Part shown: positions 1-64,000 of the stretch, piece after piece
Layout: the number at the start of each line of letters is the position of its first letter
How positions within the stretch are numbered: the first letter of the stretch is position 1
Source of the DNA: a virus
Virus record (IMG/VR): IMGVR_UViG_3300034782_000062
Location: 32,001 to 96,000 of that record
Strand: one strand, 5' to 3'
DNA length: 64,000 nucleotides
Notes under the pieces: generated by a model
What the model was told of the DNA's origin: nothing
What the model saw: the letters and a program-made list of their open reading frames with translations, nothing else
The model's database searches: none
Translations under genes and position numbers: made by a program

Positions 1-189
1 TGGCAGCAAGCTTGATCGCCGGCTTCCGCTTCTGGAAACCCGGACGGAACAGGCGAATACCATTGACGAAAACACAGACGCGCCAGACCTTCCCACGAAC
101 AGGAGAGTCTTGCAGCTTGACGACGACGAGCATCGTCTTCTCAGGCTGCTGCTGTTTCTCCGTCTTTGGCGCTGCATAGGTCACAGGGA

Positions 190-642
190 CTACCTGTAGC
201 TCCTGCGACTTCGCCTCGCTCGTGTCCGCTCACGTCGGCTTCGAGCACGCCTCGCACTCCTGAGCATCGCCGCCTTCTCTTGCTTCGCCGCTTGCTTTGC
301 CTCGCCGGATCCATACTTCGCGATCCAGTTGACCACATCGGCGCAGGTCGGGAACTCCGTCTCGGAACACCTTCCTGCCTGGACGTAGGTTAGGGCTTTG
401 CGCTGGTGATACTGATCACCAACCGGCCACCGGCACTTGCCTCCCTTTCTGGAGATGCATCGGCTGCTGGCAGCCTTGCGAGAAGTGCGAGAGCTGCGAG
501 TCTCGTAACGCCGCGGGTTTGCCACCGCGCCTTCGAGCGCAAGCTCTTCTTCGAGCATCGCCGTCTCGTCTCCCTTGGTGAGGAGCTTCACGACGGCGTA
601 CCCCAAGCCGGCTCCGAGAGCGACTTGCAAAAATGGATGCAT
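190..642 (-). CDS. Small membrane protein, N-terminal TM helix, basic C-terminus (putative virion protein)
   Basis: Start MHPFLQVALGAG at 642 overlaps the upstream stop (TGATG); hydrophobic N-terminus; ANP motif. Confidence 0.7.
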   Translation of the reverse strand: MHPFLQVALGAGLGYAVVKLLTKGDETAMLEEELALEGAVANPRRYETRSSRTSRKAASSRCISRKGGKCRWPVGDQYHQRKALTYVQAGRCSETEFPTCADVVNWIAKYGSGEAKQAAKQEKAAMLRSARRARSRRERTRARRSRRSYR

Positions 643-1187
643 CACTGACCCCTTCTGTGACGCAGCATATGCTCGGCAGCAGCGTTGACCTTCTTCATCG
701 CCTTTTCGCGCTGAACACGATCTTGCTCGTCTCTCGCATGGTCCGGATGAACCTGACGAGCCTTCTGCTTCCGAGCAGCTTCGATATCCTCCTCCTTGGC
801 GTACCAGTCGACCCCCAGAATATCCCAGGGTTGCTCTGGATATGGCCAACGAGCCTCTTCTTGCTGTGCGTGTTGGTTCTGATAGTTGGCGTAGTGTGGC
901 GGAGGTTCGACGGTCACAAATTCGAAGTGGTGAGAGATGCAATCGGCACAGATGACATTGTAGCGGTCGACGGCCACGGCGTTGACGAACACGTGAACAC
1001 GACAGACGAACCGACCACAAGCCTGGCACTTGACGATCGTCGGCGAATAGCAGAAAGCGCACTTCGGCGCGACCTGTCTCGCTGTCTCGACGACCTTCTG
1101 AGCACCGCTTCCAATCAGCTCATCGAGCATGGACCCAAACATCGTTTTGGCCCAGCCCCCGGCCTTCTGCTTCGGTTGTCCTGGCAA
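642..1187 (-). CDS. Zinc-finger plus C-terminal J-domain (DnaJ-like co-chaperone)
   Basis: CAFC...CQAC..CRVH...CADC; WDILGV...ARQVHPD...MKKVNAA with the HPD tripeptide; TTG start right after the upstream stop. Confidence 0.8.
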   Translation of the reverse strand: MPGQPKQKAGGWAKTMFGSMLDELIGSGAQKVVETARQVAPKCAFCYSPTIVKCQACGRFVCRVHVFVNAVAVDRYNVICADCISHHFEFVTVEPPPHYANYQNQHAQQEEARWPYPEQPWDILGVDWYAKEEDIEAARKQKARQVHPDHARDEQDRVQREKAMKKVNAAAEHMLRHRRGQ

Positions 1188-1718
1188 CTACATCTCCATA
1201 TCGAGCAGCGACCACTTGCTGTTGGGGTTGCCGCCCGAGGCTCTCGGGATCGGACCAGCCGCTCCCGGCGTCTGAGAAACCGGCATGATTCCACCGGACA
1301 TTGCTGGAGCACCTCCGTTAGGAGGGACGCCGTTGCCGTTGGGCAGAGCACCGCCATTCATCATGGCCTGGGCCTGTTGATTCATGGCCTGCATCTGAGC
1401 CGGTGGGAGCGCGCCAGCAACGGTTTGACCGTTGGGTAGAGCGGCTCCGTTCTGCGGAGCCTGTGCGACGGTCGGATAGTGCATGACCATCGAGACCGCA
1501 TAGGCTCCCGCAACCCCTGCGACTGCCACCGCCGCGTTCGCCATGCCCCTCTTGTGAAGGTAGTAGGCCAACCCGGCTCCGGCGCCAGCAGCGAGGACTT
1601 TGTGAGTGGTAGAAGATTGTCGCCATCGTGTGATTGGCGCCTTGGCAACGTCGGTGAGCATCCCAGAAAGACCGGAGAGCCCAGCGAGCGCCGCCAGAGA
1701 ATTTCTAGCAGCGTTCAT
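1188..1718 (-). CDS. Membrane protein, two TM helices, Q/P/G/N-rich tail
   Basis: Hydrophobic segments VLAAGAGAGLAYYL and AAVAVAGVAGAYAVSMV. Confidence 0.7.
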   Translation of the reverse strand: MNAARNSLAALAGLSGLSGMLTDVAKAPITRWRQSSTTHKVLAAGAGAGLAYYLHKRGMANAAVAVAGVAGAYAVSMVMHYPTVAQAPQNGAALPNGQTVAGALPPAQMQAMNQQAQAMMNGGALPNGNGVPPNGGAPAMSGGIMPVSQTPGAAGPIPRASGGNPNSKWSLLDMEM

Positions 1719-1722
1719 GGTC

Positions 1723-2253
1723 CTAGCCCTTCGTATCGACGATCCTGAAGACCTTGCGCGGATACTTCGCCTCCAGCGCAGCCTGCTTCTTCCGTGCCGA
1801 GGTCAGCAGCTTGTGCGAGGACTGGTAGCGCATGCTTCCATCCACCACGACATAGCGCTGACAACGCGTCGGACAAGCCCTGACCGTCACGGACGAGCCC
1901 TTGCGACGCTTCGGCGTGGCGCGCTTTGCGGCCGTCTTGCGCTTCGGCGCGGCCTTTTTGGTGGTTCTCTTGCGCTTCGGCGCGGCCTTGCGAGTGGCCG
2001 TCTTCTTGAGACCGTAGGCCTCCTTCACCATGGTCGGCGTAACGCCTGCGCGTCTCTTGCCCATCTTGGTGAAGAGCTTCTGGTCGCGCTGCGACATCGG
2101 TCGGCCAGCGCAAGGCTTCCCCGTCACGGGGTGGCCCTTGACGTCCTTGCCCCAGGTTAGCCCCTTCTTCTTCGCCGGGTTCTTCCTCGCGGGCTTGCGG
2201 CCCGTGTTCCGGCGAACTGTCTTCTTTCGAGCATTTTTTCTTGCGGTCGCCAT
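1723..2253 (-). CDS. Lys/Arg-rich basic protein (putative DNA-condensing core protein)
   Basis: KKAAPKRK repeats; HPVTG..GRPMS.RD.KLF segment shared with the 8717-12232 protein. Confidence 0.75.
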   Translation of the reverse strand: MATARKNARKKTVRRNTGRKPARKNPAKKKGLTWGKDVKGHPVTGKPCAGRPMSQRDQKLFTKMGKRRAGVTPTMVKEAYGLKKTATRKAAPKRKRTTKKAAPKRKTAAKRATPKRRKGSSVTVRACPTRCQRYVVVDGSMRYQSSHKLLTSARKKQAALEAKYPRKVFRIVDTKG

Positions 2254-2266
2254 CGCGGCACCCTCC

Positions 2267-2851
2267 TTAGTTCATGAACTCCCGAGGCCGCTCCCTCGGG
2301 AGCAGCGTTTTCGCCTGTGCCGCTGTCCTCGGCCAGACGCGTTGGCCATCTCTATACGTGCGAATATGTTTCCCTCGCGGTCCTCCGCGAAAGATTTTTC
2401 TCGTTTTTCCAGTCTGTGATCCAATTCTAGCAAAATCTTGAGCAGATCTCAGAGGATAGCCGCCAGGGTGGTATTTGCTTCCTGGCTGAGGGTAGAGCAC
2501 CCTCTCTCCGACGACCTTGACGACGTAGCGATCTGAGCGGACATTTTCCTCCAGCTCGTCGTCGCCGAGATTCTCTTCAATCTCTCGTTCGTCCTCTTTT
2601 CTCGTGTAGAGGTAGAAGACGAACCAGGCCAAACCGCCCAACAGCAGGCCCTTCGCCCAGATCGGCGTCTGAGACATCGCATCGCCCAGAGGAGGCTGCG
2701 GCGTTTGAGCTTGCTGCTGTCGACGACGGTAATACAGCCCGAGTGCGATCGCGCCGACGCCCACCGCCAAGGCAACATCCCCAGGACGAACTTTCCAGGT
2801 CTCTTCCGATGGATTGATGAGCGTCAGGACTTCGACTGGATTTTCTCTCAT
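2267..2851 (-). CDS. Two-TM membrane protein
   Basis: Two hydrophobic helices, each followed by basic residues; ENP/INP motifs. Confidence 0.7.
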   Translation of the reverse strand: MRENPVEVLTLINPSEETWKVRPGDVALAVGVGAIALGLYYRRRQQQAQTPQPPLGDAMSQTPIWAKGLLLGGLAWFVFYLYTRKEDEREIEENLGDDELEENVRSDRYVVKVVGERVLYPQPGSKYHPGGYPLRSAQDFARIGSQTGKTRKIFRGGPRGKHIRTYRDGQRVWPRTAAQAKTLLPRERPREFMN

Positions 2852-2860
2852 CGTCGCCCC

Positions 2861-3694
2861 CTACACCACGACCGCCCCAGTCGATATCCAAGTTTCAGCC
2901 GGCACTCCTTGGAATGCGCTGACCCAAGAGTTGTAGTTTGCCCCTGATCCCCATGTCTCTTCCATAACCGATTCGCAGGGCTGCCCGATGGCTGAGCGCG
3001 AAACAGGGCACTCGCGTGCTCCTGGATTTGCAGAAACGTGACCGGGGGCAGTATGCCCACCGTGCTCAATACCCCAGAGCACGCCTGGTGTCTGGGCCAT
3101 CTCATCTCGCACCTGAGCAATGAAGCTTCGCTCTCCTCCATCTTCGTAGGAAGCGCTGCTCCATCCGGACTCGCCTGGATTACTCGCAGAGGAGCAACCA
3201 GCCCAGCCAATCCAGCCGCCTGCTGCCATTCGAGGCCCAACCTCGCGAGCAAACGTTCGATGAGACATCCACGTCGGGAGCTGATCGTCTCCGACACGAA
3301 TTCCAGAGTGGCCAGGGCGCATGTACTGTGTCGTCGTCCCGTGGCCCACCATGATGAGATTCTTGATTCTGCGATAACGCCTCACCGCATCGAGAACATC
3401 TTGCGCGTTTCGAGCTGGATAGAGAGCCGCTCCAATGTTCGCCGCGATTCGCTCGCCAACGTGTCGGAACTCGCCAGCACCATCTCCCTCGGCGACGTAG
3501 ATGACAACGTTGTCTCCCGTCGTTACGACAGCGGTGTAGATGACACCACCGATGAGAATGGCCACGCTCAGGCCACCGGCCGCGAGCAGCAGCGGCCTTT
3601 CTTTAAGGTGATCAATGAAGTCACGCGCGACACTGAAGAATCGAGGATTCTCGTTCCACTCGTACTCAACGATGTCGGCGTCGTACTGCATCAA
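2861..3694 (-). CDS. Membrane-anchored candidate clan-CD (caspase-like / DUF4347-like) cysteine peptidase
   Basis: N-terminal TM; LIMVGHG and IGWAGCSS resemble the His-Gly and Gly-Cys dyad strands of the caspase-hemoglobinase fold. Confidence 0.45.
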   Translation of the reverse strand: MMQYDADIVEYEWNENPRFFSVARDFIDHLKERPLLLAAGGLSVAILIGGVIYTAVVTTGDNVVIYVAEGDGAGEFRHVGERIAANIGAALYPARNAQDVLDAVRRYRRIKNLIMVGHGTTTQYMRPGHSGIRVGDDQLPTWMSHRTFAREVGPRMAAGGWIGWAGCSSASNPGESGWSSASYEDGGERSFIAQVRDEMAQTPGVLWGIEHGGHTAPGHVSANPGARECPVSRSAIGQPCESVMEETWGSGANYNSWVSAFQGVPAETWISTGAVVV

Positions 3695-5181
3695 GCCACC
3701 GCCGATCGTCGTCGTGCGTTGTCCGCTGTGATAAAGATGTTTCCAGCCACGTTCACGGCATCGGCCGAGCCCTCCAGACCCGTTCCGGCCGCACGGAAGT
3801 CAGTCCTCGTTCCGATAGGATTCGGCACCTGGCCAGCGACGAACCGCTGCACTAGATTCGTCAGCGCAGGTGGAAAATCCGTCCAGGGCTTCGATCGAAG
3901 CGCACGCCGAAAAGCAACTCTCTCTGGAGTACACATGTCGGGGCTACTCGGACAGCGCCCAGAGTTTGGATCTACCCACGCCGGGTTAATTGGCTGCGAA
4001 TAGGCCTGAACGAATGACCCAAGTGTCGGATAAAGCTGACGCTTCTGCCCAACTGTCATGTAGTGGTTCGCGTAGGCCCACAACACCGCCGACGCACCCT
4101 GCTGAACATCGCTCTGACTCCAGGCCGACGGTGTCCTGCTGACCTCTCCCCAGATGGAGCGCGCCAGCCAGAGCATGTCGTCCTGAGTAATCTGGTACGG
4201 AGCTTCGCCGGGGAAGTGCATGACGCCATTGACGATTTGAGCCCCAGAAGAGAAGCTACTCTGCGCTGTCTTGACGATGCGGTAAATCGCATAACCCAAC
4301 AGCACCATCGCTCCTGCGCCAAGCAGCGCGATAAGCGGCCTTTCCTTGAAAAAGTCAACAATCTCGACGAAACGTTGAGCAAGCGTCCGCGGGCGGTTGT
4401 ACATCATCGCCCGGCTCAAACGTCGTTCTGCCAGCTCTCGATTCCGCACCATTGGGCGAACGTCCTGAAGACTCGCCTCGCACAGACGACCAACTCTCTG
4501 TGTCTCCTCTAAAATTTTGAACTGACAGGGATCGCAAGCCTCCGGAGCGATTCCTACCTCATCAATATCCAGGGAGAGCTGCCTGTCTTCATATTCCTGT
4601 TCGTCCGCATGGACCTGGTCCGGCACCACAAAGACACGCTCAACCTTCTTGCGCTTGCGCCTCTGGGGCACGACGATGACTTCACGCACCGTCTCTTCTT
4701 CATCTTCATTCCGGTCGATCAGGGCTTCAGCAACCAGGGCTTCTAGTCGACGAATATCCTTACGGATATCGTCGTCAAGACGCTCAGTTCGCCGACGAGT
4801 CTCACGGCGCTCGGACTTCGAGGTCTTCTTTCGGCGACGTTTCCCTGACTTGGAAACAAACTGACCGGATTCCTTACTGCGCCTGACCTTGGTGCCCGGA
4901 ACGATGCCCTCTTCAAGAGCACTCTCATAGGCCCTCCGCTCGGAAGCGCTCCACTCATCCATGGGAAGGAACTGTCCGGTCTCAGGATCCTGAGGAGGAA
5001 TCCAAACGTCCTTAGTCGTCTTGCGGCGCTTTCCCTTCTTCTTGACGACTGGATTCTTGAACGCACCTTCCCTTTTCAGGCGGTCGAACGTGCGCTGATC
5101 CTTCTTGCTCCACAACTCACGAGGTAGAAAGGTTCCATCCTCTCCCCGTGGTGGCGTAAATGTTGTCTGACGCTTGGACAT
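3691..5181 (-). CDS. Membrane-anchored cell-wall hydrolase (SleB/Hydrolase_2-like C-terminal domain) with charged N-terminus
   Basis: DMLWLARSIWGEVS...AVLWAYAN resembles the SleB LAR.I.GE catalytic-Glu motif; TM at about residues 290-310. Confidence 0.55.
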   Translation of the reverse strand: MSKRQTTFTPPRGEDGTFLPRELWSKKDQRTFDRLKREGAFKNPVVKKKGKRRKTTKDVWIPPQDPETGQFLPMDEWSASERRAYESALEEGIVPGTKVRRSKESGQFVSKSGKRRRKKTSKSERRETRRRTERLDDDIRKDIRRLEALVAEALIDRNEDEEETVREVIVVPQRRKRKKVERVFVVPDQVHADEQEYEDRQLSLDIDEVGIAPEACDPCQFKILEETQRVGRLCEASLQDVRPMVRNRELAERRLSRAMMYNRPRTLAQRFVEIVDFFKERPLIALLGAGAMVLLGYAIYRIVKTAQSSFSSGAQIVNGVMHFPGEAPYQITQDDMLWLARSIWGEVSRTPSAWSQSDVQQGASAVLWAYANHYMTVGQKRQLYPTLGSFVQAYSQPINPAWVDPNSGRCPSSPDMCTPERVAFRRALRSKPWTDFPPALTNLVQRFVAGQVPNPIGTRTDFRAAGTGLEGSADAVNVAGNIFITADNARRRSAVA

Positions 5182-5363
5182 TACTTCGTAACTCTCCGAT
5201 GCTGCGAAGCATTAGCAAGGGTGTCAGGGGCCGGCCCCATAAGACTCAAGGTTACCCTCCTTCTTTTATTTAAGCACCCTGGTCTCGTATATTGACCCAG
5301 GACACCCTTGATAACACCCCGCAACACTCGGGTCTTATTCTTCGCTCTCTTCCTCCTCGTCAT
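5181..5363 (-). CDS. Small basic protein
   Basis: 60 aa; GAGGAG RBS; TAATG coupling to the downstream gene. Confidence 0.35.
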   Translation of the reverse strand: MTRRKRAKNKTRVLRGVIKGVLGQYTRPGCLNKRRRVTLSLMGPAPDTLANASQHRRVTK

Positions 5364-6231
5364 TCTCCTCAGGAGCTGGATTCTCTTCAGGCTCTTCCTC
5401 TTCCAGCTCTTCGATCTTCTCGCCGTTCACGGTTGCGAAGAACCTGTCTTGCTCATCATCTGACAGGTTTTCGAGCTGAGCGGCGAGCTTCTCGCCAGGG
5501 CTGAGTCCCGGATTTCTTTCGGGCGGGAAAAGAGCGTTTTTGACAAAGCCAGTGACCTTCTCCGTCAGAGTTTCTTCTTCTGGATTTTTCCGCAGCTCCG
5601 ACTCTTCGCGCATGGCCTTGCCGACGGCCTTTCCCATCACGCGAACACGCTCCAGCTCGACCTCTCGCTTCTGCTCCGCCGCTTTGGTGGTCCGGTAGTA
5701 CACAAGACCACCGAGGCCGACGGCTCCAACAGCCGCGACGCCCCAGATGTTGTCACTGAGTGCCTGGAGCCCTCTCTCTAGAGGCGTGGCCGTCTGCTGC
5801 TGGTTCCCCTCCTCGATGGTTGTCAGATAGTCGAACACAGAGAAGACACCAGCGCCGATTGAGATCGCCACTGCCGCCACGGCGAATGGCACTCCCCCCA
5901 TGGGGAGCTGTTCTTCAAGACCTTCTGGAATACCGGCTTGCATCTCTTGGCGAGACGGCTCGTGACCCCTGAGCACCGACAAGAACTGCCGAAGCTGTTC
6001 GACAGCTCTCTGCTCCATCTGAGGGTCTCGATTCGAACGCAGAACCATCTGGACCTGCTGCGGCGTCATCATCGCTGCTCGCATCCCTGCAGCGCGCTCG
6101 TTGTTCTTGCGGCGAAGCTTGTGAAAGCGTGCAATGACTGCGCGAACCTTCGCAATGGTGTCGCGCATCTCCCTTTCTTGCTCAGGAGATGCCATCGCCA
6201 TTTGTTCTTGCATGAATTGAGGCTGTGTCAT
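5335..6231 (-). CDS. Two-TM membrane protein with acidic tail
   Basis: Probable start MTQPQ at 6231 (ATGA overlap, GGAG 8 nt upstream); KNP/RNP/ENP motifs. Confidence 0.7.
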   Translation of the reverse strand: MTQPQFMQEQMAMASPEQEREMRDTIAKVRAVIARFHKLRRKNNERAAGMRAAMMTPQQVQMVLRSNRDPQMEQRAVEQLRQFLSVLRGHEPSRQEMQAGIPEGLEEQLPMGGVPFAVAAVAISIGAGVFSVFDYLTTIEEGNQQQTATPLERGLQALSDNIWGVAAVGAVGLGGLVYYRTTKAAEQKREVELERVRVMGKAVGKAMREESELRKNPEEETLTEKVTGFVKNALFPPERNPGLSPGEKLAAQLENLSDDEQDRFFATVNGEKIEELEEEEPEENPAPEENDEEEESEE

Positions 6232-6914
6232 CGTTGCTGCTCCAAGATCTCCTCGATAATGTTCGAGTCGATGAGCCATCCCTCAACACGAAAGCCAACG
6301 GTGCCAATGGGAACTGGCGAGACTGCCCTGTTGATATAGTAGGCTTCCACCTCTCGCCCTGACTTCGCATAAAGAGAGAACTCCACCTCACGGGAACCAA
6401 CGCGATCACCCAAAAACGGGAAGTAAGCTCTGTCTTCAGCAGGCAAAAGCGGCTGCACCCTTGTCGAACGAATTTCGACTGGCACTACCTCACCTATCTC
6501 GAAGAAGCATTGAACCGACCCCTCGATGACCCCGGGGGGGAGCAGCTCACCAAGACCGAAAGCAGCTTTGGCGAAGAAGTACATGTTGTCGATGACGAGG
6601 GTCCGATCGGAAGGCACATTGAAGCTGAGTATGGGGAATCGCCGCCCCAGAGGGACTGTGCTGAACTCGACCTCGTCGGTGAGATCGACGAAGACTATCT
6701 GCTCGTCTTGAAGACGGGAATAGAAGTCCTTAACCAGCCTGACACGACGGGCATCTTTTTTGCCGCCGCTGATAGGCTTCGCCCTGAGCATATCCGGGTC
6801 CAGTCCATAGACCTTCTCCCGAACCTGGGGATTGATCACACCGGGTTCTTTGTGGTCGCGCCTGACCAATGGCCCGATCGGAATACCGTGGCGCTTTTTT
6901 CGTCCGCCACCCAT
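6228..6914 (-). CDS. Beta-rich protein, candidate jelly-roll minor capsid/penton protein
   Basis: Alternating hydrophobic strands ending GFRVEGWL; basic N-terminal arm ending VINP; adjacent to two other candidates. Confidence 0.45.
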   Translation of the reverse strand: MGGGRKKRHGIPIGPLVRRDHKEPGVINPQVREKVYGLDPDMLRAKPISGGKKDARRVRLVKDFYSRLQDEQIVFVDLTDEVEFSTVPLGRRFPILSFNVPSDRTLVIDNMYFFAKAAFGLGELLPPGVIEGSVQCFFEIGEVVPVEIRSTRVQPLLPAEDRAYFPFLGDRVGSREVEFSLYAKSGREVEAYYINRAVSPVPIGTVGFRVEGWLIDSNIIEEILEQQR

Positions 6915-6917
6915 CGA

Positions 6918-7688
6918 CTACATCTCCAGCGGCTGCAGCACCTTGAAGCCGTCGAATGTAATCTTGAGCTGAAGGTTGACGGGACCTGAATCGATTTCTT
7001 CACCCGACCCGATCGAAAGGATTGGAACAGCTCTGAGGGGGTTGCAGATGAAGCTGATCGTCGTGCCGGCAGCGAAGATTTCATTGTTCATGAAATATCC
7101 GTCGTCGTCACGGCGAAACAGGATATCCCCGCTGATAGGCTTGTCCTGACGGTTTCGCTCGCTTCCGCCATCGCTGTACTGCCACTCGAAATCGAGAGGC
7201 GGCGCTATGTAGCCATCGAATGGAGGTGTACCGGTACTGAACGCAAGCTGAGCTGCGTCACGTGCCCAGTTGAAGTACTCAACCCTCGAAGTGACAGGTG
7301 CAAACCGACCGATAAAGTCGGTATAGTCCGCTGTTCCGAGACCGATCACCTCCAACGATGGGGCTTCGGTGTAGATGAGCGAAGCAAACAGTCTTCGGGC
7401 GATGAATGGACCGTCTCGGCTGACGTTCACCGTCCCCGTCACGGGAGCCTGAGACCCACCTGGCAGGTTGATGTTGATCTGATACTTGTACGGGAGTTGC
7501 TTGCCAGGCATGTCGTCGATGTGAACTTCTTGGCGCTCCAGCGTCTCGCGAGCCTTCCGTTCATCCGCCAGCTCGGCAGAAAGGCGCTGGTTTTCGACAA
7601 CAGCCTCATCGATCTGCCCCTGAAGCTTGCGCAGTTCGAACGCGACCTCAGGTGCAATAACTCGCCGCTTTCCGTTGTTGTTTGGCAT
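6918..7688 (-). CDS. Candidate single-jelly-roll capsid protein with N-terminal coiled coil
   Basis: YKYQINI..., GPFIARRL, final strand LQLKITFDGFKV; GGAGG RBS. Confidence 0.55.
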   Translation of the reverse strand: MPNNNGKRRVIAPEVAFELRKLQGQIDEAVVENQRLSAELADERKARETLERQEVHIDDMPGKQLPYKYQININLPGGSQAPVTGTVNVSRDGPFIARRLFASLIYTEAPSLEVIGLGTADYTDFIGRFAPVTSRVEYFNWARDAAQLAFSTGTPPFDGYIAPPLDFEWQYSDGGSERNRQDKPISGDILFRRDDDGYFMNNEIFAAGTTISFICNPLRAVPILSIGSGEEIDSGPVNLQLKITFDGFKVLQPLEM

Positions 7689-7880
7689 CCTTCCAACCTC
7701 CCGTCATGAACGGGGTAACAGCTCATTGCGAGCCGCCTCTGGCCGGAACGATGTTAAGATTGCCGCACAGACCGGCCAGGACAATGATGGGTATCAGCCC
7801 CTCCCGTCACCAGGACGAGAGGGGCGTCACCTCACTTTTTCGCGTCAGAGACTCTAAGGGGCTCTAACCCCTTGAAATCC

Positions 7881-8528
7881 CTACTGAACCTCGCGAGTTC
7901 CGAGACCGTCAAGGAAGTACTTGATATCCTTGGCGATGTCGTCTTCGAGATTCAGTGCCTGCACCAGGTCGTGGTCCGCGGTGTTCGCCATGGGGAAGAC
8001 CTCTGCGAGAACTTCGATACCCTGGCGGGGCGGGACGGCGATCGGGCGACCGAGGCGAAGCAGAGCCGAGTGGCTGGGCACGCCGTTGTTGATGAGGACA
8101 AGCGAGGTGTCCCCACCGATGTCGCCGTAGATGCCGGCTGCCATGGGCACGTAGTGGGTGCCCGACACGAACTGCGGCTTGTCGCCGATGGCGACCGTCC
8201 AGAAGAGCTGGGCCTGGCACTGCAGGTACAGCCTGTGGACGTAGTAGGCCGGCGATCCGACCAAGCCGGACGTCAGCTCACCCGCACGGAAGTGCGTGAG
8301 GCAGCGGAGCGCCTTGATCTTGAAGGTCCGGTCGGCGACGAGCTGACCGGCGATCTTCATGTTGGTCCAGGCCCTGTTACCGAGGTTTGTCCCCGAGAAC
8401 AGACGGGTCTGGGTGCTCACCGGCTGACCGTTCGGGCCGATGTTCGTGGTCGCGTCCGACACGCCTCGGCAGAGGGTGTCGTACAGGGGCTGATGCAGAC
8501 GCTCGATGACGCCAACGATTGCAGGCAT
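7881..8528 (-). CDS. Candidate single-jelly-roll major capsid protein
   Basis: QPLYDT...TNM..GQL...F.I...NG.P...L..PI..P..Q...LDG pattern; strong GGAGG RBS, structured 5' UTR and highly biased codons suggest high expression. Confidence 0.6.
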   Translation of the reverse strand: MPAIVGVIERLHQPLYDTLCRGVSDATTNIGPNGQPVSTQTRLFSGTNLGNRAWTNMKIAGQLVADRTFKIKALRCLTHFRAGELTSGLVGSPAYYVHRLYLQCQAQLFWTVAIGDKPQFVSGTHYVPMAAGIYGDIGGDTSLVLINNGVPSHSALLRLGRPIAVPPRQGIEVLAEVFPMANTADHDLVQALNLEDDIAKDIKYFLDGLGTREVQ

Positions 8529-8716
8529 GTCTTTTCTCCTCCCGTTTTGATTCAGCCCTTGCGGGCCTAGCGGGTGGTCGTCCCGCTGTCTTACCTGCTA
8601 CCCCTCTCCGCGGGGCCAAACACTCCGAAATAATGTTCAAGGCCTCGGGGAAGGCGGTCGGAGAAACCGCTTTTCGGGGTGCACGTCCCTATCCCCGAGA
8701 CCATGATGACGATCAG

Positions 8717-11700
8717 CTAGAAGATTCCCTCTTCCTCACCGCTTGTGAAGATCCCCTCGTCACCGCCCTTGGGGCCGTGAGTCGGAATCGGCTCTGCCAC
8801 GCCAGGGACTCGACCGGGCGCCGGGTCGTGGACGGGACGTCGGTACATGGGAGCCGACCTGCGAAGCAGCGGGGGCTTCCAGGGTTCCATCGGGAGGTGA
8901 CCTGGTCGACCCGATACCTGGCGAACCCGCTGAGCGAACTTCTTGCGAGCGAGGCCAGCGGCTGCTCGGCCGAGCTTCGAGTAGAACGCGTCATCGAGAG
9001 GAAGACCGGCAGCGATGCGCTCCCGGACCATCTTGGCGACGGCCTGCTTGAAGCCAGGCATCAGCGGACGCGTTCGGATGCTCTGTTCGACGGCCGCGAC
9101 GGAGGGCTCCTGGCCCATGCCCGCGTAGGCCTCTTCGACCATCGCACCCATGCCGCTCATGGGAACTTCGAGGTACTCGCCGGTGCCGGCGTATGCCTCT
9201 TCGACCATGGCTCCCATCCCAGCGTAGGCTTCCTCGACCTGAGCGCCCATGCCCGACATCGGGACTTCCAGGTACTCACTCATCGGAACTTCGAGGTACT
9301 CGCTGACACCGCCGCTTCCGCCACCGGCGAAAGCCTCTTCGACCATGGCTCCCATCCCACTCATCGGGACTTCCAGGTACTCGCTCATGGGAACTTCGAG
9401 GTACTCGCCGGTACCGTCCATCCCAGAGAGAACACCCGCCTTGCCGCCTTCGAAGATGCCGCCCTGGTCGCCGCCCATACCGCTCATGCGGTCCAGCTCC
9501 AGCTCCAGCTCTTCCTCGATCCCACCGACACCGTCGAGGGCTGCCTCGTAGATGTCGATCTGACCGAATCCAGCGGTCCCCTCAGCCTCCAGCTCGGGCG
9601 GCATGCCGTTGCCGTTCACGAGGCCGTTGCCGTTGCCGTTCACGAGGCCGTTGCCGTTGCCGTTCACGAGGCCGTTGCCGTTGGTGACCATCGCCTGCGG
9701 AGCGATCGGGAGCATACCGTTGGCAGGCTCGACGATTGCGGCTGGTGCGGCCTCAGCAGCGCCAGCACCAGGCATGACCCAAGCAGCGTAGTCGGACGGG
9801 ATCGTCCTGGACGCGACGAGGTTCAGCATGATGTTGACGATCGCGGCCATACCAGCACCGGCTGCGACGAAGGGCTTCATCGCCTGCAGCTTCTCGTTCT
9901 CCGGCATCAAGGATGCGAGAGCCCAGAAGCCGAGACCGGCTGCGACGTTTCCGACGACCGAGGTCCAGTTGCCGAGGTGCTGAGAGATCGAGGTGACGTT
10001 CGTCAGAGCGCGACCAGCAGCGACCGCGGCGCCAAAGCCGATGAATCCGAGACCCGCTGCCTTGCCGACCGACATGAGCTGCTCGCTCGTCGGGAGCATG
10101 GCGAGTGCTTCGGGGTTCGTGACCATGGCGGCGTGGCCACCATTTCGCATCATGGCTCGCTGCTCACGCTTGGTGAGGAGGCCGAGCTTCTTGGCCTTTG
10201 CCTGCGAGATCCACTTGCCACCGTAGTGGTGCGGATACCACTGGTTCCTGCGGCCACCGGGGACCTTCACGCGCTTCCGACGCGGCTTCCGGCGCGTGTA
10301 GCTGTAGGGATGCACGCGGACCTTGGACCGCTTGTAGGGGTTGCGGGTGATCTTGCCCTTGCGGCTTCCCGTCTTCTTGAGACGGTAGGAGTAGCCCTTC
10401 ACCCTCACGCCGTCGGCGCGGGTGTAGCCCTTCACGCGAACGATCTTGCCCTTGCGGCGACCGTTCGAACGCTTGCGGGAGTAGGTGCGCTTGCGACCCT
10501 TGGCCTTGCGACGCGGGTAGCGGCGCATGTAGGTGCCGCCGCCCGGCTTGCGGACGCGGTACCGACGGGCCTTGCCGCGCTTGGCCTTCTTGGTGGCGCG
10601 CTTCTTGGTCGCCTTCCGACGCTTGGTCGGGTAGCGGCGCATGTAGGTGCCGCCGCCCGGCTTGCGGACGCGGTACCGACGCGGCCTGCGCGTGGTCTTC
10701 TTGGTGGCGCGCTTCTTGGTCGCCTTCCGACGCTTGGTCGGATAGCGGCGCATGTAGGTGCCGCCGCCCGGCTTGCGGACGCGGTACCGACGAGCGGTCT
10801 TCCGCTTGGCGGTCTTGCGCTTGGCCGGCTTGCGCTTCTTGGTGGTCGTGGCCTTTCGCTTGTAGCTGTAGGCCTTGCGCAAGATCTTTCCGCTTCGAGA
10901 GCGCTTGGCGGGGACTTTGACCGTGACGGTCTTGCCCCGACGGGCGGTCTTCTTCTTGGCGGTCTTCCGACGCTTGGTCGGGTACCGGCGCAGATAGGTG
11001 CCGCCACTGGGCTTTCGCACGCGGTAGCGCTTCCCAGTCGTGCGGCGGCGCTTCTTCGCGGTCGTCTTCCGCTTCTTGGGCTTCGCTGCCACGGTCTTCC
11101 TCCTGGTTGGTTTCGCCTTTTTTGCCGCGCTGGGCTTGAGCCCATACGCTGCGTTGACTGCCGCCGGCCCGACTCCCTTGCGAGTCGTTCCGTCGGTCTT
11201 GAACAGCTTGCTGTCGCGCTCAGACATGGGCCGACCGCCGACGAGCCGACCGGTGACGGGGTGGATGACACCCTGCCTCCAGTGACCCTTCGCCGCTGCG
11301 CCCTTGACACCTGGCGCTCGTTTCTTCCCCGCCGTCGCCTTGACACGCTGAGCACGCTCAGCTTTCTGCTTCGCGCGCTGGAACCCACGAGAGGTCCACT
11401 TCTTGCGCTCAGCCATCGTCATGGGCGTACCCAGGATGCCGCGCTTCTTGGTGCCGGGGTGGACGTCTGTCCGCCAACGAACCGTCTTGTTCGCCGTGAT
11501 GCGCTTCTTCTTGTTCGAGACCATGCGGCCCGTTCGGGTGTTGCGCTTCGGGGCCGGGTTACGACGACGAGTCGTCGTCTTTCTCCGGGTCGCCGTCTTG
11601 CGCTTCGGCTTTGCTGCTCGCTTGTAGGTATACGCCTTGCGGACGACCCTACCTGTACGAGTGCGCTTCGCCGGAACCTTCACGGTCACCTTCCGGGGCT

Positions 11701-12232
11701 TGCGCTTCGTGGCTCTCTTTTTGGTTGCCACTGACTTCTTCTTCCCTGCGGCATTGCGGGACTGGGGCCGCGACCGCGTGGAGTTCCTCTTCGGGCTTGC
11801 GCTCGAAGCTCGTTTGCTCGCAGATGCGCTACGCGACGTCTTCACGACGCGGCCGGAGACGGTGTTCTTGGAAACACTTTTTCTCCGGCCGGTATTCGCT
11901 CTGCGAGCATATGATCCAGCCTTTTTATTAGGAACCACACGACCGCTCACTTGCTTGGTCGAGGAGTTCTTCCGAGCCTTGGGAGACTTTCCACTCTCGA
12001 CGATCCTGCCCTGAACCGGATTCGAGGAGCGCCTGCTACTCCTTCGCGGCGAGGGGTTCTCCCATGCTGCCCGAGTCCGTTCACGACGAGAATACCTGCG
12101 GGGAAGGATGCTCTCATGGCCCCACCGAGACGCACTGGCGCGCGGTCTGGGGTTGACCATGGTCACACCGCGCCGCGTCCCATTGCTGGGATTCTTGCGT
12201 TTTGGTGTGTTCAGCACGTAGCCCTTGGCCAT
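8717..12232 (-). CDS. Giant tripartite protein: about 690-aa histone-H1-like K/R-rich region, three TM helices, acidic Gly/Met-rich repeat tail
   Basis: 1171-aa ORF; RRYRVRKPGGGTYMRRYP repeats; TM segments at about residues 720-810; EYLEVPMS(GMG) repeats. Confidence 0.85.
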   Translation of the reverse strand: MAKGYVLNTPKRKNPSNGTRRGVTMVNPRPRASASRWGHESILPRRYSRRERTRAAWENPSPRRSSRRSSNPVQGRIVESGKSPKARKNSSTKQVSGRVVPNKKAGSYARRANTGRRKSVSKNTVSGRVVKTSRSASASKRASSASPKRNSTRSRPQSRNAAGKKKSVATKKRATKRKPRKVTVKVPAKRTRTGRVVRKAYTYKRAAKPKRKTATRRKTTTRRRNPAPKRNTRTGRMVSNKKKRITANKTVRWRTDVHPGTKKRGILGTPMTMAERKKWTSRGFQRAKQKAERAQRVKATAGKKRAPGVKGAAAKGHWRQGVIHPVTGRLVGGRPMSERDSKLFKTDGTTRKGVGPAAVNAAYGLKPSAAKKAKPTRRKTVAAKPKKRKTTAKKRRRTTGKRYRVRKPSGGTYLRRYPTKRRKTAKKKTARRGKTVTVKVPAKRSRSGKILRKAYSYKRKATTTKKRKPAKRKTAKRKTARRYRVRKPGGGTYMRRYPTKRRKATKKRATKKTTRRPRRYRVRKPGGGTYMRRYPTKRRKATKKRATKKAKRGKARRYRVRKPGGGTYMRRYPRRKAKGRKRTYSRKRSNGRRKGKIVRVKGYTRADGVRVKGYSYRLKKTGSRKGKITRNPYKRSKVRVHPYSYTRRKPRRKRVKVPGGRRNQWYPHHYGGKWISQAKAKKLGLLTKREQRAMMRNGGHAAMVTNPEALAMLPTSEQLMSVGKAAGLGFIGFGAAVAAGRALTNVTSISQHLGNWTSVVGNVAAGLGFWALASLMPENEKLQAMKPFVAAGAGMAAIVNIMLNLVASRTIPSDYAAWVMPGAGAAEAAPAAIVEPANGMLPIAPQAMVTNGNGLVNGNGNGLVNGNGNGLVNGNGMPPELEAEGTAGFGQIDIYEAALDGVGGIEEELELELDRMSGMGGDQGGIFEGGKAGVLSGMDGTGEYLEVPMSEYLEVPMSGMGAMVEEAFAGGGSGGVSEYLEVPMSEYLEVPMSGMGAQVEEAYAGMGAMVEEAYAGTGEYLEVPMSGMGAMVEEAYAGMGQEPSVAAVEQSIRTRPLMPGFKQAVAKMVRERIAAGLPLDDAFYSKLGRAAAGLARKKFAQRVRQVSGRPGHLPMEPWKPPLLRRSAPMYRRPVHDPAPGRVPGVAEPIPTHGPKGGDEGIFTSGEEEGIF
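9156..9405 (-). repeat. Intragenic coding repeats EYLEVPMS / GMGAMVEEAYAG
   Basis: Several near-identical gggaacttcgaggtactc-type copies. Confidence 0.85.
9605..9683 (-). repeat. 24-nt tandem repeat x3 (LVNGNGNG)
   Basis: gccgttgccgttgccgttcacgag unit. Confidence 0.9.
10510..11030 (-). repeat. Coding repeats RRYRVRKPGGGTYMRRYP (3 near-exact plus 1 degenerate)
   Basis: Repeated gtagcggcgcatgtaggtgccgccgcccggcttgcggacgcggtaccgacg blocks. Confidence 0.9.
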
Positions 12233-12325
12233 ACTAAGCCTGTCCCTTGTTCAGGTCTGAGAGGGATTGGGTTTTCTCTCGGCACCATCCTATGGGGCTG
12301 GGACAGGCTTACCGAGACGATTACA

Positions 12326-12355
12326 AGACTACGTTCGTCCTGAGGACGATGTCAA
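12326..12355 (-). promoter_or_regulatory. Sigma70-type promoter for the giant basic protein/capsid operon, with a palindrome in its spacer
   Basis: Minus strand TTGACA-TCGTCCTCAGGACGAACG-TAGTCT (18-nt spacer); second palindrome at 12366-12378. Confidence 0.6.
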
Positions 12356-12455
12356 GCGTATTTAACGTCTTCAAGACGTTTTTTCTTTAAAAAGAACCCT
12401 TAAGTAGGCAGGAACTCAGAAAATCGGAGAGACGAGCGCGAGCTTTTATCTGACT

Positions 12456-12665
12456 CTATCCCTGACGGCAGCGCTGCAGGCGCAACTGTGCTGCTCGATG
12501 CTCCAGCGTCGCCAAATGCAACTCATGTTCTCGCAAACGCAATTCTTCTTCGTATGATGCACAAAGCGAAACAGCTCTAGCGGGCGGCACGGGGGCATGT
12601 GTTCTCACACGAGTAGGTGCTGCTGCACCTAGCCCACCCTGCACCCTCTGATACTCGTAAGACAT
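12456..12665 (-). CDS. Small protein with YEY-GLG leader
   Basis: MSYEYQRVQGGLGAAA; GGAGAG RBS. Confidence 0.6.
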   Translation of the reverse strand: MSYEYQRVQGGLGAAAPTRVRTHAPVPPARAVSLCASYEEELRLREHELHLATLEHRAAQLRLQRCRQG

Positions 12666-12675
12666 GCTCTCCTCC

Positions 12676-13179
12676 TTAATCGATTGCGCCTTCTTCACGC
12701 AAACGTTCTTTCTGCTTGTAGCCGATGTAGAGTCCGACAGCGAAAGGAACGAGACCAGAGCCTCCAACGTAACGACCGCTGCCCTGACTCACACTTTCGA
12801 GGCCAGCAGAGACGATGGTCAGCACGATGCCCGCGCCAATACCAGCAAGACCGCCGTAGATGGCACCCTTCTTCGCCGCCTCCTTCTTGTATCCCTTCGC
12901 TCCGGTAATCGCTGCACCAGCAGCTCCGAGCGCGAACGGCATGGCAATTCCAATCACGACGATCCCAAGCAGGAGAAGAGCGAGTGCCCCGACGCCAGCT
13001 CCGATGGCAAGAGCCCTCGTTCCGTTGTCTGCAGGAGCTGGAACGCCCGTATCAACAAAAGCCTGATCTTCGAGCTGCAAACCAGGAACGGTAACTGCCA
13101 CCGGCTCAGCGCCGTTGCCATTTGTACCAAGTCCGAATCCCATCATCGACTCGTAAGTCGCTGGAGTGTACTCGTACAT
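12676..13179 (-). CDS. Multi-TM membrane protein with YEY leader
   Basis: MYEYTPATYESMMGFGLGTNG; 3-4 hydrophobic helices. Confidence 0.8.
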   Translation of the reverse strand: MYEYTPATYESMMGFGLGTNGNGAEPVAVTVPGLQLEDQAFVDTGVPAPADNGTRALAIGAGVGALALLLLGIVVIGIAMPFALGAAGAAITGAKGYKKEAAKKGAIYGGLAGIGAGIVLTIVSAGLESVSQGSGRYVGGSGLVPFAVGLYIGYKQKERLREEGAID

Positions 13180-13188
13180 CGTCCCCTC

Positions 13189-13548
13189 CTACGCCCTTGC
13201 GCGAGAAGCAAGACGCTGCGCTCGATCCAGCTCGTAGCTTGCCCTCAGCTCTCGCTCCCATTGCTTCTGTTGCCAAATCCCGACGACCGCACCTGCACCA
13301 GATGGAATAGCAAACGTTCGCAACCAGAACAGGACCCCACTCATCGGAACAATCGCCTGAGCGGCTTGTGCCAGCGCAACAGCAGCGACGCCGCCCTCAA
13401 TGACGGCGTACTTGCGGTCCATTGGAGAAACGATGGCAGCAGCAGCTCCGCCGAGCGCGAACTGCGCCAGGACAAGTCCGAAGTTCCCCATCGAGGTCTC
13501 CGGTTGCCCCATCCCAACAGCTTCTTCCCAATATCCCAGCATCGCCAA
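13189..13548 (-). CDS. Multi-TM membrane protein
   Basis: MAMLGYWEEAVGMG leader; three hydrophobic segments. Confidence 0.75.
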   Translation of the reverse strand: MAMLGYWEEAVGMGQPETSMGNFGLVLAQFALGGAAAAIVSPMDRKYAVIEGGVAAVALAQAAQAIVPMSGVLFWLRTFAIPSGAGAVVGIWQQKQWERELRASYELDRAQRLASRARA

Positions 13549-13554
13549 TCTCCT

Positions 13555-13896
13555 TTATGACTTTTGAACGACGTCAAACACCTTGTGGGTGCCGCCCTTG
13601 AAGTTCTCCACCTGTTTTATGTCGCGCAGGTGCCCAATGATCCTAACGCGGTATGCCTTATGAGGACTTGTGGCGTAAGAGAATCGATAGCTTTGTGTCG
13701 AGCCCACGTAACAGTTGATATCGAGACGACCTACAACACGAGGCATAATCCCCGGATACCACTCGTCCAGCTCGGCCTGAAGCTCCCGGTTTGGAGCACG
13801 CTGCCCGCACGGTGCTACACGAAGAGTGACACTCCCACCAGACTGACCACCAGCAGCGCCACCCATCGAGCTTTTTGTTGTGTACTCGTAGCTCAT
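13555..13896 (-). CDS. Small soluble protein with YEY leader
   Basis: MSYEYTTKSSMGG, start right after the upstream stop. Confidence 0.7.
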   Translation of the reverse strand: MSYEYTTKSSMGGAAGGQSGGSVTLRVAPCGQRAPNRELQAELDEWYPGIMPRVVGRLDINCYVGSTQSYRFSYATSPHKAYRVRIIGHLRDIKQVENFKGGTHKVFDVVQKS

Positions 13897-13897
13897 A

Positions 13898-14650
13898 TCA
13901 CCCCTCGATCCCATGTGAGGTGATGCGGAGGTTGGGGCCGTCTATGACACTCTCGACTCCTCCTCCGTCCAGGTTGATGATCGCCAAGAAAACTCGGTTC
14001 GGTCGCCGCGGATCAACCCACCCGTCAGGTGACGCGACCAAAACGTTCTTTCCCTTCATCGTACCCTCGGTGATCTCTCCAGTATCCAGGGGCCGAACGA
14101 CGAATCCAATACACTCTCCGATGAGCATCACCTCTTCTGGCCAACCGTAAGGAAGCTGCACTGGTTCGAGTGCGCCTCCCTCATCTGAAGGAACCATGAA
14201 CTTCACAACGTTTCGATCGTGATCGTGGTAGTACTCGACGGTCTCACCGCGCTGGTGCCATTTGTCACTCTCATAGAGCGTTCGCATTGCGACACCGAGT
14301 AAGCTCACCTGCTCAGGCCAGTCAACACCTTCCAGCTCGAATACCGAGTGCTCCTGCCCGTGAAAAGGGAAGACCGGTTCAAGTTTCTTGCGCGAGTGAA
14401 AGCGCTTGAACGTTTTCGCTGCAGCCTGCGCCGACCTTGCGTCGTTTCGCTCGATGGGCGAACCTGGGTTCGGACGCTGATGACGCAGCTCTCGCTGAAT
14501 CTTGTCATAGACCTCTTCAGCTCGCTCGCGAGTGACGGTGATCCCCTCACGAGCCTGCGTTGCGATGATCGTCCTGATCATCAGTTCGCGTCGTTCGATC
14601 GGGTCATTGAGAATATCGCGCACTTGGACGCGCCGCCTACTGCGAGCCAT
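13898..14650 (-). CDS. Hypothetical two-domain protein
   Basis: 250 aa; helical N-terminal domain, PNP linker, beta-rich C-terminal domain. Confidence 0.75.
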   Translation of the reverse strand: MARSRRRVQVRDILNDPIERRELMIRTIIATQAREGITVTRERAEEVYDKIQRELRHQRPNPGSPIERNDARSAQAAAKTFKRFHSRKKLEPVFPFHGQEHSVFELEGVDWPEQVSLLGVAMRTLYESDKWHQRGETVEYYHDHDRNVVKFMVPSDEGGALEPVQLPYGWPEEVMLIGECIGFVVRPLDTGEITEGTMKGKNVLVASPDGWVDPRRPNRVFLAIINLDGGGVESVIDGPNLRITSHGIEG

Positions 14651-14652
14651 GT

Positions 14653-15057
14653 CTACTCCATCTCCGACTCGAAGGTACCGAATCTTTCGTCCTGAGGACG
14701 ATTATCAAGTCTGGTTGTCAGCCAGAGAAGTGCCGTCGGAACGACGATCGCTAACCCAACGCACAGCCATGGATTGATCGGTGTCTGGGTGCTCACCTCG
14801 GAAACAATTTCACCCATTGCGAGAGAGCCTGTTCCAACATACTTCGCCCTTGGTGGAAGACTGTGGCCCGAGGTATCTGGGGCTTCGCCGAGAGCGCTTC
14901 CGAGCGCTGGCGAAAAAGGCGGCGGCGGGACTTCCTCACCGTACTTGGGACGATCAGGCTCTGGAGCCTGATAGTATTTGTACTTCCCGGTCGTCCAATC
15001 CCAAACGCTGTACATTCCATTGGTCGCGATCGCGCCGTAATTAACTCCGGGCCTCAC
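14653..15057 (-). CDS. C-terminally anchored membrane protein (YSVWDW..GKYKYY motif)
   Basis: C-terminal TM; aromatic N-terminal motif. Confidence 0.7.
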   Translation of the reverse strand: MRPGVNYGAIATNGMYSVWDWTTGKYKYYQAPEPDRPKYGEEVPPPPFSPALGSALGEAPDTSGHSLPPRAKYVGTGSLAMGEIVSEVSTQTPINPWLCVGLAIVVPTALLWLTTRLDNRPQDERFGTFESEME

Positions 15058-15350
15058 AGCTCCTCCACCTCCTCCTGCTTAGACTTGTGCAAGAGGTACG
15101 CCCCAATGAGCACCATCGCCGGAACAGATGCCCACATCCATGGGCGCATCTGCTCGATCATCATTTGCGTCTGCAATTGCGCAACACGGGCTTGCTCTTC
15201 TTGTCGAATAGCCTGTTGCCTCTGTTGCTCCAGCCTCTCCCTCTCTCCCTCGGACACTGAACGCGATATGGCATAGCCAGCCCATCCCGTACCAACAACC
15301 AACGGAACGCCATACAACAGAGCAGGGACCCACCATGGATTTGGCTGCAT
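15054..15350 (-). CDS. Two-TM small membrane protein
   Basis: TM - Q/E/R coil - TM; starts MQPNPWW. Confidence 0.7.
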   Translation of the reverse strand: MQPNPWWVPALLYGVPLVVGTGWAGYAISRSVSEGERERLEQQRQQAIRQEEQARVAQLQTQMMIEQMRPWMWASVPAMVLIGAYLLHKSKQEEVEEL

Positions 15351-15623
15351 CTATCGCTCTCTCTTCCTTAGGATAAAATACATCCCCAGGATGGCTGTCG
15401 CTGGGATTGCGATCATCCCCATCGGAACGAGCAGCCCGTACATTGCTTGCGACTGAGCCGCCGCTGCACGTCGTCGCTGCTCCTCAATCTGCTGCTGCTG
15501 GTCCTGAACTTCCGTCGTTCCGTTCTGTTGAAACGCACCAAAGGCCATACCGGCAAAAATCAACGAACCACCGATGAGGATCGGATAGGCAGCAGCAGCA
15601 ATTGGTCCGAAGTTTCGCTCCAT
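15351..15623 (-). CDS. Two-TM small membrane protein, same architecture as 15054-15350
   Basis: Start MERNF by TGATG coupling; TM - Q-rich coil - TM. Confidence 0.7.
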   Translation of the reverse strand: MERNFGPIAAAAYPILIGGSLIFAGMAFGAFQQNGTTEVQDQQQQIEEQRRRAAAAQSQAMYGLLVPMGMIAIPATAILGMYFILRKRER

Positions 15624-16297
15624 CACGACCTCTTCTTGAACTTCCATGCGGCGTAAAGCATGAACATGGCCGCTGCAGAGGTCCCAATCACAAGAGCCCA
15701 TGGGAGCTGAATGCCAAGATCGAATCCACCTCCTGGTCCGGCCGGTACAAGAGTTCCGGCCATCCTCTGAGCATCAGCCGCAGAGAACCCCATCCGAAAG
15801 AGAGTCGCTTGATCCGGGGTCCCTGTCTGCGGAATACCACCGCGCGCTTGGGATGCCCGAATAGCCGCTGCGAATGACGTTGCTTCCCCAACACCATCAA
15901 TCGGACCCGGATCAATACCCATTGAGCAAAGACGCGATTGAATATCCCAAATGACCCGTGAACGAGACGTCGTCAGGCTGTTCCTGTCGACGCGATGGGA
16001 CTGACACGTCGCTACCGAAGGCTCTATCCGCCCACCAGCCTGAGTAGGACATGCCAGGAAAGGACGAGGCCAGTGGGGTGGACAGCACCACGTCGAACCA
16101 GCCACTCCCTCAACCGAACACGTCTGCCCTCTGGCAGAAGGAACGCATCCCCCCTCACGAGCACACGCCCCTGCATCTGCCGTATTCTCGAAGCATCGAG
16201 TGACACCCCCTCCAACAACTTCTGAGCAGGGGGGGTTACCAGAAATATCCGTCCAGCCGGGGCCGACGAGCCCGAGCCCTGTCGAGTACTCGTACAT
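15623..16297 (-). CDS. YEY-leader protein: Cys-rich CCP domain, peptidoglycan-binding domain, C-terminal TM
   Basis: MYEYSTGLG; WCCPP; DIQSRLCSMGIDPGPIDG...QTGTPDQATL (PG_binding_1-like). Confidence 0.8.
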   Translation of the reverse strand: MYEYSTGLGLVGPGWTDISGNPPCSEVVGGGVTRCFENTADAGACAREGGCVPSARGQTCSVEGVAGSTWCCPPHWPRPFLACPTQAGGRIEPSVATCQSHRVDRNSLTTSRSRVIWDIQSRLCSMGIDPGPIDGVGEATSFAAAIRASQARGGIPQTGTPDQATLFRMGFSAADAQRMAGTLVPAGPGGGFDLGIQLPWALVIGTSAAAMFMLYAAWKFKKRS

Positions 16298-16950
16298 CAG
16301 CCCATCTCCTCTGAGAACAGCATGCGCTCTTCTCGCTTCCGGTCGAAGTAGCGCTTGCCGAGATAAGCCGCCGTCCCCAGGATGCCTACAGCAACCCAAA
16401 CCTTTGGATCGGACAGAATCTTTCCGATGCCAGTGATCGGCGTCGTCGTGATCCTCGCTGTCGGTGTCGATCCTTCAGGAGGAAGCTCTTTCGTCGGAGA
16501 CTGAACAGGCGGCTGCGTAGTCGTAGGAGGTTCCACCGTCGGAAGACCGGGAATCTCGGGCGGCAAAGGGAGCTGTGCCTCCTCCTCACGAATCTGAGCG
16601 GCCTCCGGAGTCTCGGGATCGGCCCGCGGTGTTCCACTCGGGCAGCAAAAGCAAAAACCGGGGTTACCAGAAGCAGTCTCACAGCGCTTCGGCTCATCTC
16701 CGGTGAGAAACGTCTGCATATTCTGAACGCAGCCGTAGAGGTTGGCGACGTTGAGGTCTGGAGGATAAACTTCACCAGCGTTCTGTGGATCCTCCATGAA
16801 GCAAACTTCGTCCGGAGGATACTGTCTTCCTACGTCATCCGTCGTACACATACACTGAGGACGACCAAAGAGCGGGGCCAAATCCCAACTGCTCATCACA
16901 GACCAGCCGAGAGCACCGAGACCGCCAGGTCTTCTGTTGTACTCGTACAT
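16297..16950 (-). CDS. YEY-leader Cys-rich CCP protein, Pro/Thr stalk, C-terminal TM
   Basis: MYEYNRRPGGLGALGW; CFCCPS. Confidence 0.8.
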   Translation of the reverse strand: MYEYNRRPGGLGALGWSVMSSWDLAPLFGRPQCMCTTDDVGRQYPPDEVCFMEDPQNAGEVYPPDLNVANLYGCVQNMQTFLTGDEPKRCETASGNPGFCFCCPSGTPRADPETPEAAQIREEEAQLPLPPEIPGLPTVEPPTTTQPPVQSPTKELPPEGSTPTARITTTPITGIGKILSDPKVWVAVGILGTAAYLGKRYFDRKREERMLFSEEMG

Positions 16951-17402
16951 CAGATGTGCCCCTCTCTCTTCAAATACCGATACCCAAACCAGCCGCCGAC
17001 CCCGAGAGCCAACAACGCCACGACCGGACCAAACATCGAGGCAGATGCCACCTGCGGCAAAGCTGGAGGCTGAGGAGAAGTAGGCACTGGCTGAGGCTGC
17101 GGTTGCGGTTCTGGCTCTACCGGAGCTGGCTCGGCGGGCTGCACTGGGAAGTCTGGGAATCCAGGAGGACAGCACCAGACGGCACCAGCATTATTCTCCG
17201 CGGTGTTGCAAGGCCACCCAATTCGCTCACAAGCTCTGTCATAAGCGAACTGGTATTCATCCGGCTCCACGAAACAGTATTGATTCCCCCCTGGAAACTC
17301 CAAGCACTGCTTCTGTGTCCTCTCTCCGCTGAAGATCTGACCGAACGTTGGAGGTTCATTGACCTGCGACCAGCCCATCCCTCTGGGGTTGTATTCGTAC
17401 AT
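16950..17402 (-). CDS. YEY-leader Cys-rich CCP protein, C-terminal TM
   Basis: MYEYNPRGMGW; six Cys ending WCCPP. Confidence 0.85.
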   Translation of the reverse strand: MYEYNPRGMGWSQVNEPPTFGQIFSGERTQKQCLEFPGGNQYCFVEPDEYQFAYDRACERIGWPCNTAENNAGAVWCCPPGFPDFPVQPAEPAPVEPEPQPQPQPVPTSPQPPALPQVASASMFGPVVALLALGVGGWFGYRYLKREGHI

Positions 17403-17405
17403 GGA

Positions 17406-17843
17406 TCAGAACTCCTCTTCGAGTTCCAGCTCTTCTCGCTTCGCCTCGTACTCCTTGTAGCCAAAAAAGGCGATGCCAGCGAGACCAAGTGCTCCAAGCC
17501 AGAACCACCACCGGCTCGATGACTGCTGAAACCATCGACCGATACCCGGTGGCGCAGGCGGCGCAGGCGGCGTCTGACCCGGTTCCAGAGGAGGCGACCC
17601 CGGTGGACGCGGCCAACCAGGAGGACAGCACCAGACGAGACCCGGGTTTCCAGCCGGTGAGGTGCTGCAAGGCTGATTGATCGGAGCGCACCCCTGAGCA
17701 CGAGCGAAATCTTGCTCGGGCGGCTGACCATCAACGGTCGTCGTTCGAAAACAGCGCTGCTCGTAGCCCGGATAGTCAGGACACATCGGATGACCGACGA
17801 CGTCCGACCAACCGAGGCCGTACATCTGCCTAAAACCGCCCAT
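17406..17843 (-). CDS. Cys-rich CCP protein, C-terminal TM
   Basis: MGGFRQMYGLGW; six Cys ending WCCPP. Confidence 0.85.
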   Translation of the reverse strand: MGGFRQMYGLGWSDVVGHPMCPDYPGYEQRCFRTTTVDGQPPEQDFARAQGCAPINQPCSTSPAGNPGLVWCCPPGWPRPPGSPPLEPGQTPPAPPAPPGIGRWFQQSSSRWWFWLGALGLAGIAFFGYKEYEAKREELELEEEF

Positions 17844-18762
17844 AGCGCTCCTCCTCGAACTCGAACTCTTCTTCCTTCTTTCGAGTCATGTAGGCACCAA
17901 GGACGATGATCCCCAGAAGACCAAAGCCTGCAGCAGCCCACGGGACCCAGGATGGAAGTCCGGTTGTCGGAATCGAAGGCCCCATCGACGCGGTTTGAAC
18001 TCGCGGCGGTTGCTGCGCGACGCTGGGAGGCACAGGTAGCGGAGAAAACGATGGCTTCACTACGGTAGCGACACCCGTCGGGAACGTCGTTGGTGTAGTC
18101 GTAACGGGAGGAGGGCCGGATGGAACGGTCATCCTCTGAGCGACAGTCGGGAACTGCTGAACGACCTGTTGCCAGCTCTGGCGAGCAGCAAGGCATCGGA
18201 CGCCGGCCTCGGTCTCATCGCCCCATCGACCATCGACCCCATAGCGGGGGAGAGTACATCCAGCAGCAATGACTGCGTTCTGCACTGCCTCTACCTGAGG
18301 GTCGGGCGGCAAAACAGTGCGAGCAATCCTTCTTCCAGCGGCAGCAACATTCTCCGCAAATCTCGTCAGAAGACCCTCTGCCTCTACGATTTCTTCGGCC
18401 GTGGGCGCCGGAAGTCGATTCATTTCTTCAGGGCTCAGAGCTTCTGCAAAGGTCAAGTAGTAATCACAGTCACCGGGGATATTAGGAGGACTCATCACGT
18501 TGCAATATGTTGCAACTTCAAAATTGCTGCATGGGGCGCCGCCTGAATCTACTCGACACGCCTCTGCTGCCGTAAATAGTCGTCGACATTCCGTAAAGTC
18601 AGTGCCGATCCTGTCAGGGGCGAGGTTAAAACAGACGTCTCTGGCTTGTCCCCGAGAGAGAACACCTGTCTGAACGTCGCGAAGGAGATCGGCTCCATCA
18701 CGGCCTTCGCCGTTTGTGCCCAAAGCGCCAAGCCCACCAGGTGTTCTTCGGTATTCGTACAT
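17830..18762 (-). CDS. YEY-leader protein: Cys-rich helical domain, PG-binding domain, C-terminal TM
   Basis: MYEYRRTPGGLGALGTNG; AGCTLPRYGVDGRWGDETEAGVRC. Confidence 0.85.
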   Translation of the reverse strand: MYEYRRTPGGLGALGTNGEGRDGADLLRDVQTGVLSRGQARDVCFNLAPDRIGTDFTECRRLFTAAEACRVDSGGAPCSNFEVATYCNVMSPPNIPGDCDYYLTFAEALSPEEMNRLPAPTAEEIVEAEGLLTRFAENVAAAGRRIARTVLPPDPQVEAVQNAVIAAGCTLPRYGVDGRWGDETEAGVRCLAARQSWQQVVQQFPTVAQRMTVPSGPPPVTTTPTTFPTGVATVVKPSFSPLPVPPSVAQQPPRVQTASMGPSIPTTGLPSWVPWAAAGFGLLGIIVLGAYMTRKKEEEFEFEEERYGRF

Positions 18763-18780
18763 TTTAAATGTTTAACCTCT

Positions 18781-19464
18781 TTAATAGGCGCCTGTCGGTG
18801 CCTCGACCCAGCGTGCCTCTCTCTCTTCAATGTCCACGTCGCCGACACCTCGGCCGCTCATCAGGTACTGCATCAAGATGAAAAGACCGATACCACCAAC
18901 ACCCACTGCCAAAATGGTCCAAGTTGCGTTCCACTCAGAACGGGCCGGTGTAGGCTGAATCGGCTGCGAGGGTTGCGTTGCGACTGGCGCTGCTGCCGCT
19001 ACAGGCCGTGGACGAAATTCCTCCGGCACCTCCACCAAAGAAAGCACAACAGGATATCGCCCAACGATACTTCCCCATCCGACAGCCTGCGCCAAACAGT
19101 TGATCCCGGAACGCGTTTCGGACCCGAAGAGACCATCTGCGCCGTAGGTCGGCAGCCTACAGCCTGCTCGAAGAATAGCCATCTGAAGCTCGCGCACCTT
19201 GTCACGTCGAGGGCAGCAGTAGTACGCACCAGCGTCTGTGGCGTCTGGCTGAGCGCAATAGGGCTCACCACCAACCTGCACTCCAACACAAGCCCGACTG
19301 TCTGCTCGACCCTCCTGCCCGGAAGGAACGCAGGCGACCTCGCCATCAGCCATCGGGAAGTCGGCACTTCCACGGCATGATTGGCCGATCCAGCTCCATG
19401 CCCCATTGGAACCGAGTGCCCCAAGGCTCATCAAAGGCCGACGTGTTCTTGTCCGCATATACAT
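18781..19464 (-). CDS. CCP domain plus PG-binding domain, C-terminal TM
   Basis: MYMR...SLGALGSNG; YYCCPR; AGCRLPTYGADGLFGSET. Confidence 0.8.
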   Translation of the reverse strand: MYMRTRTRRPLMSLGALGSNGAWSWIGQSCRGSADFPMADGEVACVPSGQEGRADSRACVGVQVGGEPYCAQPDATDAGAYYCCPRRDKVRELQMAILRAGCRLPTYGADGLFGSETRSGINCLAQAVGWGSIVGRYPVVLSLVEVPEEFRPRPVAAAAPVATQPSQPIQPTPARSEWNATWTILAVGVGGIGLFILMQYLMSGRGVGDVDIEEREARWVEAPTGAY

Positions 19465-19472
19465 GTCACACC

Positions 19473-19811
19473 TCACACAACGAAGGGAACGAGCGAGAAC
19501 GCTCTACCAATACCGTCCGCATAGGCGAACGTCGGCCCAATCGCCGGCCATGGGGCCAGCATATTCGGGTACATCGGCTCACTTCTAAGCTTGTTGTAAA
19601 GAGCAAAGCCGACGGCACCAACCGCCATCGCAAGAGCGACCTTTACCCAAAAATTGAACCGAGTCGCCTGATCCGTCACCATAGACGCCGTCTGCGTGAC
19701 CTGGTCTCCGTTCGTTCCCATTCCCTGAGGAAGGAGAGGTCGAGCAGGATTGTAGGGAACGAGGGTGCTCAGAGGAGAGAGCTGTCGACCCTTCGTCGTG
19801 TAGATGTACAT
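19473..19811 (-). CDS. Small membrane protein with YIY leader
   Basis: MYIYTT...QGMGTNG; one TM; TGATG coupling. Confidence 0.65.
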   Translation of the reverse strand: MYIYTTKGRQLSPLSTLVPYNPARPLLPQGMGTNGDQVTQTASMVTDQATRFNFWVKVALAMAVGAVGFALYNKLRSEPMYPNMLAPWPAIGPTFAYADGIGRAFSLVPFVV

Positions 19812-20293
19812 CAGTATCCCTCCAGCTCCATCTCCTCCTGGCGATTCTTCGCCCATCGCCAGACGAGATATCCACCGATACCCATGACACCCACCGTCAC
19901 TAGGACGGTTCCGATGCCCATGCCGATACCGGCGCCCGCTGCGGTTGCAGCAGCAGGGATCATGGACGCCGCCACCTGCTGTCCATCTCTGGGTGCAGGA
20001 ATCGCTGCTGCTCGGGCCAGCTCAGCGTCGAGGACTCCAGGCGGGCAGCAGTAGAAAACTCCCTGGTTACCCTCATCGGTATAGCAGTGGTGGTTTCCTT
20101 GGAAGCCAACTGTTCTACATCCGATGCGCTGCAAGTATTGAATCTCGGCGGAGCGACCACAGATGAGGTCACTGCTCGGGTCCATTGGGTTCGCGGCTGG
20201 ACCTGAGCACGTTTGCTGAGAGAAACGATGTTCCTGACCTGGAACGGTAAAACCACCGGTCCAGCCAAGGCCTTGACGGGCTCTTGTATACAT
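19811..20293 (-). CDS. CCP-domain membrane protein
   Basis: MYTRARQGLGW; FYCCPP; C-terminal TM. Confidence 0.8.
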   Translation of the reverse strand: MYTRARQGLGWTGGFTVPGQEHRFSQQTCSGPAANPMDPSSDLICGRSAEIQYLQRIGCRTVGFQGNHHCYTDEGNQGVFYCCPPGVLDAELARAAAIPAPRDGQQVAASMIPAAATAAGAGIGMGIGTVLVTVGVMGIGGYLVWRWAKNRQEEMELEGY

Positions 20294-20712
20294 CAGAATT
20301 GACCTCTTCTTTCTCGCTCCTCTTCCATTTTTGCTGTGACATAGGAGCCGATCATGATGATGCCGACGAGACCGACACCGGCAGCGGCCCATGGAAGCCA
20401 TGCTGGAGTCTGACCGTTTCCTGTGACTCGGGGAACGACAGAGGCGACCTGCTGCGCCACTCCCTGTTGTTGGGGAATTGTCATCCTCTGAGCGACCCAG
20501 GGCCAGCTCTGGAGAACGAAATCCCAACCGCGGCGCTCCGCGAGACAACGAGTACCCGCCTCGGTCTCTGAGCCCCATCGGCTGTCGCGGCCAAACCGCG
20601 GAAGAGAACAGCCGTTTTCGAGTATGGCACTCTGAATGGAACCAACCTGCTCCTCAGGCTCTGTTCCCAGGCCCATCATGCCCCGACGACTTCTGGTGGT
20701 GTACTCGTACAT
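20293..20712 (-). CDS. YEY-leader PG-binding-domain membrane protein
   Basis: MYEYTTRSRRGMMGLGT; NGCSLPRFGRDSRWGSETEAG. Confidence 0.85.
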   Translation of the reverse strand: MYEYTTRSRRGMMGLGTEPEEQVGSIQSAILENGCSLPRFGRDSRWGSETEAGTRCLAERRGWDFVLQSWPWVAQRMTIPQQQGVAQQVASVVPRVTGNGQTPAWLPWAAAGVGLVGIIMIGSYVTAKMEEERERRGQF

Positions 20713-20721
20713 GACGACCTC

Positions 20722-21519
20722 CTAATATCCGAGCGCGGCCAGCTCAGCCTCTTCCAGCTCGGCTTCTTCTTCCTCGCCCCTCTTGTAGAGGTAGTATCCG
20801 CCGGCTGCGAGAAGACCAACGCCTCCGAGAATGGCGAGCCAGCCCCACCAAGGCATTCCGCCAGGAACGATGCCAGCCTGCTGAATAGCAGGAGCACCCG
20901 GGGCGCCTGTCGTGGTGGTTGCTGCAGCTCCTCCGCTTGCATAGCGAACGCCGCCCTGTTCAGGGGTCTTCGACCCGGTCGCACCGGGGTCAAAGATCAT
21001 TCCGGATGGACGAGCCGCTCCGGAAGGATCGGCCATCAGTGTGCTGAGGAACGGGAAGCGCCCGGCCACGTTGGTCCAGCTCGTCTGGCCCACTGCGCAT
21101 TCGACACCACTGCGCGTGTTCGGCCCCCAGACACCATCAGCACCCGTTGAGCCGACAGAACAGCCTTGCTGGACAAGCCAGTTCTGCATCTGACGAATCT
21201 GATCACGGCTCACTGCCTGCTGGACGATCGTGCTGGGCTCTCCGGCACCAGGGCGCCCTGGCGGACAGCACCAGGTGTTTCCAGAAGCTCCCGATGATGT
21301 TCGGCAAGCCCCGGTGCCACCTCCCTGCTCAGGATACGTGACCTGGCACCCCTGGCTCACCATGAAGCCCTGTTCGCCGGTAGTAGCACAGGCAATCGTG
21401 CCACCTCCCTCACAAGGGATGCTCCGAGCGATTTCCCGACTCATCGGGATTTCCCAGTTGTACGACCACCCGAGCGCTCCCATGCCCAAACCACCGGGCT
21501 TCCTTACATATTCGTACAT
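20722..21519 (-). CDS. YEY-leader CCP plus PG-binding membrane protein
   Basis: MYEYVRKPGGLGMGALGW; WCCPPG; GCSVGSTGADGVWGPNT. Confidence 0.85.
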   Translation of the reverse strand: MYEYVRKPGGLGMGALGWSYNWEIPMSREIARSIPCEGGGTIACATTGEQGFMVSQGCQVTYPEQGGGTGACRTSSGASGNTWCCPPGRPGAGEPSTIVQQAVSRDQIRQMQNWLVQQGCSVGSTGADGVWGPNTRSGVECAVGQTSWTNVAGRFPFLSTLMADPSGAARPSGMIFDPGATGSKTPEQGGVRYASGGAAATTTTGAPGAPAIQQAGIVPGGMPWWGWLAILGGVGLLAAGGYYLYKRGEEEEAELEEAELAALGY

Positions 21520-21541
21520 TTTTAGCTCCTACTCTTTGCCC

Positions 21542-22405
21542 TTAGTATCCGAGCGCGGCCAGCTCAGACTCTTCACGCAGCACGTCTTCTTCCTCTCCCT
21601 TTCGGTAAAGGTAAAGACCACCCAGCGCGAGAGCGCCGACGCCTCCGAGCAGGCCCATCCAGCCCCACCAAGGCATGCCACCCGCGACCATTCCGGCCTG
21701 AGTGACCGGTGTTGTCCCCGGTGTGGTTCCAGTGCTTGCCACACGACCACCAGGGATGATGGTCTGGCCCGCAGCAACCTGCTCCGGTGTCTTTGTTCCC
21801 ACAACAGGAGGCTGAAAAACGAAGTCTGCAGGACGCGCCTGTCCGGTTGGAGTCTGCCTCATCGTGGCGACGAAGGGGAAGTTCGCAGCGATCACAGTCG
21901 CGTTCCCCTGAGCCTCAGCACACCGAACGGCCGTCGCTGTATCAGGACCCCAGATTCCATCGATGCCGTGTGTGCCGACAGAACAGTTGATGGACTCCAG
22001 CCACTGCTGAAGCTCACGAATGTCAGCACGGGACGCTCCAGCCTGAGTCACAGCCGCGCCCTCACCCGGCGTTGCACGGGGGCGACCAGGAGGACAACAC
22101 CAGACCAAGCCAGCGTTTGCCTCCGTCGTTGGACCTGTACCCGTGAAGCAAATTCGAGTGGAACCGCCCAGTTCGGTGTCGAGGTTCATGGGCCTGCAGC
22201 CTTCATTGGCCATGAAGGTGCTTTCTGCTGTTCGACCACAGGTCACGGTCCCTGAGCCATCCGGCGTTTGACACGAAGGGCCACGGAATGTCTGACCAAA
22301 TGAGGTAAAGGTGGGCATCCAGCCCAAACCGCCCGGGACGGGAACGTATTCGTGGCTGTTCTTCGAAGCGCCCAAACCGCCCGGCCTTCTTACGTACTCG
22401 TACAT
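21542..22405 (-). CDS. Tandem paralogue of 20722-21519 with a doubled leader
   Basis: MYEYVRRPGGLG...HEYVPVPGGLGW; WCCPPG; GIDGIWGPDT; near-identical C-terminus ELAALGY. Confidence 0.85.
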   Translation of the reverse strand: MYEYVRRPGGLGASKNSHEYVPVPGGLGWMPTFTSFGQTFRGPSCQTPDGSGTVTCGRTAESTFMANEGCRPMNLDTELGGSTRICFTGTGPTTEANAGLVWCCPPGRPRATPGEGAAVTQAGASRADIRELQQWLESINCSVGTHGIDGIWGPDTATAVRCAEAQGNATVIAANFPFVATMRQTPTGQARPADFVFQPPVVGTKTPEQVAAGQTIIPGGRVASTGTTPGTTPVTQAGMVAGGMPWWGWMGLLGGVGALALGGLYLYRKGEEEDVLREESELAALGY

Positions 22406-22409
22406 GGTT

Positions 22410-22676
22410 TCACTCTCCTCTTCTCTTCGTGAGGTAGTAAGAAAGGCCCAGCGCAGCCACCGCGCCGAGGCCAAACCAGAACAGACCCGACGACGTAAAT
22501 GGGCCTGATACATTCGTCGTTGCTTGCACAGGTGGCTGAGAAGGGATCGCCTGGCTCTGAGCCTGAATCTGCTGCGCCCCTTGCTGGACCTGTGATGCAG
22601 TTTCCATGGCCTGTGCCACGATGAAGTCAGTGATCTGGTCGATGTTCTCCGCCGTCTGTTGGAAGTTGTTCGACAT
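22410..22676 (-). CDS. Small C-terminally anchored membrane protein
   Basis: Start MSNNFQ with RBS; TM GLFWFGLGAVAALGLSYYL followed by TKRR. Confidence 0.7.
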   Translation of the reverse strand: MSNNFQQTAENIDQITDFIVAQAMETASQVQQGAQQIQAQSQAIPSQPPVQATTNVSGPFTSSGLFWFGLGAVAALGLSYYLTKRRGE

Positions 22677-22678
22677 GA

Positions 22679-23050
22679 TCAATCCTTCGTCAGAAAAACT
22701 GTTATCGCCAAGACCGACGTCACAATGCTCGCACCTATGGCGATCTTCATGAGGCGCTGTGCACGTTCCAGCTCGGCTCGCGTTTCCTGAGCCTCCTGCA
22801 CCAGCTCCTGAGGCCGCTGCTGAAGCCAGCTCATCCACTCGCTGACGTTGAGCCCTGAGGACTCAGTACCCCCATCAGTCCCGAGCGCCGAGGTCACAGC
22901 ATACTGACGCTCACCCATGTGCCTCGGGTAGACCCACATCCGCCTACCAGAAACTGGGTTGATGAGCAGGTAGTAATCGCCAGGCTTCACGTGCGGCCTG
23001 ACAAAATACATCGGGACGCTGACTGGTTTTCGTGCAAGCTTCGATGCCAT
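22679..23050 (-). CDS. Small C-terminally anchored membrane protein
   Basis: Internal SALGTDG; C-terminal TM. Confidence 0.7.
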   Translation of the reverse strand: MASKLARKPVSVPMYFVRPHVKPGDYYLLINPVSGRRMWVYPRHMGERQYAVTSALGTDGGTESSGLNVSEWMSWLQQRPQELVQEAQETRAELERAQRLMKIAIGASIVTSVLAITVFLTKD

Positions 23051-23059
23051 CGGCTGCTC

Positions 23060-23527
23060 CTACTCTTCTTCTCGATACTTCTTGATGAGCATCTGAATAC
23101 CAAGAGCTGCAGCCGCCCCCGCACCCAGCCAGAAGAGCTTGGCGCCGAACGTTGTTCCCTGCTGAGCAGGCGCCTCCGTGGTGCCCATGCTCGGCCCCTC
23201 CAGGACGATGCCGTAGGAGGACGACCCCGGATAGAGCGGACGACCCGGACGTCTGAGCATATTCCACTGCATGTCCGGTGCAGCAACCTCGTAGTCATAT
23301 CGAGCATAGTCATCGAAGAAAATGCCAGTGTTGCTCGGCGGTTCAGTGTCGCCGCTGAAGATCCCGTTGTCTTCGCCCTCGTAGCCGAAGATTCCGCTTC
23401 CGATCACCTTCGGGAGTCGGCCAGTCGGCGCGGCACCGTTGATGACATTGACGCCCTTGAATCCAAGGCGCTGGCGGTACCTTTCCTCACGGGGCGGAGC
23501 TTTTACGATGCTCTTTGGTGGTGCCAT
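23060..23527 (-). CDS. C-terminally anchored membrane protein with GIF repeats
   Basis: Start MAPPK; SGIF, NGIF, TGIF; C-terminal TM. Confidence 0.7.
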   Translation of the reverse strand: MAPPKSIVKAPPREERYRQRLGFKGVNVINGAAPTGRLPKVIGSGIFGYEGEDNGIFSGDTEPPSNTGIFFDDYARYDYEVAAPDMQWNMLRRPGRPLYPGSSSYGIVLEGPSMGTTEAPAQQGTTFGAKLFWLGAGAAAALGIQMLIKKYREEE

Positions 23528-23535
23528 TGTTCCCT

Positions 23536-24069
23536 CTAATCCTTTTTCCGAGTCAGCAGCCAAATGCCAACGATCCCGAACGTCAGCACCAAGCCCCCTA
23601 TCACGATGTAGGGGACATATGACCTCTGTGGCTGAACCACGAGGGGAGCCGCAGTCGATGTTGGAGAAGGCGTTTCTTCTGACGCCGCCTCTCCCTCATC
23701 CGCTGAAGCTGTCGTTGACTGAGCTGGTGCAGGAGTTGTCGTCGTTGGAGCGCCCTTTCCGCTGGGCGCTGGAGCTGCCCCAGTCGGCGTTGCGCCGCTT
23801 GGCTGCTTTCCACCGGGCGCTCCAGTTGAAGACCCCGTAACCTCAGTCGCCGTATTGCTCGCAAACTGCTGAGCGAGCCCGGAGAACAGATTAGCGATCC
23901 CCGAGTAGATGCTTGTATCGCCCGAAGACTCCCTACCACCCTGAAGCTCTGGCGGCATCGGACGAAGACCCATTCCAGCGGACACCAGATCCTCTGGCGT
24001 CGCGAAATCCATGTCTGGGTTATCGATGTCGCCGTTCGTCCCCAGGCCAGTCATATACTCGTAAGACAT
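23536..24069 (-). CDS. YEY-leader protein with Ala/Pro/Thr stalk and C-terminal TM
   Basis: MSYEYMTGLGTNG. Confidence 0.8.
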   Translation of the reverse strand: MSYEYMTGLGTNGDIDNPDMDFATPEDLVSAGMGLRPMPPELQGGRESSGDTSIYSGIANLFSGLAQQFASNTATEVTGSSTGAPGGKQPSGATPTGAAPAPSGKGAPTTTTPAPAQSTTASADEGEAASEETPSPTSTAAPLVVQPQRSYVPYIVIGGLVLTFGIVGIWLLTRKKD

Positions 24070-24732
24070 CTACTTTTTCCTCACGAGCAACCAAATACCG
24101 ACACCAGCGAAACCGAAGACAAGCAGCCCTCCGACGATGTAAGGAGCGATCGTTGACCCGACAGAAGGCATAGGAGCTGTTACAGCAGCGGGCGAAGGAC
24201 CAGGAGGAGGAAGGGTTTCCGTGGCTGCTGCAGCACCCGCGCCGGGAACCATCACCTGACCTGTGAGGTTGGCCGCGGTTTCCATGGCAACGCCCTGTGC
24301 CTCTTGATTTGCCTGACCCCCGATACCAAGTTTCGTTGCGACCGTCTCAAACATCGCACCGACGTCGGTAGGCCACCACGTCTGCTTTTCTGCTGTTGGG
24401 GCCGGTTCACCTGCTGCTGTTGCCGGAGCACCAGTAGTAGGGCACGAAGCCCCTACCAAGCGCTCATATTGTGAAAAAGCTGGGTCGCTGGAAAATCGAG
24501 AACGAAATCCATCGAGAACGCGACGCGCCTCATCACATCGATTCGCACGAGCAAGAGCCTGTGCTCGACGTAGAGCGTAGTTCTGAGGAGTTGCCGGGTC
24601 TTCGCGCTCCGCTTGTTCCAGAAGACGAATTGCTTCTGAGTAGTTCCCTGAATCGTAAGCGGTGCGTGCCTGCGCAGAGAGTCTTTCCGCCTCCTCGACG
24701 GTCCCCATCCCGGTCATATATTCGTAAGTCAT
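24070..24732 (-). CDS. YEY-leader TPR-like domain membrane protein
   Basis: MTYEYMTGMGT; ARTAYDSGNYSEAIRLLEQA...DP...ALRRAQAL TPR pattern. Confidence 0.8.
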   Translation of the reverse strand: MTYEYMTGMGTVEEAERLSAQARTAYDSGNYSEAIRLLEQAEREDPATPQNYALRRAQALARANRCDEARRVLDGFRSRFSSDPAFSQYERLVGASCPTTGAPATAAGEPAPTAEKQTWWPTDVGAMFETVATKLGIGGQANQEAQGVAMETAANLTGQVMVPGAGAAAATETLPPPGPSPAAVTAPMPSVGSTIAPYIVGGLLVFGFAGVGIWLLVRKK

Positions 24733-24740
24733 GATTCTAC

Positions 24741-25370
24741 CTAGTCTTTCTTCCTTATGACCAGCCAAACAAGGAAGGTTCCGAGGCCGATCGCCGTCGA
24801 GGCCAGTGTGATATGGGTCTGGTATCGCTCTATCCAGGTCTGTTCTTCGGCAGCTTGCTGGCCGGCAGAGTCCGGAGGAGTCTCCTCAATAGGGAGAACC
24901 TCGTTCTCGGCGGCTGCGCCTGTACGAAGAGCCGCTTCCTGTGCATACGTCGCAAAGCCCTGGGCAGTGGGCTTGTTTGCGCCTGTGCCACCTGGCATAG
25001 GGGCCGCTGGAACCTGTTGACCTGTAGGCATACCAATGGCTCCCTTGACCCAATCGACGATACCCCCTGTATCCTGAGATGGGGCAGCCCCTGGCTGAGC
25101 CGCTACGGTCGACTCTTCTTCTTCTCTGACAGCTTCGCCGAGGATAAGAGTAGGAGTGGATGGACAGCAGTAATGCTGACACGCCTCGTTCAGCCTTCCG
25201 ACCTGACCAGTGTCACTGGGTATCTCAACACAGCTCATTCGACTGGCGGTGGATGCCTCTCTCGGCCTGAAACAACGTTTCTGACCCGTCACAGAGCCCT
25301 GCGTACAAGCTCCTCTTGGGTCCGAAAATCCGAGAGAACCCAAGCCAGGACCGTAGTAATGATAGGACAT
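24741..25370 (-). CDS. CCP-domain membrane protein with YHY leader
   Basis: MSYHYYGPGLGSLG; HYCCPS; C-terminal TM. Confidence 0.8.
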   Translation of the reverse strand: MSYHYYGPGLGSLGFSDPRGACTQGSVTGQKRCFRPREASTASRMSCVEIPSDTGQVGRLNEACQHYCCPSTPTLILGEAVREEEESTVAAQPGAAPSQDTGGIVDWVKGAIGMPTGQQVPAAPMPGGTGANKPTAQGFATYAQEAALRTGAAAENEVLPIEETPPDSAGQQAAEEQTWIERYQTHITLASTAIGLGTFLVWLVIRKKD

Positions 25371-25378
25371 CGTTTACC

Positions 25379-25870
25379 TTAATCCTTCATCTTGGAGACG
25401 AGCCACACGCCGCCGATGACAACCCCTGTCACTCCGACTCCAACGACAGCCCAGACCCACATGGGAGTAGGCCGACTCCCTCCAAATGTTCCACCGACGC
25501 GGGCTTGAGCCTCGCGAGCGAACGCAGCCGCTTGTTCACGGCTGATCTCTTCAGCAAGTTCCCGCTCCTGTGCGGAATACTCACTCGCGATGCCTCTACG
25601 AGCCTCGTTGATAGCATCACGCTCAGCGTTCGCTCTTTCATCGAAATACTGTTGCCTTGCCATGTCGTCGAGCATCGACGACATTCCGGATTCGCGCCCC
25701 TCAGCGTAGGCACCCTGCTGGTAACGAATCTGGTCGATGGTGTTGATCGCACCAAAGATCGCACCGACCGTACTTCCAACAGCGCCAGCGGCTGCACTGG
25801 CGTAGTCTCCGGCCGTCGTTCCCATGCCGACATCGCCCCCATCAGGGGCACCTACGAAGACGAAGCTCAT
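25379..25870 (-). CDS. Coiled-coil membrane protein
   Basis: GDVGMGTT leader, amphipathic/hydrophobic helix, coil, C-terminal TM. Confidence 0.75.
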   Translation of the reverse strand: MSFVFVGAPDGGDVGMGTTAGDYASAAAGAVGSTVGAIFGAINTIDQIRYQQGAYAEGRESGMSSMLDDMARQQYFDERANAERDAINEARRGIASEYSAQERELAEEISREQAAAFAREAQARVGGTFGGSRPTPMWVWAVVGVGVTGVVIGGVWLVSKMKD

Positions 25871-25879
25871 CGAAGCCGC

Positions 25880-26770
25880 CTACTCCTCTTCGTCTTTCTT
25901 CTTGGACATGTACCAGAACACGCCACCGACGCCGCCTGCGAGAACGAGCGCGAGAAAAATCCAAACGACCGGTGAGGTACCCTGCTGAGTGACGATCGGA
26001 GCCGCTGTCGTTGACGGCGCAGACGACACAGCAGCTTCCGTCTCACGAAGAGCCCGAAGCTCTTCTGCACGCTGCGACAGCTCCTCAAGACGAAGCTCAT
26101 GCTCCTGCTGACGGGCGAGCTGCTCGGTCTGGAACGCCATGTCACGAGCCTCAGACTCAGCTTCCATTTGCTCGCGACGAAGCTGAGCTTCCAGCTCCAT
26201 CTCGGCCTCCGCTCGCTGATGACCCGTGACCGTTGTGGCGATACCGACTCCCAGCTCAGAGAGCGGAGCCAGGATAGAGCCGATGCCTTCCATGATTCCG
26301 CCAGCTCGTGATCCGTTGGTACCCATCCCCATGTCGCCGTCGTTGCCCATGCCGCCGCCATACAATCCGCTCGGGCCGATCGAAGGTCCATAGGTGACGT
26401 AAGTGCCAGGCTGCACCCTTCGAGCAGCTCGGCCACCAACATTCACCACTGGAGAACCAGCGGCTCTTTGCGCTGCTTCACCGTTCATGGCGAAGCGGGC
26501 GCCATTCTCCATGTCGTAGTAGTACATCTGCCCACCTTTATCTCCATTGCCCCTTCGAATTGGAGCTGATTCCGCACCAAGAGTCGCAGCCTGTTGAAAC
26601 CTCGGCCGCTGAGGCACAACGCGGCGAACGGGGCGGCGGGGTGCCTGAACATGCGGAGCAGCACTCACATCTTCTTCGACGGTGCCGACGTATTCAACAT
26701 CGTCATCGTTTCCATTTCCGTTTGCTCCGTAGCTTGTCATGTCTTCATCAAGAGCATCCCACTCGCTCAT
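25880..26770 (-). CDS. Membrane protein with long N-terminal extension, coil and C-terminal TM
   Basis: Internal MGMGTNG; C-terminal half has the same architecture as 25379-25870. Confidence 0.8.
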   Translation of the reverse strand: MSEWDALDEDMTSYGANGNGNDDDVEYVGTVEEDVSAAPHVQAPRRPVRRVVPQRPRFQQAATLGAESAPIRRGNGDKGGQMYYYDMENGARFAMNGEAAQRAAGSPVVNVGGRAARRVQPGTYVTYGPSIGPSGLYGGGMGNDGDMGMGTNGSRAGGIMEGIGSILAPLSELGVGIATTVTGHQRAEAEMELEAQLRREQMEAESEARDMAFQTEQLARQQEHELRLEELSQRAEELRALRETEAAVSSAPSTTAAPIVTQQGTSPVVWIFLALVLAGGVGGVFWYMSKKKDEEE

Positions 26771-26787
26771 CGTTTCCTCCGACGTTT

Positions 26788-27423
26788 TCAGTCGCTTGAC
26801 TCATAGATCCTGTATTGCTTGACTCGCTGATGCATCCGCGGGGTTCGAGGTCCAGCGACCGGGTCGACTGTCACCCAACCACCACTCCCCTTCGCCGCCT
26901 GAGCGAAGACATGAGTGAATGGTCCAGGAAGCCTTGGATGCGGTGATGACATCAGACGAAAGGCGGGGTCCTCAAACAGCCTTGGATTCGGCGATTTACC
27001 GTTCGTCGGACGAAATCCGACGGTGACTATTCGACTTCTCCCACCGATTGAACCAATTGAGGCTCTCAAGAACGTAGCAAACTCATCGCAGTCGATGAGC
27101 GTCGAGCCGTAGTTGTCGATCTCCCACAAGATTCGCAGAGGATCCTTGACCTGCTCGACCTTTCGAGGGTCTCGCGTGTACCGGAACTGCGGGCCACATG
27201 TCCAGTAGTAAACCGCAAGGATTTCGCTCCAGTAATCTCGGGGACGAACGTATCGAATGATATCTTCGACTCGCTCACGAAGAGCGAACGACTTCTGACC
27301 GCGCTCACCGTCAGCAATGCGGAACATCTCACGCACTGTTTGCGGAGTTCCGCGGTATTTCATCACATTTACGGTCTGGTTTCCGGCCACCGGCCACACT
27401 CCGGCTTTAAAAATACCTGCCAA
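26788..27423 (-). CDS. Transglutaminase-like (Cys-His-Asp) protein
   Basis: IDCDEFA ... THVFAQ ... WVTVDP triad motifs; start uncertain (TTG 27423 or ATG 27363). Confidence 0.8.
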   Translation of the reverse strand: MAGIFKAGVWPVAGNQTVNVMKYRGTPQTVREMFRIADGERGQKSFALRERVEDIIRYVRPRDYWSEILAVYYWTCGPQFRYTRDPRKVEQVKDPLRILWEIDNYGSTLIDCDEFATFLRASIGSIGGRSRIVTVGFRPTNGKSPNPRLFEDPAFRLMSSPHPRLPGPFTHVFAQAAKGSGGWVTVDPVAGPRTPRMHQRVKQYRIYESSD

Positions 27424-27471
27424 ATTTGACGCCGGGGCCGGCTTATACGTCTGACAGGAGGGTCGCTTTAG

Positions 27472-27514
27472 AAGTACATCATATTAAGTTTAAATGTCAA
27501 GCGTCTTGAGGATG
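27472..27514 (-). promoter_or_regulatory. Putative leftward promoter with a palindrome abutting the -35 box
   Basis: Minus strand CATCCTCAAGACG-C-TTGACA, then AT-rich spacer; -10 box ambiguous. Confidence 0.45.
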
Positions 27515-27527
27515 GACGAAAATTAGG

Positions 27528-30257
27528 TTAGCCGATCAGCTTGGACAGCTCGACCTGAAGAGCAGAGAGGTACTTACGACCCTGGTAGGACGCCAGCATG
27601 CTCTCAGGGATGACCTGCTGGATGTCAGCCACCAATTGCTGGATTGGTGTCTGAGCAAATGGCCGCAACTGCTCGGGGGGAGCGACCTGCATGATGGTCC
27701 CTGCGAGAACATTCGGCGGAACACCGTTTGTCATCGACTCTTCGAGACCTGAGATCATGGCTTTCATCTGCTCTGCAACATCTGGCGGAATCTTCTCTGT
27801 CGAGATGGGAGGTTGCTGTGGCTGGGCAGGGGAGACCACTGGTTGAGGCTGAGCCGCTGGAGCGGCCGGCGCAGATCTTGGCGACTCCGGAGTCGATGGC
27901 GAATGAATTCGTTCCATTTCCTCTGGGGTGATCTGAGGACTTTTCGACTCGGGAGACGTTCCCATCGAATAACTCGACGTCGCCGGTGGAACTGTCGCCC
28001 TCACCACCCCCTCTGAGTCAACCTGACTGCGAATTTGAGGAGCCGGTTCCGGTCCCGGCCCTGCCTCCTCGACTTCGTCGTCGACAAAAGATCCTGTCAC
28101 GACACCACCACCGGGCTCCATGACCTCCTCTTCATACTCTTCCTCATCGACCATCACCTGATGGGAGTATGGCTGAGCTTGTGGCGGCGGCGAATAGGTT
28201 GGCTGAGGAGGTGGTCCATAGGAAGGACCGGGCGCCGGCTGATGGGGCATTCCGTATACAGCCCCAGGTGGCGGTCCATAACTTGGCTGAACCTGACCCG
28301 GGAGACCAGGCATCATGCCGGGCATGGGCGCACCAGGATGCATACCAGCAGCACCAGCCGCCATGTTCTTCAGGAACTCAAACACGCTTTCTCCGACGTT
28401 GGACTCGGAGAACTGCATGACCTTGCCCCACCACGTCTTCGGCTCTTCCTGCTTTGGTTCCAGGTCGACGTCGGCAGATAGAGCCCCAGCACCCACCGAA
28501 GCACCGCCAAGACCAAGCACACCAGACAGAGATTCACCAACCGTCTTGAGCTTCTGCGCCTGAGTGACCAAGTCTCCCTGATCGGCCACCTTCTGCTTTG
28601 TCGCGTCGAGATCGGCCCTGGCGCGAGCCAACTCCTGCTGCAGGGAATCGATTTGAGCCTTATAGCTCGTCTCCTGGAGCTTGACCGACATGTCGAGCTG
28701 CGTGTTAAGCTGAGAAATCGCGGCTTCGTGCTGGGCCTTCAGACTCGCGATAGCAGCTTCACCACGAGTACGCTCTTGTTCGACCTGGTTGCCAAGAGAG
28801 CCTGTGAGCTGGGTAACCTGCGTCTCGTGAAGAGACTTCATGTGGTCGAGCTGCATCTGATTGTTTCGATCAGCCGTATCTCGCTCAGTGCGTGCTCTTT
28901 CCTGTGCCTGGTCCAAAGCGGCTCTAGCCCGGTCTTGCTCCTGATCGAAACGACGTTGCCAGTCGTCGTTCAGCTTCTCGTAACGCTGCTTGGCTTGAGT
29001 CTCTGCATCGTTGTAACGACGATCAGCCTCTTCCTTCAGGCGCTCTACCTCCTTGCGGTTGTTGTCTCGCTCTCGCTCCATCTCTCGCTTGAACTGTTCT
29101 TGCTCTCTGTCGAGACGACCCTGAAGCTCGCTTCGTACTCGATCGACCTCGTCTCGATTTCTCTCCTGTAGGTTTGTGATCTCGCGCTCATATCTTTCTC
29201 TCAGCGCGTTCACCTCTTGTTCGTGACGGTCCTGAAGCTGAGTGAGCTGAGTGAGTCTTGACTCGTTGAGCGCGTTGATCTCGGAGCGATGCTGCTCGGT
29301 CAGACTCGCGAGCATTTCAGGCGGGATACCGTGGTTCTGATTACTGACCTTGGCGATCATACGCTCGAAATCCTGGCGATGCTGCTGTTCTGTCTTCCGA
29401 AGACGCTCTGCGGCGGCTCTCTCACTCTCAATCGCTCGGTCAGCAGACTCTTTGATCATCAAGAGCGCTTCTGATGAAAGACCTTCACCGCCTACCTTTC
29501 TGGTCGCCTCATCGATTAGGCGCTCACGGAGTTGCTTTGCCTCCTCCGAAGCAGAGTCAGCCAGCTTGCCGAGACGATCGAAGCTCATCCGAACCATCTC
29601 AGGGTCTTCGCCGTTACCCCTCCCGCCGCCTTCCTCATCTTCCCACGCCGCTTGTGCTCTTCTACCTCCTCTTCTCGCCATCTGTGCCTCCCGTATCTGC
29701 GCTTGAGACGGAGGACCACCCTGCGGATTGCTGAGCATGATGCCGCCATCATCGAAAGCGAGGTGTTTGTCCATCGCGCTCACGATAGGTTCACCACTTA
29801 TTTTTACCCTGGTTCCATCGAGGAAACCCTTGGACGTTCCGGCCCTCGGATTCGGCCCACGAATTTTGAGGTCGTAGACGCCACCGCCGAAGTGCTCACG
29901 GATGAAAGCCTCGTCGATCGAGTGCGGAAATGAGGCGATGTAGCCCTGGATGTTTCGCCCGTGCCAGTTCTGTGGCTGCACTCTGAGCACCGAGACGTCA
30001 TAGTCGCCCGATTCCCAGTCGTAGCGGTTCATGACCTCCATCATGTCGCCCTGAGCCAGAGACGTTTTCACTTGTGATTCCACAAAGGCACGCCTTCGAG
30101 GTGGCTGAGCCGTCCTGGGGACGTCGTCTTGACCACCACTTTTTTTCTTCCGGCGCTTCTTGGCCGGTTTTGGCTTTGAAGTCGGCGTCTGTTCGACATC
30201 TTCTTCATCGAGGAGATCGGGGTCTGTGCCCATTTCCTCTTCCGGTACTTCAGCCAT
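27528..30257 (-). CDS. 909-aa protein with long coiled coil and Pro-rich region (scaffold/tape-like)
   Basis: E/R/Q heptad-rich region at about residues 270-560; globular N- and C-termini. Confidence 0.85.
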   Translation of the reverse strand: MAEVPEEEMGTDPDLLDEEDVEQTPTSKPKPAKKRRKKKSGGQDDVPRTAQPPRRRAFVESQVKTSLAQGDMMEVMNRYDWESGDYDVSVLRVQPQNWHGRNIQGYIASFPHSIDEAFIREHFGGGVYDLKIRGPNPRAGTSKGFLDGTRVKISGEPIVSAMDKHLAFDDGGIMLSNPQGGPPSQAQIREAQMARRGGRRAQAAWEDEEGGGRGNGEDPEMVRMSFDRLGKLADSASEEAKQLRERLIDEATRKVGGEGLSSEALLMIKESADRAIESERAAAERLRKTEQQHRQDFERMIAKVSNQNHGIPPEMLASLTEQHRSEINALNESRLTQLTQLQDRHEQEVNALRERYEREITNLQERNRDEVDRVRSELQGRLDREQEQFKREMERERDNNRKEVERLKEEADRRYNDAETQAKQRYEKLNDDWQRRFDQEQDRARAALDQAQERARTERDTADRNNQMQLDHMKSLHETQVTQLTGSLGNQVEQERTRGEAAIASLKAQHEAAISQLNTQLDMSVKLQETSYKAQIDSLQQELARARADLDATKQKVADQGDLVTQAQKLKTVGESLSGVLGLGGASVGAGALSADVDLEPKQEEPKTWWGKVMQFSESNVGESVFEFLKNMAAGAAGMHPGAPMPGMMPGLPGQVQPSYGPPPGAVYGMPHQPAPGPSYGPPPQPTYSPPPQAQPYSHQVMVDEEEYEEEVMEPGGGVVTGSFVDDEVEEAGPGPEPAPQIRSQVDSEGVVRATVPPATSSYSMGTSPESKSPQITPEEMERIHSPSTPESPRSAPAAPAAQPQPVVSPAQPQQPPISTEKIPPDVAEQMKAMISGLEESMTNGVPPNVLAGTIMQVAPPEQLRPFAQTPIQQLVADIQQVIPESMLASYQGRKYLSALQVELSKLIG

Positions 30258-31164
30258 TTTTCTTCTCCTCCCCTTGCTCAGCTACCTCCGCTGCAGGCGG
30301 CTCTGGAGTGGGCTCAGGAGTGGGCTCGGGAGCTGCTTGCTCAACCGCTGCCTCTTCAGTTGGCGGCGGTTCGGGAGCTGATTCCTGTTGTGGCTCGGTC
30401 TCGGGCGCCACAGAGGCTGCCTCGGGTGCCGGGCTCTCGACCAGAGGCGCCTCCTGAGACGGCGAAGTCTCGGGCTCTGGAGCAGCGGGGGCAGTGGATT
30501 CCTCCGCCTCCGGAGCCGCCACCTCCGCTTTAGCAGCGTCGGCAGCCGCCGCTTGTTCCTCGGTCATTTGAGAGCGAGGTTCGAGCACCTCGGGAGTTTC
30601 GACATCTTCTTCGTCTTCCTCTTCGTCCTCCTCTTCCTCTTCCTCCGAAAGAGTGATCTCCTGAATCCTGGCGATGAGCCCAGGCGCCCTGGCGATCATC
30701 ATTTGCACCGAGTGGGCAACCTCTGGATTTCCCTTGGTGAGGTTGACCAGAAGGCCGAAGAGCTGGAGCGACTGACCGATGAACTCGATGAGCTGCTCAG
30801 CGAACTCGGGGCTGATGCCCTCTCCGCCCGTGCCCTCGACCTCGTCCTCGATATTGCTGACTCGCTCGTGGAGGTCACCGGTATACCAGTTGGCCATCTG
30901 AGCGAAGTCGACCAGGATGGGGTAGAGGTCGTTGATCAAGAACATCTTGAGCCGCGCCGGATTGGCCTGCGGCATCTGCTTGAGCGTCTGCATCCCCATC
31001 TGCAGCGCTTCGGAGATGCCGAGGAACTCTGTGTTGGGAATGCTCCCCGGATCTTGGACGTCGGCCACCTGTTCCTCGGCCTGGGGCTGCTCGGGAGCTG
31101 CCTGGGGCTGAGCTGATGCCTCGGTCGTTGAGTCTGCGGTCGGCTGTGCCTGGGCTTCACCCAT
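30250..31164 (-). CDS. Highly acidic, Ala/Pro/Glu-rich protein
   Basis: 304-aa ORF overlapping both neighbours. Confidence 0.8.
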   Translation of the reverse strand: MGEAQAQPTADSTTEASAQPQAAPEQPQAEEQVADVQDPGSIPNTEFLGISEALQMGMQTLKQMPQANPARLKMFLINDLYPILVDFAQMANWYTGDLHERVSNIEDEVEGTGGEGISPEFAEQLIEFIGQSLQLFGLLVNLTKGNPEVAHSVQMMIARAPGLIARIQEITLSEEEEEEDEEEDEEDVETPEVLEPRSQMTEEQAAAADAAKAEVAAPEAEESTAPAAPEPETSPSQEAPLVESPAPEAASVAPETEPQQESAPEPPPTEEAAVEQAAPEPTPEPTPEPPAAEVAEQGEEKKNG

Positions 31165-32011
31165 TGTGATCCTCCTTCATGGATTCCATTGCTGCTTCGG
31201 TCTCTGCGAGCATTTCGCCCGCCGTCTTTCCTGTTTTTTCGACGCCTTCGTCGATTTCTCGCTCGGCCATAAGTTTTCTATAGCGAGCGATCGTTTGAAT
31301 GTTTTTCGCGGCGATCGCGGCGATCTGGGGGTTGTTTCCAAGAGGTCGCCAGCCGGTACAAGCCATTACCGGTCGTTCTCGCAGACTGTAAAGGCGACCA
31401 AGTCCTCCGAGGCGCAAACACCACCGGTGCGACTCCATATCTTCTTCGGTCGGCTTTCGAATGATCATTTCGATGAACGACTCGCAGGGACCAAAAGCGC
31501 AGATGCCGAGATTTACCTTCTGGTCAATCTCCAACTGACGTATCTCGGCAAGAACAAGAGAGTTTTGTACGCACGCTCTTCGGATTCTGTCCGGGTCTCC
31601 GTGACCGACCGGCTCGAACGCAGTGCAGCCCTTGATCTCGGCCTCGGTGAGGTCTGTCTGCTCGGCCCAGGTCCGTACTTTCCCACACCACCGTCCAATC
31701 TCGACATTCTGATCGGAGTCGGGCGCTGGCCCCTCAAATACGAGGCTGACGTTTTCTGTGTAGTGTCGACACTCTCCTAGACAGATGAAGTTCTCGATGT
31801 CTACGGCTGGTGGCGGATCGAGAATGCTCTGCTCGCCTTCCAGCTCTGGGAACATAACGAAGCCATCTGCATCGACGGCCATCGTAATTCCAGGAACAAA
31901 GGACTCAGCCTCCATATCGGCTCTTGCATCTGGGTCTCCAGCAGCTCTTTTGGGGTCGTCGCCAAAGATTCCTTCATCATCGTTTTCGTCGAACAGATAT
32001 CCGCCTGGCAT
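31157..32011 (-). CDS. Protein with an internally duplicated Cys-rich domain
   Basis: ICLGEC..Y...WC...C..F.P and ICAFGPC..F...WC...C..W.P. Confidence 0.8.
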   Translation of the reverse strand: MPGGYLFDENDDEGIFGDDPKRAAGDPDARADMEAESFVPGITMAVDADGFVMFPELEGEQSILDPPPAVDIENFICLGECRHYTENVSLVFEGPAPDSDQNVEIGRWCGKVRTWAEQTDLTEAEIKGCTAFEPVGHGDPDRIRRACVQNSLVLAEIRQLEIDQKVNLGICAFGPCESFIEMIIRKPTEEDMESHRWCLRLGGLGRLYSLRERPVMACTGWRPLGNNPQIAAIAAKNIQTIARYRKLMAEREIDEGVEKTGKTAGEMLAETEAAMESMKEDHNG

Positions 32012-32098
32012 GACTCTGTTTTCTCCTCTGAAACATTGTTTTGTGGTATACGACTTTCGGCTTTGTGTGATTACTTCGTCTTCAGGACGATTAGCCCG

Positions 32099-32127
32099 AA
32101 AGTACGTCTTGGGGATGGATATGTCAA
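32099..32127 (-). promoter_or_regulatory. Sigma70-type leftward promoter with a palindrome in its spacer
   Basis: Minus strand TTGACA-TATCCATCCCCAAGACG-TACTTT (17 nt); another copy of the palindrome at 32077-32089. Confidence 0.7.
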
Positions 32128-32253
32128 GCTGATCTCTAAAAACTTAATACTTCCCTATGGGTGTGGTCATGTACGTGACTACCACCATCCGTGTACCACC
32201 CCTGCAGCGGGTCGGGACCGGTGATCATCTCGGGCGATCTCAGGCCATTTTTT

Positions 32254-32427
32254 GGCCAGTGAGACGACCGAAACGGCCAGTGAAAGTGCCCGCTCGGGCC
32301 GCGCCGAGCCCCCCATGAGCCGTTTCGAGACCCGTTCACTGCGCGTTGGTCAGTGATTTTGGTCAGTGATCACTGAGCAAATTGGTTACTGAACCGCGAC
32401 TGAGCAAAGGTCAGTGAGGGTCAGTGA
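32254..32427. repeat. Cluster of GGYCAGTGA / TCACTG iteron-like repeats
   Basis: GGYCAGTGA at 32254, 32275, 32348, 32361, 32409, 32419; inverted TCACTG at 32336 and 32370. Confidence 0.7.
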
Positions 32428-32521
32428 CCGCTTCGCCAGGTTCGAGCCCGGTCCTGGGGACGGGCGCCGTGGGCTCCCGTGCGCTGACCGTGCGTTCTCC
32501 CCCGGCTTCCCCAGGGTTCCC

Positions 32522-32548
32522 CCAGGGCTCCCCTACGGGGAGCCCTGG
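32522..32548. repeat. Perfect 12-bp inverted repeat with 3-nt spacer
   Basis: CCAGGGCTCCCC-TAC-GGGGAGCCCTGG. Confidence 0.9.
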
Positions 32549-32730
32549 TGTGCCGTGGGCCAACCCGCGTGATTTCGAGCACTTAGGCGTCTGCGCCCTG
32601 GGAGCTGACCGGGATAGGATGGCACGGGGCTTGCATTGGGCGCGGGCATCGGTGGGCGATTCCCGGCGATCGTGGTACACTCCCCGTGGCCGGGTGTGAT
32701 ATGCCCCGTAGGTGCCCGTAATCATTGGCG

Positions 32731-32781
32731 AAAAAAAATATCAAAAAAAGGGGTTGCAAACCGTTCAAACGGGCGTAGAAT
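32731..32781 (+). promoter_or_regulatory. Sigma70-type rightward (early) promoter with A-tract UP element
   Basis: AAAAAAAATATCAAAAAAA upstream of TTGCAA (32754) - 16 nt - TAGAAT (32776). Confidence 0.65.
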
Positions 32782-33235
32782 CATCATACCCCCTCTCGTA
32801 TGCGGGGGGGCGGGGGCCACGCCCCCAGGGTCATTGACAACCAAGCGGGCCACGGCGGAGCAAGCTAGGGCTCCCCTCGCCCGTCCCTCGCCCCTGGCAC
32901 CGAGAGGTGCTAGCCCCCGTCTGCGCGGGGGTTTCCCACGGCTCCCGTCGTGGCCTGGTGGTTCCGCCACCAGAGGGGCGCGGAGACGTCCCCCTCGCGG
33001 GCGCGACGTTGCACACTACCTCAACCATCCCAACTAGCGCGCAGTCTGTCACAGTGGCGCTAGCGCTCCCTCAGTCATCCCCAGGATGATTGAAAGCGCT
33101 GGTCCGTATGGTCGGCGTAGCTTGCGCGTTGCGTCGTGTACTCTGGATTAGGGTGCACCGTTGCGCGATCTGGCTTAGTCCCTGACAGAACAACGTTAGC
33201 ATTGTCCCCTTCCCCCTGGGCACGCTCGAAAGGGC

Positions 33236-33293
33236 GTGCTCAGGTTTGGAGCCTCGAAGCGAAACAGCGTTTCGAGGTTGCAAACCTGAGCAC
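33236..33293 (+). promoter_or_regulatory. Long hairpin (13 bp + 2x2 internal loop + 11 bp), candidate RNase III site
   Basis: GTGCTCAGGTTTG/CAAACCTGAGCAC perfect; inner stem has two G-U pairs. Confidence 0.55.
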
Positions 33294-33324
33294 ACCGCTC
33301 AGTGCAGGACAGGAGGGACAAAGC

Positions 33325-33543
33325 ATGGCACATACCGTCAAACTGACTGTGAAGCCAATGGGTAAGATCGAAAGCAAGGTCGAGGGCATCAAAGGCCCAT
33401 CTTGCGGCGAGAAAACCCGCTGGCTTGATTCTCTTGGGCGCATCGTGGTGCATGAGGACACCGACGAGTATCACGAGCATTGCGAGACCGAAACCGAGAC
33501 CGAAACCGTCGCGGCGGGGTGGGGTGATTCAAGTGACTGGTGA
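33325..33543 (+). CDS. DUF2997-family small protein
   Basis: VKLTVKPMGKIESKVEGIKGPSC...L..LG......T.EY pattern; GGAGG RBS. Confidence 0.8.
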   Translation: MAHTVKLTVKPMGKIESKVEGIKGPSCGEKTRWLDSLGRIVVHEDTDEYHEHCETETETETVAAGWGDSSDW

Positions 33544-33742
33544 AAAAGATCGTCCCCAGGACGAAGGACAAGGTCTCGCCTTTGGCGCACCAGTCGAGTC
33601 GAACGGCACGACACAAGCCAGCATGACCGCTCATATCGTGATCATGCCTGGTGGCGTCATGCTGATTGACGAAGCGCTCAACCTCGACATTGGAAAGCCC
33701 GTTAGCGGGCCGATCCACTGCAACAACGGAAGGGATTAGGTC

Positions 33743-34255
33743 ATGAGCAAGTTTCGCGTTCACAAGTCTGTCGTGCAGTCAACCGACGCTATCATCGAGG
33801 CGTTGATTGACCGCATTGTTCAATTCAACTGTCGCCACGTCCCCGCTGACAAGCTCGAAGAGGAGATCGCCAAGTGGACCGAAAAGGCAACCAAGCTCGT
33901 TGCCGAAAAGGTCCAGGTCTGCCTCGATGAGCCGGTCAACCTCTACGGATACCAGGGCGACCGTCGCGACGAGGTTGCTCACGTTCGCATCCCCGCAGAC
34001 GTGGTCAACAAACATCTCGGCGGGGGGCTGTCGAATGACGCCGGTTTTCGCAAGAGTGCCGACGGTTTCGAGGCGATCATCAGCGATTACGACAAGGGCA
34101 AGTGGTGGAACAACCAAGAGGGTCGTTTCTGGCAGGTCGCCGCTGCGAAAGAGGCCGAAGATCTCGCATGGCTCCAACCCAACGTGATCGGCGTCGAGCG
34201 CGTAGAGAATGAAGAGACGGGCTTTATTGAGATTCTCTGCACCGTTCAAGACTAG
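33743..34255 (+). CDS. DUF1257 (Ycf35-like) protein
   Basis: MSKF...; V.LYGYQGD.R; SNDAGF.K..DGFE.IIS.YD. Confidence 0.75.
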   Translation: MSKFRVHKSVVQSTDAIIEALIDRIVQFNCRHVPADKLEEEIAKWTEKATKLVAEKVQVCLDEPVNLYGYQGDRRDEVAHVRIPADVVNKHLGGGLSNDAGFRKSADGFEAIISDYDKGKWWNNQEGRFWQVAAAKEAEDLAWLQPNVIGVERVENEETGFIEILCTVQD

Positions 34256-34371
34256 CCTATTGCTTCACAATCAAATCGTCATGAGTCGCCGCAAGGCGGC
34301 TCAACAGTGCGTCAAAGTCTGCACGATTTTGGCGTACTGTTGAGTCACTTTCTGGCTCAAATGGAGGGACA

Positions 34372-36078
34372 ATGGCAGCTAACAAAAAGAATGGTAAGAA
34401 CATGCTTGCGCGTGTGCAGACCATCATCTCGGCGCGGGTTCCCGTGATCTGGTTTCTCACCGGTGAGGAGCAACGAGCCGAAAGTGGACTGGCAAATCTC
34501 GCGAAAAACATGGACTTCAAGGGGCACAAGGGAATCTGCGCTATCTGGTCTCTGACCAGTGGCCTGGACGGCAAGCCTGGTTGGACGCACGCTGATGGTT
34601 GGCTCGAAGAGCGAATCAACGGCAAGGCAGTCAACACGCCGATCCCCGACAATTTCGCTCCAAACGCTCAAATGGCTTCGAGCCCTCACGGGGCGATTCT
34701 CCAGGCTAAGAAATTTGCCCTGGAGAACAAAACGCAACCCATGATCCTCGTGGTCAGGGACGCTCACATGTTCATGGGTTCCGACCCGTGGCGGCGAGCG
34801 TTGAAGGACTGCGCCCGTGAGTTGCGCAACACGCTCACCACGGTTGTCCTGGTCTCGGTCTCCGACCAGATCAAGGATGACTTGCGGCGACACATTGCGC
34901 TGGTCAAGCCGGGATTGCCGAGTGTCGAGGTGTTGACTTCAAACGCCAAAAACGCTCTTGCAAAGCTCGGTGCAAAAGGCGTTCACCCCCGCGACTGTGC
35001 TCTCGCTTTACGAGGGTTAGGCGTGGGTCAAGCGACCGACTTGATCAAGCTCGACTTTGTCGAGCATGGCGACGTCGATCCAGAGCGTCTTAGTCGACTG
35101 AAGGCCGAAGAGCTTGCATCGGTCCACGGTGTGAGCTTCGAGGGTGAGGCCCATCAAATGGGCCAGGTCGGCGGGCTCGACCACTACAAGCGATGGCTCA
35201 ACAAGCGAACCCACGCCTTCACTCAAGCGGCGAGGGAGCGCGGTATCGATGAGCCCAAGGGTTGCGTTTTCGTCGGTGTGCCAGGGGGTGGAAAGACCCT
35301 CACGGCACGCGCCACGGCGGCAACGCTCAAACAGCCCTTGATCGTTCTCAACCTCAGCGAGTGTGAGGGCGGAATCGTTGGCGAGACTGCGACCAGAATG
35401 GCCGAAGCCTTGCGGACGGTCGATGCACTCGCCCCCTGCACCGTGCTGATCGATGAAATCGAGAAAGCGCTTGGCAGTGGCGGCGAGAATGACGGCGGGA
35501 GCAAGCGAACGCTGGTCCGCTTGCTCTTGATATGGCTCCAGGAGCGTCAATCTCAGGTGTTCACCTGCATCACCTCGAACGATATCAGCGGGCTCCCGCC
35601 CGAGCTGACTCGCAAGGGGCGCGTGGACGAAATCTGGTTTGTCGATCTGCCCAACCAGGCCGACCGCGAAACCATCCTCAACATTCACCTCAACAAGCGG
35701 AGTGAGCGCAAGCTCCCCGCGAAGTCGGTCAAGTCGATCGCTGGCAAGCTCGCCGGTTTCACGGGCAGTGAAATCGAGGAGTCGGTCAAAGAGGCAATCT
35801 TGACTGCGTGGGCTCGATACTGTGAGGGCGAGTCGAAAGACGACACTGTCACAACCGACGACGTCGTCGAGGCGGCGAAAGACATCGTTCCCATGAGCGT
35901 CACCTATGAGGCCAAGCTCGCCGCTCTTCGGGACTGGGCCAAGGGGCGCGCACGCCGCGCCAGCGACCCGGACCCCGATCAGGTCGAGAGCACGCCTGTT
36001 CGTCCCCAGGACGAAGGCGAAGCCCCCGCGCCCGGTACACCGATTTTCAATCGTGAAGCCCTGACCGACCCCTGGTGA
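34372..36078 (+). CDS. AAA+ ATPase, Ycf46-like (inactive N-terminal plus active C-terminal AAA domain)
   Basis: Walker A GVPGGGKT, Walker B LIDEIEK, sensor TSN, RKGRVDE, GFTGSEIE. Confidence 0.9.
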   Translation: MAANKKNGKNMLARVQTIISARVPVIWFLTGEEQRAESGLANLAKNMDFKGHKGICAIWSLTSGLDGKPGWTHADGWLEERINGKAVNTPIPDNFAPNAQMASSPHGAILQAKKFALENKTQPMILVVRDAHMFMGSDPWRRALKDCARELRNTLTTVVLVSVSDQIKDDLRRHIALVKPGLPSVEVLTSNAKNALAKLGAKGVHPRDCALALRGLGVGQATDLIKLDFVEHGDVDPERLSRLKAEELASVHGVSFEGEAHQMGQVGGLDHYKRWLNKRTHAFTQAARERGIDEPKGCVFVGVPGGGKTLTARATAATLKQPLIVLNLSECEGGIVGETATRMAEALRTVDALAPCTVLIDEIEKALGSGGENDGGSKRTLVRLLLIWLQERQSQVFTCITSNDISGLPPELTRKGRVDEIWFVDLPNQADRETILNIHLNKRSERKLPAKSVKSIAGKLAGFTGSEIEESVKEAILTAWARYCEGESKDDTVTTDDVVEAAKDIVPMSVTYEAKLAALRDWAKGRARRASDPDPDQVESTPVRPQDEGEAPAPGTPIFNREALTDPW

Positions 36079-36136
36079 GACCGCGCAAGCGTCTTCATTC
36101 TACAACGCATCGATCGTCCCCAGGACGGTCGATCCT

Positions 36137-36203
36137 CTCCGGCAAATGTGGTTCAATCGTCCCCAGGATGATTGAGCGGGTTCGACCCCCGCGTCGGAGA
36201 CCG
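36137..36203 (+). ncRNA. D-armless tRNA-like element 1
   Basis: 7-bp acceptor CTCCGGC/GTCGGAG, 9-nt linker with GG, 10-bp hairpin with CCA loop, T-arm GCGGG-TTCGACC-CCCGC, 3' A-CCG. Confidence 0.7.
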
Positions 36204-36247
36204 GGAAACAACAGCCGGCAATGTATCAAGCCGGCAGGAGGGACAAC

Positions 36248-37261
36248 ATGGCTAACGAGACAAACGGAACCGAGACCACCGAGGAGACCACCGAGGAGAC
36301 CACCGAGAGCACCCCCGAGATCGTTCATGTGATCGATCCCGAGTCTCTCGTCATCAAGTCGATTCTCCCCGGCATTCTCGTCAACCTGACCTGTCATATG
36401 CGGGGTGGGCGCGAGACGAAACGGGAGGACATCAAGGTCCGCAAGGGCAAGGGTGGTAAGAAAACCGAGACCTGGAAAGCAGTCCGCGTCATTTACGACG
36501 AGGACGAGCTAAAGCGGGCAGACAAAGAGCGGGCCAAGGTGCATCGTGACGTCAAAAAGCTCGGCTGCGAAACCGCCGTGGGGCTGATCGTCGCGGCACA
36601 CCGCAAGCAAGAGCTTGCGCAGACCCTCTCCGCTTGCCACAACCGGGTCAAGGCGTTCAACAAGACCGCTCAAACCATGGACCTCGTCTTTCGCTATGGT
36701 CTGTACAGTGTCGAGGGCAACAACAGCGGCACTATCGCGGCTGTCACCGAGCAGCTCGGCGACATCTTGGAGCGCGTCAATGGCGCAGTCCAGGCCGACG
36801 AGCAAGCGATCTTGGAGAACGCCCGCGCCAACCAGCTCGGCGACTTCAAGACCGCGAAAGAGGTCATGAAGGCCCCCCGCGAGCAGCGGATCGCCATCAT
36901 CGCCAAGATTCGGGCGGACCTCGCCCGCAAGGCGATCGCCGAAGCCAAGTCATTCTCCACTCTGCTCCCCGAAGAGGCCGGGCTCGCCGTGACCGACATG
37001 GTCGCTTCGATCCGCAAGTCGGCGACGGCTTGGGTCAAGGCGAGCAAGGAATCCGACGAAGAGTATGAGGCCGCGCTCAACACCGTGGACTCCGACATGA
37101 TCAGCGATATGCAGGCCGCGCTCGTCCAGGCGGCGGCACTCGCGGACCAGTCCGCCGAAGCCGAAACCGAAGCGATCGCCGACCAGGGCGACCTCTTCGG
37201 CGACGGCGAGGTGGAGGAGGAGATCGCGGGCGACGGCGACGACATGGTCGGCGCGATCTAG
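36248..37261 (+). CDS. Helical protein, possibly DUF3150-like
   Basis: GILVNLTCHMRGG...; follows the AAA module; GGAGG RBS. Confidence 0.6.
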   Translation: MANETNGTETTEETTEETTESTPEIVHVIDPESLVIKSILPGILVNLTCHMRGGRETKREDIKVRKGKGGKKTETWKAVRVIYDEDELKRADKERAKVHRDVKKLGCETAVGLIVAAHRKQELAQTLSACHNRVKAFNKTAQTMDLVFRYGLYSVEGNNSGTIAAVTEQLGDILERVNGAVQADEQAILENARANQLGDFKTAKEVMKAPREQRIAIIAKIRADLARKAIAEAKSFSTLLPEEAGLAVTDMVASIRKSATAWVKASKESDEEYEAALNTVDSDMISDMQAALVQAAALADQSAEAETEAIADQGDLFGDGEVEEEIAGDGDDMVGAI

Positions 37262-37326
37262 CTCGGTTCCGAAACATCGTTACCAACCCGAAACCGGCTC
37301 AATCGTCCCCAGGACGGTCGAGCCGC

Positions 37327-37394
37327 GCACGGCAAAGCAAGGATCGAACGTCCCCAGGACGGTCGAGCGGGTTCGACTCCCGCGCCGTGCCCCA
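37327..37394 (+). ncRNA. D-armless tRNA-like element 2
   Basis: Perfect 7-bp acceptor GCACGGC/GCCGTGC, 10-nt linker with GG, 10-bp hairpin (one mismatch) with CCA loop, T-arm GCGGG-TTCGACT-CCCGC, 3' C-CCA. Confidence 0.75.
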
Positions 37395-37425
37395 AATCAT
37401 CCCCAGGACGAAGCGAACGGGACGC

Positions 37426-37465
37426 AAAAAGCGCGAGGCTGGCTCGACCGGCCCGCGCTTTTTTT
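37426..37465 (+). terminator. Rho-independent (probably bidirectional) terminator
   Basis: AAAAAGCGCG-A-GGCTGG-CTCGA-CCGGCC-CGCGC followed by a T-run. Confidence 0.75.
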
Positions 37466-37638
37466 GCCGCTTCACTGAGCATTTCGAGGCGCGGTCTGCG
37501 CCTCACTAGCCTTTTTTTGCGATTCACTAACCATTTCGTTTCTCGGTGGCCCGATTGGGCTCCTCGGCTTGGGACCGTCCCTCCCTCACGGTTGGGGGGT
37601 CCAATCGAGTCACTGAGCAGCGAGAGAGGAGGGACAAC

Positions 37639-38322
37639 ATGATCGAGGTAAAGTGCCCGAAGTGCCGCGAGCGGCTAGCAGGTTATTTGGTGCCATTTGA
37701 AAAGGCATTAGCTTGCCGCTACTGGAACAAGGAAGAGAACGAGGGGGCTGTCATCCTCGCCAAAGGGACGACGATCAAGCTCGTCAAGCCCTGGCGACAG
37801 CAGAAGCGCGATGTGTTCGGCAAGAAGCAAAAGCGGGCTGCCCGCTGGCTCGCCAAGCACGACATCAGAATCGCCACTACGCACCACTACCGCAACGACT
37901 ACTGTGTCGCCGTCAACAACCACGACAACAACTCAGCCGATTCGGCGTGCCTCTGCGACATCCCCGAAGACGTTTACGAGCTTGGCGGACCCGGAGCCCA
38001 GGCTCACATCGACGAGGACCGCGTGCCGCTCCTCGAAATCCATCTGGAGGAGGAGAAAAAGGCCCGCGAGAAGGCTGAGGCTGAAGCCGAGGATCTGGCG
38101 ATCGCTCGTCGCATCGACAAGCAGCTCGCCCGCTTCGAGAAGCTCGGCATCAAGGCTCGCCGCTCGACTGGATTCCCCGGTATGCGTACCCGTTCGATCA
38201 GCATGGACCCCGACGAGATCGAGCGGGTCCTACTAACGCTGGAGCGCTACGTCGAGATGATGAACGAGAAGAAGGCGGCAGAGGCCGAGGGCGAGGCCGA
38301 AGCAGACACGACGACTCACTGA
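37639..38322 (+). CDS. Hypothetical protein with N-terminal CxxC
   Basis: Start MIEVKCPKC after GAGGAGGGACAAC. Confidence 0.75.
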   Translation: MIEVKCPKCRERLAGYLVPFEKALACRYWNKEENEGAVILAKGTTIKLVKPWRQQKRDVFGKKQKRAARWLAKHDIRIATTHHYRNDYCVAVNNHDNNSADSACLCDIPEDVYELGGPGAQAHIDEDRVPLLEIHLEEEKKAREKAEAEAEDLAIARRIDKQLARFEKLGIKARRSTGFPGMRTRSISMDPDEIERVLLTLERYVEMMNEKKAAEAEGEAEADTTTH

Positions 38323-38325
38323 GTA

Positions 38326-38410
38326 TTCCAGTTCGTTCCAGTGCCGTTCCAAAACTTTCCCGTCGGGGTGTGAAAGTCCCGACGGGAACCAACAGAGCGT
38401 CCCCAGGATG
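38326..38410 (+). promoter_or_regulatory. Regulatory cassette A: 4 phased TTCC boxes, hairpin, palindrome
   Basis: TTCC at 38326/38336/38347/38357; hairpin 38357-38388; CGTCCCCAGGATG at 38398. Confidence 0.6.
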
Positions 38411-38432
38411 GACGTAAAACAGGAGGGACAAC

Positions 38433-38798
38433 ATGTCTGAGCAAACCGAAGCACAGGGCAAGCCCATCGCCGCCACCTACGAGGGAATGCTCCAACTCGC
38501 CCTCGCTGGACGACGTGGGAGCTTAATGAAGGCTGCGCCGCTCCCCAAGCCCGAGGAGTGCACCGAAGAGGACATCCCTGTTCTTTGCAAGAACATCGAG
38601 TCACTGAACACTTTTATCGGCGAGCTGATCGACCTCGTCGGCGAGAAGGAGCGCAAGCTCAACCTCGCCTTGGAGGCCCACGCCATTCGCACCGAGGGGC
38701 TCGACGACATGCTCGAAACGCTCGACTCGATGCGCGCCCAGATCATCAGCGTGCGCGACGAGAGCGGCGAGCTACTCGAAGAGATGGACGCAGACTGA
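38433..38798 (+). CDS. Hypothetical coiled-coil protein
   Basis: RBS and ATG; 121 aa. Confidence 0.75.
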   Translation: MSEQTEAQGKPIAATYEGMLQLALAGRRGSLMKAAPLPKPEECTEEDIPVLCKNIESLNTFIGELIDLVGEKERKLNLALEAHAIRTEGLDDMLETLDSMRAQIISVRDESGELLEEMDAD

Positions 38799-38816
38799 CC
38801 ATCCCCAGGACGAATA

Positions 38817-38908
38817 TTCCAATCTGTTCCGGCGACATTCCAAACCATTCCCGGCAGGGTGTGAGAAGCCCTGGCGGGGACCACTAAACAACATGCGTCC
38901 CCAGGACG
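38817..38908 (+). promoter_or_regulatory. Regulatory cassette B, same architecture as A
   Basis: TTCC at 38817/38827/38838/38848; hairpin 38848-38880; CGTCCCCAGGACG at 38896. Confidence 0.6.
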
Positions 38909-38925
38909 CAGAGAGGAGGGACACC

Positions 38926-39171
38926 ATGAGATGTATGTGCGGAGGCTGCCACGACTGCCTGGCAGCACAAGGCGGATACGACATTCCCGAGGAGTGCCCA
39001 GTATGCGGAAAGCCCAACGCTGACGAGGATGGCGAGCCTGTGTATCCCCAGGACTCGGCATTCTGCTCGGAGCACTGCGCCAACGAGTACGCCGCTGACC
39101 AGCGCTTCCACGACCACAACCTCTACCTCGATTATGTCGAGACTGAGCGGCTCATCGAGGAGACGTCATGA
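38926..39171 (+). CDS. Small zinc-finger protein
   Basis: CMCGGCHDC, CPVC, FCSEHC. Confidence 0.7.
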   Translation: MRCMCGGCHDCLAAQGGYDIPEECPVCGKPNADEDGEPVYPQDSAFCSEHCANEYAADQRFHDHNLYLDYVETERLIEETS

Positions 39172-39581
39172 CTATCAAAGGACTAATCGACGACATCAAA
39201 GAGGCGAAGGAGTGCGTGCATGATGTCGGAGCGACTCCAGTTGCCGACATCATCACGACTTGCGATCAGGCCGACATGTGTCTTCAGGACGCTCTGATCA
39301 GACTCGAATCCCTGGACGGTGTGCCAACACGGCGGTTTGATGACTGGCTTCTCATCATCAACGAATCATACTCAGACTACGACGTCGAGGATCACGCAGC
39401 GTTCACACTGGCACAGTTCCTCGACGTTCTCATTAACCACTTCTCCATCCCACCGCCCTCGGAACAACCCGACTCTCCTCCCTACTACGAATGCCCATCG
39501 TGCGAGTTTCGCGATCGCGCACAGCCCGCTCGGTGTCCGTGCTGCGGTACTCCAGGTGATTCATTCGAGTTCGAGGAGTGA
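39168..39581 (+). CDS. Hypothetical protein with C-terminal zinc ribbon
   Basis: YECPSC...RCPCCG; ATGA coupling. Confidence 0.7.
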   Translation: MTIKGLIDDIKEAKECVHDVGATPVADIITTCDQADMCLQDALIRLESLDGVPTRRFDDWLLIINESYSDYDVEDHAAFTLAQFLDVLINHFSIPPPSEQPDSPPYYECPSCEFRDRAQPARCPCCGTPGDSFEFEE

Positions 39582-39658
39582 GTGACTTTCTCTCGCCGCT
39601 GGCCTTGGAGCTGGCAGCGAGGGACCAGCGGCGTCCCCAGGACGCGAGGAGGGATAAA

Positions 39659-40036
39659 ATGCTTTTTCCAAGAAGACGACGAGTCGTGACGGACATCAAG
39701 TCCGTCTCTCTGGAGGCTGGCGCCAAGCAACTCGCTCGCAAGCTCACCGAGATGACGTGGTGCGGCTGTAATGGGTTTCGTCTTGGGGATTATCTCTTCC
39801 TCAATGACTCGACGAGCCCGGACGGAGCCCAGGAGTACGCTGTCGTTCACGAGCCGAGCATGCTTCAGTGCGAGAGCATCACGTTTAGTTGGTGCAGCCG
39901 CGCCAAAGCACTCGAATACATCCTCAAGACGATTCGCGGCGAGTTCAAGCCGTGGCGCGAGCCCACCCTGCCCAAGCCTGGCCAGCTCATCATCCAGACC
40001 CAGGACGAACACGGGACCTGCGTTCACTGCGCATAG
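39659..40036 (+). CDS. Conserved mobile-element hypothetical protein (GFRLGDYLFLNDSTSPDGAQEYAVV)
   Basis: Palindrome and RBS precede the ATG at 39659. Confidence 0.7.
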   Translation: MLFPRRRRVVTDIKSVSLEAGAKQLARKLTEMTWCGCNGFRLGDYLFLNDSTSPDGAQEYAVVHEPSMLQCESITFSWCSRAKALEYILKTIRGEFKPWREPTLPKPGQLIIQTQDEHGTCVHCA

Positions 40037-40045
40037 GAGGCTCAA

Positions 40046-40363
40046 GTGAGACAAGCAAAACGAAACCTCATGGGCAGGCAAGAATGCGCGACCTGTGAGC
40101 AGGTCATCGAACCCCGTCAAGGCGAGGAATACCACGGCGCCTGCAAATGCTCCACTTGGCACTACTACGAAGAGGGCGGCTGGTATCATCTGGAATTTAT
40201 GGCGCACGTTTCGCGCCTTCGCGAGCGAGCCGAAAGCCATATCAGCCGCAGGACCACCACCGTTTTCGATGTTTGCTCAGAGCACGGGCAGATGCTCGAC
40301 AACGTCCAACACATGGAATGGCTCGTCCTCGCCGTCATGGACGAGCTGGAAGAGTGGAGATAA
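40046..40363 (+). CDS. Hypothetical protein
   Basis: GTG start after GGAGG; CATC/CKC. Confidence 0.6.
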   Translation: MRQAKRNLMGRQECATCEQVIEPRQGEEYHGACKCSTWHYYEEGGWYHLEFMAHVSRLRERAESHISRRTTTVFDVCSEHGQMLDNVQHMEWLVLAVMDELEEWR

Positions 40364-40392
40364 TCGTCCCCAGGACGAAGAAAGGAGATGAT

Positions 40393-40647
40393 ATGCCCCA
40401 AACCGAGCCGGTCGAAGCCGATTCTGTATGGACACAGTTCGGCGAAGCGATCGGAGCTTTCGTCAATCACCCGGACTACTACAAGGGTCGCTGGTTCGTT
40501 CAGTGGCGCGGCGGTCGTCGGGTCTGCTCGAATCACACCACCGCTTCCGCATGGTGCAAGTACCTGCGCCGCAACTTCAACGACGGCTGGACCGCAACCA
40601 TCGGTCGGGCCGACCCTCTGCCGGGATTCCCTCGGCGGCTCCATTAA
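40393..40647 (+). CDS. Hypothetical protein
   Basis: Palindrome and GAAAGGAG leader. Confidence 0.65.
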   Translation: MPQTEPVEADSVWTQFGEAIGAFVNHPDYYKGRWFVQWRGGRRVCSNHTTASAWCKYLRRNFNDGWTATIGRADPLPGFPRRLH

Positions 40648-40759
40648 CCTTTAACACCTTCTCTGTTGCAGCAGCTTTCGCGTGCAACAGGGACCAGTTT
40701 TTTTGTCAGAAGTCAGCAACTATGTTCGTCCTGTACAATGGACGAAGAAAGGAGCAGCC

Positions 40760-41233
40760 ATGCTTGCAGCATTGGTCGCAGAAGAAATCAAGCGTATGGA
40801 GCACGAGGACCAGTGCCCATGCCTCCCTTGCTCGATCAACTCGCTCCTACGTGACGTCGGTCGCTGGAAGCACATGCACGGGGAGTGCGACTGCCCGGTC
40901 TGTGAGCGCGGAATCGAGGCGATCACCAAGCACGGTAACGAGCTTGAGCGCATGAAGGCCGAGTACGAAAAGCGTCTTGAAGACGCAGACACAGACGACA
41001 TCGTCATCATCACACCTGAGCGGCACGCGCAGGCCGAAGAAGCTCGAAAGCTCATCCCCGTCATGGAAGCACAGATGGCGATGCTCGTCGCCACAATCGC
41101 TGAGCTTCTCGAAGACTTCCACCTCACTCTGAGAGCAGCCCACGCGGCTTTCGACGCCATCGCTGGCGAGCGGCAAGAGCCCGAGGCTGTTGTCGTTCGA
41201 CTTCAGCCTCGCCACGACTTCAGCATCAACTAG
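40760..41233 (+). CDS. Cys/His-rich protein with coiled coil
   Basis: GAAAGGAGCAGCC-ATG; CPCLPC...HMHGECDCPVC. Confidence 0.7.
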   Translation: MLAALVAEEIKRMEHEDQCPCLPCSINSLLRDVGRWKHMHGECDCPVCERGIEAITKHGNELERMKAEYEKRLEDADTDDIVIITPERHAQAEEARKLIPVMEAQMAMLVATIAELLEDFHLTLRAAHAAFDAIAGERQEPEAVVVRLQPRHDFSIN

Positions 41234-41509
41234 CTACCAATAGACAAACAAAAAATCCTCAAGACGGTTAGCTTTCGCGCCGCTTGAGGACCATGGTTCT
41301 CGACGCTGGAGGCGTCGGTATGCCGAGTTATCACGAATGAAGGCCAGGGTGGTAACGCCCCCATGTCACAGACGGGAGAAAGGCATGAAAAGGCCGACCG
41401 AGAAGGGAAGGCGTGGATGAAAGCCATCGAACCGGTGTAGATGGTGAGTAAGGTACGGCTTCGAGAATCATGTTTTTAGCGTCTACAGGACGCAGAGAGG
41501 AGGGATACC

Positions 41510-41938
41510 ATGAAGAAACGACAGTATGAAATGTATGTTGGGTTTGGAGTGCCCGGCGGACACTGGAACACCAAGTTCATCGAAGCCTCAACGCCCGAGG
41601 AGGCAGAAGAGAAGCTGCTCGAAAGACTGGACCGCGAAGGTGTTGAGCACGTCTCGTTTGTCGGCGTCTACCATGAGGGCGACATCATCGAGGACGGCGA
41701 AGACGATGAAGACGAGGACTGGAGCGCCTACTGCGACTACGAACTGAGCGACAACCAAAAGCAGTTCGTTCGGGACGCCGAGGAGCAGGGGCTCGAAATC
41801 AATTGGGACTATTCCGGTCGAGGCATGTTCGGAAAGTGCTGCCCCGCCGTCATGGTCGATGGGCTCGGCGAGTTTCACACGACAGCAAACTACGAGTCCG
41901 ATAGCATGGGGCTCGGGTTCGTCATCTACGCCCGGTAA
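41510..41938 (+). CDS. Hypothetical acidic two-domain protein
   Basis: RBS; YSGRGMFGKCCP motif. Confidence 0.75.
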   Translation: MKKRQYEMYVGFGVPGGHWNTKFIEASTPEEAEEKLLERLDREGVEHVSFVGVYHEGDIIEDGEDDEDEDWSAYCDYELSDNQKQFVRDAEEQGLEINWDYSGRGMFGKCCPAVMVDGLGEFHTTANYESDSMGLGFVIYAR

Positions 41939-42047
41939 TAATTCATCCCCAGGACTGAGTAATACGTTTTCTCTCGTTGGTCAGCTTTCGCGCAGCGAGG
42001 GACCATCGCGTCGCAGAATCTTTCGCGTCGCAGAGAGGAGGGATACC

Positions 42048-42743
42048 ATGTCTGATATGAAGTGCCCCAAGTGCGGGTACGACGGCGGTTGGTTCAGCAT
42101 TGAAGCGACATCCGTATTCCAAGTCGCCCCTGACGGCACTGACGATTATGGCGACGTCGAGTGGAACGATAACTCATCGTGCCAGTGCTCCGAGTGCTAT
42201 CACGAGGGAACGGTTATCGAGTTCACGCCAGTTCTTCCGCGAGTCAAAGAGAAGCTAATCGAACTGGCTGGCTACGTTGACTCGGCTGACATCCAGCTCA
42301 TCGACGCGATCCGGGGCATCGCCGACCACTGCGAATACAAAACCGAGAATCAGGTTTTCGATGAGCTGCTAAAACTCGGTCACGAGATCGTGGACGCCGA
42401 GTCGTTCGACGAACTGACGGTACTCGATCTGTTCATGTGCGCCCACTGGCTCACCCGATGCCAGTATCACGAGATCATTCTCTGCTACGACGATCGGAGC
42501 TGGGACAACGTCTATGTCCGCGCACCGTCCGCCGAGCAAGCGCGCCTCGTCGCCTACGACGAGAATTCTGCTCCCTACGCTTTCCATGTTCAAGAAATCC
42601 CCGAGACTGAGCTTTCCGACTACGCGATCGACATCGGAGAGCAGCCCTTCGACTGGAAAGAGGACCAAACTCAGCGTGCATTCGAGGAGGCCGGGAAGCT
42701 CGCTGACAGCGCCGTGGCAGATGCGCATCAGGAGGACGACTGA
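42048..42743 (+). CDS. Hypothetical protein with N-terminal zinc ribbon
   Basis: KCPKCG...CQCSEC. Confidence 0.75.
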   Translation: MSDMKCPKCGYDGGWFSIEATSVFQVAPDGTDDYGDVEWNDNSSCQCSECYHEGTVIEFTPVLPRVKEKLIELAGYVDSADIQLIDAIRGIADHCEYKTENQVFDELLKLGHEIVDAESFDELTVLDLFMCAHWLTRCQYHEIILCYDDRSWDNVYVRAPSAEQARLVAYDENSAPYAFHVQEIPETELSDYAIDIGEQPFDWKEDQTQRAFEEAGKLADSAVADAHQEDD

Positions 42744-42934
42744 TGGCAACACAGGACAGATGGAACAAGTGGGGCCAGCATTGGCTTGCCACGCTGGAGG
42801 AGATGGAAGAGAACGCCGAGTCACCCGACGAGGAGCTGACCACCTTCGAGCGCAACCTCAAAGAGCAGTTGCAAACTATGGTCGTCCGTCCCCAGGACGA
42901 GGAAGGAAAGGACCATGACACCGACCGAGATTGA
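42743..42934 (+). CDS. Small hypothetical protein
   Basis: TGATG coupling. Confidence 0.55.
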   Translation: MATQDRWNKWGQHWLATLEEMEENAESPDEELTTFERNLKEQLQTMVVRPQDEEGKDHDTDRD

Positions 42935-43229
42935 AATGCTCAAGCTCCACGACAAGTTCCTCGCATTTATTAAGCGAGGCAGAATCAAGTGGGAAATGCT
43001 GCCCATTAAGGACCACCCAGAGGCGATGGGCTACACCGGCACCTACGGACGATCTCCTCTCTGGCGTTTCGTTGTCGCTTCATTCGACATCGAGAACCAG
43101 GGCTTCCCCCCCGGATCCAAGGGCTATGATGGCACCGCGACCGATCTTAGCAGCGGGCGCGTCATCCATTTGCCCCGCGAGACCGCTACCGCTCTCGGCC
43201 AGGACGCTGAAAAGGCGTTTATTCAGTAA
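42915..43229 (+). CDS. Hypothetical protein
   Basis: Palindrome and RBS upstream. Confidence 0.7.
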   Translation: MTPTEIEMLKLHDKFLAFIKRGRIKWEMLPIKDHPEAMGYTGTYGRSPLWRFVVASFDIENQGFPPGSKGYDGTATDLSSGRVIHLPRETATALGQDAEKAFIQ

Positions 43230-43259
43230 AAATCCCCAGGACGAAGAAAGGAGCTGACA

Positions 43260-43598
43260 TTGCGCGTCTGGTATCCAATCCCCCCGCTCTGCCTCGACGG
43301 CCCGAGGCTCACGGGCGTTCACAACGAGATTCACGCCATTAACAACATCATCCTCGACCCCGAGAAGGGCTATCAACATCACCCCGAGGTCAACCGCTGG
43401 CGCGGCTTCCTACCCGCGCTCGCTGCCTATCACGACCTCGTCGTCCAAGAATCCTGGCGACGAGGCTGGAAGATGGGCACCAACCACAAGACACCACTCT
43501 TTCACGACGGCCCGGTCGTGTGGCCCGAATTCATCGAGCCGATCGAGGTCATGCGTGCCAAGCTCGCAGCAAAGTGGGCCGCAAAACTCGCCGCGTAA
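43260..43598 (+). CDS. Pyrimidine-dimer DNA glycosylase (T4 endonuclease V-like) family protein
   Basis: MRVW...P..L...RL.G.H.E.H...HHP...W.G...L..YH....E...RG....H.TP; TTG start after GAAAGGAG. Confidence 0.65.
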   Translation: MRVWYPIPPLCLDGPRLTGVHNEIHAINNIILDPEKGYQHHPEVNRWRGFLPALAAYHDLVVQESWRRGWKMGTNHKTPLFHDGPVVWPEFIEPIEVMRAKLAAKWAAKLAA

Positions 43599-43664
43599 TC
43601 CCCAAGACGAACATACATCCTCGGCGTGGTCAGCTTCCGCGCACGCCGAGGACCGAGGTACGAA

Positions 43665-43958
43665 ATGAAAGAACGTTTTTTAATCGTGACGGACGGTGGC
43701 GGCGAGGACTTTTACTATCACCTCGTCAAGCCGAGCATCTGGGAAGAGTACGGACGGGAGTGCAAAAGGACGAAGCACTACTCTCGTGGCTCGGTCATGT
43801 CTGCGGTTAATGACCGGCTCTTTCCTAACGGTGATGTCTACGAGGCGATCATAGAGAATGAAAGCCCCGACGAAGACTTCGCCTTTTTCACAAACGCCTT
43901 CGAGGTTTTTCGGTTCTGCGAGGAGCATGGGCTGAAGATTGTCGGTGGCATCGGATAA
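43665..43958 (+). CDS. Hypothetical protein
   Basis: GAGG RBS and ATG. Confidence 0.6.
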   Translation: MKERFLIVTDGGGEDFYYHLVKPSIWEEYGRECKRTKHYSRGSVMSAVNDRLFPNGDVYEAIIENESPDEDFAFFTNAFEVFRFCEEHGLKIVGGIG

Positions 43959-43990
43959 AATCCGTCCCAAGGACGGGGAAAGGAGCAGCC

Positions 43991-44803
43991 ATGACTGTTT
44001 TTTACTGGACCGTCATCTACTCGCACCGGCACGGGACCGACGCCTGGCCGGTGTTCGCTCATCAGTGCAAAGACCCTGAACGCGGCCCGACCGAGGAAGA
44101 GGTCATCGCCATCATTGGCGAGGATCTTTACGAGCCAGACAGCGAGGACGAATGGATCGAAATCGGCGGTCGCCAGACGATCGAGCTTCCCGATCACAAC
44201 GAGCTTCACTTCTGGCGCAAGACAGCCGCCGAGCTTTACGGGCTCGCCAGCGAGAGCACCATCGAGGAGCACCTGAGCGAGTTGCAGCAGCGACGATGCA
44301 CTGCAGCCCTCAACGATGAAGTCGCCGAGGGTATTGAGGACGAACCGACACCCGTGCCGACTCACTCCTTGCCACCCACCGAGACTTGGTACACCTGGCG
44401 CATCCTGGCGACGGTTGAGGGAGAAACAACCCGAAGACTCCTTGTTCCATGGTCTGACCCTCACAAGCACGAGTTCGCCTTCGATTTTATCTACAAGACG
44501 CCCGAAGAAGCCCGCGAGGGCCTGAAGACAATGGGCGCAGAAGACGACGCCGAAGAAGAGGGCTGGATTCTCTGCAAGAAGACCCTGATCCCCATCGAGC
44601 GCCTTCAGGGTGAGCCAACCCCTCGACCTCTCCCACAGACGATGCCTTCGTCCGAAGACATTTACCGAGAGCGAGCCCGAGAGTTTTTCCGACACGAGCT
44701 GGATGAGAACGACTGGGACATCGACGACGAACCCCAGGTCTCAGAGAGCAACGACGGAGCTTACGTCTCCATCTGGCGTTGGTTCCCAGCCGAAGACGAG
44801 TAA
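43991..44803 (+). CDS. Hypothetical multi-domain acidic protein
   Basis: GAAAGGAGCAGCC-ATG; 270 aa. Confidence 0.75.
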   Translation: MTVFYWTVIYSHRHGTDAWPVFAHQCKDPERGPTEEEVIAIIGEDLYEPDSEDEWIEIGGRQTIELPDHNELHFWRKTAAELYGLASESTIEEHLSELQQRRCTAALNDEVAEGIEDEPTPVPTHSLPPTETWYTWRILATVEGETTRRLLVPWSDPHKHEFAFDFIYKTPEEAREGLKTMGAEDDAEEEGWILCKKTLIPIERLQGEPTPRPLPQTMPSSEDIYRERAREFFRHELDENDWDIDDEPQVSESNDGAYVSIWRWFPAEDE

Positions 44804-44890
44804 CCTGTCATCCCACCATCATCTCTGTCCCCGGCTGATACCCGAGGACAGGGACCAAAATTTCGTCCCCAGGACGAGTAAGGAGGGACC

Positions 44891-45091
44891 ATGAAAGCGC
44901 GTTGCCCGAACGACACGAACCACAGAAGGTTCATCACCGTGACGCATGTCACCGAGGACTGGGTTGTCGATGAGAACGGCGAGTACGTGGAATCTGCCGA
45001 CTCTGGTGTCGGCGAAGTTGTCCACGGCCCCGACCCCGACAACACCTGGACCTGTAACGAGTGCGGTGCCGAGGCAGTCGTCACTGACTAG
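44891..45091 (+). CDS. Small zinc-ribbon protein
   Basis: CPND...WTCNECG. Confidence 0.7.
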   Translation: MKARCPNDTNHRRFITVTHVTEDWVVDENGEYVESADSGVGEVVHGPDPDNTWTCNECGAEAVVTD

Positions 45092-45103
45092 AAAGGAGCA
45101 GCT

Positions 45104-45580
45104 ATGCCCAAGTTCACTGTACGAGTCCATGAGACACACCTGGCCGACTACGTGGTCGAGGCCGAAAATCCACAGGACGCCATCGAATCCGTCAGGAACG
45201 GTAACGGCGAGCTTGCCGACGACTCGGTGGAGTTTCTGCATCTTGCTGACGAGGCGAACTGGGCAGTTTTCGAGGGAGACCAGTACGACCTCGAAGGCCC
45301 GGAACTATCGAACGATGCTGTCTGGTCAGCAGCGCACGCTTGCGAACAGCTTGAGGAAGAAATCCTGAAGATGCTCGGTGCAAAGCGCGGAACTTCCGAG
45401 GTGGAGCAAGAGCTGGTCGAGCACATGGACGAGCTTGTTCACGACGTCGCCTCCAAGGAGGGAAGCGACGTCAACAACGGTGGCCTCTCCGAGCAGCTCG
45501 AATGGCTCTGGAACGAGCTTGGTGCCGAGCACGCTCGAACGACCATCATTGAGCACGTCAAGCAGTTGAGGGCGCCATGA
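45104..45580 (+). CDS. Hypothetical acidic protein
   Basis: GAAAGGAGCAGCT-ATG. Confidence 0.75.
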   Translation: MPKFTVRVHETHLADYVVEAENPQDAIESVRNGNGELADDSVEFLHLADEANWAVFEGDQYDLEGPELSNDAVWSAAHACEQLEEEILKMLGAKRGTSEVEQELVEHMDELVHDVASKEGSDVNNGGLSEQLEWLWNELGAEHARTTIIEHVKQLRAP

Positions 45581-46164
45581 GCTACTGCGAATGGTGCGGA
45601 AACAAACCCACCGCCGAGAAGGGCTCGTGCCCCGACTGCTTCCATCTACTCGATGGACCACTCCTCCCGGCCAAGGATGCCTTTGATCTCATCAACGACC
45701 GATGGGGAACCTGCTGCAAGGGAATCATCCTGACGATGATAACTCACATCCGGTCCCCGAACACGGCTGGCATCCCCGAGGGCGCGGACATCGACCTTTC
45801 CGACGCCGAGGTCGAAGAGCGAATCGACCGATCGCATCTGTTCATCCATCCCAAGCATGACGCTGGTGTTTCCAACAATGGCACCATGGGAGTCGAGTGC
45901 GGCATCAACCTCTACTGCGGCTTCGCTCGCTGCTACTGGATATTCGACGGCGGCGACAACACCGAGTCATTCGAGTACGGACCCGAAATCCCCTACTCGA
46001 TCGGCGAGAAACGTTTTTTCGAGGCCGTGGAAACCATCCTCGATGCAGCAGCGGACGAAGCCGAGGGCCTCGGCTACGCGCAGTGCTCCATGTGCGGCGA
46101 TCACTACCTCGCCGATGCTGGTCTCTACTGCGAGTGCCAGGTCCAACGCTCGATCGAGCCGTAA
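45577..46164 (+). CDS. Hypothetical protein with terminal Cys clusters
   Basis: CEWC..CPDC; CSMC..CEC. Confidence 0.7.
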   Translation: MSYCEWCGNKPTAEKGSCPDCFHLLDGPLLPAKDAFDLINDRWGTCCKGIILTMITHIRSPNTAGIPEGADIDLSDAEVEERIDRSHLFIHPKHDAGVSNNGTMGVECGINLYCGFARCYWIFDGGDNTESFEYGPEIPYSIGEKRFFEAVETILDAAADEAEGLGYAQCSMCGDHYLADAGLYCECQVQRSIEP

Positions 46165-46177
46165 GGAGGAGGGAGCC

Positions 46178-46423
46178 ATGAAACTCAAACACTGCGTCCT
46201 GGCGATGGACACATCTGGCGACGAAATCGGCTGCATCCCGATGCCTCACGACACCGTTTTTCTCGCCGTCACCGCATGGACGACCAAGTACGAGCTGGCG
46301 CTTCTCACCAGCGGCTCTCACACCGCTCTTCTCCAGCGCTACCACGACAGCGGCGAGAAGTTCATCTGGGAGGGCCGCGAAGTCGGCGGCTTCGAGGTCG
46401 TCAGCGAGCCCATCATCGAATGA
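46178..46423 (+). CDS. Small hypothetical protein
   Basis: GGAGGAGGGAGCC-ATG. Confidence 0.6.
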   Translation: MKLKHCVLAMDTSGDEIGCIPMPHDTVFLAVTAWTTKYELALLTSGSHTALLQRYHDSGEKFIWEGREVGGFEVVSEPIIE

Positions 46424-46485
46424 ATAAATCCTGCCCTGCGATGTGTGAAAAGCATCTCAGGGCACCATAAGGGAAAGGAGGTGAG

Positions 46486-46782
46486 ATGGCGGAACGCCGA
46501 TCAAGGCGAAGAAAAAAGAAGACTGCCGCAGACTTAAGAAGGCACGCGATTGTCTCGGCTTCAGTCCGCTACGGCATCGACCTCGACGACGAAGGGAGGG
46601 AAGAAATCCTGGAGATGATCAGGGCAGGAACAAGAAACAAAGACTGCGCCTGCATCGAACGCCAGAGCAGAAAGCGAACCCTCTGGCGTATTCGCTTTCG
46701 CAACCAAGTCTGCGGAGTGGTCTACGACTCGGACTTTCACGAGCTGGTCACGTTCATTCCGAAAGACGACCCACGGCTGTAA
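46486..46782 (+). CDS. Phage-type hypothetical protein (RH...RYG...VVYD...LVTF)
   Basis: AAGGAGGT RBS. Confidence 0.7.
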   Translation: MAERRSRRRKKKTAADLRRHAIVSASVRYGIDLDDEGREEILEMIRAGTRNKDCACIERQSRKRTLWRIRFRNQVCGVVYDSDFHELVTFIPKDDPRL

Positions 46783-46897
46783 CAACAGCCACAACATCAA
46801 CCGACTTCACAGAATCACGAAGTCAAAGTCGACGTTGGTTACACCTAACGTCTACGTGCTGCCGCGAAGCGCGAGCAGTACGAAAGGAGGCAGATCC

Positions 46898-47953
46898 ATG
46901 GGAGGTCAAGCGTTCAAGGGTCCAAGGCTCAACGGCTTCTTCCTCGACCCCGACGAGATCGTTCTGGTCGGAGGCAACGGCCCAAACGACGTCCCCAAGA
47001 CGGCTGAACTTGCACACCTGTACGACAAGCGCGTCCACGACAAGCCTGACGAGGGCATGGTCCGCAACATGATGGTCTACGGCGTCATCGAGGCCGTGAA
47101 GGTCCAGAAGATCGTCAGCGACGACGGAGAGAACCGCGCCTACGTCATCGACGGCCGTGGTCGAGTCATCGCAGCTCGCGAGGCGAACGTGCGTCTCCGC
47201 AGGGAGGGCAAGGAGCCGATCCTGGTTCCGATCGTCCTCAAGACCGGTGACCCGTCCAAGCTCTTCGGCATCCTCATCTCGGCGAACGAGAACCGTCGAG
47301 ACGACACCCCCATCGCCAAGGCTGAGAAGATCGCTCAGTTCATGGATATGGGGCGCGACGAGGAGGCGGCGGCGAACGCCTACGGTATCACCGTCGCCAA
47401 CGTGCGGCAGCTCCTCAAGCTGCTGGACCTCGCCCCGAAGGTGCAGACCATGATCAAGAAGGGCACCCTCTCGGCGTCGGCTGCCACTCAGCTCGTCAAG
47501 CTCCCACATGCGGAGCAGGTCACGAAGGCCGAGGAGGTCATCGCGAGCGGCGTCAAGCCGACGGCTCGGAATATCAGCCGCTCTACCGGAAACCGCCCGG
47601 TCACTCCATCGAAGCGCGTCGTGCAGAAGCTCGTCGCCCTCGACAAGAAGCCCGAAATCGCGGAGAAGTACGACTCCTTCTGGGGCGCCCTCCAGTTCAT
47701 GCTGGGCCAGGTAACCCTGGAGGACGTCGGCCTCGCCGAGGTCGTCGCGGAGCTGAAGGCCAAGAAGAAGAAGGCCAAGAAGGGCAACGCGAAGGGCTCG
47801 AAGAAGGGCAACTCCAAGCAGCAAACGTTGCCGCTCGACGAGAAGGGCAAGAAGTCCCCGGCCAAGACCACCTCCAAGACCAAGACCCCGCCGAAGAAGG
47901 GTCCGACCATCGCGAAGAAGAAGGGATCCGCGAAGAAGGACGCCGCCGCCTAG
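46898..47953 (+). CDS. parB: ParB/Spo0J-family DNA-binding protein with HTH and Lys-rich tail
   Basis: GVIEAVKV...YVIDGRGRVIAA...ENRRDD...HTH AAANAYGITVANVRQLL; AGGAGG RBS. Confidence 0.85.
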   Translation: MGGQAFKGPRLNGFFLDPDEIVLVGGNGPNDVPKTAELAHLYDKRVHDKPDEGMVRNMMVYGVIEAVKVQKIVSDDGENRAYVIDGRGRVIAAREANVRLRREGKEPILVPIVLKTGDPSKLFGILISANENRRDDTPIAKAEKIAQFMDMGRDEEAAANAYGITVANVRQLLKLLDLAPKVQTMIKKGTLSASAATQLVKLPHAEQVTKAEEVIASGVKPTARNISRSTGNRPVTPSKRVVQKLVALDKKPEIAEKYDSFWGALQFMLGQVTLEDVGLAEVVAELKAKKKKAKKGNAKGSKKGNSKQQTLPLDEKGKKSPAKTTSKTKTPPKKGPTIAKKKGSAKKDAAA

Positions 47954-47993
47954 TCCGTTCTGGACGACATCACCATCTTCAAGACGAAAGACA

Positions 47994-48057
47994 GACCAGG
48001 GTTTTCCAGATCATCTGGAGGACGGTGACCGGGGTTCGACTCCCCGGCCTGGTCCCA
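47994..48057 (+). ncRNA. tRNA-like element 3 (variant topology)
   Basis: GACCAGG/CCTGGTC stem, 10-bp hairpin with TCA loop, GGTGA linker, CCGGGG-TTCGACT-CCCCGG arm, 3' CCA. Confidence 0.65.
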
Positions 48058-48068
48058 AGGAGGTCTCA

Positions 48069-48389
48069 ATGTCATCAGATGACAAAGTTCCAATACCGAA
48101 ACTTTCTGTACATCAGTGGGCAGCTCTCCTCCGCATGAAGGACTGGAACTGGGCATTCCCAAAGAATGGACACAGAGCCAACGGCCTACTACGGACGATT
48201 CGGAGTTTGCAACGCCTCGGTCTCGCAGCGTGGCTTGAACCGGGTGATACCAACCACTACGGATCGACGGTAGACGGCTATGGCTGGGACCTGACACCAG
48301 AAGGATACGCTCTTGCTCGTCAAGAGCACAGGCGCGAGCACGAGAACCCCAAGGTGCGCCGGGTGCTCTACCGGCTACGCCTCCCATAG
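48069..48389 (+). CDS. Hypothetical protein, possibly winged-helix
   Basis: TIRSLQRLGLA...WDLTPEG pattern; AAGGAGG RBS. Confidence 0.6.
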   Translation: MSSDDKVPIPKLSVHQWAALLRMKDWNWAFPKNGHRANGLLRTIRSLQRLGLAAWLEPGDTNHYGSTVDGYGWDLTPEGYALARQEHRREHENPKVRRVLYRLRLP

Positions 48390-48427
48390 GCATATAACTT
48401 CGTCCCCAGGACGAGAAAGGAGCAGCC

Positions 48428-48880
48428 ATGTTCGTCATGAAGTGTGACGTCTGCGGCAGAACAATCGAGATCGACCGGGACAACCCCGGCGACTCGATCA
48501 GAGAGCAAGTCAAGGGCGACTGGAGACAAGTCGAAGACTTCGACGGCAACACCTTCGACATCTGCCACGAGTGCAACAAGAAAGGCCACGTTCCCGCAAT
48601 CCTCAAGATGGAGGAGAACGGCTACTGGGAGCGGACCAGCACTCACTCACTCCTTTTCCACAGCCACGACAGTGTTCCCTCTCCCACTCTCTTCGGCGTC
48701 AACGTTCACGTCGTCGCGATCGAGGTGAAAAAGCGCGACCACCGCCGCGCCATAAACCAAGAGTCCCAGGACGAGTTGAACTGTGTCATTAGAGGCACCG
48801 GCTCCGAAGAGAGCGAGCTGCTGACAACAGAAATCGATGGGAAGCCGCACATCGTCTGGGTGGCGCCCCATGAAGTCTAA
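48428..48880 (+). CDS. Hypothetical protein with N-terminal zinc finger
   Basis: KCDVCG...DICHEC; palindrome and GAAAGGAGCAGCC leader. Confidence 0.7.
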   Translation: MFVMKCDVCGRTIEIDRDNPGDSIREQVKGDWRQVEDFDGNTFDICHECNKKGHVPAILKMEENGYWERTSTHSLLFHSHDSVPSPTLFGVNVHVVAIEVKKRDHRRAINQESQDELNCVIRGTGSEESELLTTEIDGKPHIVWVAPHEV

Positions 48881-49484
48881 CATCCCAGCACCGCACGGAT
48901 ACGCCTTCGTGCTCAACAGCAACACCAGAAAGGGATCGCGCTTTCACCTGGCCGACGCGAGCGGTCGTCCCAAGTGCGGAACCAAGGTAGACGTCAGCGC
49001 CTTGGAGCGCGAATGGGAGATACCCGTCAGCTACGACCCCTGCAAAAGGTGTTTCCCGAAAGGAATCAATCCAATGAACGACGCCAATCATATGACTCCA
49101 GAAGAGTTCGACCGGGTCATGCTTCTCTCGTCCAACGGCGAGATTGAGTGTGATGGCATCGTCATCATCCCAACGGACAGGGTCGATCAGTCGGGCTACC
49201 GAATCATGGATTTTGTCGTCACCGTGACGCCGGATCGCAAGCCTGTGGGCCGCATCAGCGAACTCGGCATGAACGCGCACGACGTCTTCGAGCTGACCGA
49301 CATGCGCGGCACTCGGACTCGGTCCATCGGCGACGAGCCGGTACGGCTCCCCGAGTGGAAGTGCGACTGCCTTCAGCGCAGCGGCTTCCTCTATATCACT
49401 CCATCCTGGGGACGGATCAGGGTCAGCCACGACACGGCGACGGTCCACATCCGTCTCATCAGCAACGACGAGGCCCAGAAATGA
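48870..49484 (+). CDS. Hypothetical protein
   Basis: H...CG...C..C in the N-terminal part; coupled to neighbours. Confidence 0.6.
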   Translation: MKSNIPAPHGYAFVLNSNTRKGSRFHLADASGRPKCGTKVDVSALEREWEIPVSYDPCKRCFPKGINPMNDANHMTPEEFDRVMLLSSNGEIECDGIVIIPTDRVDQSGYRIMDFVVTVTPDRKPVGRISELGMNAHDVFELTDMRGTRTRSIGDEPVRLPEWKCDCLQRSGFLYITPSWGRIRVSHDTATVHIRLISNDEAQK

Positions 49485-50311
49485 ACGAGCGCTGCCAGTT
49501 CTGCATCGACCCGAAGTGCGAGGGGCGAAGAGATTGCGATTGCGAGAGCTGCGACAAGCGCGACTGCTGCTACCGCACTCTTCGCCCCACCATTCGGTTA
49601 ACTCTCAAATGCACCCAGAAATGTGGCCACTGCTGCTGGTCCTCATCACCCCAGCAGGATAAGCACATGCCCCCAGAGGTCGCAGAGCTGGTTCACCAGT
49701 TCCTCGACGCAAACCCCATCCACTCGGCGAACATCATGGGCGGCGAGTTCTGGCTCAACCCGGACTGGGAAGAAGTCCTGGGGATGATCGTTGAGGGGCT
49801 CGACTACGCTCGCCTAGTCACAAACGGCGACTGGGCCGCGGACGAACAGTCCTCAAGACAAGTCCTCGAATTCATGGAGTCCCACGAGCACTGCTTCCTC
49901 GCCATCACCACCGACAAGTGGCACACAAACAAACATGTGGTCACGGCAGAAGAGTTCTGCAAGGAGCACAACCTGCTTCACAAGGTCGGAGGCGACGAGA
50001 GCGACATGGGGATCGTTCCGGTCGGGCGCTCTGCGTTCGACATGAGCCTCTTCGGGATGATGGCTTGCTACTGCCACAACCCTGTTAACAAGTATACGTT
50101 CTTAATAGACGAGGACGGCGTCATCTATAAGTGCGCCTTCGGCACCTGGGACTACGATCGCGTCCACAACTTTGTCTCAGGTGGCTTCCCCGAGCGCTTC
50201 AAAGAGTTCAACGAAAAGTTCTACGGGATGTTCGTCGGGAGCTGCTCCCAGTGTCGCCGAGCCTACGCCTTCGGCACCAAAAGGAGCCGCGTTCAAGAGA
50301 TGGTCGGGTAG
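49481..50311 (+). CDS. Radical SAM protein with N-terminal Cys cluster and SPASM/Twitch-like C-terminus
   Basis: CTQKCGHC (CxxxCxxC), MGGE, C-terminal CYC...CAFG...CSQC. Confidence 0.85.
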   Translation: MNERCQFCIDPKCEGRRDCDCESCDKRDCCYRTLRPTIRLTLKCTQKCGHCCWSSSPQQDKHMPPEVAELVHQFLDANPIHSANIMGGEFWLNPDWEEVLGMIVEGLDYARLVTNGDWAADEQSSRQVLEFMESHEHCFLAITTDKWHTNKHVVTAEEFCKEHNLLHKVGGDESDMGIVPVGRSAFDMSLFGMMACYCHNPVNKYTFLIDEDGVIYKCAFGTWDYDRVHNFVSGGFPERFKEFNEKFYGMFVGSCSQCRRAYAFGTKRSRVQEMVG

Positions 50312-50409
50312 CACAGGCGTTCATCCCCAGGACGCCCGTGGGATCGTGACCACCACTAATAAGTCCTGGTCACTCTGAGAAAGTGGCCAGGGCTCCAAGG
50401 AGGCAACAA

Positions 50410-52146
50410 ATGTCCAGAACCATCGTTTTCAATTTTGGAGGCCGTGCACCAACAAAAAACGCACAGCTCGTTCATGACAACATCTACCACGGGCACAACT
50501 ACTACAATAAGCTCATCGAGCTAGAACGTTGTTACCGCAAGGCAATTCGCGCAGCCCAAGCCGAGTTCCCGGAGATCGCAAAAGCTCAGGCACTCTTCGA
50601 TAACGCTGAAGAGGCTGTTGACGGATTGATCGCGCTAAAAAAACTAGCCAAGTCAAGCGACTCAAGTATTACTCCACCAACGCCCGATGAAATGAAAAAG
50701 GCTGTTGCCGAAAAGAAGGCGGCGGCTGCAGCTCTCAAAGACGCCAAGGCCCCTCATGCTGATTCATTGCAAACCAAATACAAGGCAGCCAAGGATGAGC
50801 TAACGGCATCTATAAAAAAGGCTCGATCCGAGACCGAAACTTTCTGGGGAACCTATCTGTGCATCGAGCGAGCGTTTCAGCAAGCCAAGAAAGCAAAGCC
50901 TATTTTTAAGCCTGGCAAAAAGCGCCCCCCATGGACCGAACGGCCAGCGTGGCGAAAATGGACAGGCCATGGTGTTGTTGGCATGCAAATTCAGAATGGG
51001 ATGCCAGCAGAGAACCTGTTCAAACCTAACACGAGATGTTACATAGATCCCCTTCCAGCCAATGCGTACAACACGAACATTCCCCGTGGCCAACGCCGCA
51101 AGATGCAATACACAACCATCCATTTGCGCGTAGGATCTGAAAACAGAAAACCCATATGGGCTGACATCCCCGTTTACCTGCACCGGGGCTTTCCTGCTGG
51201 CGCGATTGTCAAATGGGTATGTGTTATCCGAACCCCATGGCATCAACATCAAGCCTACAAATGGCAGGTACAAATCACTCTTGAGGTCCCCGACGCTTTT
51301 CCAAAAACCAACAAAAAAGCCGTTGCCATTAATTTAGGTTGGCGCAAACTAGCCGATGGATCCCTTCGAGCAGCCACCTGGGTGGATACTGACGGTCAAT
51401 CGGGCGAGATTATTCTAAGCGACAAGGAATTCAGAGATCGTATTGAAAAATACAACAACCTACGATCGATTCGAGACAAACTGATCGATGAAATCCGGCC
51501 TAAGCTCATCATGTCCGGCATCAACTGCGCCAAATGGAAAAGCCCCGACTCTTTTCAAAAACTTTCTCGTCGCGAAGACTTAACCGACGAACAGAGCGCA
51601 ATTTTGAAACCCTGGGCCTACAAAGATAGGCATCTCAATTGGTATGCCCGTGGTGTAAAAAATGGCGCCCTAAACCACCGGCGCGATGTCTATCGAAAGT
51701 TCGCTCTTTACATAGCGACAAACTACGACATCATCATCGCCGAAAAATACGACATGAAGAACATTGTCGAAGACGAAGATCGGAAAAGAGGTCCAGCGGG
51801 TCAGCGGGTTGAAGCTGCCCCATCCATTGCCAGGCAGATCATCGGCAGCACCGCGACACGGCTCGGGTGTCACATTATCGAGGGCCAAACCACATATGCA
51901 ACCCAAGAGTGCTTTTTTTGCGGTTGCACAGAGCCATGGGATGCCTCTGGTAACATCATGCACACCTGCCAGGAATGTGGTGAACATTGGGACCAGGACA
52001 TCAACAATGCCAAGAACATGCTCGCGAGAGCCGCTGATGCAATCAACTCCCTGGACCCGCTCGCACCTAAAAAGTCAAAGAATTACGGATGGAAATCGGT
52101 ACAAGAAAAGAAAAAACAAGGAGATAACGAAGACCACACTGATTAA
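50410..52146 (+). CDS. cas12m: Type V-M-like CRISPR effector (Cas12m-like, TnpB-derived), RuvC-I Asp replaced by Asn
   Basis: 578 aa; HNYYNKLIEL helical/coiled-coil N-terminus, FWGT, VYLHR, AINLGWR (RuvC-I), IIAEK (II), CFFC/CQEC zinc finger, DQDINNA (III); CRISPR array 63 bp downstream. Confidence 0.8.
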   Translation: MSRTIVFNFGGRAPTKNAQLVHDNIYHGHNYYNKLIELERCYRKAIRAAQAEFPEIAKAQALFDNAEEAVDGLIALKKLAKSSDSSITPPTPDEMKKAVAEKKAAAAALKDAKAPHADSLQTKYKAAKDELTASIKKARSETETFWGTYLCIERAFQQAKKAKPIFKPGKKRPPWTERPAWRKWTGHGVVGMQIQNGMPAENLFKPNTRCYIDPLPANAYNTNIPRGQRRKMQYTTIHLRVGSENRKPIWADIPVYLHRGFPAGAIVKWVCVIRTPWHQHQAYKWQVQITLEVPDAFPKTNKKAVAINLGWRKLADGSLRAATWVDTDGQSGEIILSDKEFRDRIEKYNNLRSIRDKLIDEIRPKLIMSGINCAKWKSPDSFQKLSRREDLTDEQSAILKPWAYKDRHLNWYARGVKNGALNHRRDVYRKFALYIATNYDIIIAEKYDMKNIVEDEDRKRGPAGQRVEAAPSIARQIIGSTATRLGCHIIEGQTTYATQECFFCGCTEPWDASGNIMHTCQECGEHWDQDINNAKNMLARAADAINSLDPLAPKKSKNYGWKSVQEKKKQGDNEDHTD

Positions 52147-52209
52147 TCTCGGACCCGCTCGAAAAACGGCATATACTTCAACGAAAAGACAAGGCATTCT
52201 GACAGTGCC

Positions 52210-52922
52210 GTCACAAAGGCTATCTCTACAGCCTATGAGTAGAGACATGTAGACGCTTCGCAAACATTCTGTCCTCAAAGGGGTCACAAAGGCTATCTCT
52301 ACAGCCTATGAGTAGAGACAAGTTAGAATTCTTGATCAAAATGCTTCCATTGTTAAGGTCACAAAGGCTATCTCTACAGCCTATGAGTAGAGACGGATAA
52401 ACAGCATCGTAAACTCCACCCTCTGACAGGTCACAAAGGCTATCTCTACAGCCTATGAGTAGAGACAGGACGAGAGGCCGCTGAGGAGCGAGATGTGCGG
52501 GCACGAGTCACAAAGGCTATCTCTACAGCCTATGAGTAGAGACCGGAGCAAGCCCAGGATGTACTCGTGCTCGAAGGACGAAGTCACAAAGGCCATCTCT
52601 ACGGCCTATGAGTAGAGACATCGGTTGTCTTCCTCTGTAAACGATATTTCCCGTCCTGTCATAAAGGCCATCTCTACGGCCTATGAGTAGAGACACTGTA
52701 GAGTAGGGCAGTCCGGTTCCGTTAGCTACGTCCGTCACAAAGGCTATCTCTACAGCCTATGAGTAGAGACTTGCTCCATTCTGAACCGAACCAAACTTGC
52801 GCCTTGGTTGTCATAAAGGCCATCTCTACGGCCTATGAGTAGAGACAGCCCAACTTCAGCACTGGTTCGAGCCGCCGATAGGTGTGTCATAAAGGCCATC
52901 TCTACGGCCTATAAGTAGAGAC
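52210..52922 (+). CRISPR. CRISPR array, 10 repeats of 37 bp and 9 spacers of 35-40 bp
   Basis: GTCAYAAAGGCYATCTCTACRGCCTATGAGTAGAGAC starting at 52210, 52283, 52358, 52430, 52507, 52583, 52658, 52734, 52810, 52886; the last copy carries an extra G->A, so the leader is at the cas end. Confidence 0.97.
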
Positions 52923-52973
52923 CGATAGAGATACGTCGACGCTGGGGTCACATAACAACACAGGAGGTACAAC

Positions 52974-53639
52974 ATGACCAATGAATTCGAGCGAATACTC
53001 CCCCCCGAGGTTGCCGCCGCCGTCCAAACCGGCAGGGCGTCCCTCATGGGCGGACTCATCCAGAGAATCAAGGATGGCAAGGAACAACTTTCGGCAGAGG
53101 ACCAATCAGAGATACTCGCATTGGTCCAAGACCTCATCAACGAGGGCCAGTCCGACAAGTCCCTCATTGAGGAGTCCGAGGCGCAACTCAAGAACCTCAC
53201 CGAAAACGTCAAGGGCACCCTCAAACTGGTAACGGAGCTGACCGAGCACATGCACCAGCTCAGGCTCTCACCTGACAAGCGCCATCTTCAGGACGACTCG
53301 ATCGAGAAATCCTGCAGGCGCGACCTCGAAGAGCACCACGACAAGATTCTTCGAGCCAAGCTCGTCATGGGCTACCGTGGCAACGACTCCGTCGAGGTCA
53401 CCTGCGACCCCCCGGCGCTCGTCCGGGTGACGCAGAAAGACGACGGCCAGTTCATCAACTGGACGACTCACGATTTCGCGGATCCGAACTGGGACGTCGA
53501 GCTTGTAAAGCCACATCCTGCTCTTGAAGGCGTCCGCTCTCTGTGGGTCGATGGCATCAGCCGATCGAGGACGGGAGAGGTTGAGCACCCCGACTGGGAG
53601 ATCGTTTCCAAGGGCTCGCTCAACGCAGATGTTCCTTGA
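52974..53639 (+). CDS. Hypothetical protein
   Basis: GGAGGT RBS; 221 aa. Confidence 0.75.
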   Translation: MTNEFERILPPEVAAAVQTGRASLMGGLIQRIKDGKEQLSAEDQSEILALVQDLINEGQSDKSLIEESEAQLKNLTENVKGTLKLVTELTEHMHQLRLSPDKRHLQDDSIEKSCRRDLEEHHDKILRAKLVMGYRGNDSVEVTCDPPALVRVTQKDDGQFINWTTHDFADPNWDVELVKPHPALEGVRSLWVDGISRSRTGEVEHPDWEIVSKGSLNADVP

Positions 53640-53689
53640 CTTCTATCGTCCACTCCTCGGCATCAAGTAATTTTTTTCGGTTATCGGGG

Positions 53690-53717
53690 TTGACAGCCCC
53701 CTAGGGGGTGTTATTCT
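53690..53717 (+). promoter_or_regulatory. Sigma70-type promoter with a CCCCC-TA-GGGGG palindrome in its spacer
   Basis: TTGACA - 16 nt - TG-n-TATTCT. Confidence 0.65.
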
Positions 53718-54098
53718 TTCTGTGGGATTTGTAAAAGCCAGTGATGAGGCGATAGAGTCGGTCCCCCCCCATCGACTTTGTCGCCTCATCCATTTAAAAC
53801 GAAGGGAACAAGGTTCGAGGGCTGATACCGGCCCGCCACAACGAAGCGCTTCGTTCAAAAAAAGGACCCATAAGACTCGCGGGGGCGCGTATGCACGCAA
53901 CGCAAACCCTCCCCCCCGACGAAATGGCCAGCGCGCCGGTGTCAGCCTTCGGCCCTTGCCCCCGGAACCTGTCCCCCCAGTGCCCCTCGGTTTGCTGCAG
54001 CCGAGGGGCACACTTTTTAAGGGGTGACCACTTCTGTCATAGTGGAAAGTTAGTATATCCTTACAACATCCACAAAACCGACAGGAGGGAAATTCATC

Positions 54099-55385
54099 AT
54101 GAGGACGAGCGACAGCGCTCTTGAACAGTACGAAGAATGTCCAAGGCAATACGACCTGGAGCGCAACCAGAAAAAGCGTGGGAAGCCAACCGCTCCCATC
54201 CGGCTCGGCAGAGTCGTTCACCGAACAATTCAGAAGCTCCTCAAGAAGTACAAGGAAGCGGGAGAGGCCAAGCCCTTCGACGCTTCACTCGCCTCCGACA
54301 TCTACACCGAGGAATGGGGGAAGGAGCTGGGTCTGAGCGGCAAAGAGCTTTTTACCGACGGACTGCAGATCGTCGCCGACTGGGTTGAGAAGTGGAGCAT
54401 CCCTCTCGACCCCCACTCCATCCTCGGCATCGAGGAGCCCTTCAAGTTCACCATTGAGTATCGTCCCCAGGATGATGAGTATGATGACGAGGAGGAAGAG
54501 GAAGAGACGGCGATCGAGCCCAGCAACCTCATGCCCGTGGAGGTTGTCGGCTACCTAGACCTTGTCCTCGGACACGATCTAGTAGACGAGGAGACGGGCG
54601 AAGTCGAGACTCTCATCGAAGTCATCGATTGGAAGACGACCAAGGCGTTTCTCACGAGCCGGGACGCACAAGAGTCGCTCCAACTCTCCATCTACGATCT
54701 CGCCGCTCGCGAGAAGTGGCCTGACGCCAGGGCCTACCGCGCCGCACTCAATCTGCTGCGTGACGGCACTCACCTTCAGGTTCGCCACAGCACCGCCGAG
54801 CGCCGCGACACCGAACGATACATCCTGGCGACGGCGGCTCAGATACGCGACGAGCGAGAGTGGGCTCCACGGCTCAACTCCAACTGCACCTACTGTCACC
54901 ACCGCCACGACTGCCCCGCCTACCAAAAAGCCCTCAAGGGCGACAGCCACACCGTCGCCGAGGACATGAATGACTTTGACAAGCTCATCGAGGAGCGTGC
55001 TGCGCTTGCAATCCGAAAGAAGATCGTCGGCAAGCGGCTCGACGAAATCGACGACGTCATCAAGGCACACCTCAAATCATCCAAACACCCGCTGGAGATC
55101 GGCGGCTGGTTCTTCAAGCTCTCATCTGTCGAGCGAAAGAACTATCCAGCCGACGTCGTCATCCCACTGCTCGCTCACAAGTTCGACATAAGCCCCGCCG
55201 AGCTGCTCGCCGACCTGACGACTGTCTCCACAAAGAAGCTCAAGGAGCTGATGAAGACCAAAGCCGAAGAGCTTGGGCGCGAGAAGGTCAGCCTCGTACA
55301 AGCCACCCTTGAAAGCAAAGCCGAACGCAACTACTCCTCTCGGCTGTACAACCGAAAGGAGAAGAAGCCCAAACCCAAGAAATAG
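54099..55385 (+). CDS. PD-(D/E)XK exonuclease (RecB/AddB/Cas4-like, four-Cys staple)
   Basis: CPRQY, G..VH, IEEPF, GYLDLV, IDWKT, QLSIY, CTYC....DCP. Confidence 0.9.
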   Translation: MRTSDSALEQYEECPRQYDLERNQKKRGKPTAPIRLGRVVHRTIQKLLKKYKEAGEAKPFDASLASDIYTEEWGKELGLSGKELFTDGLQIVADWVEKWSIPLDPHSILGIEEPFKFTIEYRPQDDEYDDEEEEEETAIEPSNLMPVEVVGYLDLVLGHDLVDEETGEVETLIEVIDWKTTKAFLTSRDAQESLQLSIYDLAAREKWPDARAYRAALNLLRDGTHLQVRHSTAERRDTERYILATAAQIRDEREWAPRLNSNCTYCHHRHDCPAYQKALKGDSHTVAEDMNDFDKLIEERAALAIRKKIVGKRLDEIDDVIKAHLKSSKHPLEIGGWFFKLSSVERKNYPADVVIPLLAHKFDISPAELLADLTTVSTKKLKELMKTKAEELGREKVSLVQATLESKAERNYSSRLYNRKEKKPKPKK

Positions 55386-55394
55386 GAGGAACCA

Positions 55395-55640
55395 TTGTCC
55401 GTCCTGCACCTGAGAAAAACCAACAGTCCTGGCTCGGACCCACCCTCCGTCGATTGGATTGCCACCTTCGACGATAAGACCGGAATTTGTACCTATTGCA
55501 CCACGGCAGAGGGCGAGCCATCCGTTGCCTTTATCGGCAAGCATCGGAGCTTCATCGACCAATGGCTCGACCTCGGAGTCGTCGATGGAATCGCCTATCA
55601 CGAAATCATCGAAGAACTGCCGGAAGTTCCCGGCCAGTAA
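55395..55640 (+). CDS. Small hypothetical protein
   Basis: TTG start after GGAGG. Confidence 0.5.
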   Translation: MSVLHLRKTNSPGSDPPSVDWIATFDDKTGICTYCTTAEGEPSVAFIGKHRSFIDQWLDLGVVDGIAYHEIIEELPEVPGQ

Positions 55641-55709
55641 CACAATTTTCCGCAAAAACACTTAACCCCAAAAGGCGCAGATGCAATACTGCGGAGGAAG
55701 GAGCTTGCC

Positions 55710-57104
55710 ATGAGCGAGCAGTATTCTATCGAGCTGTATCACCACCCGATCGGTGAGGAGCTGGGCTACATCCACCTCGTCATCAACCACCCCGAGGACC
55801 CTGATCTCAAGAGGCTCATCCTCTCCTCGGAAAGAGGCCGAGACTTCGGAGTCATCTTCACAGTCGACATCTTTGTCGACCAATATCTTGAGATGTGCGA
55901 GGAGGAGCAAGTAACCACCCTCGAAGGTTGCGTCTTGGCGACGGCTGGAGACCAAATCGAGATCCGCGAAGTCCCCGAAGACGAGCCGGTTCAGATTCCC
56001 GAGCGCATCGAGTCTCAGGGCAATGTTCGATCGCTGATTACCGACCGCATGTGGACCCATGACTGGGGTCGCTGCTGCTGCGTCAAACGCGGCAACGAGA
56101 TCGAGCCCGTCACGCCTGAGCGCATCGCCGATGGCGAGGTTCCCTGGTGGAATCAGCGTTTCACTCCAATGCAGCTCGACCTCATCGCAGCGGCAACCGA
56201 CCCGGAGAACAAGGCCATGCACTTGATCGCCGGTGACGACACCATCTGCGGCGGCTGCGGTCACTACGTCTGGATTCAGCTTCCCGAGGACGTTCCGAAC
56301 GAGCTTCCCGAGCCTCCCGAAGAGGAGGAAGTCGATGAGCCGCTATGCCCGGAGCGTGACGCCTTGGATGCTGTGGGTTGGAAGAACAAGGCAGCCGCCT
56401 GGGAGGTCTTCTACGATGACCCTCATAACAAGAAGGTCATCGAGGAATCCGGTCTTCCAATCGCTCGTGCTAACGAGCGGCGCCGATTCAGCTCCGAGGA
56501 TGCCTTCGAGCCAGTCAATCTTCGCTCGGACGTGAAGAACAACCTGCACACCGTCAAACAGGTGTTCTACTTTGCGCTCGGCAACACTCGCAGTGGCACC
56601 TGGGCTGAGCTGGACCTCGACATCCTTCGCTCCATCAAGGGGTTGAAGGGCGTCGATATTCCAAATGAAGTCCTGGAGATGGTTGAATTGGACGACGAGG
56701 AGGCCAACGCTGCCATGCACGCACAGTCTGAGAACCGGGCGACCATGGCACACGTCGATGATGAAGCCGACATCCTGGAGTCGATGCTCGACGAGGACGC
56801 CGGTCTTGAAGTTCCTCCAGAGTTCATGGAGGAAGACGAATCGGAGCCGGAGCCCGAGCCCGAGCCCGAGCCCAATCCTGAACCCGAGGTCTTCGAGTCG
56901 AAAGCTCAGAAGCTTCAATCCTCGCCGAAGCCGACAAGCGAGCCAAAAGCTCCAAAGACTCGAAAGTTCACGCGCAAGCAGGCGAAGGCGAACCTTCTCG
57001 AAGCGACAAAGCAGCTTCAGAACGCCCTCGCCGTTTTCTACCAAGTTCTCCTGGATGACGAGGATGAGGATGAGGACGAAGAGTCACAAAAGGTCGGCGG
57101 CTGA
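55710..57104 (+). CDS. Large acidic hypothetical protein
   Basis: 464 aa; AAGGAG RBS. Confidence 0.8.
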   Translation: MSEQYSIELYHHPIGEELGYIHLVINHPEDPDLKRLILSSERGRDFGVIFTVDIFVDQYLEMCEEEQVTTLEGCVLATAGDQIEIREVPEDEPVQIPERIESQGNVRSLITDRMWTHDWGRCCCVKRGNEIEPVTPERIADGEVPWWNQRFTPMQLDLIAAATDPENKAMHLIAGDDTICGGCGHYVWIQLPEDVPNELPEPPEEEEVDEPLCPERDALDAVGWKNKAAAWEVFYDDPHNKKVIEESGLPIARANERRRFSSEDAFEPVNLRSDVKNNLHTVKQVFYFALGNTRSGTWAELDLDILRSIKGLKGVDIPNEVLEMVELDDEEANAAMHAQSENRATMAHVDDEADILESMLDEDAGLEVPPEFMEEDESEPEPEPEPEPNPEPEVFESKAQKLQSSPKPTSEPKAPKTRKFTRKQAKANLLEATKQLQNALAVFYQVLLDDEDEDEDEESQKVGG

Positions 57105-57384
57105 CCTTGGCCCGTGAAAGCAATCTCTGTCCGCAGGGGGGCGGCAACAGTGCCGCCCCCCTGCGAGACGGAAACGCTGTTTCAGCCAAATTGGTCTGCC
57201 CAGCCCTCGACGCGCTCAACCGCGTTTTACTCAACCCAAAAACTTCAAATCCTGAGGATGTTTTATTTCTAATGCACGAAGAGTGCTGGGATGACATTCT
57301 CTTTGACATCGGCGTTATAAATGAGCATGAACTATTTGTTCGCCATGCTGCATTTGGACGCCTATTCTCACGGAGATAAACACC

Positions 57385-59292
57385 ATGCCCGTCATCAAAA
57401 TGCGCTACTATCAGGACGAGGCGCTCAAAGCCCTCGACCAAGGACGACGTGACGGAAAACGAAAGCAGCTCGTCGTCCTCCCAACGGGTTCGGGCAAAAC
57501 AATCGTTGCTGCAGAAGACATCAGGCGCGTTGTCACCAAGACTGGGAAAGGCGCCGTCTTCATGGCCCATCGAGACGAGCTAATTACCCAACCGGCCCAA
57601 AAAATACCACTCGTTTGGAACGACGCTGAGATCGGTAGAGTCAAAGCGAAAGACAACGAGCTTGGCCGCAAAGTCACCGTCGCATCAGTCCAAACGATTC
57701 AAAGAGAAAAACGCCTCGCTCAAGTCATTGGAGCACAGGAGTATTCTCTCCTCTACATCGACGAAGCTCACCACGCTACTGCAGACTCCTACCGCATGAT
57801 CATCGACGCCTTCGTAGAAGCCAACCCCAACATCATCATCGTGGGGCTCACGGCCACACCGGTTCGTGCCGACGGCACCCGGATGAGCGAAGTCTTCGCC
57901 GATGTCACCTACCAGAAATCAATGCTCGACCTCATCGAGGACGGCTTCCTCTCCGACCTGGAGCTGGAGCAAGTCCCCCTCGACGTATCGATCGATGGAA
58001 TCCCTCGCCGTGCAGGCGACCTCAAGCCCGCCGAGGTGCGCCGAGTCGTCACCAGGACAGACATTATGGTCGCCATGGTCGATGCCTGGAAAAACCGTGC
58101 GTCCTCACGACGAACCATCGCCTTCGCGGTAGACGTCGAGCACGCTCACCAGCTCGCTCAATGCTTCAAGTCTCGCGGAGTCAAGTCCGACGTCATTTTT
58201 GGCGACATGCCTCAGACTGACCGCAGGGCGAAGCTCGATGCCTTCCAACGTGGGAAGCTCGACGTCTTGGTCAACTGTATGATCTTGACCGAGGGCTTCG
58301 ATGACATCGCGCTGGATGAGGCACCTCCACTGTCCTGCATTATGCTCGCTCGACCCACCCTCTCTCAATCGCTCTATATTCAGCAAATCGGTCGAGGCAC
58401 CCGACCCGACCCCATGAAGGACAACTGCCTCATCCTCGATTTCTCGTATAACTCCAAGCGCCACCACATCATTCAGCTCCCCCACCTCTTCGGGCTCGAA
58501 AGGCTGAGAGGATTTGAGAAGAAAAAGAAGGAGGAGGAAGACGCCGAGGCACAGGAAAAGCACATCCCCTCGATTCTTGCGGCTGTCCGCGAAGCTCAGA
58601 AAGTCGATATCCGCAAGCCGCCACCCCGCGCCGGATTCAGGTGGGCTCGCAGCCAGTACGGCTTCGCCCTGTCCATCGGCAAGGAGCACGGTTTCATGGT
58701 CATCCGTCCTGTGGATGACGACAACCCAACGGAATTTGACGTCTATCACTTCGAGCCGCCTCGCGAAGACCTCGATGAGTCGCCATCGGGCAACCAGTTC
58801 GAGCTGGTCGCCCCCGGCGATACGCCGAAACCCAAGGCAAACAAAAAGCGGCGCATTCCTCGCAGCGAGGAGTATGCCGAACACAAGCTGACCTCGAAGC
58901 CGCTCAGCTTCGACTGGGCCTTCGGCCTAGCCGAGGACGCCTGTCGTGAGCTTCACGAGACCAGGTCAAAGGGTCGGAAGATGGCGAAGACAAAAATCAT
59001 CGATCGCGACGCCGACTGGCTCGCTCTCCCGCCGACCAACCAGCAGCTCAACGTCCTGGCCCGCACCGGGAAGAAGCCGAAGAGCCGTGGTGAAGCAACA
59101 AACATGATTACCACCATGATCATCGAACGCATCATTCGCGAGCGCGTCCCCGCGACGAAAAAGCAACTCGGCTTTCTTCGCTGGAAGAAGATCCCCTTCG
59201 ACAAAGGCATTACGAAGAGCATGGCTTCCAGGCTCATTGGCGAGTGGCACAAACAGCAAAAGGAGGGTCAACCACAGAAAGGCGGTACATGA
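57385..59292 (+). CDS. Superfamily 2 (DExH) helicase
   Basis: PTGSGKT, DEAHH, TAT, LTEGFD, QQIGRGTR. Confidence 0.95.
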   Translation: MPVIKMRYYQDEALKALDQGRRDGKRKQLVVLPTGSGKTIVAAEDIRRVVTKTGKGAVFMAHRDELITQPAQKIPLVWNDAEIGRVKAKDNELGRKVTVASVQTIQREKRLAQVIGAQEYSLLYIDEAHHATADSYRMIIDAFVEANPNIIIVGLTATPVRADGTRMSEVFADVTYQKSMLDLIEDGFLSDLELEQVPLDVSIDGIPRRAGDLKPAEVRRVVTRTDIMVAMVDAWKNRASSRRTIAFAVDVEHAHQLAQCFKSRGVKSDVIFGDMPQTDRRAKLDAFQRGKLDVLVNCMILTEGFDDIALDEAPPLSCIMLARPTLSQSLYIQQIGRGTRPDPMKDNCLILDFSYNSKRHHIIQLPHLFGLERLRGFEKKKKEEEDAEAQEKHIPSILAAVREAQKVDIRKPPPRAGFRWARSQYGFALSIGKEHGFMVIRPVDDDNPTEFDVYHFEPPREDLDESPSGNQFELVAPGDTPKPKANKKRRIPRSEEYAEHKLTSKPLSFDWAFGLAEDACRELHETRSKGRKMAKTKIIDRDADWLALPPTNQQLNVLARTGKKPKSRGEATNMITTMIIERIIRERVPATKKQLGFLRWKKIPFDKGITKSMASRLIGEWHKQQKEGQPQKGGT

Positions 59293-59699
59293 TGGAAGAA
59301 GGGCAGACTGTCCTGTTCCGGTTTCACGACAAGGAGCGTCCGTCTATCGTCCTCACAATCGACCGCCAGAACGGCTATGCCACAATCGTCATCGGATCTA
59401 CCGTTCTCAAACCCGACAAGCTCCCCGTTCAGGTTGAGTGCAATTCTCGCGCCGGTCGCCAGATGAGCCTGCATCACGATACGTACTTCTACGACGACAA
59501 AGTGATGATGGTCCCGCTCGATTCTCTTTTTCCACTCCCGAAGCCCACGAGCTGTCCTCACGAGGTCTTTCGGCATCTGAGGCACCTGCTCGCCACGCAA
59601 CGATTCGACCCTCACCTCAAGACCATGCATGAGAGAAAACCGCGCAAATCGAAGATCCTTTCGGTCTGCTTGGGAGATCTCATTAAGCATCGGTCCTAA
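59289..59699 (+). CDS. Hypothetical protein
   Basis: ATGA coupling to the helicase gene. Confidence 0.65.
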   Translation: MMEEGQTVLFRFHDKERPSIVLTIDRQNGYATIVIGSTVLKPDKLPVQVECNSRAGRQMSLHHDTYFYDDKVMMVPLDSLFPLPKPTSCPHEVFRHLRHLLATQRFDPHLKTMHERKPRKSKILSVCLGDLIKHRS

Positions 59700-59807
59700 A
59701 TTCCACCAAAACCCTACGCTATGGGAGGCTTAGCTGCCTCTCATGGCGTCCATCACACATGCCCCTGTTGCATGTGTTACATTGCTATGATAGAAGGGAT
59801 GAGACCC

Positions 59808-60161
59808 ATGAATAAGAAGGATTCATTGGCCAGGAGGGAAGGAGGTGGCGTCAGGAGGATGGAAGAGCCCATGGACATCGAGGTCGTGGGTCGCCGTCAG
59901 CCGACGAGCCTCCAAACAATCTTTCCCTGGTTCCGAATGAGCTACCACAGCGTGACGCGGGTTGGAGGTCAGACCCACGTCGTGCACAAGGAGATGACCT
60001 ACGAGGACGGCCACCTGGAGACTGCTGAGTTTGAGGGCGTCACCGACCCTGAAGCCTACAACGAATCCGTCGCCCAGATGCAAGAAACGTGGTTCGGCAT
60101 GATGCGCGCCTTCGGAGGCCCAGTCATGTCCCTATTCCTTCCACCACCCCGAAAAAAATAA
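59808..60161 (+). CDS. Hypothetical protein
   Basis: ORF with RBS; coupled downstream (TAATG). Confidence 0.65.
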   Translation: MNKKDSLARREGGGVRRMEEPMDIEVVGRRQPTSLQTIFPWFRMSYHSVTRVGGQTHVVHKEMTYEDGHLETAEFEGVTDPEAYNESVAQMQETWFGMMRAFGGPVMSLFLPPPRKK

Positions 60162-60514
60162 TGAAAGAGCCACAGTACATATGGTGCGCGTGGCGCACCA
60201 AAAGTGGGTGGTCTGCCCGGCACGCGGTCCCGACTCGTGAAGATGATAATCCTGAGGACGTCAAGGGATTTTTCACCATGTGCATGAAGCGAGTCCCAGA
60301 TGACGCCCGCGAATACGACAGTTGCCCACATGGTCCCATCGCTTCTCGCGCTGCAGAGCGTTTTCTTTGCACCGTCTTCGGCATCGATCGATCCAGCGGT
60401 GACGATATCTGTCGTCACTGCAAACGCATTCTCGAAAGGCTTTCAAAAGAAGATGACGCACCCCCTTCAGAAACACATCAAGAGCGGACGACTTCGGGCG
60501 AGGCGACTCGGTAG
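60161..60514 (+). CDS. Hypothetical Cys-containing protein
   Basis: CPHG...CRHC. Confidence 0.55.
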   Translation: MKEPQYIWCAWRTKSGWSARHAVPTREDDNPEDVKGFFTMCMKRVPDDAREYDSCPHGPIASRAAERFLCTVFGIDRSSGDDICRHCKRILERLSKEDDAPPSETHQERTTSGEATR

Positions 60515-60750
60515 ACCCTATGCAGCCATCATGGTCGAGCGAAAAGGCAACACCCTCCGAATCATCCCAGATCAGCTCCACATTCTGAAGCACGACATCT
60601 ACGTCGTAGAGCTGCCAGAGGACATCACCGTGCTGCCGCCTCTTGGAAACGAGCCGGTTCAATCATCCTCAAGATTCTGGATAACCACAGAGACATTCGA
60701 CCCATACCACGCTGTCCTCGACTGGGATGGCGTTCACAAGGAAATTCCAC

Positions 60751-61167
60751 ATGAGCGCAAAATCAACAACGAAGGTCAAGGCGACCTTCAAGGGAGAGGT
60801 GTTCACCTTTCTGACGACCAGCTTTGACATCGACGCGGCGATCGAGCTTTGCAAGGACAAGGAGCCCGAGGAGGCCGGCATCGAGAGCGTCTTCTCGATG
60901 TTCGCCCTAATCGCCATCGACAAGAAGTACGCCGAGAGCGACGAGGTCGATCTTACAAAGCCCATCATCGTCGCGAAGATAACAACACTGAAAGACACCT
61001 CTGAAGAGAAGCCGATGATGATCCCTATTGACGGATGGCACCGGCTCTGGAAGGCACATAAGAAGGGTGTGACCACCCTGCCCGTTTTTGTCCTGGAGGG
61101 ATGGGAAACTGATCTCATCATGAAGTCGCCTAACCGTAAGCGACGGCGGAGGAAGAAGGCCGGATGA
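60751..61167 (+). CDS. Stand-alone ParB-N/Srx-like domain protein
   Basis: VDLTKPIIV...IDGWHRLWKA...G...LP. Confidence 0.7.
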   Translation: MSAKSTTKVKATFKGEVFTFLTTSFDIDAAIELCKDKEPEEAGIESVFSMFALIAIDKKYAESDEVDLTKPIIVAKITTLKDTSEEKPMMIPIDGWHRLWKAHKKGVTTLPVFVLEGWETDLIMKSPNRKRRRRKKAG

Positions 61168-61778
61168 GCGATCAAGAAAAAGACCCACTCCATGATTTCA
61201 CCCACCGGAGCGGCCTGAGAGTTCGCGTTCCCAAGTGCTTCAGCCTCTTCAGGCATCCTCCGGACGAACAGGTCATTCAAATTGTAGATGGCGATCGGCG
61301 CGTCAGTTTCAACATCGCCCTGCTCGACGACATCGTCGCCTACATGAAGGCCCTGGCCTGGTATGAAGGCGACGCAATGACACCAGCAAGCCCCGACTGG
61401 CCAGCGTTCGAGTCACTACTCAGAAGCAAGAAAGGTATCGACCTCAAGCCCGAGTGGGAAAACAAGAAAGCAAGGGCACAAGGGGCTTATACATACAACT
61501 GCTCCTGCTCTGAGCGCCCCGAAGGTTGGACTTGGGACCGCAAAACGGATCGCTGGCCCAAGGCAATGAACATCCTGAGGACCCACTTTCCACGCTACGA
61601 CAGGCAAGACACCGCAGCTTACTGGGTCCAGGTCGGCGCCGACTGCGACTGCCTTGTTGCTTTCAACGTTGGCGGCGAGCTGGACAAGGGATATCGCAGA
61701 CTGATCTCGGACCAGATTCGATGGTCCGAACGAAGGGATGGAGGAAGGTCGGATGACAGACGAACAGAAGGCGGCTGA
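61164..61778 (+). CDS. Hypothetical protein with DUF2695-like C-terminus
   Basis: GADCDCLVAFN resembles the DUF2695 CDC motif. Confidence 0.55.
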   Translation: MSDQEKDPLHDFTHRSGLRVRVPKCFSLFRHPPDEQVIQIVDGDRRVSFNIALLDDIVAYMKALAWYEGDAMTPASPDWPAFESLLRSKKGIDLKPEWENKKARAQGAYTYNCSCSERPEGWTWDRKTDRWPKAMNILRTHFPRYDRQDTAAYWVQVGADCDCLVAFNVGGELDKGYRRLISDQIRWSERRDGGRSDDRRTEGG

Positions 61779-62241
61779 GGAGACCGTCGAGCAACAAGAG
61801 GCGCCCCCGGCTGTGGAGGTCGGAAACGGCGAAAAAATCACCTATGACCAGCTCGAAGAGTTCTTCATCGAAGAAGGTCAGTGGCTCGAAGGACAGATTG
61901 CCGAGGAGCAGCAGACACACCAATCCTGCCCTCTGTGCTCGGGTCTACCCAACGTCTTCAGGATGCTGATGCAGGCTGCACGCGCCGCACTGGAGAACGC
62001 CGACACCATGATGGAGAAGGGCTACAGCGAGCAGCGGGTCATCGGGCAGCTCCTCCGTGAGAAGGTCTGGTACGAGACGACCAAGGGAGTCATCAATGAG
62101 ATGTTCCAGATCGGTCACAAGCCCGGCGCCATAATGAGCGCCCACCCCGAGCTGGCTATCAGCAAGAGCAAGCGCCGTCAGATCAAGAGCGGCAAGCACA
62201 AGCGCAAGATGGCACGGGAGGCGCGAAGAAAGAACCGCTGA
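61753..62241 (+). CDS. Hypothetical protein, acidic N-terminus and basic C-terminus
   Basis: CPLC; GGAAGG RBS. Confidence 0.7.
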   Translation: MTDEQKAAEETVEQQEAPPAVEVGNGEKITYDQLEEFFIEEGQWLEGQIAEEQQTHQSCPLCSGLPNVFRMLMQAARAALENADTMMEKGYSEQRVIGQLLREKVWYETTKGVINEMFQIGHKPGAIMSAHPELAISKSKRRQIKSGKHKRKMAREARRKNR

Positions 62242-62636
62242 TGCAAGACGACGAAAAGGAAAAAACCGCTCTGGAGCTACTCGGAGAGTGGCACCAGCAC
62301 GTCGAAGCCATCGACAGTCTCGAAGACCGTCTACGGGAGATGCGAGAGATGGACGACCCGTGCCTCATCTGCATGGAGGCCATCGCCATGGTTATCTCTA
62401 CCAACCGCGTCCTGAAGGAGTCCATGGACTCCATCGCCAAGCAAATCTCCTCTGGGGGCGCAGACCTCGAAGGCATGACCTTCATGATGAACCTGTACAA
62501 CCAGTGGCACACCATTGCGAGCGCCTGCGTCATGAGGATGGCTCACGCGGGGCACAGAGAAATTGAAGCGGCCCAGGTCGTCCGTGCCGATGGCTGCATC
62601 AAAGAAACTTTCAACCGAACAATCACGGACTCATAA
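62241..62636 (+). CDS. Hypothetical protein
   Basis: TGATG coupling. Confidence 0.7.
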   Translation: MQDDEKEKTALELLGEWHQHVEAIDSLEDRLREMREMDDPCLICMEAIAMVISTNRVLKESMDSIAKQISSGGADLEGMTFMMNLYNQWHTIASACVMRMAHAGHREIEAAQVVRADGCIKETFNRTITDS

Positions 62637-62667
62637 ACACAATTCCGAGGAGAACAGGAGAACCACC

Positions 62668-64000
62668 ATGGGTATCAAAGGACTTCAGACCAGGATGGCA
62701 ATCCTGGGTCACATCAAAATCGGGGGTAAGAAGAAGGTCAACCGCCCAGCGGACAAGGGTGGTCCCTACCTGCGACCGGTGAAGTTCGACCACTTCGTCG
62801 TCACCACGACGGACCAGGACGAGCTGGGCTACATCAAGGACGATGTCCTGATGAACAAGCTTATGAGTGACCAGCTCAACATTCTCGTCGCCGAACATAC
62901 CGAGAAAATCTATAACGAGGGCGGCGAGCTGGTGAAGACAGTCCAGACCATCTCCACCGATGAGCTGCGCAAGCAGAACAGCGTGCTGCGCCGCATCCTC
63001 GTCGCGCTCCCCTTCGACGACCCCGACCAGAACCTCGTAACCTCGCTGGCCATCTACGATCGTGAGGGCTGCCGGTGCCGCGGTGATGCCGAGAGCGCCG
63101 ACTGGGTCGATCCTCGCACCGGCGAAGTCTCGAAGGTCAAATGCCCCTGCAACCTCTTCATGGCCAAGCTCCATCCTGATGACGAGCCTGACCAGCGCCC
63201 TGCTCACGAGAAGGGCCTCAAACCCAATCCGAAGAAGGGCGTCACCTGCAAGGCCAATGGCAACCTGCGCGTGATGATCGCCCGCGCCAAGACGCTCGGC
63301 GGAATCCACCAGTTCCGTACAACCTCGATGAACTCCATCACCCAGCTCATGGCTGCCATGAACCAGGTACGGGAAATCACTGGTGGGCTACTGGCCGGCG
63401 TTCCGATGGCGCTGGAGGTCTACCCCAAGAAGGTGAGCCCCGGCCCAAACCAGAAGCCGCAGACCGTCTACGTCGTTACACTGACTCACCGCGCCAGCAT
63501 CAACGACTTCCTCCGTGACGTCGCTGAGCAGACAGCTCTCAGAGAGAGCATGCGCAAGCAGATCGCCGCCAAAGAGATCCTGGAGCTTCCAGCGCCTGGC
63601 ATGGAAAGCCGCTTCGAGCAGGTCGCGATCGGTCAGGAATACTATGGTACCGAAGCCGCTGCCTTCGTCTCCGCGACGGGCGAAGAACTCGCAGCACTCC
63701 CAGAGGTCGTCGCAGATGTGTCCGGGGAGGAGCGGGAGAAGGCTGATGAGCCCAAGAAGAAGACCGGGTCCAAGAAGCAACAGGGCGACGAAAGCGCCGA
63801 GAAGGCCCCTGAGAAGACCGAAGAGCCTGAGCCGACCGAGGAGTCTGGACAGAGCGAAGCGCCTCAGGAGGAGGCTCAGCCGCCTCAGGAGAAGGCTCAG
63901 AGCCCTGATGAGGACCAAGGCAAAAATTCGTCGGGGGACGGCTCTGACAGCAAGGACGACGGAACTGCCGATAGTCCTCAGGATGATCCAGGAGACCAGG
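62668..64000 (+). CDS. Gp3-like / recombination-directionality-factor-like protein (truncated by window end)
   Basis: Translated by hand: MGIKGLQTRMAILGHIKIGG...KFDHFVVT...CRGD...CPC...CK.NG.L.V...GG.HQFRTTS.NSI.QL...LAGVP..L.V; AGGAG RBS; no stop seen before 64000. Confidence 0.8.
   Translation, partial: MGIKGLQTRMAILGHIKIGGKKKVNRPADKGGPYLRPVKFDHFVVTTTDQDELGYIKDDVLMNKLMSDQLNILVAEHTEKIYNEGGELVKTVQTISTDELRKQNSVLRRILVALPFDDPDQNLVTSLAIYDREGCRCRGDAESADWVDPRTGEVSKVKCPCNLFMAKLHPDDEPDQRPAHEKGLKPNPKKGVTCKANGNLRVMIARAKTLGGIHQFRTTSMNSITQLMAAMNQVREITGGLLAGVPMALEVYPKKVSPGPNQKPQTVYVVTLTHRASINDFLRDVAEQTALRESMRKQIAAKEILELPAPGMESRFEQVAIGQEYYGTEAAAFVSATGEELAALPEVVADVSGEEREKADEPKKKTGSKKQQGDESAEKAPEKTEEPEPTEESGQSEAPQEEAQPPQEKAQSPDEDQGKNSSGDGSDSKDDGTADSPQDDPGDQ

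Follow-up and report, generated by a model that had tools for sequence, protein, structure and literature searches.

The 13-bp interrupted palindrome that recurs throughout this phage genome is best read as a double-stranded DNA operator for a single DNA-binding protein of two-fold symmetry encoded by the phage, an interpretation of the sequence to which we give a probability of roughly 0.7. The stretch analyzed here (the window) comprises 64,000 nucleotides of a 182,770-bp virus record. Copies of the motif overlap or flank sigma-70-type promoters in the left arm, the gaps between genes of the early right arm are dotted with near-perfect copies, and more than 100 weaker copies lie within genes in either orientation. 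The most likely arrangement would be a single regulator that acts on both gene arms by docking at this motif.

Results

A 13-bp palindrome with fixed spacing

The window contains 37 copies of the strict form of the motif, CRTCYYCARGAYG, whereas 100 dinucleotide-preserving shuffles average 0.16 copies and never exceed 2, which establishes the repeat as real. The complete virus record contains 64, and the same pattern read backwards yields no match there. A preliminary description of this DNA had listed 32 starts as exact copies; 30 of them are exact, while those at 41480 (CGTCTACAGGACG) and 43963 (CGTCCCAAGGACG) are one-off variants, and seven exact copies (6704, 16372, 25388, 30111, 39919, 40973, and 49402) were absent from its list. 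The six sites that it gave as near-matches (7805, 32450, 41254, 41944, 43231, and 43598) are near-matches, and the centre of the exact copies in the window is CCA or TCA, as it had claimed.

The strict count is too low for the true size of the motif family. The repeated unit is broader than CRTCYYCARGAYG and can be written as a 13-bp palindrome about a central C:G pair, C-R-T-C-n-Y-S-R-n-G-A-Y-G, and its loose form, CRTC-N5-GAYG, has 186 matches in the genome, 77 of them in the window, compared with 10 and 4, respectively, when read backwards. The excess is tied to this spacing, with 186 CRTC/GAYG pairs in the genome at N5 vs. 29 at N4 and 58 at N6, and CGTC-N5-GACG occurs 73 times where a Markov model predicts 6.8. 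Of the 186 loose sites, 163 have C or G at position 7; positions 1–4 mirror positions 10–13, positions 6 and 8 prefer T..A or C..G, and the flanks prefer T0 and A14. The motif, flanks included, is hence symmetric about its central C:G pair, which sets it apart from the asymmetric L5-type sites. In the relatives L022, L023, and L026, the motif centre is the symmetric T-S-A.

Conserved copies at left-arm promoters

Several copies of the motif lie within or beside the sigma-70-type promoters of the left arm. A minus-strand copy (CGTCCTCAGGACG, 12336..12348) falls within the spacer of the promoter TTGACA-18-TAGTCT, and a perfect palindrome (CGTCTTCAAGACG, 12366..12378, plus strand), followed by a plus-strand T run, precedes this promoter by about 53 bp. 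The divergent left-arm promoter TTGACA-17-TACTTT carries one copy in its spacer and -10 region (32105..32117, minus strand) and a second at about +9 (32077..32089, plus strand), and a copy is present at the place equivalent to the latter in L020, L021, L022, and L023. An imperfect copy (CATCCTCAAGACG, 27502..27514, minus strand) adjoins the -35 element TTGACA, with its centre at about -44; both its position and its imperfection are kept in L020 and L021, the promoter-proximal half of its L023 equivalent is CGATG, the type proper to L023, and as RNA it does not fold (-0.9 kcal/mol). A further minus-strand copy (14688..14700) comes immediately after TTGATA-at, with the next minus-strand start 37 nt on.

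Two left-arm promoters are retained with their sites in four to six relatives, and the half-site at the promoter is in each case the genome's own type: CGTCC here and in L020–L022, CATCG/CGATG in L023, and CGTCT/AGACG in L024. The half-site varies with phage lineage (CGTCC, CGTCG, CGTCT), and it does so both at promoters and in the early arm. That copies occupy promoter spacers, the region at about +9, and the edge of a -35 element, at positions that are kept while the half-site type tracks the genome-wide motif of each relative, supports the master operator that the preliminary description had offered among several functions. A protein occupying the spacer and the +9 region would be expected to repress the left-arm promoters.

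Copies within genes

As many as 148 of the 186 loose sites lie fully within genes, where 37 ± 5 are expected. Relative to synonymous shuffles, there are 18 co-oriented and 17 anti-oriented in-gene copies instead of 2.1 and 1.3, a 13-fold enrichment in the anti-oriented case, and the in-gene copies are under selection in both orientations. On the plus strand, such copies are found at 39919..39931, 53283..53295, and 61953..61965, in the ParB-like gene, 92 nt in (46990..47002), and in a PD-(D/E)XK nuclease gene (54462..54474); those at 15381..15393 and 16372..16384 are antisense to their own genes, and that at 2776..2788 is antisense to its minus-strand gene. Minus-strand copies include two perfect palindromes (6704..6716 and 40973..40985), a copy in a 909-aa gene (30111..30123), one antisense to a plus-strand gene (49402..49414), and one at the 3′ end of the gene 25379–25870 (25388..25400). 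The in-gene copies fall in unrelated peptides and codons, and their origin from paralogous peptides was therefore rejected. No positional conservation of in-gene sites was seen across six orthologous gene sets (core genes), a point against the operator reading.

A selfish or non-regulatory repeat, be it REP- or MITE-like, spread by a transposase, or a site of DNA modification or restriction, would account for the abundance of palindromic copies and for gap cassettes that seem homogenised within a genome, and the phage does encode a ParB_N-methyltransferase fusion. The loose sites in genes are embedded in unrelated codons, however, and are not inserted, so that the extragenic placement of REP/RAYT elements is not observed; moreover, the promoter positions of the copies are conserved across relatives, and no bacterial genome among 185,579 species repeats the motif-plus-RBS cassette. 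Restriction targets are normally depleted in phages, whereas this motif is enriched 8- to 18-fold. We regard an origin of this kind as very unlikely.

Copies in the early right arm

The sole sigma-70-like promoter predicted on the plus strand of the 18-kb early arm lies at 32754–32781, and the copies described in this section are all on that strand. One is located in the long early leader downstream of this promoter (33076..33088), one where a small early ORF begins, reading RPQD in frame 0 (33551..33563), and one at the 3′ end of an AAA ATPase gene whose orthologues have no copy there (36001..36013). Two intergenic copies extend the palindrome, at 37304..37316 and at 36115..36127, where the flanks lengthen it to 11 pairs. 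The copies at 36158..36170 and 37349..37361 constitute the anticodon-like arms of tRNA-like modules 1 and 2, and another (47974..47986) lies between the stop codon of the ParB-like gene, which it closely follows, and tRNA-like module 3 (47994–48058); ARAGORN found no tRNA, and Rfam returned only an unrelated int-alpA RNA at 8625–8699. The intergenic copy CATCCCCAGGACG (37398..37410) makes a poor hairpin because it carries A.C at positions 2/12, and A.C variants are also found directly after the stop codon of 38433–38798 (38800..38812) and upstream of the Cas12-like gene (50322..50334). In the genome as a whole, 29 of the 64 strict copies are not wholly within genes, although only 13.8% of the sequence is intergenic.

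In seven exact copies, the distance from the end of the motif to the start codon is 14–22 nt, which places them immediately 5′ of the Shine-Dalgarno sequence. They are 38398..38410 (22 nt 5′ of ATG 38433), 38896..38908 (17 nt, ATG 38926), 39632..39644 (14 nt, ATG 39659), 40365..40377 (15 nt, ATG 40393), 42887..42899 (15 nt, ATG 42915, overlapping the end of the upstream ORF), 44864..44876 (14 nt, ATG 44891), and 48401..48413 (14 nt, ATG 48428). The earlier remark that copies sit shortly upstream of an RBS holds for these seven, but not for the copy before cas12m, which is not beside the RBS since it ends 75 nt upstream of the gene start. The same pre-RBS slot is occupied by the near-matches CGTCTACAGGACG (41480..41492, gene 41510), CGTCCCAAGGACG (43963..43975, gene 43991), and AATCCCCAGGACG (43231..43243, gene 43260), the last of which retains most of the sequence but has lost the hairpin (-0.4 kcal/mol), and by the variant CGTCC-TGTACAAT-GGACG (40727..40744, gene 40760), with unchanged arms around an 8-nt centre.

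These copies hold a fixed position, a few bases 5′ of the RBS and preceded by a strong hairpin able to terminate the previous unit, which could be taken to mean that they are promoters for a phage-specific machine, either hairpins of the N4 virion RNA polymerase type or compact elements for a phage sigma factor, each early gene then being a separate transcription unit. The Sigma70_r4 protein encoded beside the early genes of L020 would fit such an arrangement, as would the prediction of a single sigma-70-like promoter across the arm. Between motif and RBS, however, there is almost no space for a start site and a leader, and copies also lie within host-type promoters and in genes, in both orientations. 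Furthermore, with C or G at its sense-strand centre, the site of the relatives is symmetric and directionless, and in L020 the centre is reversed. The phage-specific promoter of the preliminary description, whether of the N4 hairpin or the T7 type, is thus unsupported, because the symmetric site in relatives conveys no directional information, and we consider this function highly improbable.

Possible folding of the motif in early-arm mRNA

The motif could also act mainly on mRNA, as a 5-bp stem and triloop just 5′ of the early-gene Shine-Dalgarno sequence that stabilises 5′ ends after processing at upstream hairpin-NCCA or tRNA-like elements, offers a site to a translational regulator, or signals cleavage. 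The predicted folding energy of the consensus copy is -7.6 kcal/mol (z = -5.2), positions 2/12 are paired in 52 of 53 pre-RBS copies, mostly as the unchanged consensus G..C, and the seven exact pre-RBS copies and the anticodon-like arms of the tRNA-like modules point in the same direction. The few pre-RBS variants that keep perfect arms around 4- or 8-nt centres suit an RNA hairpin better than an operator of fixed spacing. Among motif-free genes, 58 of 144 carry unrelated hairpins in the slot, against 29.6 ± 5 by chance: in this phage family, the slot 5′ of the Shine-Dalgarno sequence holds some hairpin, and in the early arm perfect copies of the motif occupy it.

On the other hand, conservation appears to lie in the sequence of the stem and not in its pairing. 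The non-RBS copies of the early arms have A.C at positions 2/12 more often than G.T (25 vs. 15), many copies are unable to fold, with A.C variants at -0.4 to -1.8 kcal/mol, and in this genome the strict CCCA-centred form has G..C in 16 copies, G..T in 6, A..C in 5, and A..T in 2, which is near independence. The N5 spacing is strict, T6 and A8 are palindromic about a central S, and the loop differs among relatives; the two-fold symmetry of the motif goes beyond what a hairpin explains. Nor is the motif restricted to the sense strand, given the excess of anti-oriented in-gene copies and the presence of others in untranscribed DNA, namely promoter spacers and the sequence 5′ of -35 elements. The RNA triloop signal of the preliminary description is hence unlikely as the main function. 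An extra RNA role of the early-arm copies is possible, because the slot of other genes is filled with unrelated hairpins, and the palindrome may additionally fold in early-arm mRNA in a secondary capacity.

Orientation of the motif centre

The co-orientation claimed for the right arm is seen in 26 of 28 exact copies, which read YCA on the plus strand (19 co-oriented and 1 anti-oriented in the early arm), but it is limited to this genome. The sense-strand centre is CCA here, TGG in L020, TGA in L021, and TCA in L022, and it is free in L024; the asymmetric centre is reversed in L020, and centres are symmetric in L021, L022, L023, and L026. Within each genome, the asymmetric centre of the early arm is uniformly oriented. 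A symmetric dimer does not need such uniformity, which counts against the operator reading; we infer that it reflects the spread of shared gap cassettes.

Candidate binding proteins

In Pfam and PHROG scans of some 50 window proteins, the only DNA-binding match in the early arm is a 351-aa ParB-like CTPase (46898..47953, plus strand), whose HTH_ParB domain is accompanied by a Lys-rich tail and by an arginine patch, GRGRVIA, that fits the CTP-binding GxxRxxA pattern. The protein matches PF17762 (E = 2.4e-11) and structures of Spo0J, ParB, and Noc, the sequence match to the Noc structure 7ng0 being weak. Among the ParB candidates named previously, it is a genuine member of the family, although only a candidate binder, whereas 48069 and 60751 have no ParB or other Pfam match. 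Orthologues are encoded by the motif-bearing L023, L026, and L022 contig and also by L025, which has no evident motif, and there is no clear correspondence between recognition helix and motif type, the helix differing among genomes with the same motif. Both the orthologue in L025 and the variable helix weigh against the operator reading. PF13614, the one ParA family searched for a ParA/IncC-type partner, had no match in the 182,770-bp record. Further candidate binders elsewhere in the genome are a 62-aa XRE protein and a 414-aa multi-HTH protein.

Searches beyond the genome

The phage has very few PHROG or Pfam matches, and its family is little known. Megablast against 50,697 phage records found no close phage relatives, and no related loci emerged from IMG/VR searches that used a 337-aa protein and later its alignment. 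The motif-plus-RBS pattern identified 11 loci in IMG/VR with one copy each, which are chance hits because their whole records hold only 1–2 copies. In the species genomes screened above, it gave 12 single matches, with no enrichment, prophage relative, or host repeat. A link to the CRISPR repeat was rejected, since the 37-nt unit next to the Cas12-like gene bears no relation to the motif.

Discussion

In the operator model, the protein that represses the left-arm promoters would also silence the early operon, either by forming a roadblock at each gap, in the manner of a stoperator, or by loading there as a clamp that then slides, in the manner of KorB, and most of the temperate phage would be held quiet as a result. 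The genome encodes an integrase and an RDF-like protein; the phage is temperate, and a global silencer is therefore expected. A bolder version of the model, which we put forward tentatively and consider rather doubtful, is that a CTP clamp of the ParB/KorB type, or else another phage silencer, loads or docks at the sites, which number about one per kb, and tags and coats the entire 183-kb genome as a phage counterpart of Noc or KorB. The strongest copies would then double as pre-RBS hairpins in early-gene mRNA, and the half-site's inner base, which is C, G, or T depending on the relative, would define immunity or compatibility groups in a family of large temperate phages.

If the operator model is correct, one protein-site pair would govern most of a 183-kb temperate phage, and the circuit would follow once the binder is known. 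Many-site silencing of the stoperator or KorB kind would extend to large phages, and CGTCC, CGTCG, and CGTCT would provide a natural specificity series for the joint change of regulator and site. Unlike that of the classic phage example, the site is palindromic, much denser, and maintained within genes by codon-level selection, and its overlap with the pre-RBS hairpin slot would offer a testable case of one sequence acting as both DNA and RNA.

Several known systems resemble this arrangement in part, the closest being the L5 stoperators and the OB sites of KorB. Noc-binding sites and matS are short palindromes, present by the dozen in genes and gaps and bound as duplex DNA by dimers of ParB paralogues and similar proteins, that serve to organise bacterial chromosomes and are not known to be located in promoter spacers. 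In contrast, the sites described here occur at conserved promoter positions and cluster in a phage early operon.

In L5 and other Cluster A mycobacteriophages with a gp71-type immunity repressor, more than 20 copies of a 13-bp site lie at promoters and in short gaps of the lytic operons, as operators and stoperators thought to halt initiation and elongation (PMC9283540), and the type of site differs between related phages as immunity groups predict (PMC6550527). The present phage shares with L5 the many copies of one 13-bp site, their location in promoter spacers and gene gaps, and a temperate, integrase-bearing genome. The sites of L5, however, are asymmetric, bound by a monomer, and active in one orientation relative to transcription (PMC9283540), whereas those described here are palindromic, vary in orientation among relatives, and are more numerous (64 strict and 186 loose copies, over 100 of them in genes).

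KorB, the ParB-family CTPase of plasmid RK2, recognizes the OB core TTTAGCGGCTAAA (PMC11790492), which in our reading is likewise a 13-bp palindrome about a central C:G pair. RK2 carries twelve OB sites over some 60 kb, their sequence and position conserved in a relative, and the promoters that they silence may be a few bp or over 1 kb away (PMC13768133). The phage sites differ from these in being about five times denser by the strict count and in lying often within genes, and the phage differs in the absence of a PF13614 ParA/IncC match, in having no known KorA/TrbA-like partner to lock a clamp, and in a ParB recognition helix that varies among genomes sharing the motif. As in the KorB system, the operator is a 13-bp palindrome with a central C:G pair (S at position 7), its positions are kept between related elements at two left-arm promoters, and the genome encodes a ParB-family HTH protein with an arginine patch.

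A palindrome in duplex DNA

The repeat unit of this phage is larger than first reported, and it is a palindrome of 13 bp centered on a C:G pair (duplex forms CGTCCTCAGGACG and CGTCCCCAGGACG). The 64-kb window (bases 32001-96000 of its source record) contains 37 copies of the strict form, CRTCYYCARGAYG, against a mean of 0.16 and a maximum of 2 in 100 dinucleotide-preserving shuffles, and 64 exact copies are present in the 182,770-bp source record, rated 95% complete in IMG/VR, against 0 for the backwards control. Thirty of the 32 starts initially listed as exact are indeed so; those at 41480 (CGTCTACAGGACG) and 43963 (CGTCCCAAGGACG) are one-off variants, and the list lacked 7 further exact copies in the window. 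With the central five bases left free (CRTC-N5-GAYG), 186 sites are found in the genome and 77 in the window, versus 10 and 4 for the backwards pattern. This excess is confined to the N5 spacing (the CRTC/GAYG arms occur 29 times at N4 and 58 at N6 in the genome), and CGTC-N5-GACG is found 73 times against 6.8 expected under a first-order Markov model. Among the 186 loose sites, 163 have C or G at position 7, T..A or C..G are preferred at positions 6 and 8, and in the flanks T is preferred ahead of the site and A behind it. The central S, the mirrored positions 6 and 8 and the mirrored flanks hence define the consensus as palindromic, and such mirroring around a central pair is a trait of the DNA duplex; no loop of a single base can form.

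Placement and selection within the genome

Gene calling by simple codon scoring, a heuristic that missed at least one small gene, gave 229 genes (86% coding). On this annotation, 29 of the 64 strict copies do not lie wholly within genes, in a genome with an intergenic share of just 13.8%. In the left arm, the copies at 12336 and 32105 fall in the spacer of sigma-70-type promoters, the copy at 32077 lies at about +9 of a promoter, and that at 27502 directly abuts a -35 element. In the early right arm (33-50.4 kb, + strand genes), for which a single sigma-70-like + strand promoter is predicted (32754-32781), seven exact copies end 14-22 nt ahead of the start codon, immediately 5' of the Shine-Dalgarno sequence, and several near-matches occupy this same pre-RBS slot.

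Copies inside genes are under selection in both orientations. Relative to synonymous-codon shuffles within each gene, strict copies are enriched both co-oriented (18 vs. 2.1 expected) and anti-oriented (17 vs. 1.3) with the coding strand, and there are 148 loose in-gene sites where 37 +/- 5 would be expected. The peptides encoded at these copies, in most cases (V/I)-x-x-(T/M) in a single frame, are unrelated to one another, which rules out paralogous domains as the source of the copies. The retention of antisense copies speaks against a signal read in mRNA, which would not be expected to persist on that strand.

Other elements accompany the palindrome. A second repeat family, with GGTCAGTGA / TCACTGAGCA units, is clustered in the 1.2-kb early leader (32230-32430) and is also seen in the related locus L024 (about 11260-11530); the family also includes TTCACTRAGCATTT (37471-37484 and 37523-37536), directly after two U-tract terminators. 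These repeats could serve as iterons or as a second site of regulation. A 578-aa Cas12-like protein with a TNB domain (PF07282; 50410-52146) is followed by a CRISPR array (52210-52922) in which a 37-nt repeat (GTCACAAAGGCTATCTCTACAGCCTATGAGTAGAGAC), unrelated in sequence to the palindrome, occurs 10 times.

Co-evolution of the motif with phage lineage

Homologues of the 337-aa early protein (36248-37261) occur on large contigs from metagenomes. Six related loci with a syntenic layout (L020-L025) were compared, together with a seventh (L026) found through the ParB-like protein. In L020, L021, and L022 (58-66% identity), the CGTCC..GGACG arms are retained in the same pre-RBS slot, and the sense-strand center reads TGG, TGA, and TCA, respectively, versus CCA in the window phage. 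The co-orientation of the center with transcription, which holds for the window phage, therefore belongs to its genome and not to the family, and the loop sequence of the RNA triloop signal considered in the preliminary description is not conserved either. Elsewhere the arms themselves change, to CRTCG..CGAYG in L023, to CGTCT..AGACG with a free center in L024, and to CGTC-n-TSA-n-GACG with unpaired inner bases in L026. The motif-plus-RBS cassette is repeated nowhere among 185,579 species genomes, nor in IMG/VR contigs other than the source record. That motif type tracks phage lineage argues for a phage-encoded partner.

Promoter sites change with the motif. Downstream of the 909-aa gene, the window phage, L020, and L021 share the arrangement atcggctaa...CATCC(Y)CAAGACG-c-TTGAC, in which two imperfect half-sites are identical across the three genomes and the RNA fold reaches merely -0.9 kcal/mol; in L023, the promoter-proximal half is CGATG, that genome's own type. 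At the divergent left-arm promoter (TTGAC-17-TAnnnT), the spacer contains a site in the window phage, L022, and L024, and a site also falls at about +8 to +22 in the window phage, L020, L021, L022, and L023, with half-sites matching each genome's own type (CGTCC, CATCG, or CGTCT). Since the spacer is not transcribed into RNA, these promoter sites are the signature of an operator co-evolving with its protein.

The pre-RBS slot and RNA folding

A role as an RNA stem was weighed against the operator on folding and pairing. The consensus RNA folds at -7.6 kcal/mol and the A.C variants of the window phage's genome at only -0.4 to -1.8 kcal/mol. The strict CCCA-centered form varies near-independently at positions 2 and 12 in that genome (G..C 16, G..T 6, A..C 5, A..T 2), and copies outside the pre-RBS slot in the early arms of seven genomes show more A.C than G.T combinations (25 vs. 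15), whereas an RNA stem on the sense strand would give the reverse. In those same early arms, 52 of 53 pre-RBS copies are paired at positions 2/12, mainly through the unchanged consensus G..C, and a few variants in this slot keep the motif arms around centers of 4 or 8 nt (e.g., 40727-40744; one in L021). A canonical site lies within 48 nt upstream in 56 of 200 early-arm genes from the seven genomes, and another hairpin (at least 5 pairs, -42 to -7) in 58 of the remaining 144, against 29.6 +/- 5 (maximum 46) in shuffles. Furthermore, the orthologous 337-aa gene is preceded in all seven genomes by a pre-Shine-Dalgarno hairpin of unrelated sequence (36214-36235 here), such as GCCGGC..GCCGGC in the window phage, GCGCCA-TGG-TGGCGC in L020, and others in the remaining loci. 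We read the pre-RBS hairpin as a feature that these early genes have in general, and a palindromic operator can occupy such a slot without added cost, which would account for the operator's fixed placement; that the pre-RBS operator copies additionally act as RNA is possible, with the balance leaning against it.

The early-arm gaps hold further structured elements. GC-rich hairpins (e.g., 38350-38385, 40660-40700, 41990-42020, 43610-43650, and 44820-44855; likewise in L020-L026) lie between stop codon and palindrome, each then followed by GGGRCCA, and combine variable, compensating stems with conserved loops (GCTTTCGCG; GGTCAGATTGCTCGC in L023 and L026); lacking a U tract, they are not classic terminators. 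Three tRNA-like modules (36137-36203, 37327-37394, and 47994-48058), none of them detected by ARAGORN, display a 7-bp acceptor stem, fully compensatory between copies, a YCA-centered hairpin, a T-arm (GGTTCGAnTCC) and an NCCA/NCCG/NCAA end, and the orthologous gene has equivalent modules on its flanks in L021, L022, and L024. An unusually long conserved ribosome-binding region, AGGAGGGACA, precedes many genes in the window and its relatives, and is the top 10-mer in L024.

Candidate binder and proposed mechanism

The sole recognizable DNA-binding protein of the early arm is a 351-aa ParB-family protein (46898-47953, +), which has hits to HTH_ParB and to the solved structures of Spo0J, ParB, and Noc, and bears a GxxRxxA patch and a Lys-rich tail. 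Orthologues are encoded in L023, L026, the contig of L022, and L025, in the last of which the palindrome was not seen. The recognition helix varies among genomes having the same motif, and the phage genome encodes no ParA of family PF13614. Other candidates are a 62-aa XRE protein (genome 15419-15607, -) and a 414-aa protein carrying several HTH units in tandem (genome 18407-19651, -); a ParB_N-N6/N4 methyltransferase fusion is also encoded (genome 100911-102479, -). It is rather unlikely that the ParB-like protein, named as a candidate in the preliminary description, binds the palindrome. In the early arm of L025, an IS200/IS605-type pair (Y1 transposase and OrfB/TnpB) is inserted at 12313-13810, adjoined by an AcrVA2-like protein.

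The phage is temperate, judging from its tyrosine integrase (genome 134349-135404, -), RDF-like Gp3 (window 62668-64251), XRE, multi-HTH and ParB_N-methyltransferase genes, and a prophage-wide silencer is therefore plausible. In such a model, a symmetric dimer or clamp would occupy the palindromic site, left-arm promoters would be repressed through occupancy of the spacer and +9 region, and the early operon might be silenced either by a roadblock or by a protein that loads at many sites and slides; at 27502, the site against the -35 element could mediate either repression or activation. Rfam also gives a match to int-alpA RNA (RF02996) at window 8625-8699 (-), scoring 40.3 bits where the gathering cutoff is 35.8.

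Relationship to known systems

Two known systems resemble this arrangement. On the one hand, L5-type stoperators share the many-copy 13-bp design, the location in promoters and gene gaps and the temperate phage context, but they are asymmetric, monomer-bound, and orientation-dependent (PMC9283540). On the other hand, the KorB OB core, TTTAGCGGCTAAA (PMC11790492), is by our own reading a 13-bp palindrome with a central C:G pair, as in the phage site, and both systems feature conserved site positions and encode a ParB-family protein. KorB, however, has far fewer sites, just twelve OB sites over about 60 kb, and acts together with clamp-locking partners (PMC13768133). The phage system is a variant of the same general kind as L5-type stoperators and KorB OB sites, and belongs to neither family.

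Follow-up and report, generated by a model that had tools for sequence, protein, structure and literature searches.

A conserved N-terminal Y-E-Y and glycine-box tag on a cassette of mostly membrane-anchored proteins of a large uncultured virus, possibly a docking tag for particle assembly

LapG and the other BTLCP enzymes are site-specific proteases with a transglutaminase fold and a Cys-His-Asp triad, which cut a surface protein at a small-residue motif close to its N-terminus; LapG itself is periplasmic, calcium-dependent, regulated by c-di-GMP via LapD, and has one adhesin as its substrate. Double-glycine leaders are short N-terminal peptides ending in glycine, which are removed by the papain-like cysteine peptidase of C39 peptidase-ABC exporters. 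The CTS of the phage T4 internal proteins IPI-III is a portable N-terminal peptide of about 10 residues, bipartite in that its first residues serve targeting and its final ones processing (PMC9026906). In vaccinia virus, D13 scaffold removal is correlated with cutting of the A17 N-terminus that depends on I7 (PMC4213562). The adenovirus enzyme AVP recognises (M/I/L)XGX-G and (M/I/L)XGG-X (PMC7998265), and SSIP-1 is a phage of the PRD1-adenovirus type with an internal membrane and two MCP types (PMC6356626).

The locus described here lies in a 64-kb stretch (the window) of a 182,770-bp viral record. All 12 Y-E-Y tripeptides that can be read in the six frames of the window are located at residues 2-5 of minus-strand genes between positions 12456 and 24732; each of these 12 genes opens with M-(x)-Y-E-Y and has a Shine-Dalgarno-like GGAG or GAGG upstream. 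In the whole record Y-E-Y occurs 18 times, where composition predicts about 3.2, and 13 of the 18 occurrences are at gene starts. Variant tags were found on seven more genes (19473, 24741, 19811, 18781, 17406, 13189 and 25379), giving about 19 carriers among the 27 genes of the cassette. The 12 starts and the seven variants (YIY, YHY, MYT/MYM/MYG, MLGY and FVF) named in the original prediction were all present as described. That prediction had also called the signal undescribed, and we found no published description of it in the literature searched.

Fifteen of the 19 carriers have a G-[LMF]-G box at residue 7-16; in gene 19473 it stands at residue 30, and in genes 18781 and 13555 it is degenerate. 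Gene 21542, as predicted, carries the motif twice, with H-E-Y preceding a second copy of the box at residue 26. Across 41 strict instances the first Tyr is invariant (41/41), Glu is found in 39 and the second Tyr in 35, and the central residue of the Gly box is Leu in 28 and Met in 13, with T, W or A next in 36. The consensus layout is Y-E-[YFH] at residues 2-5, 0-8 variable residues (rarely about 25) and G-[LM]-G, usually followed by T, W or A. Positions P4-P3 before the box are heterogeneous, about 6 of 17 tags matching M/I/L-x-G-x-G, and a hydrophobic core is lacking in the tag, as is any consistent charge pattern. Since the synonymous codons TAC/TAT and GAG/GAA are used interchangeably in the tag, with frequencies like those of the gene bodies (Fisher p 0.13 and 1.0), the conservation is at the protein level. 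The tagged genes and the other features of the locus are listed in Table 1.

Table 1. Features of the tagged cassette and its surroundings (positions in the window; box, residue of the Gly box)
Feature	Length (aa)	Positions	Strand	N-terminus and box	Body and remarks
256-aa protein	256	6918..7688	-		Long N-terminal helix and jelly roll; second candidate capsid protein; AF2 pLDDT 79.9
215-aa protein	215	7881..8528	-		Jelly roll; most conserved gene of the clade; candidate capsid protein
G32	1171	8717..12232	-		About 700 aa polybasic, three TM helices, N-G repeats, acidic repeat region, C-terminal G-I-F motifs
Tandem tag-like copies in G32	~945-1045 of G32	9098..9400	-		In acidic region; units E-Y-L-E-V-P-M-S-G-M-G, E-E-A-Y-A-G-M-G
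G31	69	12456..12665	-	M-S-Y-E-Y, box 11	No TM
G29	167	12676..13179	-	M-Y-E-Y, box 14/16	Three TM
G28	119	13189..13548	-	Variant L-G-Y-W-E-E-A-V-G-M-G, box 12	Three TM; variant kept in L001, L002, L004, L017
G30	113	13555..13896	-	M-S-Y-E-Y, degenerate box	Soluble, no TM
G23	224	15623..16297	-	M-Y-E-Y, box 7	Cys-rich and PG_binding_1 (E 2.5e-5, above cut-off); TM
G22	217	16297..16950	-	M-Y-E-Y, box 10	Cys-rich; P/T-rich stalk; weak TM
G21	150	16950..17402	-	M-Y-E-Y, box 8	Six Cys; TM
G20	145	17406..17843	-	Variant M-Y-G-L-G-W at residues 7-12	Six Cys; TM; orthologs M-Y-E-A / M-S-M-Y-E-M
G19	310	17830..18762	-	M-Y-E-Y, box 10	PG-binding-like; TM, acidic tail
G18	227	18781..19464	-	Variant M-Y-M, degenerate L-G-A-L-G	Cys-rich and PG-binding-like; TM; L001 ortholog M-Y-E-Y
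G17	112	19473..19811	-	Variant M-Y-I-Y, box 30	Central TM; orthologs M-Y-V-Y
G16	160	19811..20293	-	Variant M-Y-T, box 8 then W	Six Cys; TM; orthologs M-Y-E-Y / M-S-N-Y-E-Y / M-Y-E-F
G15	139	20293..20712	-	M-Y-E-Y, box 14	PG-binding-like; C-terminal TM
G14	265	20722..21519	-	M-Y-E-Y, box 10/12	G13 paralog
G13	287	21542..22405	-	M-Y-E-Y, box 10; second H-E-Y ... box 26	Six-Cys and PG-binding-like; C-terminal TM, acidic tail
G09	177	23536..24069	-	M-S-Y-E-Y, box 8	Low-complexity; C-terminal TM
G08	220	24070..24732	-	M-T-Y-E-Y, box 8	TPR (TPR_19 E 2.8e-7); C-terminal TM
G07	209	24741..25370	-	Variant M-S-Y-H-Y, box 9	Six Cys; C-terminal TM; orthologs M-S-Y-E-F / M-S-Y-E-Y
G06	163	25379..25870	-	Variant M-S-F-V-F, box 15	C-terminal TM; orthologs M-S-Y-I / M-A-Y-E-H / M-T-Y-I
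G05	296	25880..26770	-	No Y-E-Y start; internal G-M-G boxes 140-150	First cassette gene; C-terminal TM and K-K-K
G04	211	26788..27423	-		Transglutaminase-fold Cys-His-Asp enzyme; directly upstream of cassette

The cassette is part of a late module and consists of small, mostly C-terminally anchored membrane proteins. The bodies behind the tag had been taken as unrelated, which does not hold for 10-11 carriers: genes 21542, 20722, 20293, 19811, 18781, 17830, 17406, 16950, 16297 and 15623, plus 25379 via its TM only, are detectable paralogs with a six-Cys domain and/or a PG_binding_1-like domain in common. It does hold for at least eight other body types with the tag; the TPR protein, the multi-TM proteins, the two soluble proteins and genes 19473, 23536 and 24741 have no body similarity to the paralog set. 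As about half of the carriers are paralogs, part of the tag sharing is simple inheritance.

Two carriers (13555 and 12456) have no TM, and seven membrane proteins of the cassette (25880, 23060, 22679, 22410, 15351, 15054 and 14653) have no tag. A hydrophobic N-terminal segment is absent from every carrier, and 53 K/R residues were counted after the C-terminal TM versus 13 before it. Because G32, G28 and G29 each have three TM helices, an odd number, their motifs are predicted to lie on the same side as the tags of the single-TM carriers; the hairpin proteins G24 and G25, with N-termini on the K/R side, are never tagged. The predicted topology of the carriers is thus self-consistent.

The tag is kept on positional orthologs in the syntenic cassettes of relatives (L001, L002/L003, L004/L005, L014, L015, L017 and L022); apart from the tag these orthologs are only 30-58 % identical. 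Among seven related metagenome contigs the identity is 0.54 in the tag versus 0.39 in the bodies, and of 15 gene families, 14 have the higher value in the tag (Wilcoxon p 9e-4). Residues Y2, E3, Y4, G9, L11 and G17 of G14 are invariant in 9 orthologs (40-79 % identity), and the similarity of G31 to its L002 counterpart is confined to the 23-residue tag region. The view of the leader as a portable module is therefore borne out, as it is conserved above the bodies in relatives, stands on several unrelated bodies and is selectively maintained. Copies of the motif are also found within G32, whose net charge per 100 aa is +22 to +51 and then -8 to -18: the acidic part contains 3-7 of them in every relative examined, kept with varying copy number in L002, L004, L014 and L017. 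In the distant subclade of L020 and L021, where the jelly-roll protein is about 48 % identical, G04 and the Cys-rich tail-anchored proteins are kept but the N-terminal Y-E-Y tag is absent, and the only remnants are degenerate copies in a shorter G32 homolog. This indicates that the tag is lineage-specific and that the enzyme is not strictly tied to it.

The virus that carries the cassette is a large, uncultured and probably tailless, membrane-containing bacterial virus, and the particles of its clade (uncultured, 183-290 kb) most likely have a tailless jelly-roll capsid enclosing an internal membrane. The 215-aa jelly-roll protein has 43 homologs (45-88 % identity) on contigs up to 290 kb, and its AF2 model (pLDDT 70.8, pTM 0.73) has the SPV1 capsid as best PDB match (Foldseek E 2e-3, VIA Z 7.6). 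For the 256-aa protein the best matches were a PBCV-1 capsid chain (Z 8.0), EhV-201, SPV1, HHIV-2 and HCIV-1. The models of these two adjacent proteins match capsid proteins of internal-membrane viruses best, at Z scores of 8 or below, which according to the tool can reflect a common arrangement, and with phage cement/decoration proteins also among the matches. Four tailed-phage Pfam models gave no match in a six-frame search of the 183-kb record, nor did a Pfam scan of 92 further ORFs give a tailed-phage match among the families listed. None of the HK97 capsid, Terminase_6N/6C, FtsK and A32 models matched; a packaging ATPase of either kind was not found in the record, and neither an HK97 capsid nor a prohead protease was detected.

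The gene next to the cassette, G04, is the only Transglut-type ORF in the whole record. It has an ESM Atlas feature score of 0.95 to Transglut_core clusters, and the Pfam Transglut_core model gave E 0.04 for G04 and 3e-4 for its L004 ortholog, both below the curated cut-off. Cys112, His171 and Asp187 are invariant in five orthologs, and G04 adjoins the cassette in every relative whose locus reaches that position. A transglutaminase fold does not imply a protease; G04 is a candidate for the reader or the trimmer of the tag. It has the same fold and triad as LapG and the BTLCP enzymes, but the periplasmic, calcium and LapD context of LapG is absent here. Compared with double-glycine leaders, the tag is shorter and of another consensus, the carriers are membrane proteins of 70-310 aa and not peptides, and no C39 domain or ABC exporter is encoded.

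The tag may be a docking tag for particle assembly, probably trimmed at the Gly box, a reading that we favour with slightly less than even confidence. The carriers would be located in the virion, each exposing its tag at the end far from the membrane, across the viral membrane from the K/R clusters, and polybasic G32 would present it in tandem along its acidic C-terminal arm. A common viral partner, a capsid or scaffold lattice and/or G04, would read it, and the Gly box would be trimmed after assembly is complete. In its two conserved blocks with a spacer of varying length, the tag agrees with the layout of the T4 CTS, which combines targeting and processing (PMC9026906). The T4 CTS likewise is an N-terminal peptide common to otherwise divergent proteins of one phage and loads varied cargo into the particle. 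However, the T4 carriers are soluble, reside in an HK97-fold head and are cut by the gp21 prohead protease, whereas those described here are mostly tail-anchored membrane proteins, and the two motifs are unrelated in sequence. The closest match in mechanism is vaccinia virus A17/D13/I7, in which an N-terminal peptide of a viral membrane protein is cut off at a small-residue site by a viral cysteine protease, coupled to release of a jelly-roll lattice from the viral membrane; binding of the tag to a lattice is purely hypothetical here, and the vaccinia case differs in involving one membrane protein (A17) instead of about 19, a protease (I7) of a different clan, and a eukaryotic virus.

Among the other explanations, it is unlikely that the motif is purely a cleavage site for G04 or another maturation protease, with Y-E-Y as extended recognition sequence and no docking. 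Viral maturation proteases typically have small-residue G-x-G sites (PMC7998265), G32 has tandem sites at a domain boundary, a Cys-His-Asp enzyme adjoins the cassette, and the subclade without N-terminal tags retains both G04 and the G32 sites. As in adenovirus, where many particle precursors including basic core proteins have Gly-rich sites, the P-M-S-G-M-G repeats of G32 and about six tags fit the first AVP consensus. On the other hand, no C48 or C5 family protease was found and an adenain-family enzyme is not encoded, M/I/L is missing at P4 from most tags, and Y-E-Y has no adenoviral counterpart. One contiguous recognition site is also hard to reconcile with a Y-E-Y fixed at the extreme N-terminus and a box at a distance of 0 to about 25 residues with heterogeneous flanks, and removal of 7-16 residues from 19 proteins would have no evident purpose unless the peptide had acted before. 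A new Sec-independent signal for export or insertion, which would bring the large Cys-rich and PG-binding-like N-terminal domains to the periplasmic side of the host membrane in a type-I-like manner without a hydrophobic signal peptide, is rather improbable. By the positive-inside rule the K/R bias does predict an N-out/C-in topology, hydrophobic N-terminal segments are lacking in all carriers, and domains of the six-Cys and PG_binding_1-like kinds mostly work outside the cytoplasm; but the sister subclade has Cys-rich proteins of the same tail-anchored build with no tag, seven N-out-type proteins of the cassette are untagged, the tandem motif lies about 950-1040 residues into G32, two tagged proteins have no TM, and the motif lacks a hydrophobic core or consistent charge pattern. 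Of the three functions originally offered, export thus fits least, given the G32 copies, the TM-less carriers, the missing hydrophobic core and the untagged sister subclade, and a putative sorting or maturation signal, perhaps cut at the Gly box, stays the best reading.

Still less probable is that the tag is functionless, the inherited N-terminus of an expanded paralog family kept by descent and local recombination among tandem genes. This would agree with the 10-11 of 19 carriers that arose by duplication and domain shuffling within one cassette and with the tagless sister subclade, but not with a tag conserved above the bodies in 14 of 15 families, present on at least eight bodies without detectable similarity (TPR, multi-TM, soluble, low-complexity) and conserved in related copies within G32; moreover, the paralogs differ at many synonymous tag sites, so that no recent gene conversion has taken place among their tags. 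We consider it very improbable that what is conserved is an element of the mRNA or of translation initiation (start-codon context or a downstream box) and not a peptide: the motif does always start at codon 2-3, right after the start codon and Shine-Dalgarno site, but its codons alternate as in the bodies, the second block is at a variable distance, and peptide-level copies lie deep within G32.

The membrane-containing phage SSIP-1 is also among the closest known systems. At 43.8 kb its genome is far smaller than the 183-290 kb seen here and has no Y-E-Y start; the jelly-roll proteins showed no sequence similarity to SSIP-1 gp44-47, and tblastn against SSIP-1 gave no match. Its gp34, annotated as a structural protein, is membrane-anchored whereas G04 is soluble, but the N-terminal half of gp34 is related to G04, including the D-C-D cysteine (hhalign 80.8 %, E 1.3e-5). 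An N-proximal G-[LM]-G combined with a C-terminal TM and a basic end is likewise seen in the late proteins ORF36, ORF52 and gp53 of SSIP-1.

The window corresponds to positions 32,001-96,000 of a single IMG/VR virus record, which comprises 182,770 bp with a GC content of 56.7% and a CheckV completeness of about 95%; toward one end of the record are 31 genes for tRNAs and one for a tmRNA. All genes from position 32011 down to 190 of the window are on the minus strand, and among them is a cassette of 27 short, closely packed genes. Twelve genes with the start M-(x)-Y-E-Y were found at exactly the coordinates of the original prediction, each with a Shine-Dalgarno-like site upstream. When the window was translated in six frames, all 12 Y-E-Y tripeptides obtained were at the starts of these twelve genes and none was elsewhere, which rules out a chance origin of the tag; in the whole record, 18 Y-E-Y tripeptides were observed against about 3.2 expected, and 13 of the 18 are at gene starts. 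Seven more genes bear variant tags, as had been described, so that the carriers amount to 19 genes. The G-[LMF]-G box is located at residues 7-16 in 15 of the 19 carriers; it starts at residue 30 in gene 19473 and is degenerate in genes 18781 and 13555. Gene 21542, said to have the tag twice, does carry a second copy at residue 26. The features discussed below are located in the table. Two of them, outside the cassette, also have tag-like starts: the product of L006 contains two CarboxypepD_reg-like repeats and begins M-S-Y-E-Y, and that of L008 has C-terminal TM helices and begins M-Y-Y-Y-E-Y.

Location of the features discussed in the text (window coordinates unless marked "record")
Feature	Position	Strand	Length (aa)	Description
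TnpB/Cas12f-like ORF	50383-52146	+	587	replication arm
G01	31157-32011	-		second-motif protein
Rejected protease candidate	30250-31164			acidic, low-complexity
G04	26788-27423	-	211	transglutaminase-fold enzyme
Cassette	12456-26770	-		27 genes
G10	23060-23527	-		second-motif protein
G27	13898-14650	-	250	soluble, mid-cassette
G32	8717-12232	-	1171	polybasic protein
Jelly-roll protein 1	7881-8528	-	215	candidate capsid protein
Jelly-roll protein 2	6918-7688	-	256	candidate capsid protein
Beta-rich group	6228-8528	-		both jelly-roll proteins and a 228-aa protein
Hydrolase_2-like protein	3691-5181	-	496	rejected capsid candidate
TM-anchored protein	2861-3694	-	277	unnamed family
L006	record 16984-17658	-		M-S-Y-E-Y start
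L008	record ~109219	+		M-Y-Y-Y-E-Y start

A homolog search with the 265-aa product of gene 20722 (G14) yielded nine proteins with 40-79% identity, in which Y2, E3, Y4, G9, L11 and G17 are invariant. The contigs of these nine homologs and five loci from a metagenome scan, all of the same clade, contain syntenic cassettes in which the tag is kept on the positional orthologs; in the most diverged of them it has decayed to M-Y-E-[AK] ... G-[LM]-G-W. Loci L001-L005 and L013-L017 come from hypersaline and sediment metagenomes. Among 41 strict instances, the first Y of Y-E-Y is present in all 41, the E in 39 and the second Y in 35, the box has L in 28 and M in 13 and is followed by T, W or A in 36, and its commonest start is residue 8 or 10. 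Over 15 carrier families the identity is 0.54 in the tag versus 0.39 in the body; the tag is the better conserved part in 14 families (Wilcoxon p = 9e-4). The carriers evolve fast (30-58% identity); slow evolution is seen in G04 (74-80%), G27 (65-72%) and the 215-aa protein (80-88%). Scanning IMG/VR with a protein pattern of the G14 family found no relative, and two degenerate DNA patterns for the tag matched there a single, unrelated lambdoid-phage protein family; this match was regarded as chance, since it is internal and has no ribosome-binding site. A literature search found no published description of the tag or of the virus clade.

Two loci, L020 and L021, represent a distant subclade whose GC content is 63-65% and whose jelly-roll protein shows about 48% identity. 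The stretch from G04 to the jelly-roll gene retains G04 itself, Cys-rich tail-anchored proteins and G27 (here 185-190 aa), in a much shorter cassette of about 11 genes; the G32 homolog is 371-553 aa long with degenerate motif copies. None of their cassette genes starts with Y-E-Y, and one retains a G-M-G-S-L-G-W box. Because G04 and the Cys-rich proteins are kept in this subclade without Y-E-Y starts, the N-terminal tag is a lineage-specific elaboration. G04 co-occurs more faithfully with the G32 sites than with the N-terminal tags. The two loci are usable as a natural "minus-tag" comparison.

The gene for G32 lies directly downstream of the cassette, and its product opens with a polybasic part of about 700 residues, followed by three TM helices, N-G repeats and an acidic region. 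The acidic region is made up of tandem E-Y-L-E-V-P-M-S-G-M-G and E-E-A-Y-A-G-M-G units, which match the tags of genes 21542 (G13) and 20722 position by position in the form E-Y-[VL]-x-[VR]-P-x-[GS]-G-[LM]-G. The units were seen in all four orthologs read, with varying copy number, and in degenerate form in the distant subclade. Given these tandem copies inside G32 and its orthologs, the motif is not tied to the N-terminus and would function away from it as well. A second motif, [D/E/G]-G-I-F, was noticed N-terminally in G01, in three copies in G10, and in G32 and every ortholog of it, where it occurs mid-protein and at the very C-terminal end; it was found too in L002, L004, L014 and L017 and in the tag-less L020 and L021.

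TM helices are present in 17 of the 19 carriers, and in the 12-residue flanks of the C-terminal TM helix there are 53 K/R residues after it versus 13 before it. Since G32 and the products of genes 13189 and 12676 (G28 and G29) have three TM helices each, their motifs come to lie on the same side as the tags of the single-TM carriers. The two-TM hairpin proteins (G24, G25 and their orthologs), whose N-termini are on the K/R side, are never tagged. The TM counts together with the K/R bias thus allow an arrangement in which every motif copy is on the same face of a single membrane and the basic segments are on the other. That the capsid encloses a lipid membrane is an inference from the 27-gene cassette of TM proteins; in such an internal-membrane particle, the basic face would point to the DNA and the motif face to the capsid.

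The 215-aa protein downstream of G32 is encoded by the most conserved gene of the clade, with 43 homologs on contigs of up to 290 kb. It is predicted to be a jelly roll (pLDDT 70.8), and the capsid protein of SPV1 ranks first among its PDB matches (Foldseek E 2e-3; VIA Z 7.6), ahead of other viral jelly rolls. For the adjacent 256-aa protein a long helix plus a jelly roll is predicted (pLDDT 79.9), with capsid chains of PBCV-1 (Z 8.0), EhV-201, SPV1, HHIV-2 and HCIV-1 as best matches. All Z values for these models are moderate (at most 8) and phage cement proteins are also among the matches, so the assignment of the two proteins as capsid proteins is probable, short of proof. They are grouped with a third beta-rich protein of 228 aa. 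A G-L-G-T close to the C-terminus of the 215-aa protein was dropped as a further site, as the position varies among homologs (LG/LA/LT/IA). The six-frame Pfam searches of the record gave no match to Terminase_6N, Terminase_6C, Phage_capsid, FtsK_SpoIIIE or Pox_A32, and no tailed-phage hallmark was seen among the 25 families listed of 34 in a Pfam scan of 92 further ORFs or in PHROGs scans of 30 large proteins. If the viruses are tailless and membrane-containing, a clade of 183-290 kb would be far larger than known bacterial viruses of this kind. One homolog of the 256-aa protein, P0089, is on a 27.8-kb contig of an NCBI "Planctomycetota bacterium" MAG, which gives a possible lead to a Planctomycetota host and no firmer indication.

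G04, encoded at the head of the cassette, scored 0.95 against a transglutaminase fold in the ESM Atlas, and its Cys112, His171 and Asp187 are invariant. The family matched Pfam Transglut_core with E values of 0.04 and 3e-4, both below the cut-off, in an alignment spanning profile positions 16-108, and G04 is the sole Transglut_core-like ORF in the record. It has the Cys-His-Asp triad in a Transglut_core fold that is a feature of transglutaminase-like cysteine proteinases of the BTLCP/LapG type. Pfam and PHROGs gave nothing for the jelly-roll proteins and, for G04, only this sub-threshold match; neither G04 nor the jelly-roll sequences had a significant match in the PDB or any match in 50,697 phage records. 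The G04 profile aligned with gp34 of SSIP-1 (Salisaeta icosahedral phage 1), annotated as a structural protein, over 107 columns that include the catalytic-type Cys (hhalign probability 80.8%, E 1.3e-5). SSIP-1 is a membrane-containing phage with PRD1-adenovirus architecture and two MCP types (PMC6356626). Like SSIP-1, the virus examined here has a gp34-like protein of the transglutaminase fold in its late module, and several small SSIP-1 late proteins resemble the carriers in having an N-proximal G-[LM]-G, a C-terminal TM helix and a basic end; sequence similarity of the jelly-roll proteins to SSIP-1 gp44-47 was not found.

We compared the tag with known signals and their proteases. In the T4 capsid targeting sequence (CTS), which is common to divergent internal proteins, targeting depends on the early residues and processing on the last ones (PMC9026906). 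The tag is likewise a short N-terminal peptide common to otherwise divergent proteins of one virus; unlike the CTS, it has no L/I-x-E site of the gp21/HK97-type prohead protease, and 17 carriers are TM proteins rather than soluble internal proteins of an HK97-fold head. A candidate prohead protease in the window was rejected, because its sole support was a match to phrog_3778 (E 0.004) and the protein lacks Cys. The Gly-rich sites recall those of the adenovirus protease AVP (PMC7998265). Sites of the AVP form, (M/I/L)-x-G-x-G or (M/I/L)-x-G-G-x, can be recognised in the G32 repeats and in about 6 of 17 tags; P4 is P, R, S, A or D in the rest, and the six-frame Pfam search of the record gave no adenain/clan CE protease (Peptidase_C5, C48). 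Nor did the six-frame search match Peptidase_C39, of the double-glycine leader system. As to Sec and Tat, the carriers lack a hydrophobic N-terminal segment: there is no h-region of at least 7-8 hydrophobic residues within the first ~30, the maximal 12-residue Kyte-Doolittle mean over the first 40 aa is below 1.0 in all carriers but one, and R-R, as in the twin-arginine motif of Tat, is found in just a few tags. The tag thus departs from each of the CTS, Sec/Tat, C39 and AVP systems in at least one defining feature, and the likeness is functional, not familial.

Several explanations of the tag were weighed. The TAC/TAT and GAG/GAA codons for its Tyr and Glu alternate at the ratios seen in the gene bodies, and paralogous tags differ at many synonymous sites. 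This variation within and between tags is incompatible with an mRNA element and with recent gene conversion; a nucleotide-level element was rejected on this ground, and we give hardly any credence to the tag as a translation element, against which the same variation speaks. Another explanation is that the tag is an inherited family N-terminus with no function of its own. After removal of the tag, all-against-all BLASTP joined 10-11 carriers into one paralog cluster via a six-Cys and/or a PG_binding_1-like domain, and calling the bodies "otherwise unrelated" was therefore an overstatement. The remaining carriers (the TPR protein, two three-TM proteins, two TM-less proteins and genes 19473, 23536 and 24741) show no similarity to the cluster, so the tag is common to at least eight body types. 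We consider simple inheritance improbable.

The internal copies in G32 argue against a classical N-terminal export signal, and they also count against a new export or insertion signal, which we regard as quite unlikely. We see a slim chance that the tag is a new translocation or insertion signal, by which hydrophilic N-domains of 100-280 residues (Cys-rich, peptidoglycan-binding) would cross the bacterial or viral membrane without a hydrophobic signal peptide; that the carriers would be type-I-like membrane proteins with a route independent of Sec/Tat signal peptides is an equally slim prospect. A pure cleavage site is unlikely. The reading that we adopt tentatively, at a little under an even chance, is that of a bipartite assembly tag, in which a common viral partner would recognise the Y-E-Y fixed at the N-terminus and trimming, probably by G04, would take place at the Gly box. 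This reading parallels the logic of the T4 CTS and of vaccinia A17/D13/I7, in which loss of the D13 jelly-roll scaffold accompanies I7-dependent cleavage of the A17 N-terminus (PMC4213562). If it is true, the logic of T4, poxviruses and adenoviruses, a short N-terminal tag plus a viral cysteine protease, would reach a new virus group with an unrelated transglutaminase-fold enzyme. To our knowledge, how proteins are selected for the lipid vesicle of internal-membrane viruses is an open question even for PRD1-type phages; if the tag is an assembly-and-trimming code, it would be the first signal described for targeting the membrane proteome of a prokaryotic virus that has an internal membrane. 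The tag of 10-16 residues offers an experimental handle, as reporter fusions could be assayed for G04 cleavage or jelly-roll binding with no virus culture.

In the unnamed family of the 277-aa protein (82 representatives), a Cys is invariant and a His-Gly nearly so. Larger relatives carry the domain as a fusion, after Peptidase_M15_4, GDSL lipase and Metallophos domains, and in the window the protein adjoins the Hydrolase_2-like protein; because of these fusions to cell-wall enzymes and this neighbour, we read it as a putative cell-wall, lysis or entry enzyme and consider a clan-CD-like maturation protease less likely. It is confined to the tag-bearing subclade, and the tag-less one has a different protein, without the His/Cys motifs, at the corresponding position; that its presence tracks the tag is suggestive, in a comparison of two genomes versus two. 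The neighbouring 496-aa protein was rejected as a capsid candidate, since its C-terminal third resembles Hydrolase_2 (SleB-type cell-wall hydrolase; TM 0.68 by target in the ESM Atlas structure search), and it is probably a lysis or entry enzyme. G27 gave no Pfam, PHROG or PDB sequence match; by eye, its N-terminal part contains a [S/T]-x-x-x-E-G motif resembling VbhA-type antitoxins. In the replication arm, the TnpB/Cas12f-like ORF has a Cas12f1-like TNB domain (E 8e-7) and lies beside radical-SAM, ParB-HTH, PD-(D/E)XK and SNF2-helicase genes.

Follow-up and report, generated by a model that had tools for sequence, protein, structure and literature searches.

Small membrane proteins in two described viral systems

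Two described systems come closest to the locus analysed here. The phage PRD1 (Tectiviridae) encodes many small membrane proteins in late operons near the capsid genes; these proteins are recruited to the host membrane, enter the virion, and are required for conversion of the membrane into an entry tube (PMC6356626). The PRD1 virion also carries a cell-wall-targeting activity in the form of the muramidase P15 (PMC6356626). Entry of poxviruses makes use of 11 small proteins, six of which have a C-terminal membrane domain, and among these entry proteins are sets of paralogues that are kept in all members and that contain intramolecular disulfides (PMC3386626).

The window examined here is a stretch of 64,000 nucleotides (positions 32,001 to 96,000 of IMG/VR record IMGVR_UViG_3300034782_000062) from a 182,770-bp viral genome. 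The clade consists of very large (180-290 kb), uncultured viruses in which the whole structural module is without a match in phage protein family libraries. Within an array of small membrane-protein genes, nine genes (A, B, C, D, F, H, J, K, and Q) encode an N-terminal domain of about 70 aa with the framework C-C-C-C-[WYF]CC-P (Table 1).

A family of six-cysteine domains

The initial annotation had described a six-Cys domain ending in [WYF]CC-P in nine genes, and this is borne out, as the nine domains align with one another and six Cys are aligned in each protein. The positions by which it listed the genes are the low ends of minus-strand open reading frames. Leave-one-out profiles, from which the query copy and all sequences at least 40% identical to it had been removed, recovered every copy at E-values from 7e-18 (gene C) to 1.5e-7 (gene Q, which has the most divergent domain of the nine), with gene B at 2.2e-10. 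By BLASTP, paralogues matched one another at 1e-5 to 1e-16 at best. Consensus spacings between successive Cys are 7-15, 9-23, 5-16, 3-16, and 0 residues; the fourth Cys of Q is placed 3 residues ahead of the CC pair, and extra Cys beyond the aligned six are present in A and B. When the copies in the window are pooled with those of five related loci and with database matches, 102 domain instances result; all six Cys columns are kept in 95, [WYF]CC in 99, and the P after CC in 90. Judged by its sequence, the domain is a genuine family and not a chance resemblance.

The domain is also rare and previously undescribed. A total of 58 cluster representatives was found among 1.84 billion proteins, all with identical architecture, and the remainder of the genome is without a further copy. 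The domain had no match in Pfam, PHROG, or PDB sequences; a Pfam-A hmmscan (E up to 1) of eight of the nine (A-D, F, H, J, and K) together with E and I returned no Cys-rich family, and the sole match of the A1 profile to PDB sequences was IGFBP1 at E 0.25. The neighboring gene E was rejected as a member of the family, as its six-Cys module is unrelated and its hhalign alignment to the family profile covers the leader only.

The nine proteins share a layout in which the Cys domain is followed by a low-complexity stalk, a single C-terminal membrane helix, and a charged tail. The stalk and C-terminal helix of the initial annotation are found in all nine, but in A, F, J, and K the stalk does not follow directly, since a peptidoglycan-binding domain sits between it and the Cys domain. 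Most array proteins begin with a common, non-hydrophobic leader, M(S/T)YEY..G[LM]G. Several open reading frames extend upstream of the real start, and the MYEY-type ATGs were taken as the likely starts.

Table 1. Positions (in the window) and features of the array, the nine genes with the Cys domain, and two context genes
Feature	Position	Strand	Length (aa)	Description
Array	14653..26770	-		About 22 small membrane-protein genes, co-directional, tightly packed; holds the nine copies
Gene A	15623..16297	-	224	Leader MYEY..GLG, Cys domain 16064-16258, PG_binding_1, C-terminal membrane helix, tail KFKKRS
Gene B	16297..16950	-	217	Leader, Cys domain with long inserts 16624-16911, Pro/Thr stalk of ~70 aa, membrane helix, mixed-charge tail
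Gene C	16950..17402	-	150	Leader, Cys domain 17154-17378, Pro-rich stalk PEPQPQPQP, membrane helix
Gene D	17406..17843 (alternative start 17825)	-	145	Short leader, Cys domain 17607-17816, Pro-rich stalk, membrane helix, acidic tail ending F
Gene E (context)	17830..18762	-	310	Same leader, six-Cys module, peptidoglycan-binding-like domain, membrane helix, acidic tail
Gene F	18781..19464	-	227	Leader variant MYMRTR..LGALG, Cys domain 19201-19416, peptidoglycan-binding-like domain with own Cys pair, membrane helix
Gene H	19811..20293	-	160	Leader, Cys domain 20033-20269, Ala-rich linker, membrane helix, acidic tail ending Y
Gene I (context)	20293..20712	-	139	Leader, peptidoglycan-binding-like domain only, membrane helix
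Gene J	20722..21519	-	265	Leader, Cys domain 21250-21474, PG_binding_1-like domain, conserved F.P..KTPEQ element, linker, PWWGW membrane helix, acidic tail
Gene K	21542..22405	-	287	Duplicated leader, Cys domain 22076-22327, PG_binding_1, membrane helix, acidic tail
Gene Q	24741..25370	-	209	Leader MSYHYYGPGLG, Cys domain 25155-25331 (C-x3-CC), long acidic/Ala/Gln linker, membrane helix, tail RKKD

Peptidoglycan-binding partner and membrane topology

The sole recurrent partner of the Cys domain is PG_binding_1 (PF01471), which in this genome is confined to the array; it is also the only recognisable binding module nearby, and its target is peptidoglycan. Against a Pfam gathering score of 23 bits, gene A reaches 24.8 bits by hmmscan and 27.4 bits in a six-frame search, gene K reaches 21.1 and 23.3 bits, respectively, and the distant family members P0056 and P0022 score 48.1 and 24.1 bits. 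The modules of J (16.8 bits), E (13 bits), and F lie below the cut-off. That of F weakly matches PHROG endolysin families over their cell-wall-binding part (E 0.008-0.04) and is related by BLASTP to E, I, and J (5e-13 to 5e-16), while I and E match each other at 1.5e-33. This partner domain, as distinct from the Cys domain, can be compared with the PG_binding_1 of endolysins, to which it is similar in that A and K reach the Pfam cut-off and in the match to the endolysin cell-wall-binding part. It differs in being mounted on a membrane anchor, in having an extra, invariant Cys pair of its own, and in lacking a catalytic domain.

Within 15 residues of the membrane helix, the 22 array proteins have 68 K and R residues on the C-terminal side versus 28 on the N-terminal side. 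Together with the recurrence of a peptidoglycan-binding partner that is found only in the array, this excess points to an extracytoplasmic target. Our preferred reading, held tentatively at a probability of roughly 0.45, is that the Cys domains are disulfide-stabilised heads of late structural membrane proteins, probably located in the virion membrane, that would engage the cell envelope. The genes would be part of the late structural module, in a large bacterial virus that probably lacks a tail and contains a membrane, and the nine proteins would be components of the viral membrane, single-pass and C-terminally anchored, with the head at the membrane-distal N-terminal end. Either after opening of the capsid or within the envelope of the infected cell, the heads would project on their Pro/Thr-rich stalks and, along with the peptidoglycan-binding modules of four of the proteins, may engage the cell wall in the service of genome delivery or virion assembly. 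We infer both the virion-membrane location of the array proteins and this putative cell-wall role from gene context and sequence. Against the virion-membrane location, there is no obvious need for long stalks between an internal membrane and a capsid.

How such proteins would reach their destination is a puzzle, as large N-terminal ectodomains without a signal would have to enter an oxidising compartment that contains peptidoglycan. No signal peptide was found in about 100 family members, and a folded ectodomain of 90-250 aa at the N terminus is difficult to export without one. In the two-helix variants P0020 and P0021, the leader and the Cys domain lie on opposite sides of the membrane, and these proteins break the positive-inside rule under either topology. 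One extension, which we regard as possible but unlikely, is that about 20 conserved small membrane proteins, nine of them bearing a new disulfide-rich fold, form a poxvirus-like, multi-protein entry or envelope apparatus. They would pass to the far side of a membrane, or into the virion, without a Sec-type signal, and the leader would be a new export or virion-targeting signal, perhaps processed by a papain/transglutaminase-like enzyme.

Alternatively, the proteins may never enter the virion and instead reside in the host cytoplasmic membrane with their heads in the periplasm, tethering or remodelling the envelope to mark assembly sites, block superinfection, or time lysis. The K/R enrichment after the helix predicts just such an N-out orientation, the Pro-rich, TonB-like stalks (as in gene C) would suit spanning of the periplasm, and both disulfides and peptidoglycan-binding domains fit this compartment. 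We nevertheless consider this explanation unlikely, as about 20 collinear genes are strictly kept within the structural module of five divergent relatives, which is unusual for exclusion or lysis accessory genes that are quick to turn over. It likewise has to account for the missing signal peptide, and no recognisable holin, spanin, or endolysin partner was seen in Pfam and PHROG searches.

Conservation among relatives

Five relatives (L002-L006) have the same paralogues, at 30-80% identity, and preserve their order, S-R-Q-P-N-M-L-J/K-I-H-G-F-E-D-C-B-A. The array genes overlap (TGATG, as where the stop of B meets the start of A) and are located on a minus-strand module. Other products of this module include a 256-aa protein, highly conserved and with 70 homologues, and a membrane protein of 1171 aa that is rich in K/R. 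The 256-aa protein gave no hit in a PDB profile search. No hallmark of tailed phages was seen: searches for the HK97 capsid, Terminase_6N, and FtsK families gave no match, and ten module proteins had no match in PHROG. A gene for a papain/transglutaminase-like enzyme is found at the head of the cassette.

The residues between the Cys were described by the initial annotation as highly divergent, and this is true of the paralogues, whose domains are 25-46% identical, but not of the orthologues, whose domains retain 34-82% identity even though dS is saturated. Gene D orthologues are 51-74% identical, the domain of gene H is 81-82% identical in L003 and L005, and the Cys domain of gene J, at 54% among orthologues, is conserved to the same degree as the rest of the protein. 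Wherever dS could be computed, dN/dS over the Cys domain was 0.13-0.40, and by this measure the domain is under purifying selection. The co-directional, overlapping genes, their kept order, the equal conservation of the domain and the remaining protein, and these dN/dS values all argue for a structural rather than an accessory function.

These data bear directly on the earlier proposal of a diversified receptor-binding or decoy repertoire, in which heads exposed at the surface of the virion would vary to track host receptors. The strong differences between the nine paralogues and the mounting of heads on stalks are in its favor, as is the gain, loss, and swapping of members: J and K (paralogues at 46% identity) are both present here but single in the relatives, the Q orthologue of L003 is without the Cys domain, and the P orthologue of L005 has a 4-Cys version. 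The proposal is nonetheless improbable, as the same paralogues recur in the same order, positional orthologues remain similar, the domain varies no more than the remaining protein does, and dN/dS stays below 0.4. Moreover, Foldseek and VIA revealed no resemblance to a lectin or toxin fold, and the adjoining module targets peptidoglycan, which is not variable in the way that receptors are. The best reading of the nine copies is that they are old paralogues with fixed, individually conserved roles.

Fold and disulfide bonding

AlphaFold2 modelled gene J at pLDDT 81.5 and the domain alone at 81.3, and the Cys domain is confidently predicted to be a small alpha+beta fold of five strands and one or two helices. 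Foldseek gave no structural match to the domain model (E>0.9; best E versus PDB 2.7), and the best hit of VIA-align 2 among 48,161 chains was a GNAT enzyme (Z 3.0, rmsd 2.8, 42 residues aligned). The comparison with knottin, hevein, and defensin folds suggested by the initial annotation likewise produced no match; none of the three is among the Foldseek and VIA results, an absence that does not exclude them. The domain resembles these families in its small size, six conserved Cys, and variable inter-Cys loops. The knottin framework, however, is C-C-CC-C-C over about 30-40 residues, and membership of the knottin or inhibitor cystine knot group was rejected on the C-C-C-C-CC framework (95/102 instances) and length of the domain, while for hevein (CBM18, Chitin_bind_1) the Pfam search gave no match.

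We infer from sequence patterns that the six Cys form three disulfides. The framework leaves 7-20 residues between Cys, the consensus contains no CxxC pair and no conserved His, and even Cys counts prevail in 12 of the 13 Cys-bearing array proteins (the odd one has its single Cys within the membrane helix) and in 54 of 58 database homologues, compared with 75 even and 89 odd counts in the remaining open reading frames of the genome. These features, the peptidoglycan-binding fusions, and the invariant Cys pair within the fused modules favor disulfides over metal. In a natural variant at 2109-2744 of L005, C2 and C4 are lost together and no other Cys is, which suggests a C2-C4 bond on the basis of this one sequence; C1 and C3 would then be bonded to the CC pair. 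Searches of the genome found no gene for Erv1 (Evr1_Alr), thioredoxin, or DsbA (DSBA), and in the absence of a viral oxidase the Cys would have to be oxidised in the host periplasm or once exposed after lysis.

A cytoplasmic zinc domain (the counter-case foreseen in the initial annotation) or iron-sulfur domain on tail-anchored proteins is very improbable: lack of a signal peptide in every member, an anchor like that of bacterial tail-anchored proteins, and the missing thiol oxidase would suit it, but the spacings do not fit a zinc ribbon, treble clef, or Zn2Cys6 cluster and include no CxxC or CxxH, Cys numbers are strongly biased to even, the fused domains have a target that is absent from the cytoplasm, and no zinc-finger structure appears in the Foldseek or VIA results.

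Significance and comparison with known systems

If the preferred reading of virion-membrane heads is correct, no family of comparable size, made up of membrane-anchored head domains rich in disulfides, would have been described from a bacterial virus before. The family would also extend the known disulfide domains by a new small fold and would offer a handle on how such viruses, lacking a tail, get across the peptidoglycan wall. Small, stable disulfide scaffolds whose loops vary have practical interest, too, as binders.

PRD1 shares with this locus numerous small phage-encoded membrane proteins, which here have a putative place in the virion. The PRD1 proteins have no sequence or PHROG similarity to the array proteins; they are without a Cys-rich head, a shared N-terminal leader, or nine-fold paralogy, and the PRD1 genome is about 15 kb as opposed to 183 kb.

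The poxvirus entry-fusion complex (A16/G9/J5, L1/F9, and L5, among others; PMC3386626, PMC12190314) differs in that the array proteins have no Pfam match to poxvirus families (E up to 1), in that poxviruses encode a cytoplasmic redox pathway whereas none of the three redox genes named above was found here, and in that the virus here infects a bacterium, which is enclosed by a peptidoglycan wall. The likeness, which would be one of organisation only, lies in the retention of old paralogues, in disulfides, and in the lack of homologues outside the group.

Gene array and the six-cysteine family

The window covers bases 32001-96000 of an IMG/VR virus record that is 182,770 bp long and about 95% complete by CheckV. 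It holds the nine genes in a single minus-strand gene block (bases 190 to about 32,000 of the window), and the plus-strand block beyond carries replication genes, which encode a PD-(D/E)XK exonuclease, an AAA ATPase, and a helicase. The nine belong to a longer array, in which TGATG overlaps occur at four junctions. Nearly all array proteins begin with an N-terminal M(S/T)YEY..G[LM]G leader, and nearly all have a single C-terminal hydrophobic helix followed by K/R and frequently an acidic tail. In nine array proteins (A, B, C, D, F, H, J, K, and Q), six aligned cysteines ending in [WYF]CC-P lie immediately behind the leader, and the ORF listing and alignment show that these are exactly the nine genes picked out in the initial annotation. 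The layout proposed there, a domain followed by a stalk, stands for the nine Cys domains but overlooked a peptidoglycan-binding domain between Cys domain and stalk in A, F, J, and K.

Positions of the array and of neighboring features (window coordinates unless stated)
Feature	Position	Strand	Content or basis
Densely packed array of about 22 small genes, all in one direction	14653-26770	-	Listing of ORFs and candidate starts
Leader M(S/T)YEY..G[LM]G	12456-26770; also genome 16984-18411	- (window)	Shared by about 19 small membrane proteins with no other relationship
Gene E	17830-18762	-	Second six-Cys module, unrelated, no CC pair; precedes a peptidoglycan-binding-like domain
256-aa capsid candidate	6918-7688	-	70 well-conserved homologues (30-96% identity); their contigs reach 290 kb
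1171-aa protein	8717-12232	-	K/R-rich repeats such as RRYRVRKPGGGTYMRRYPTKRRK across about 700 aa
211-aa protein, cassette head	26788-27423	-	Transglutaminase/papain-like C..H..D (..DCDEFA.., ..THVF.., ..WVTVDP..)

The nine domains form one family. BLASTP between paralogues gave values down to 1e-5 to 1e-16, and each copy was matched by a leave-one-out profile (E 7e-18 to 1.5e-7) from which the copy itself and all sequences at least 40% identical to it had been removed. No tenth copy was found in the whole 182,770-bp genome. Gene E was considered as a rewired tenth copy and rejected on profile comparison, which detected no relatedness beyond the leader.

A search of 1.84 billion cluster representatives with the nine-domain profile, cut at E 1e-3, recovered 58 proteins, all of 116-356 aa and all with the common leader, the Cys framework, and the C-terminal helix. 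Protein J has only 8 relatives among 5.8 billion clusters, one of them on a 290-kb contig. Scans with J and with an alignment found no relatives in IMG/VR, neither a provirus nor relatives appeared in 185,579 prokaryote genomes, and a scan of metagenome contigs yielded five related loci. Across 102 domain instances, all six Cys columns are kept in 95, [WYF]CC in 99, and the P after CC in 90.

Evolutionary mode

The gene order S-(R)-Q-P-N-M-L-J/K-I-H-G-(F)-(E)-D-(C)-B-A-Z2-Z3 is kept in all five related loci, at a protein identity of 30-82%. Among J orthologues, identity is 54% in the Cys domain and 63% in the peptidoglycan-binding domain, with 32% in the linker and 37% in the tail. The domain dN/dS, where computable, is 0.13-0.40, a rough figure because in each of the 27 window-locus pairs dS either had reached saturation or could not be computed. 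The initial annotation had read the nine domains as a diversified receptor-binding or decoy repertoire; a rapidly varying repertoire is not supported by the order kept in five loci, the conservation of the J domain, and these ratios. The pattern is instead that of old, functionally partitioned structural paralogues. A degree of modular change is seen as well: both J and K are present in the window genome, where relatives have a single gene.

Swaps of the head domain among positional orthologues also occur. In one metagenome locus (L003, 2286-2816), the Q orthologue has no Cys domain, and the P orthologue of another (L005, 2109-2744) carries a four-Cys version in place of the window P head, which is Cys-poor and apparently helical.

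Fold and proposed disulfide bonding

The AlphaFold2 model of full-length J, built on a 66-sequence alignment, has a pLDDT of 81.5, with the Cys domain itself at about 90. In the domain-only model (pLDDT 81.3), three short strands come first, then two helices, the second of them short, and finally a two-stranded hairpin with the CC pair at its end. Foldseek against the PDB gave nothing below E 0.9 for either model; the top match of full-length J was SltB3 (E 0.97), which is probably owed to the peptidoglycan-binding part. In a VIA-wide structure comparison the list for full-length J was filled by membrane-helix matches, which made it uninformative, and an exhaustive VIA-align 2 run of the domain-only model against 48,161 chains reached a top Z of 3.0. 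The Cys domain had no match in Pfam, PHROGs, or the PDB sequence profile and no usable match in the ESM Atlas, and PHROGs matched the nine proteins only to the cell-wall-binding part of endolysins. These searches thus turned up no known fold, a result weaker than proof of a new one.

As regards disulfides versus metal, the Cys spacing includes no CxxC and there is no conserved His. Cysteine counts are even in 12 of the 13 Cys-bearing array proteins, the exception having a single Cys inside the membrane helix, and in 54 of the 58 homologues, compared with 75 even and 89 odd among the other ORFs of the genome. The peptidoglycan-binding domains have an invariant Cys pair of their own. Since the natural L005 variant is missing exactly C2 and C4, this single observation suggests that C2 pairs with C4, in which case C1 and C3 would be bonded to the adjacent CC pair. 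Homologues of Erv1, thioredoxin, and DsbA were not found in the genome.

Partner domain and membrane topology

The only recurrent partner of the family is PG_binding_1, present in window copies as well as in distant members (P0056, a database protein, 48.1 bits), and its matches in a whole-genome search are confined to genes A, K, and E of the array; therefore, the heads must at some stage meet the cell wall. A separate endolysin bearing PG_binding_1 was not seen in the genome.

K and R are more frequent after the helix than before it (68 versus 28 in 22 proteins), from which the positive-inside rule predicts an N-out, C-in topology. Disulfides and peptidoglycan binding fit this prediction. 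Speaking against it are the lack of a signal peptide in every member and the ectodomain length of 90-250 aa. A leader acting as a hidden Sec signal was rejected on inspection, as its Gly-rich stretch is too short and weakly hydrophobic, with C and H having almost none. The alternative is tail-anchored insertion, by which the heads would start on the cytoplasmic face, later face outward from a membrane inside the virion, and undergo oxidation once the cell has lysed. Two D-like database proteins, P0020 and P0021, have two membrane helices and, between them, a Cys-rich helical repeat (CSPxQL..C) followed by an internal GMQGLGW and Cys domain. Leader and Cys domain lie on opposite sides of the membrane in these two proteins, and the positive-inside rule is broken in either orientation.

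Because P0020 and P0021 carry GMQGLGW internally with the Cys domain, G[LM]GW is part of the domain, with MYEY as a leader element of its own. The synonymous variation of the leader codons shows that selection acts on the peptide. Internal occurrences of the leader are also seen: HEYVPVPGGLG in K, and repeats of EYLEVPMSGMG in the 1171-aa basic protein. Taken together, these features give it the look of a short motif for recognition or processing.

Virus type and neighboring genes

Small membrane proteins dense in the structural module are typical of membrane-containing viruses (PMC6356626). Here, the HK97 capsid, Terminase_6N, and FtsK gave no match, and PHROGs gave none for ten module proteins. 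The profile of the capsid candidate matched only coiled coils among PDB sequences. One of its homologues is labelled a Planctomycetota MAG by NCBI, a weak hint of the host that has binning as its only basis. As a further look at the host, no close relative of the TnpB gene turned up in the 185,579 prokaryote genomes.

Behind its K/R repeats, the 1171-aa protein has hydrophobic helices, three in number, then NGNG repeats and an acidic region whose EYLEVPMSGMG units resemble the MYEY..GLG leader. A precursor that condenses DNA and is anchored in the membrane is one possible identity for it. The 211-aa protein has two weak matches, Pfam Transglut_core at E 0.04 and, in the PDB, a fungal lectin's protease-like domain (3phz, E 0.09). 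Possible roles for it are leader or core protease and cell-wall peptidase.

Interpretation and related systems

Our preferred reading, held tentatively at a probability a little under one half (about 0.45), is that the heads are disulfide-stabilised domains of putative virion-membrane proteins that engage the cell wall. The closest analogies to such an arrangement are the membrane proteins of PRD1 and the entry-fusion complex of poxviruses; no homology to either was found.
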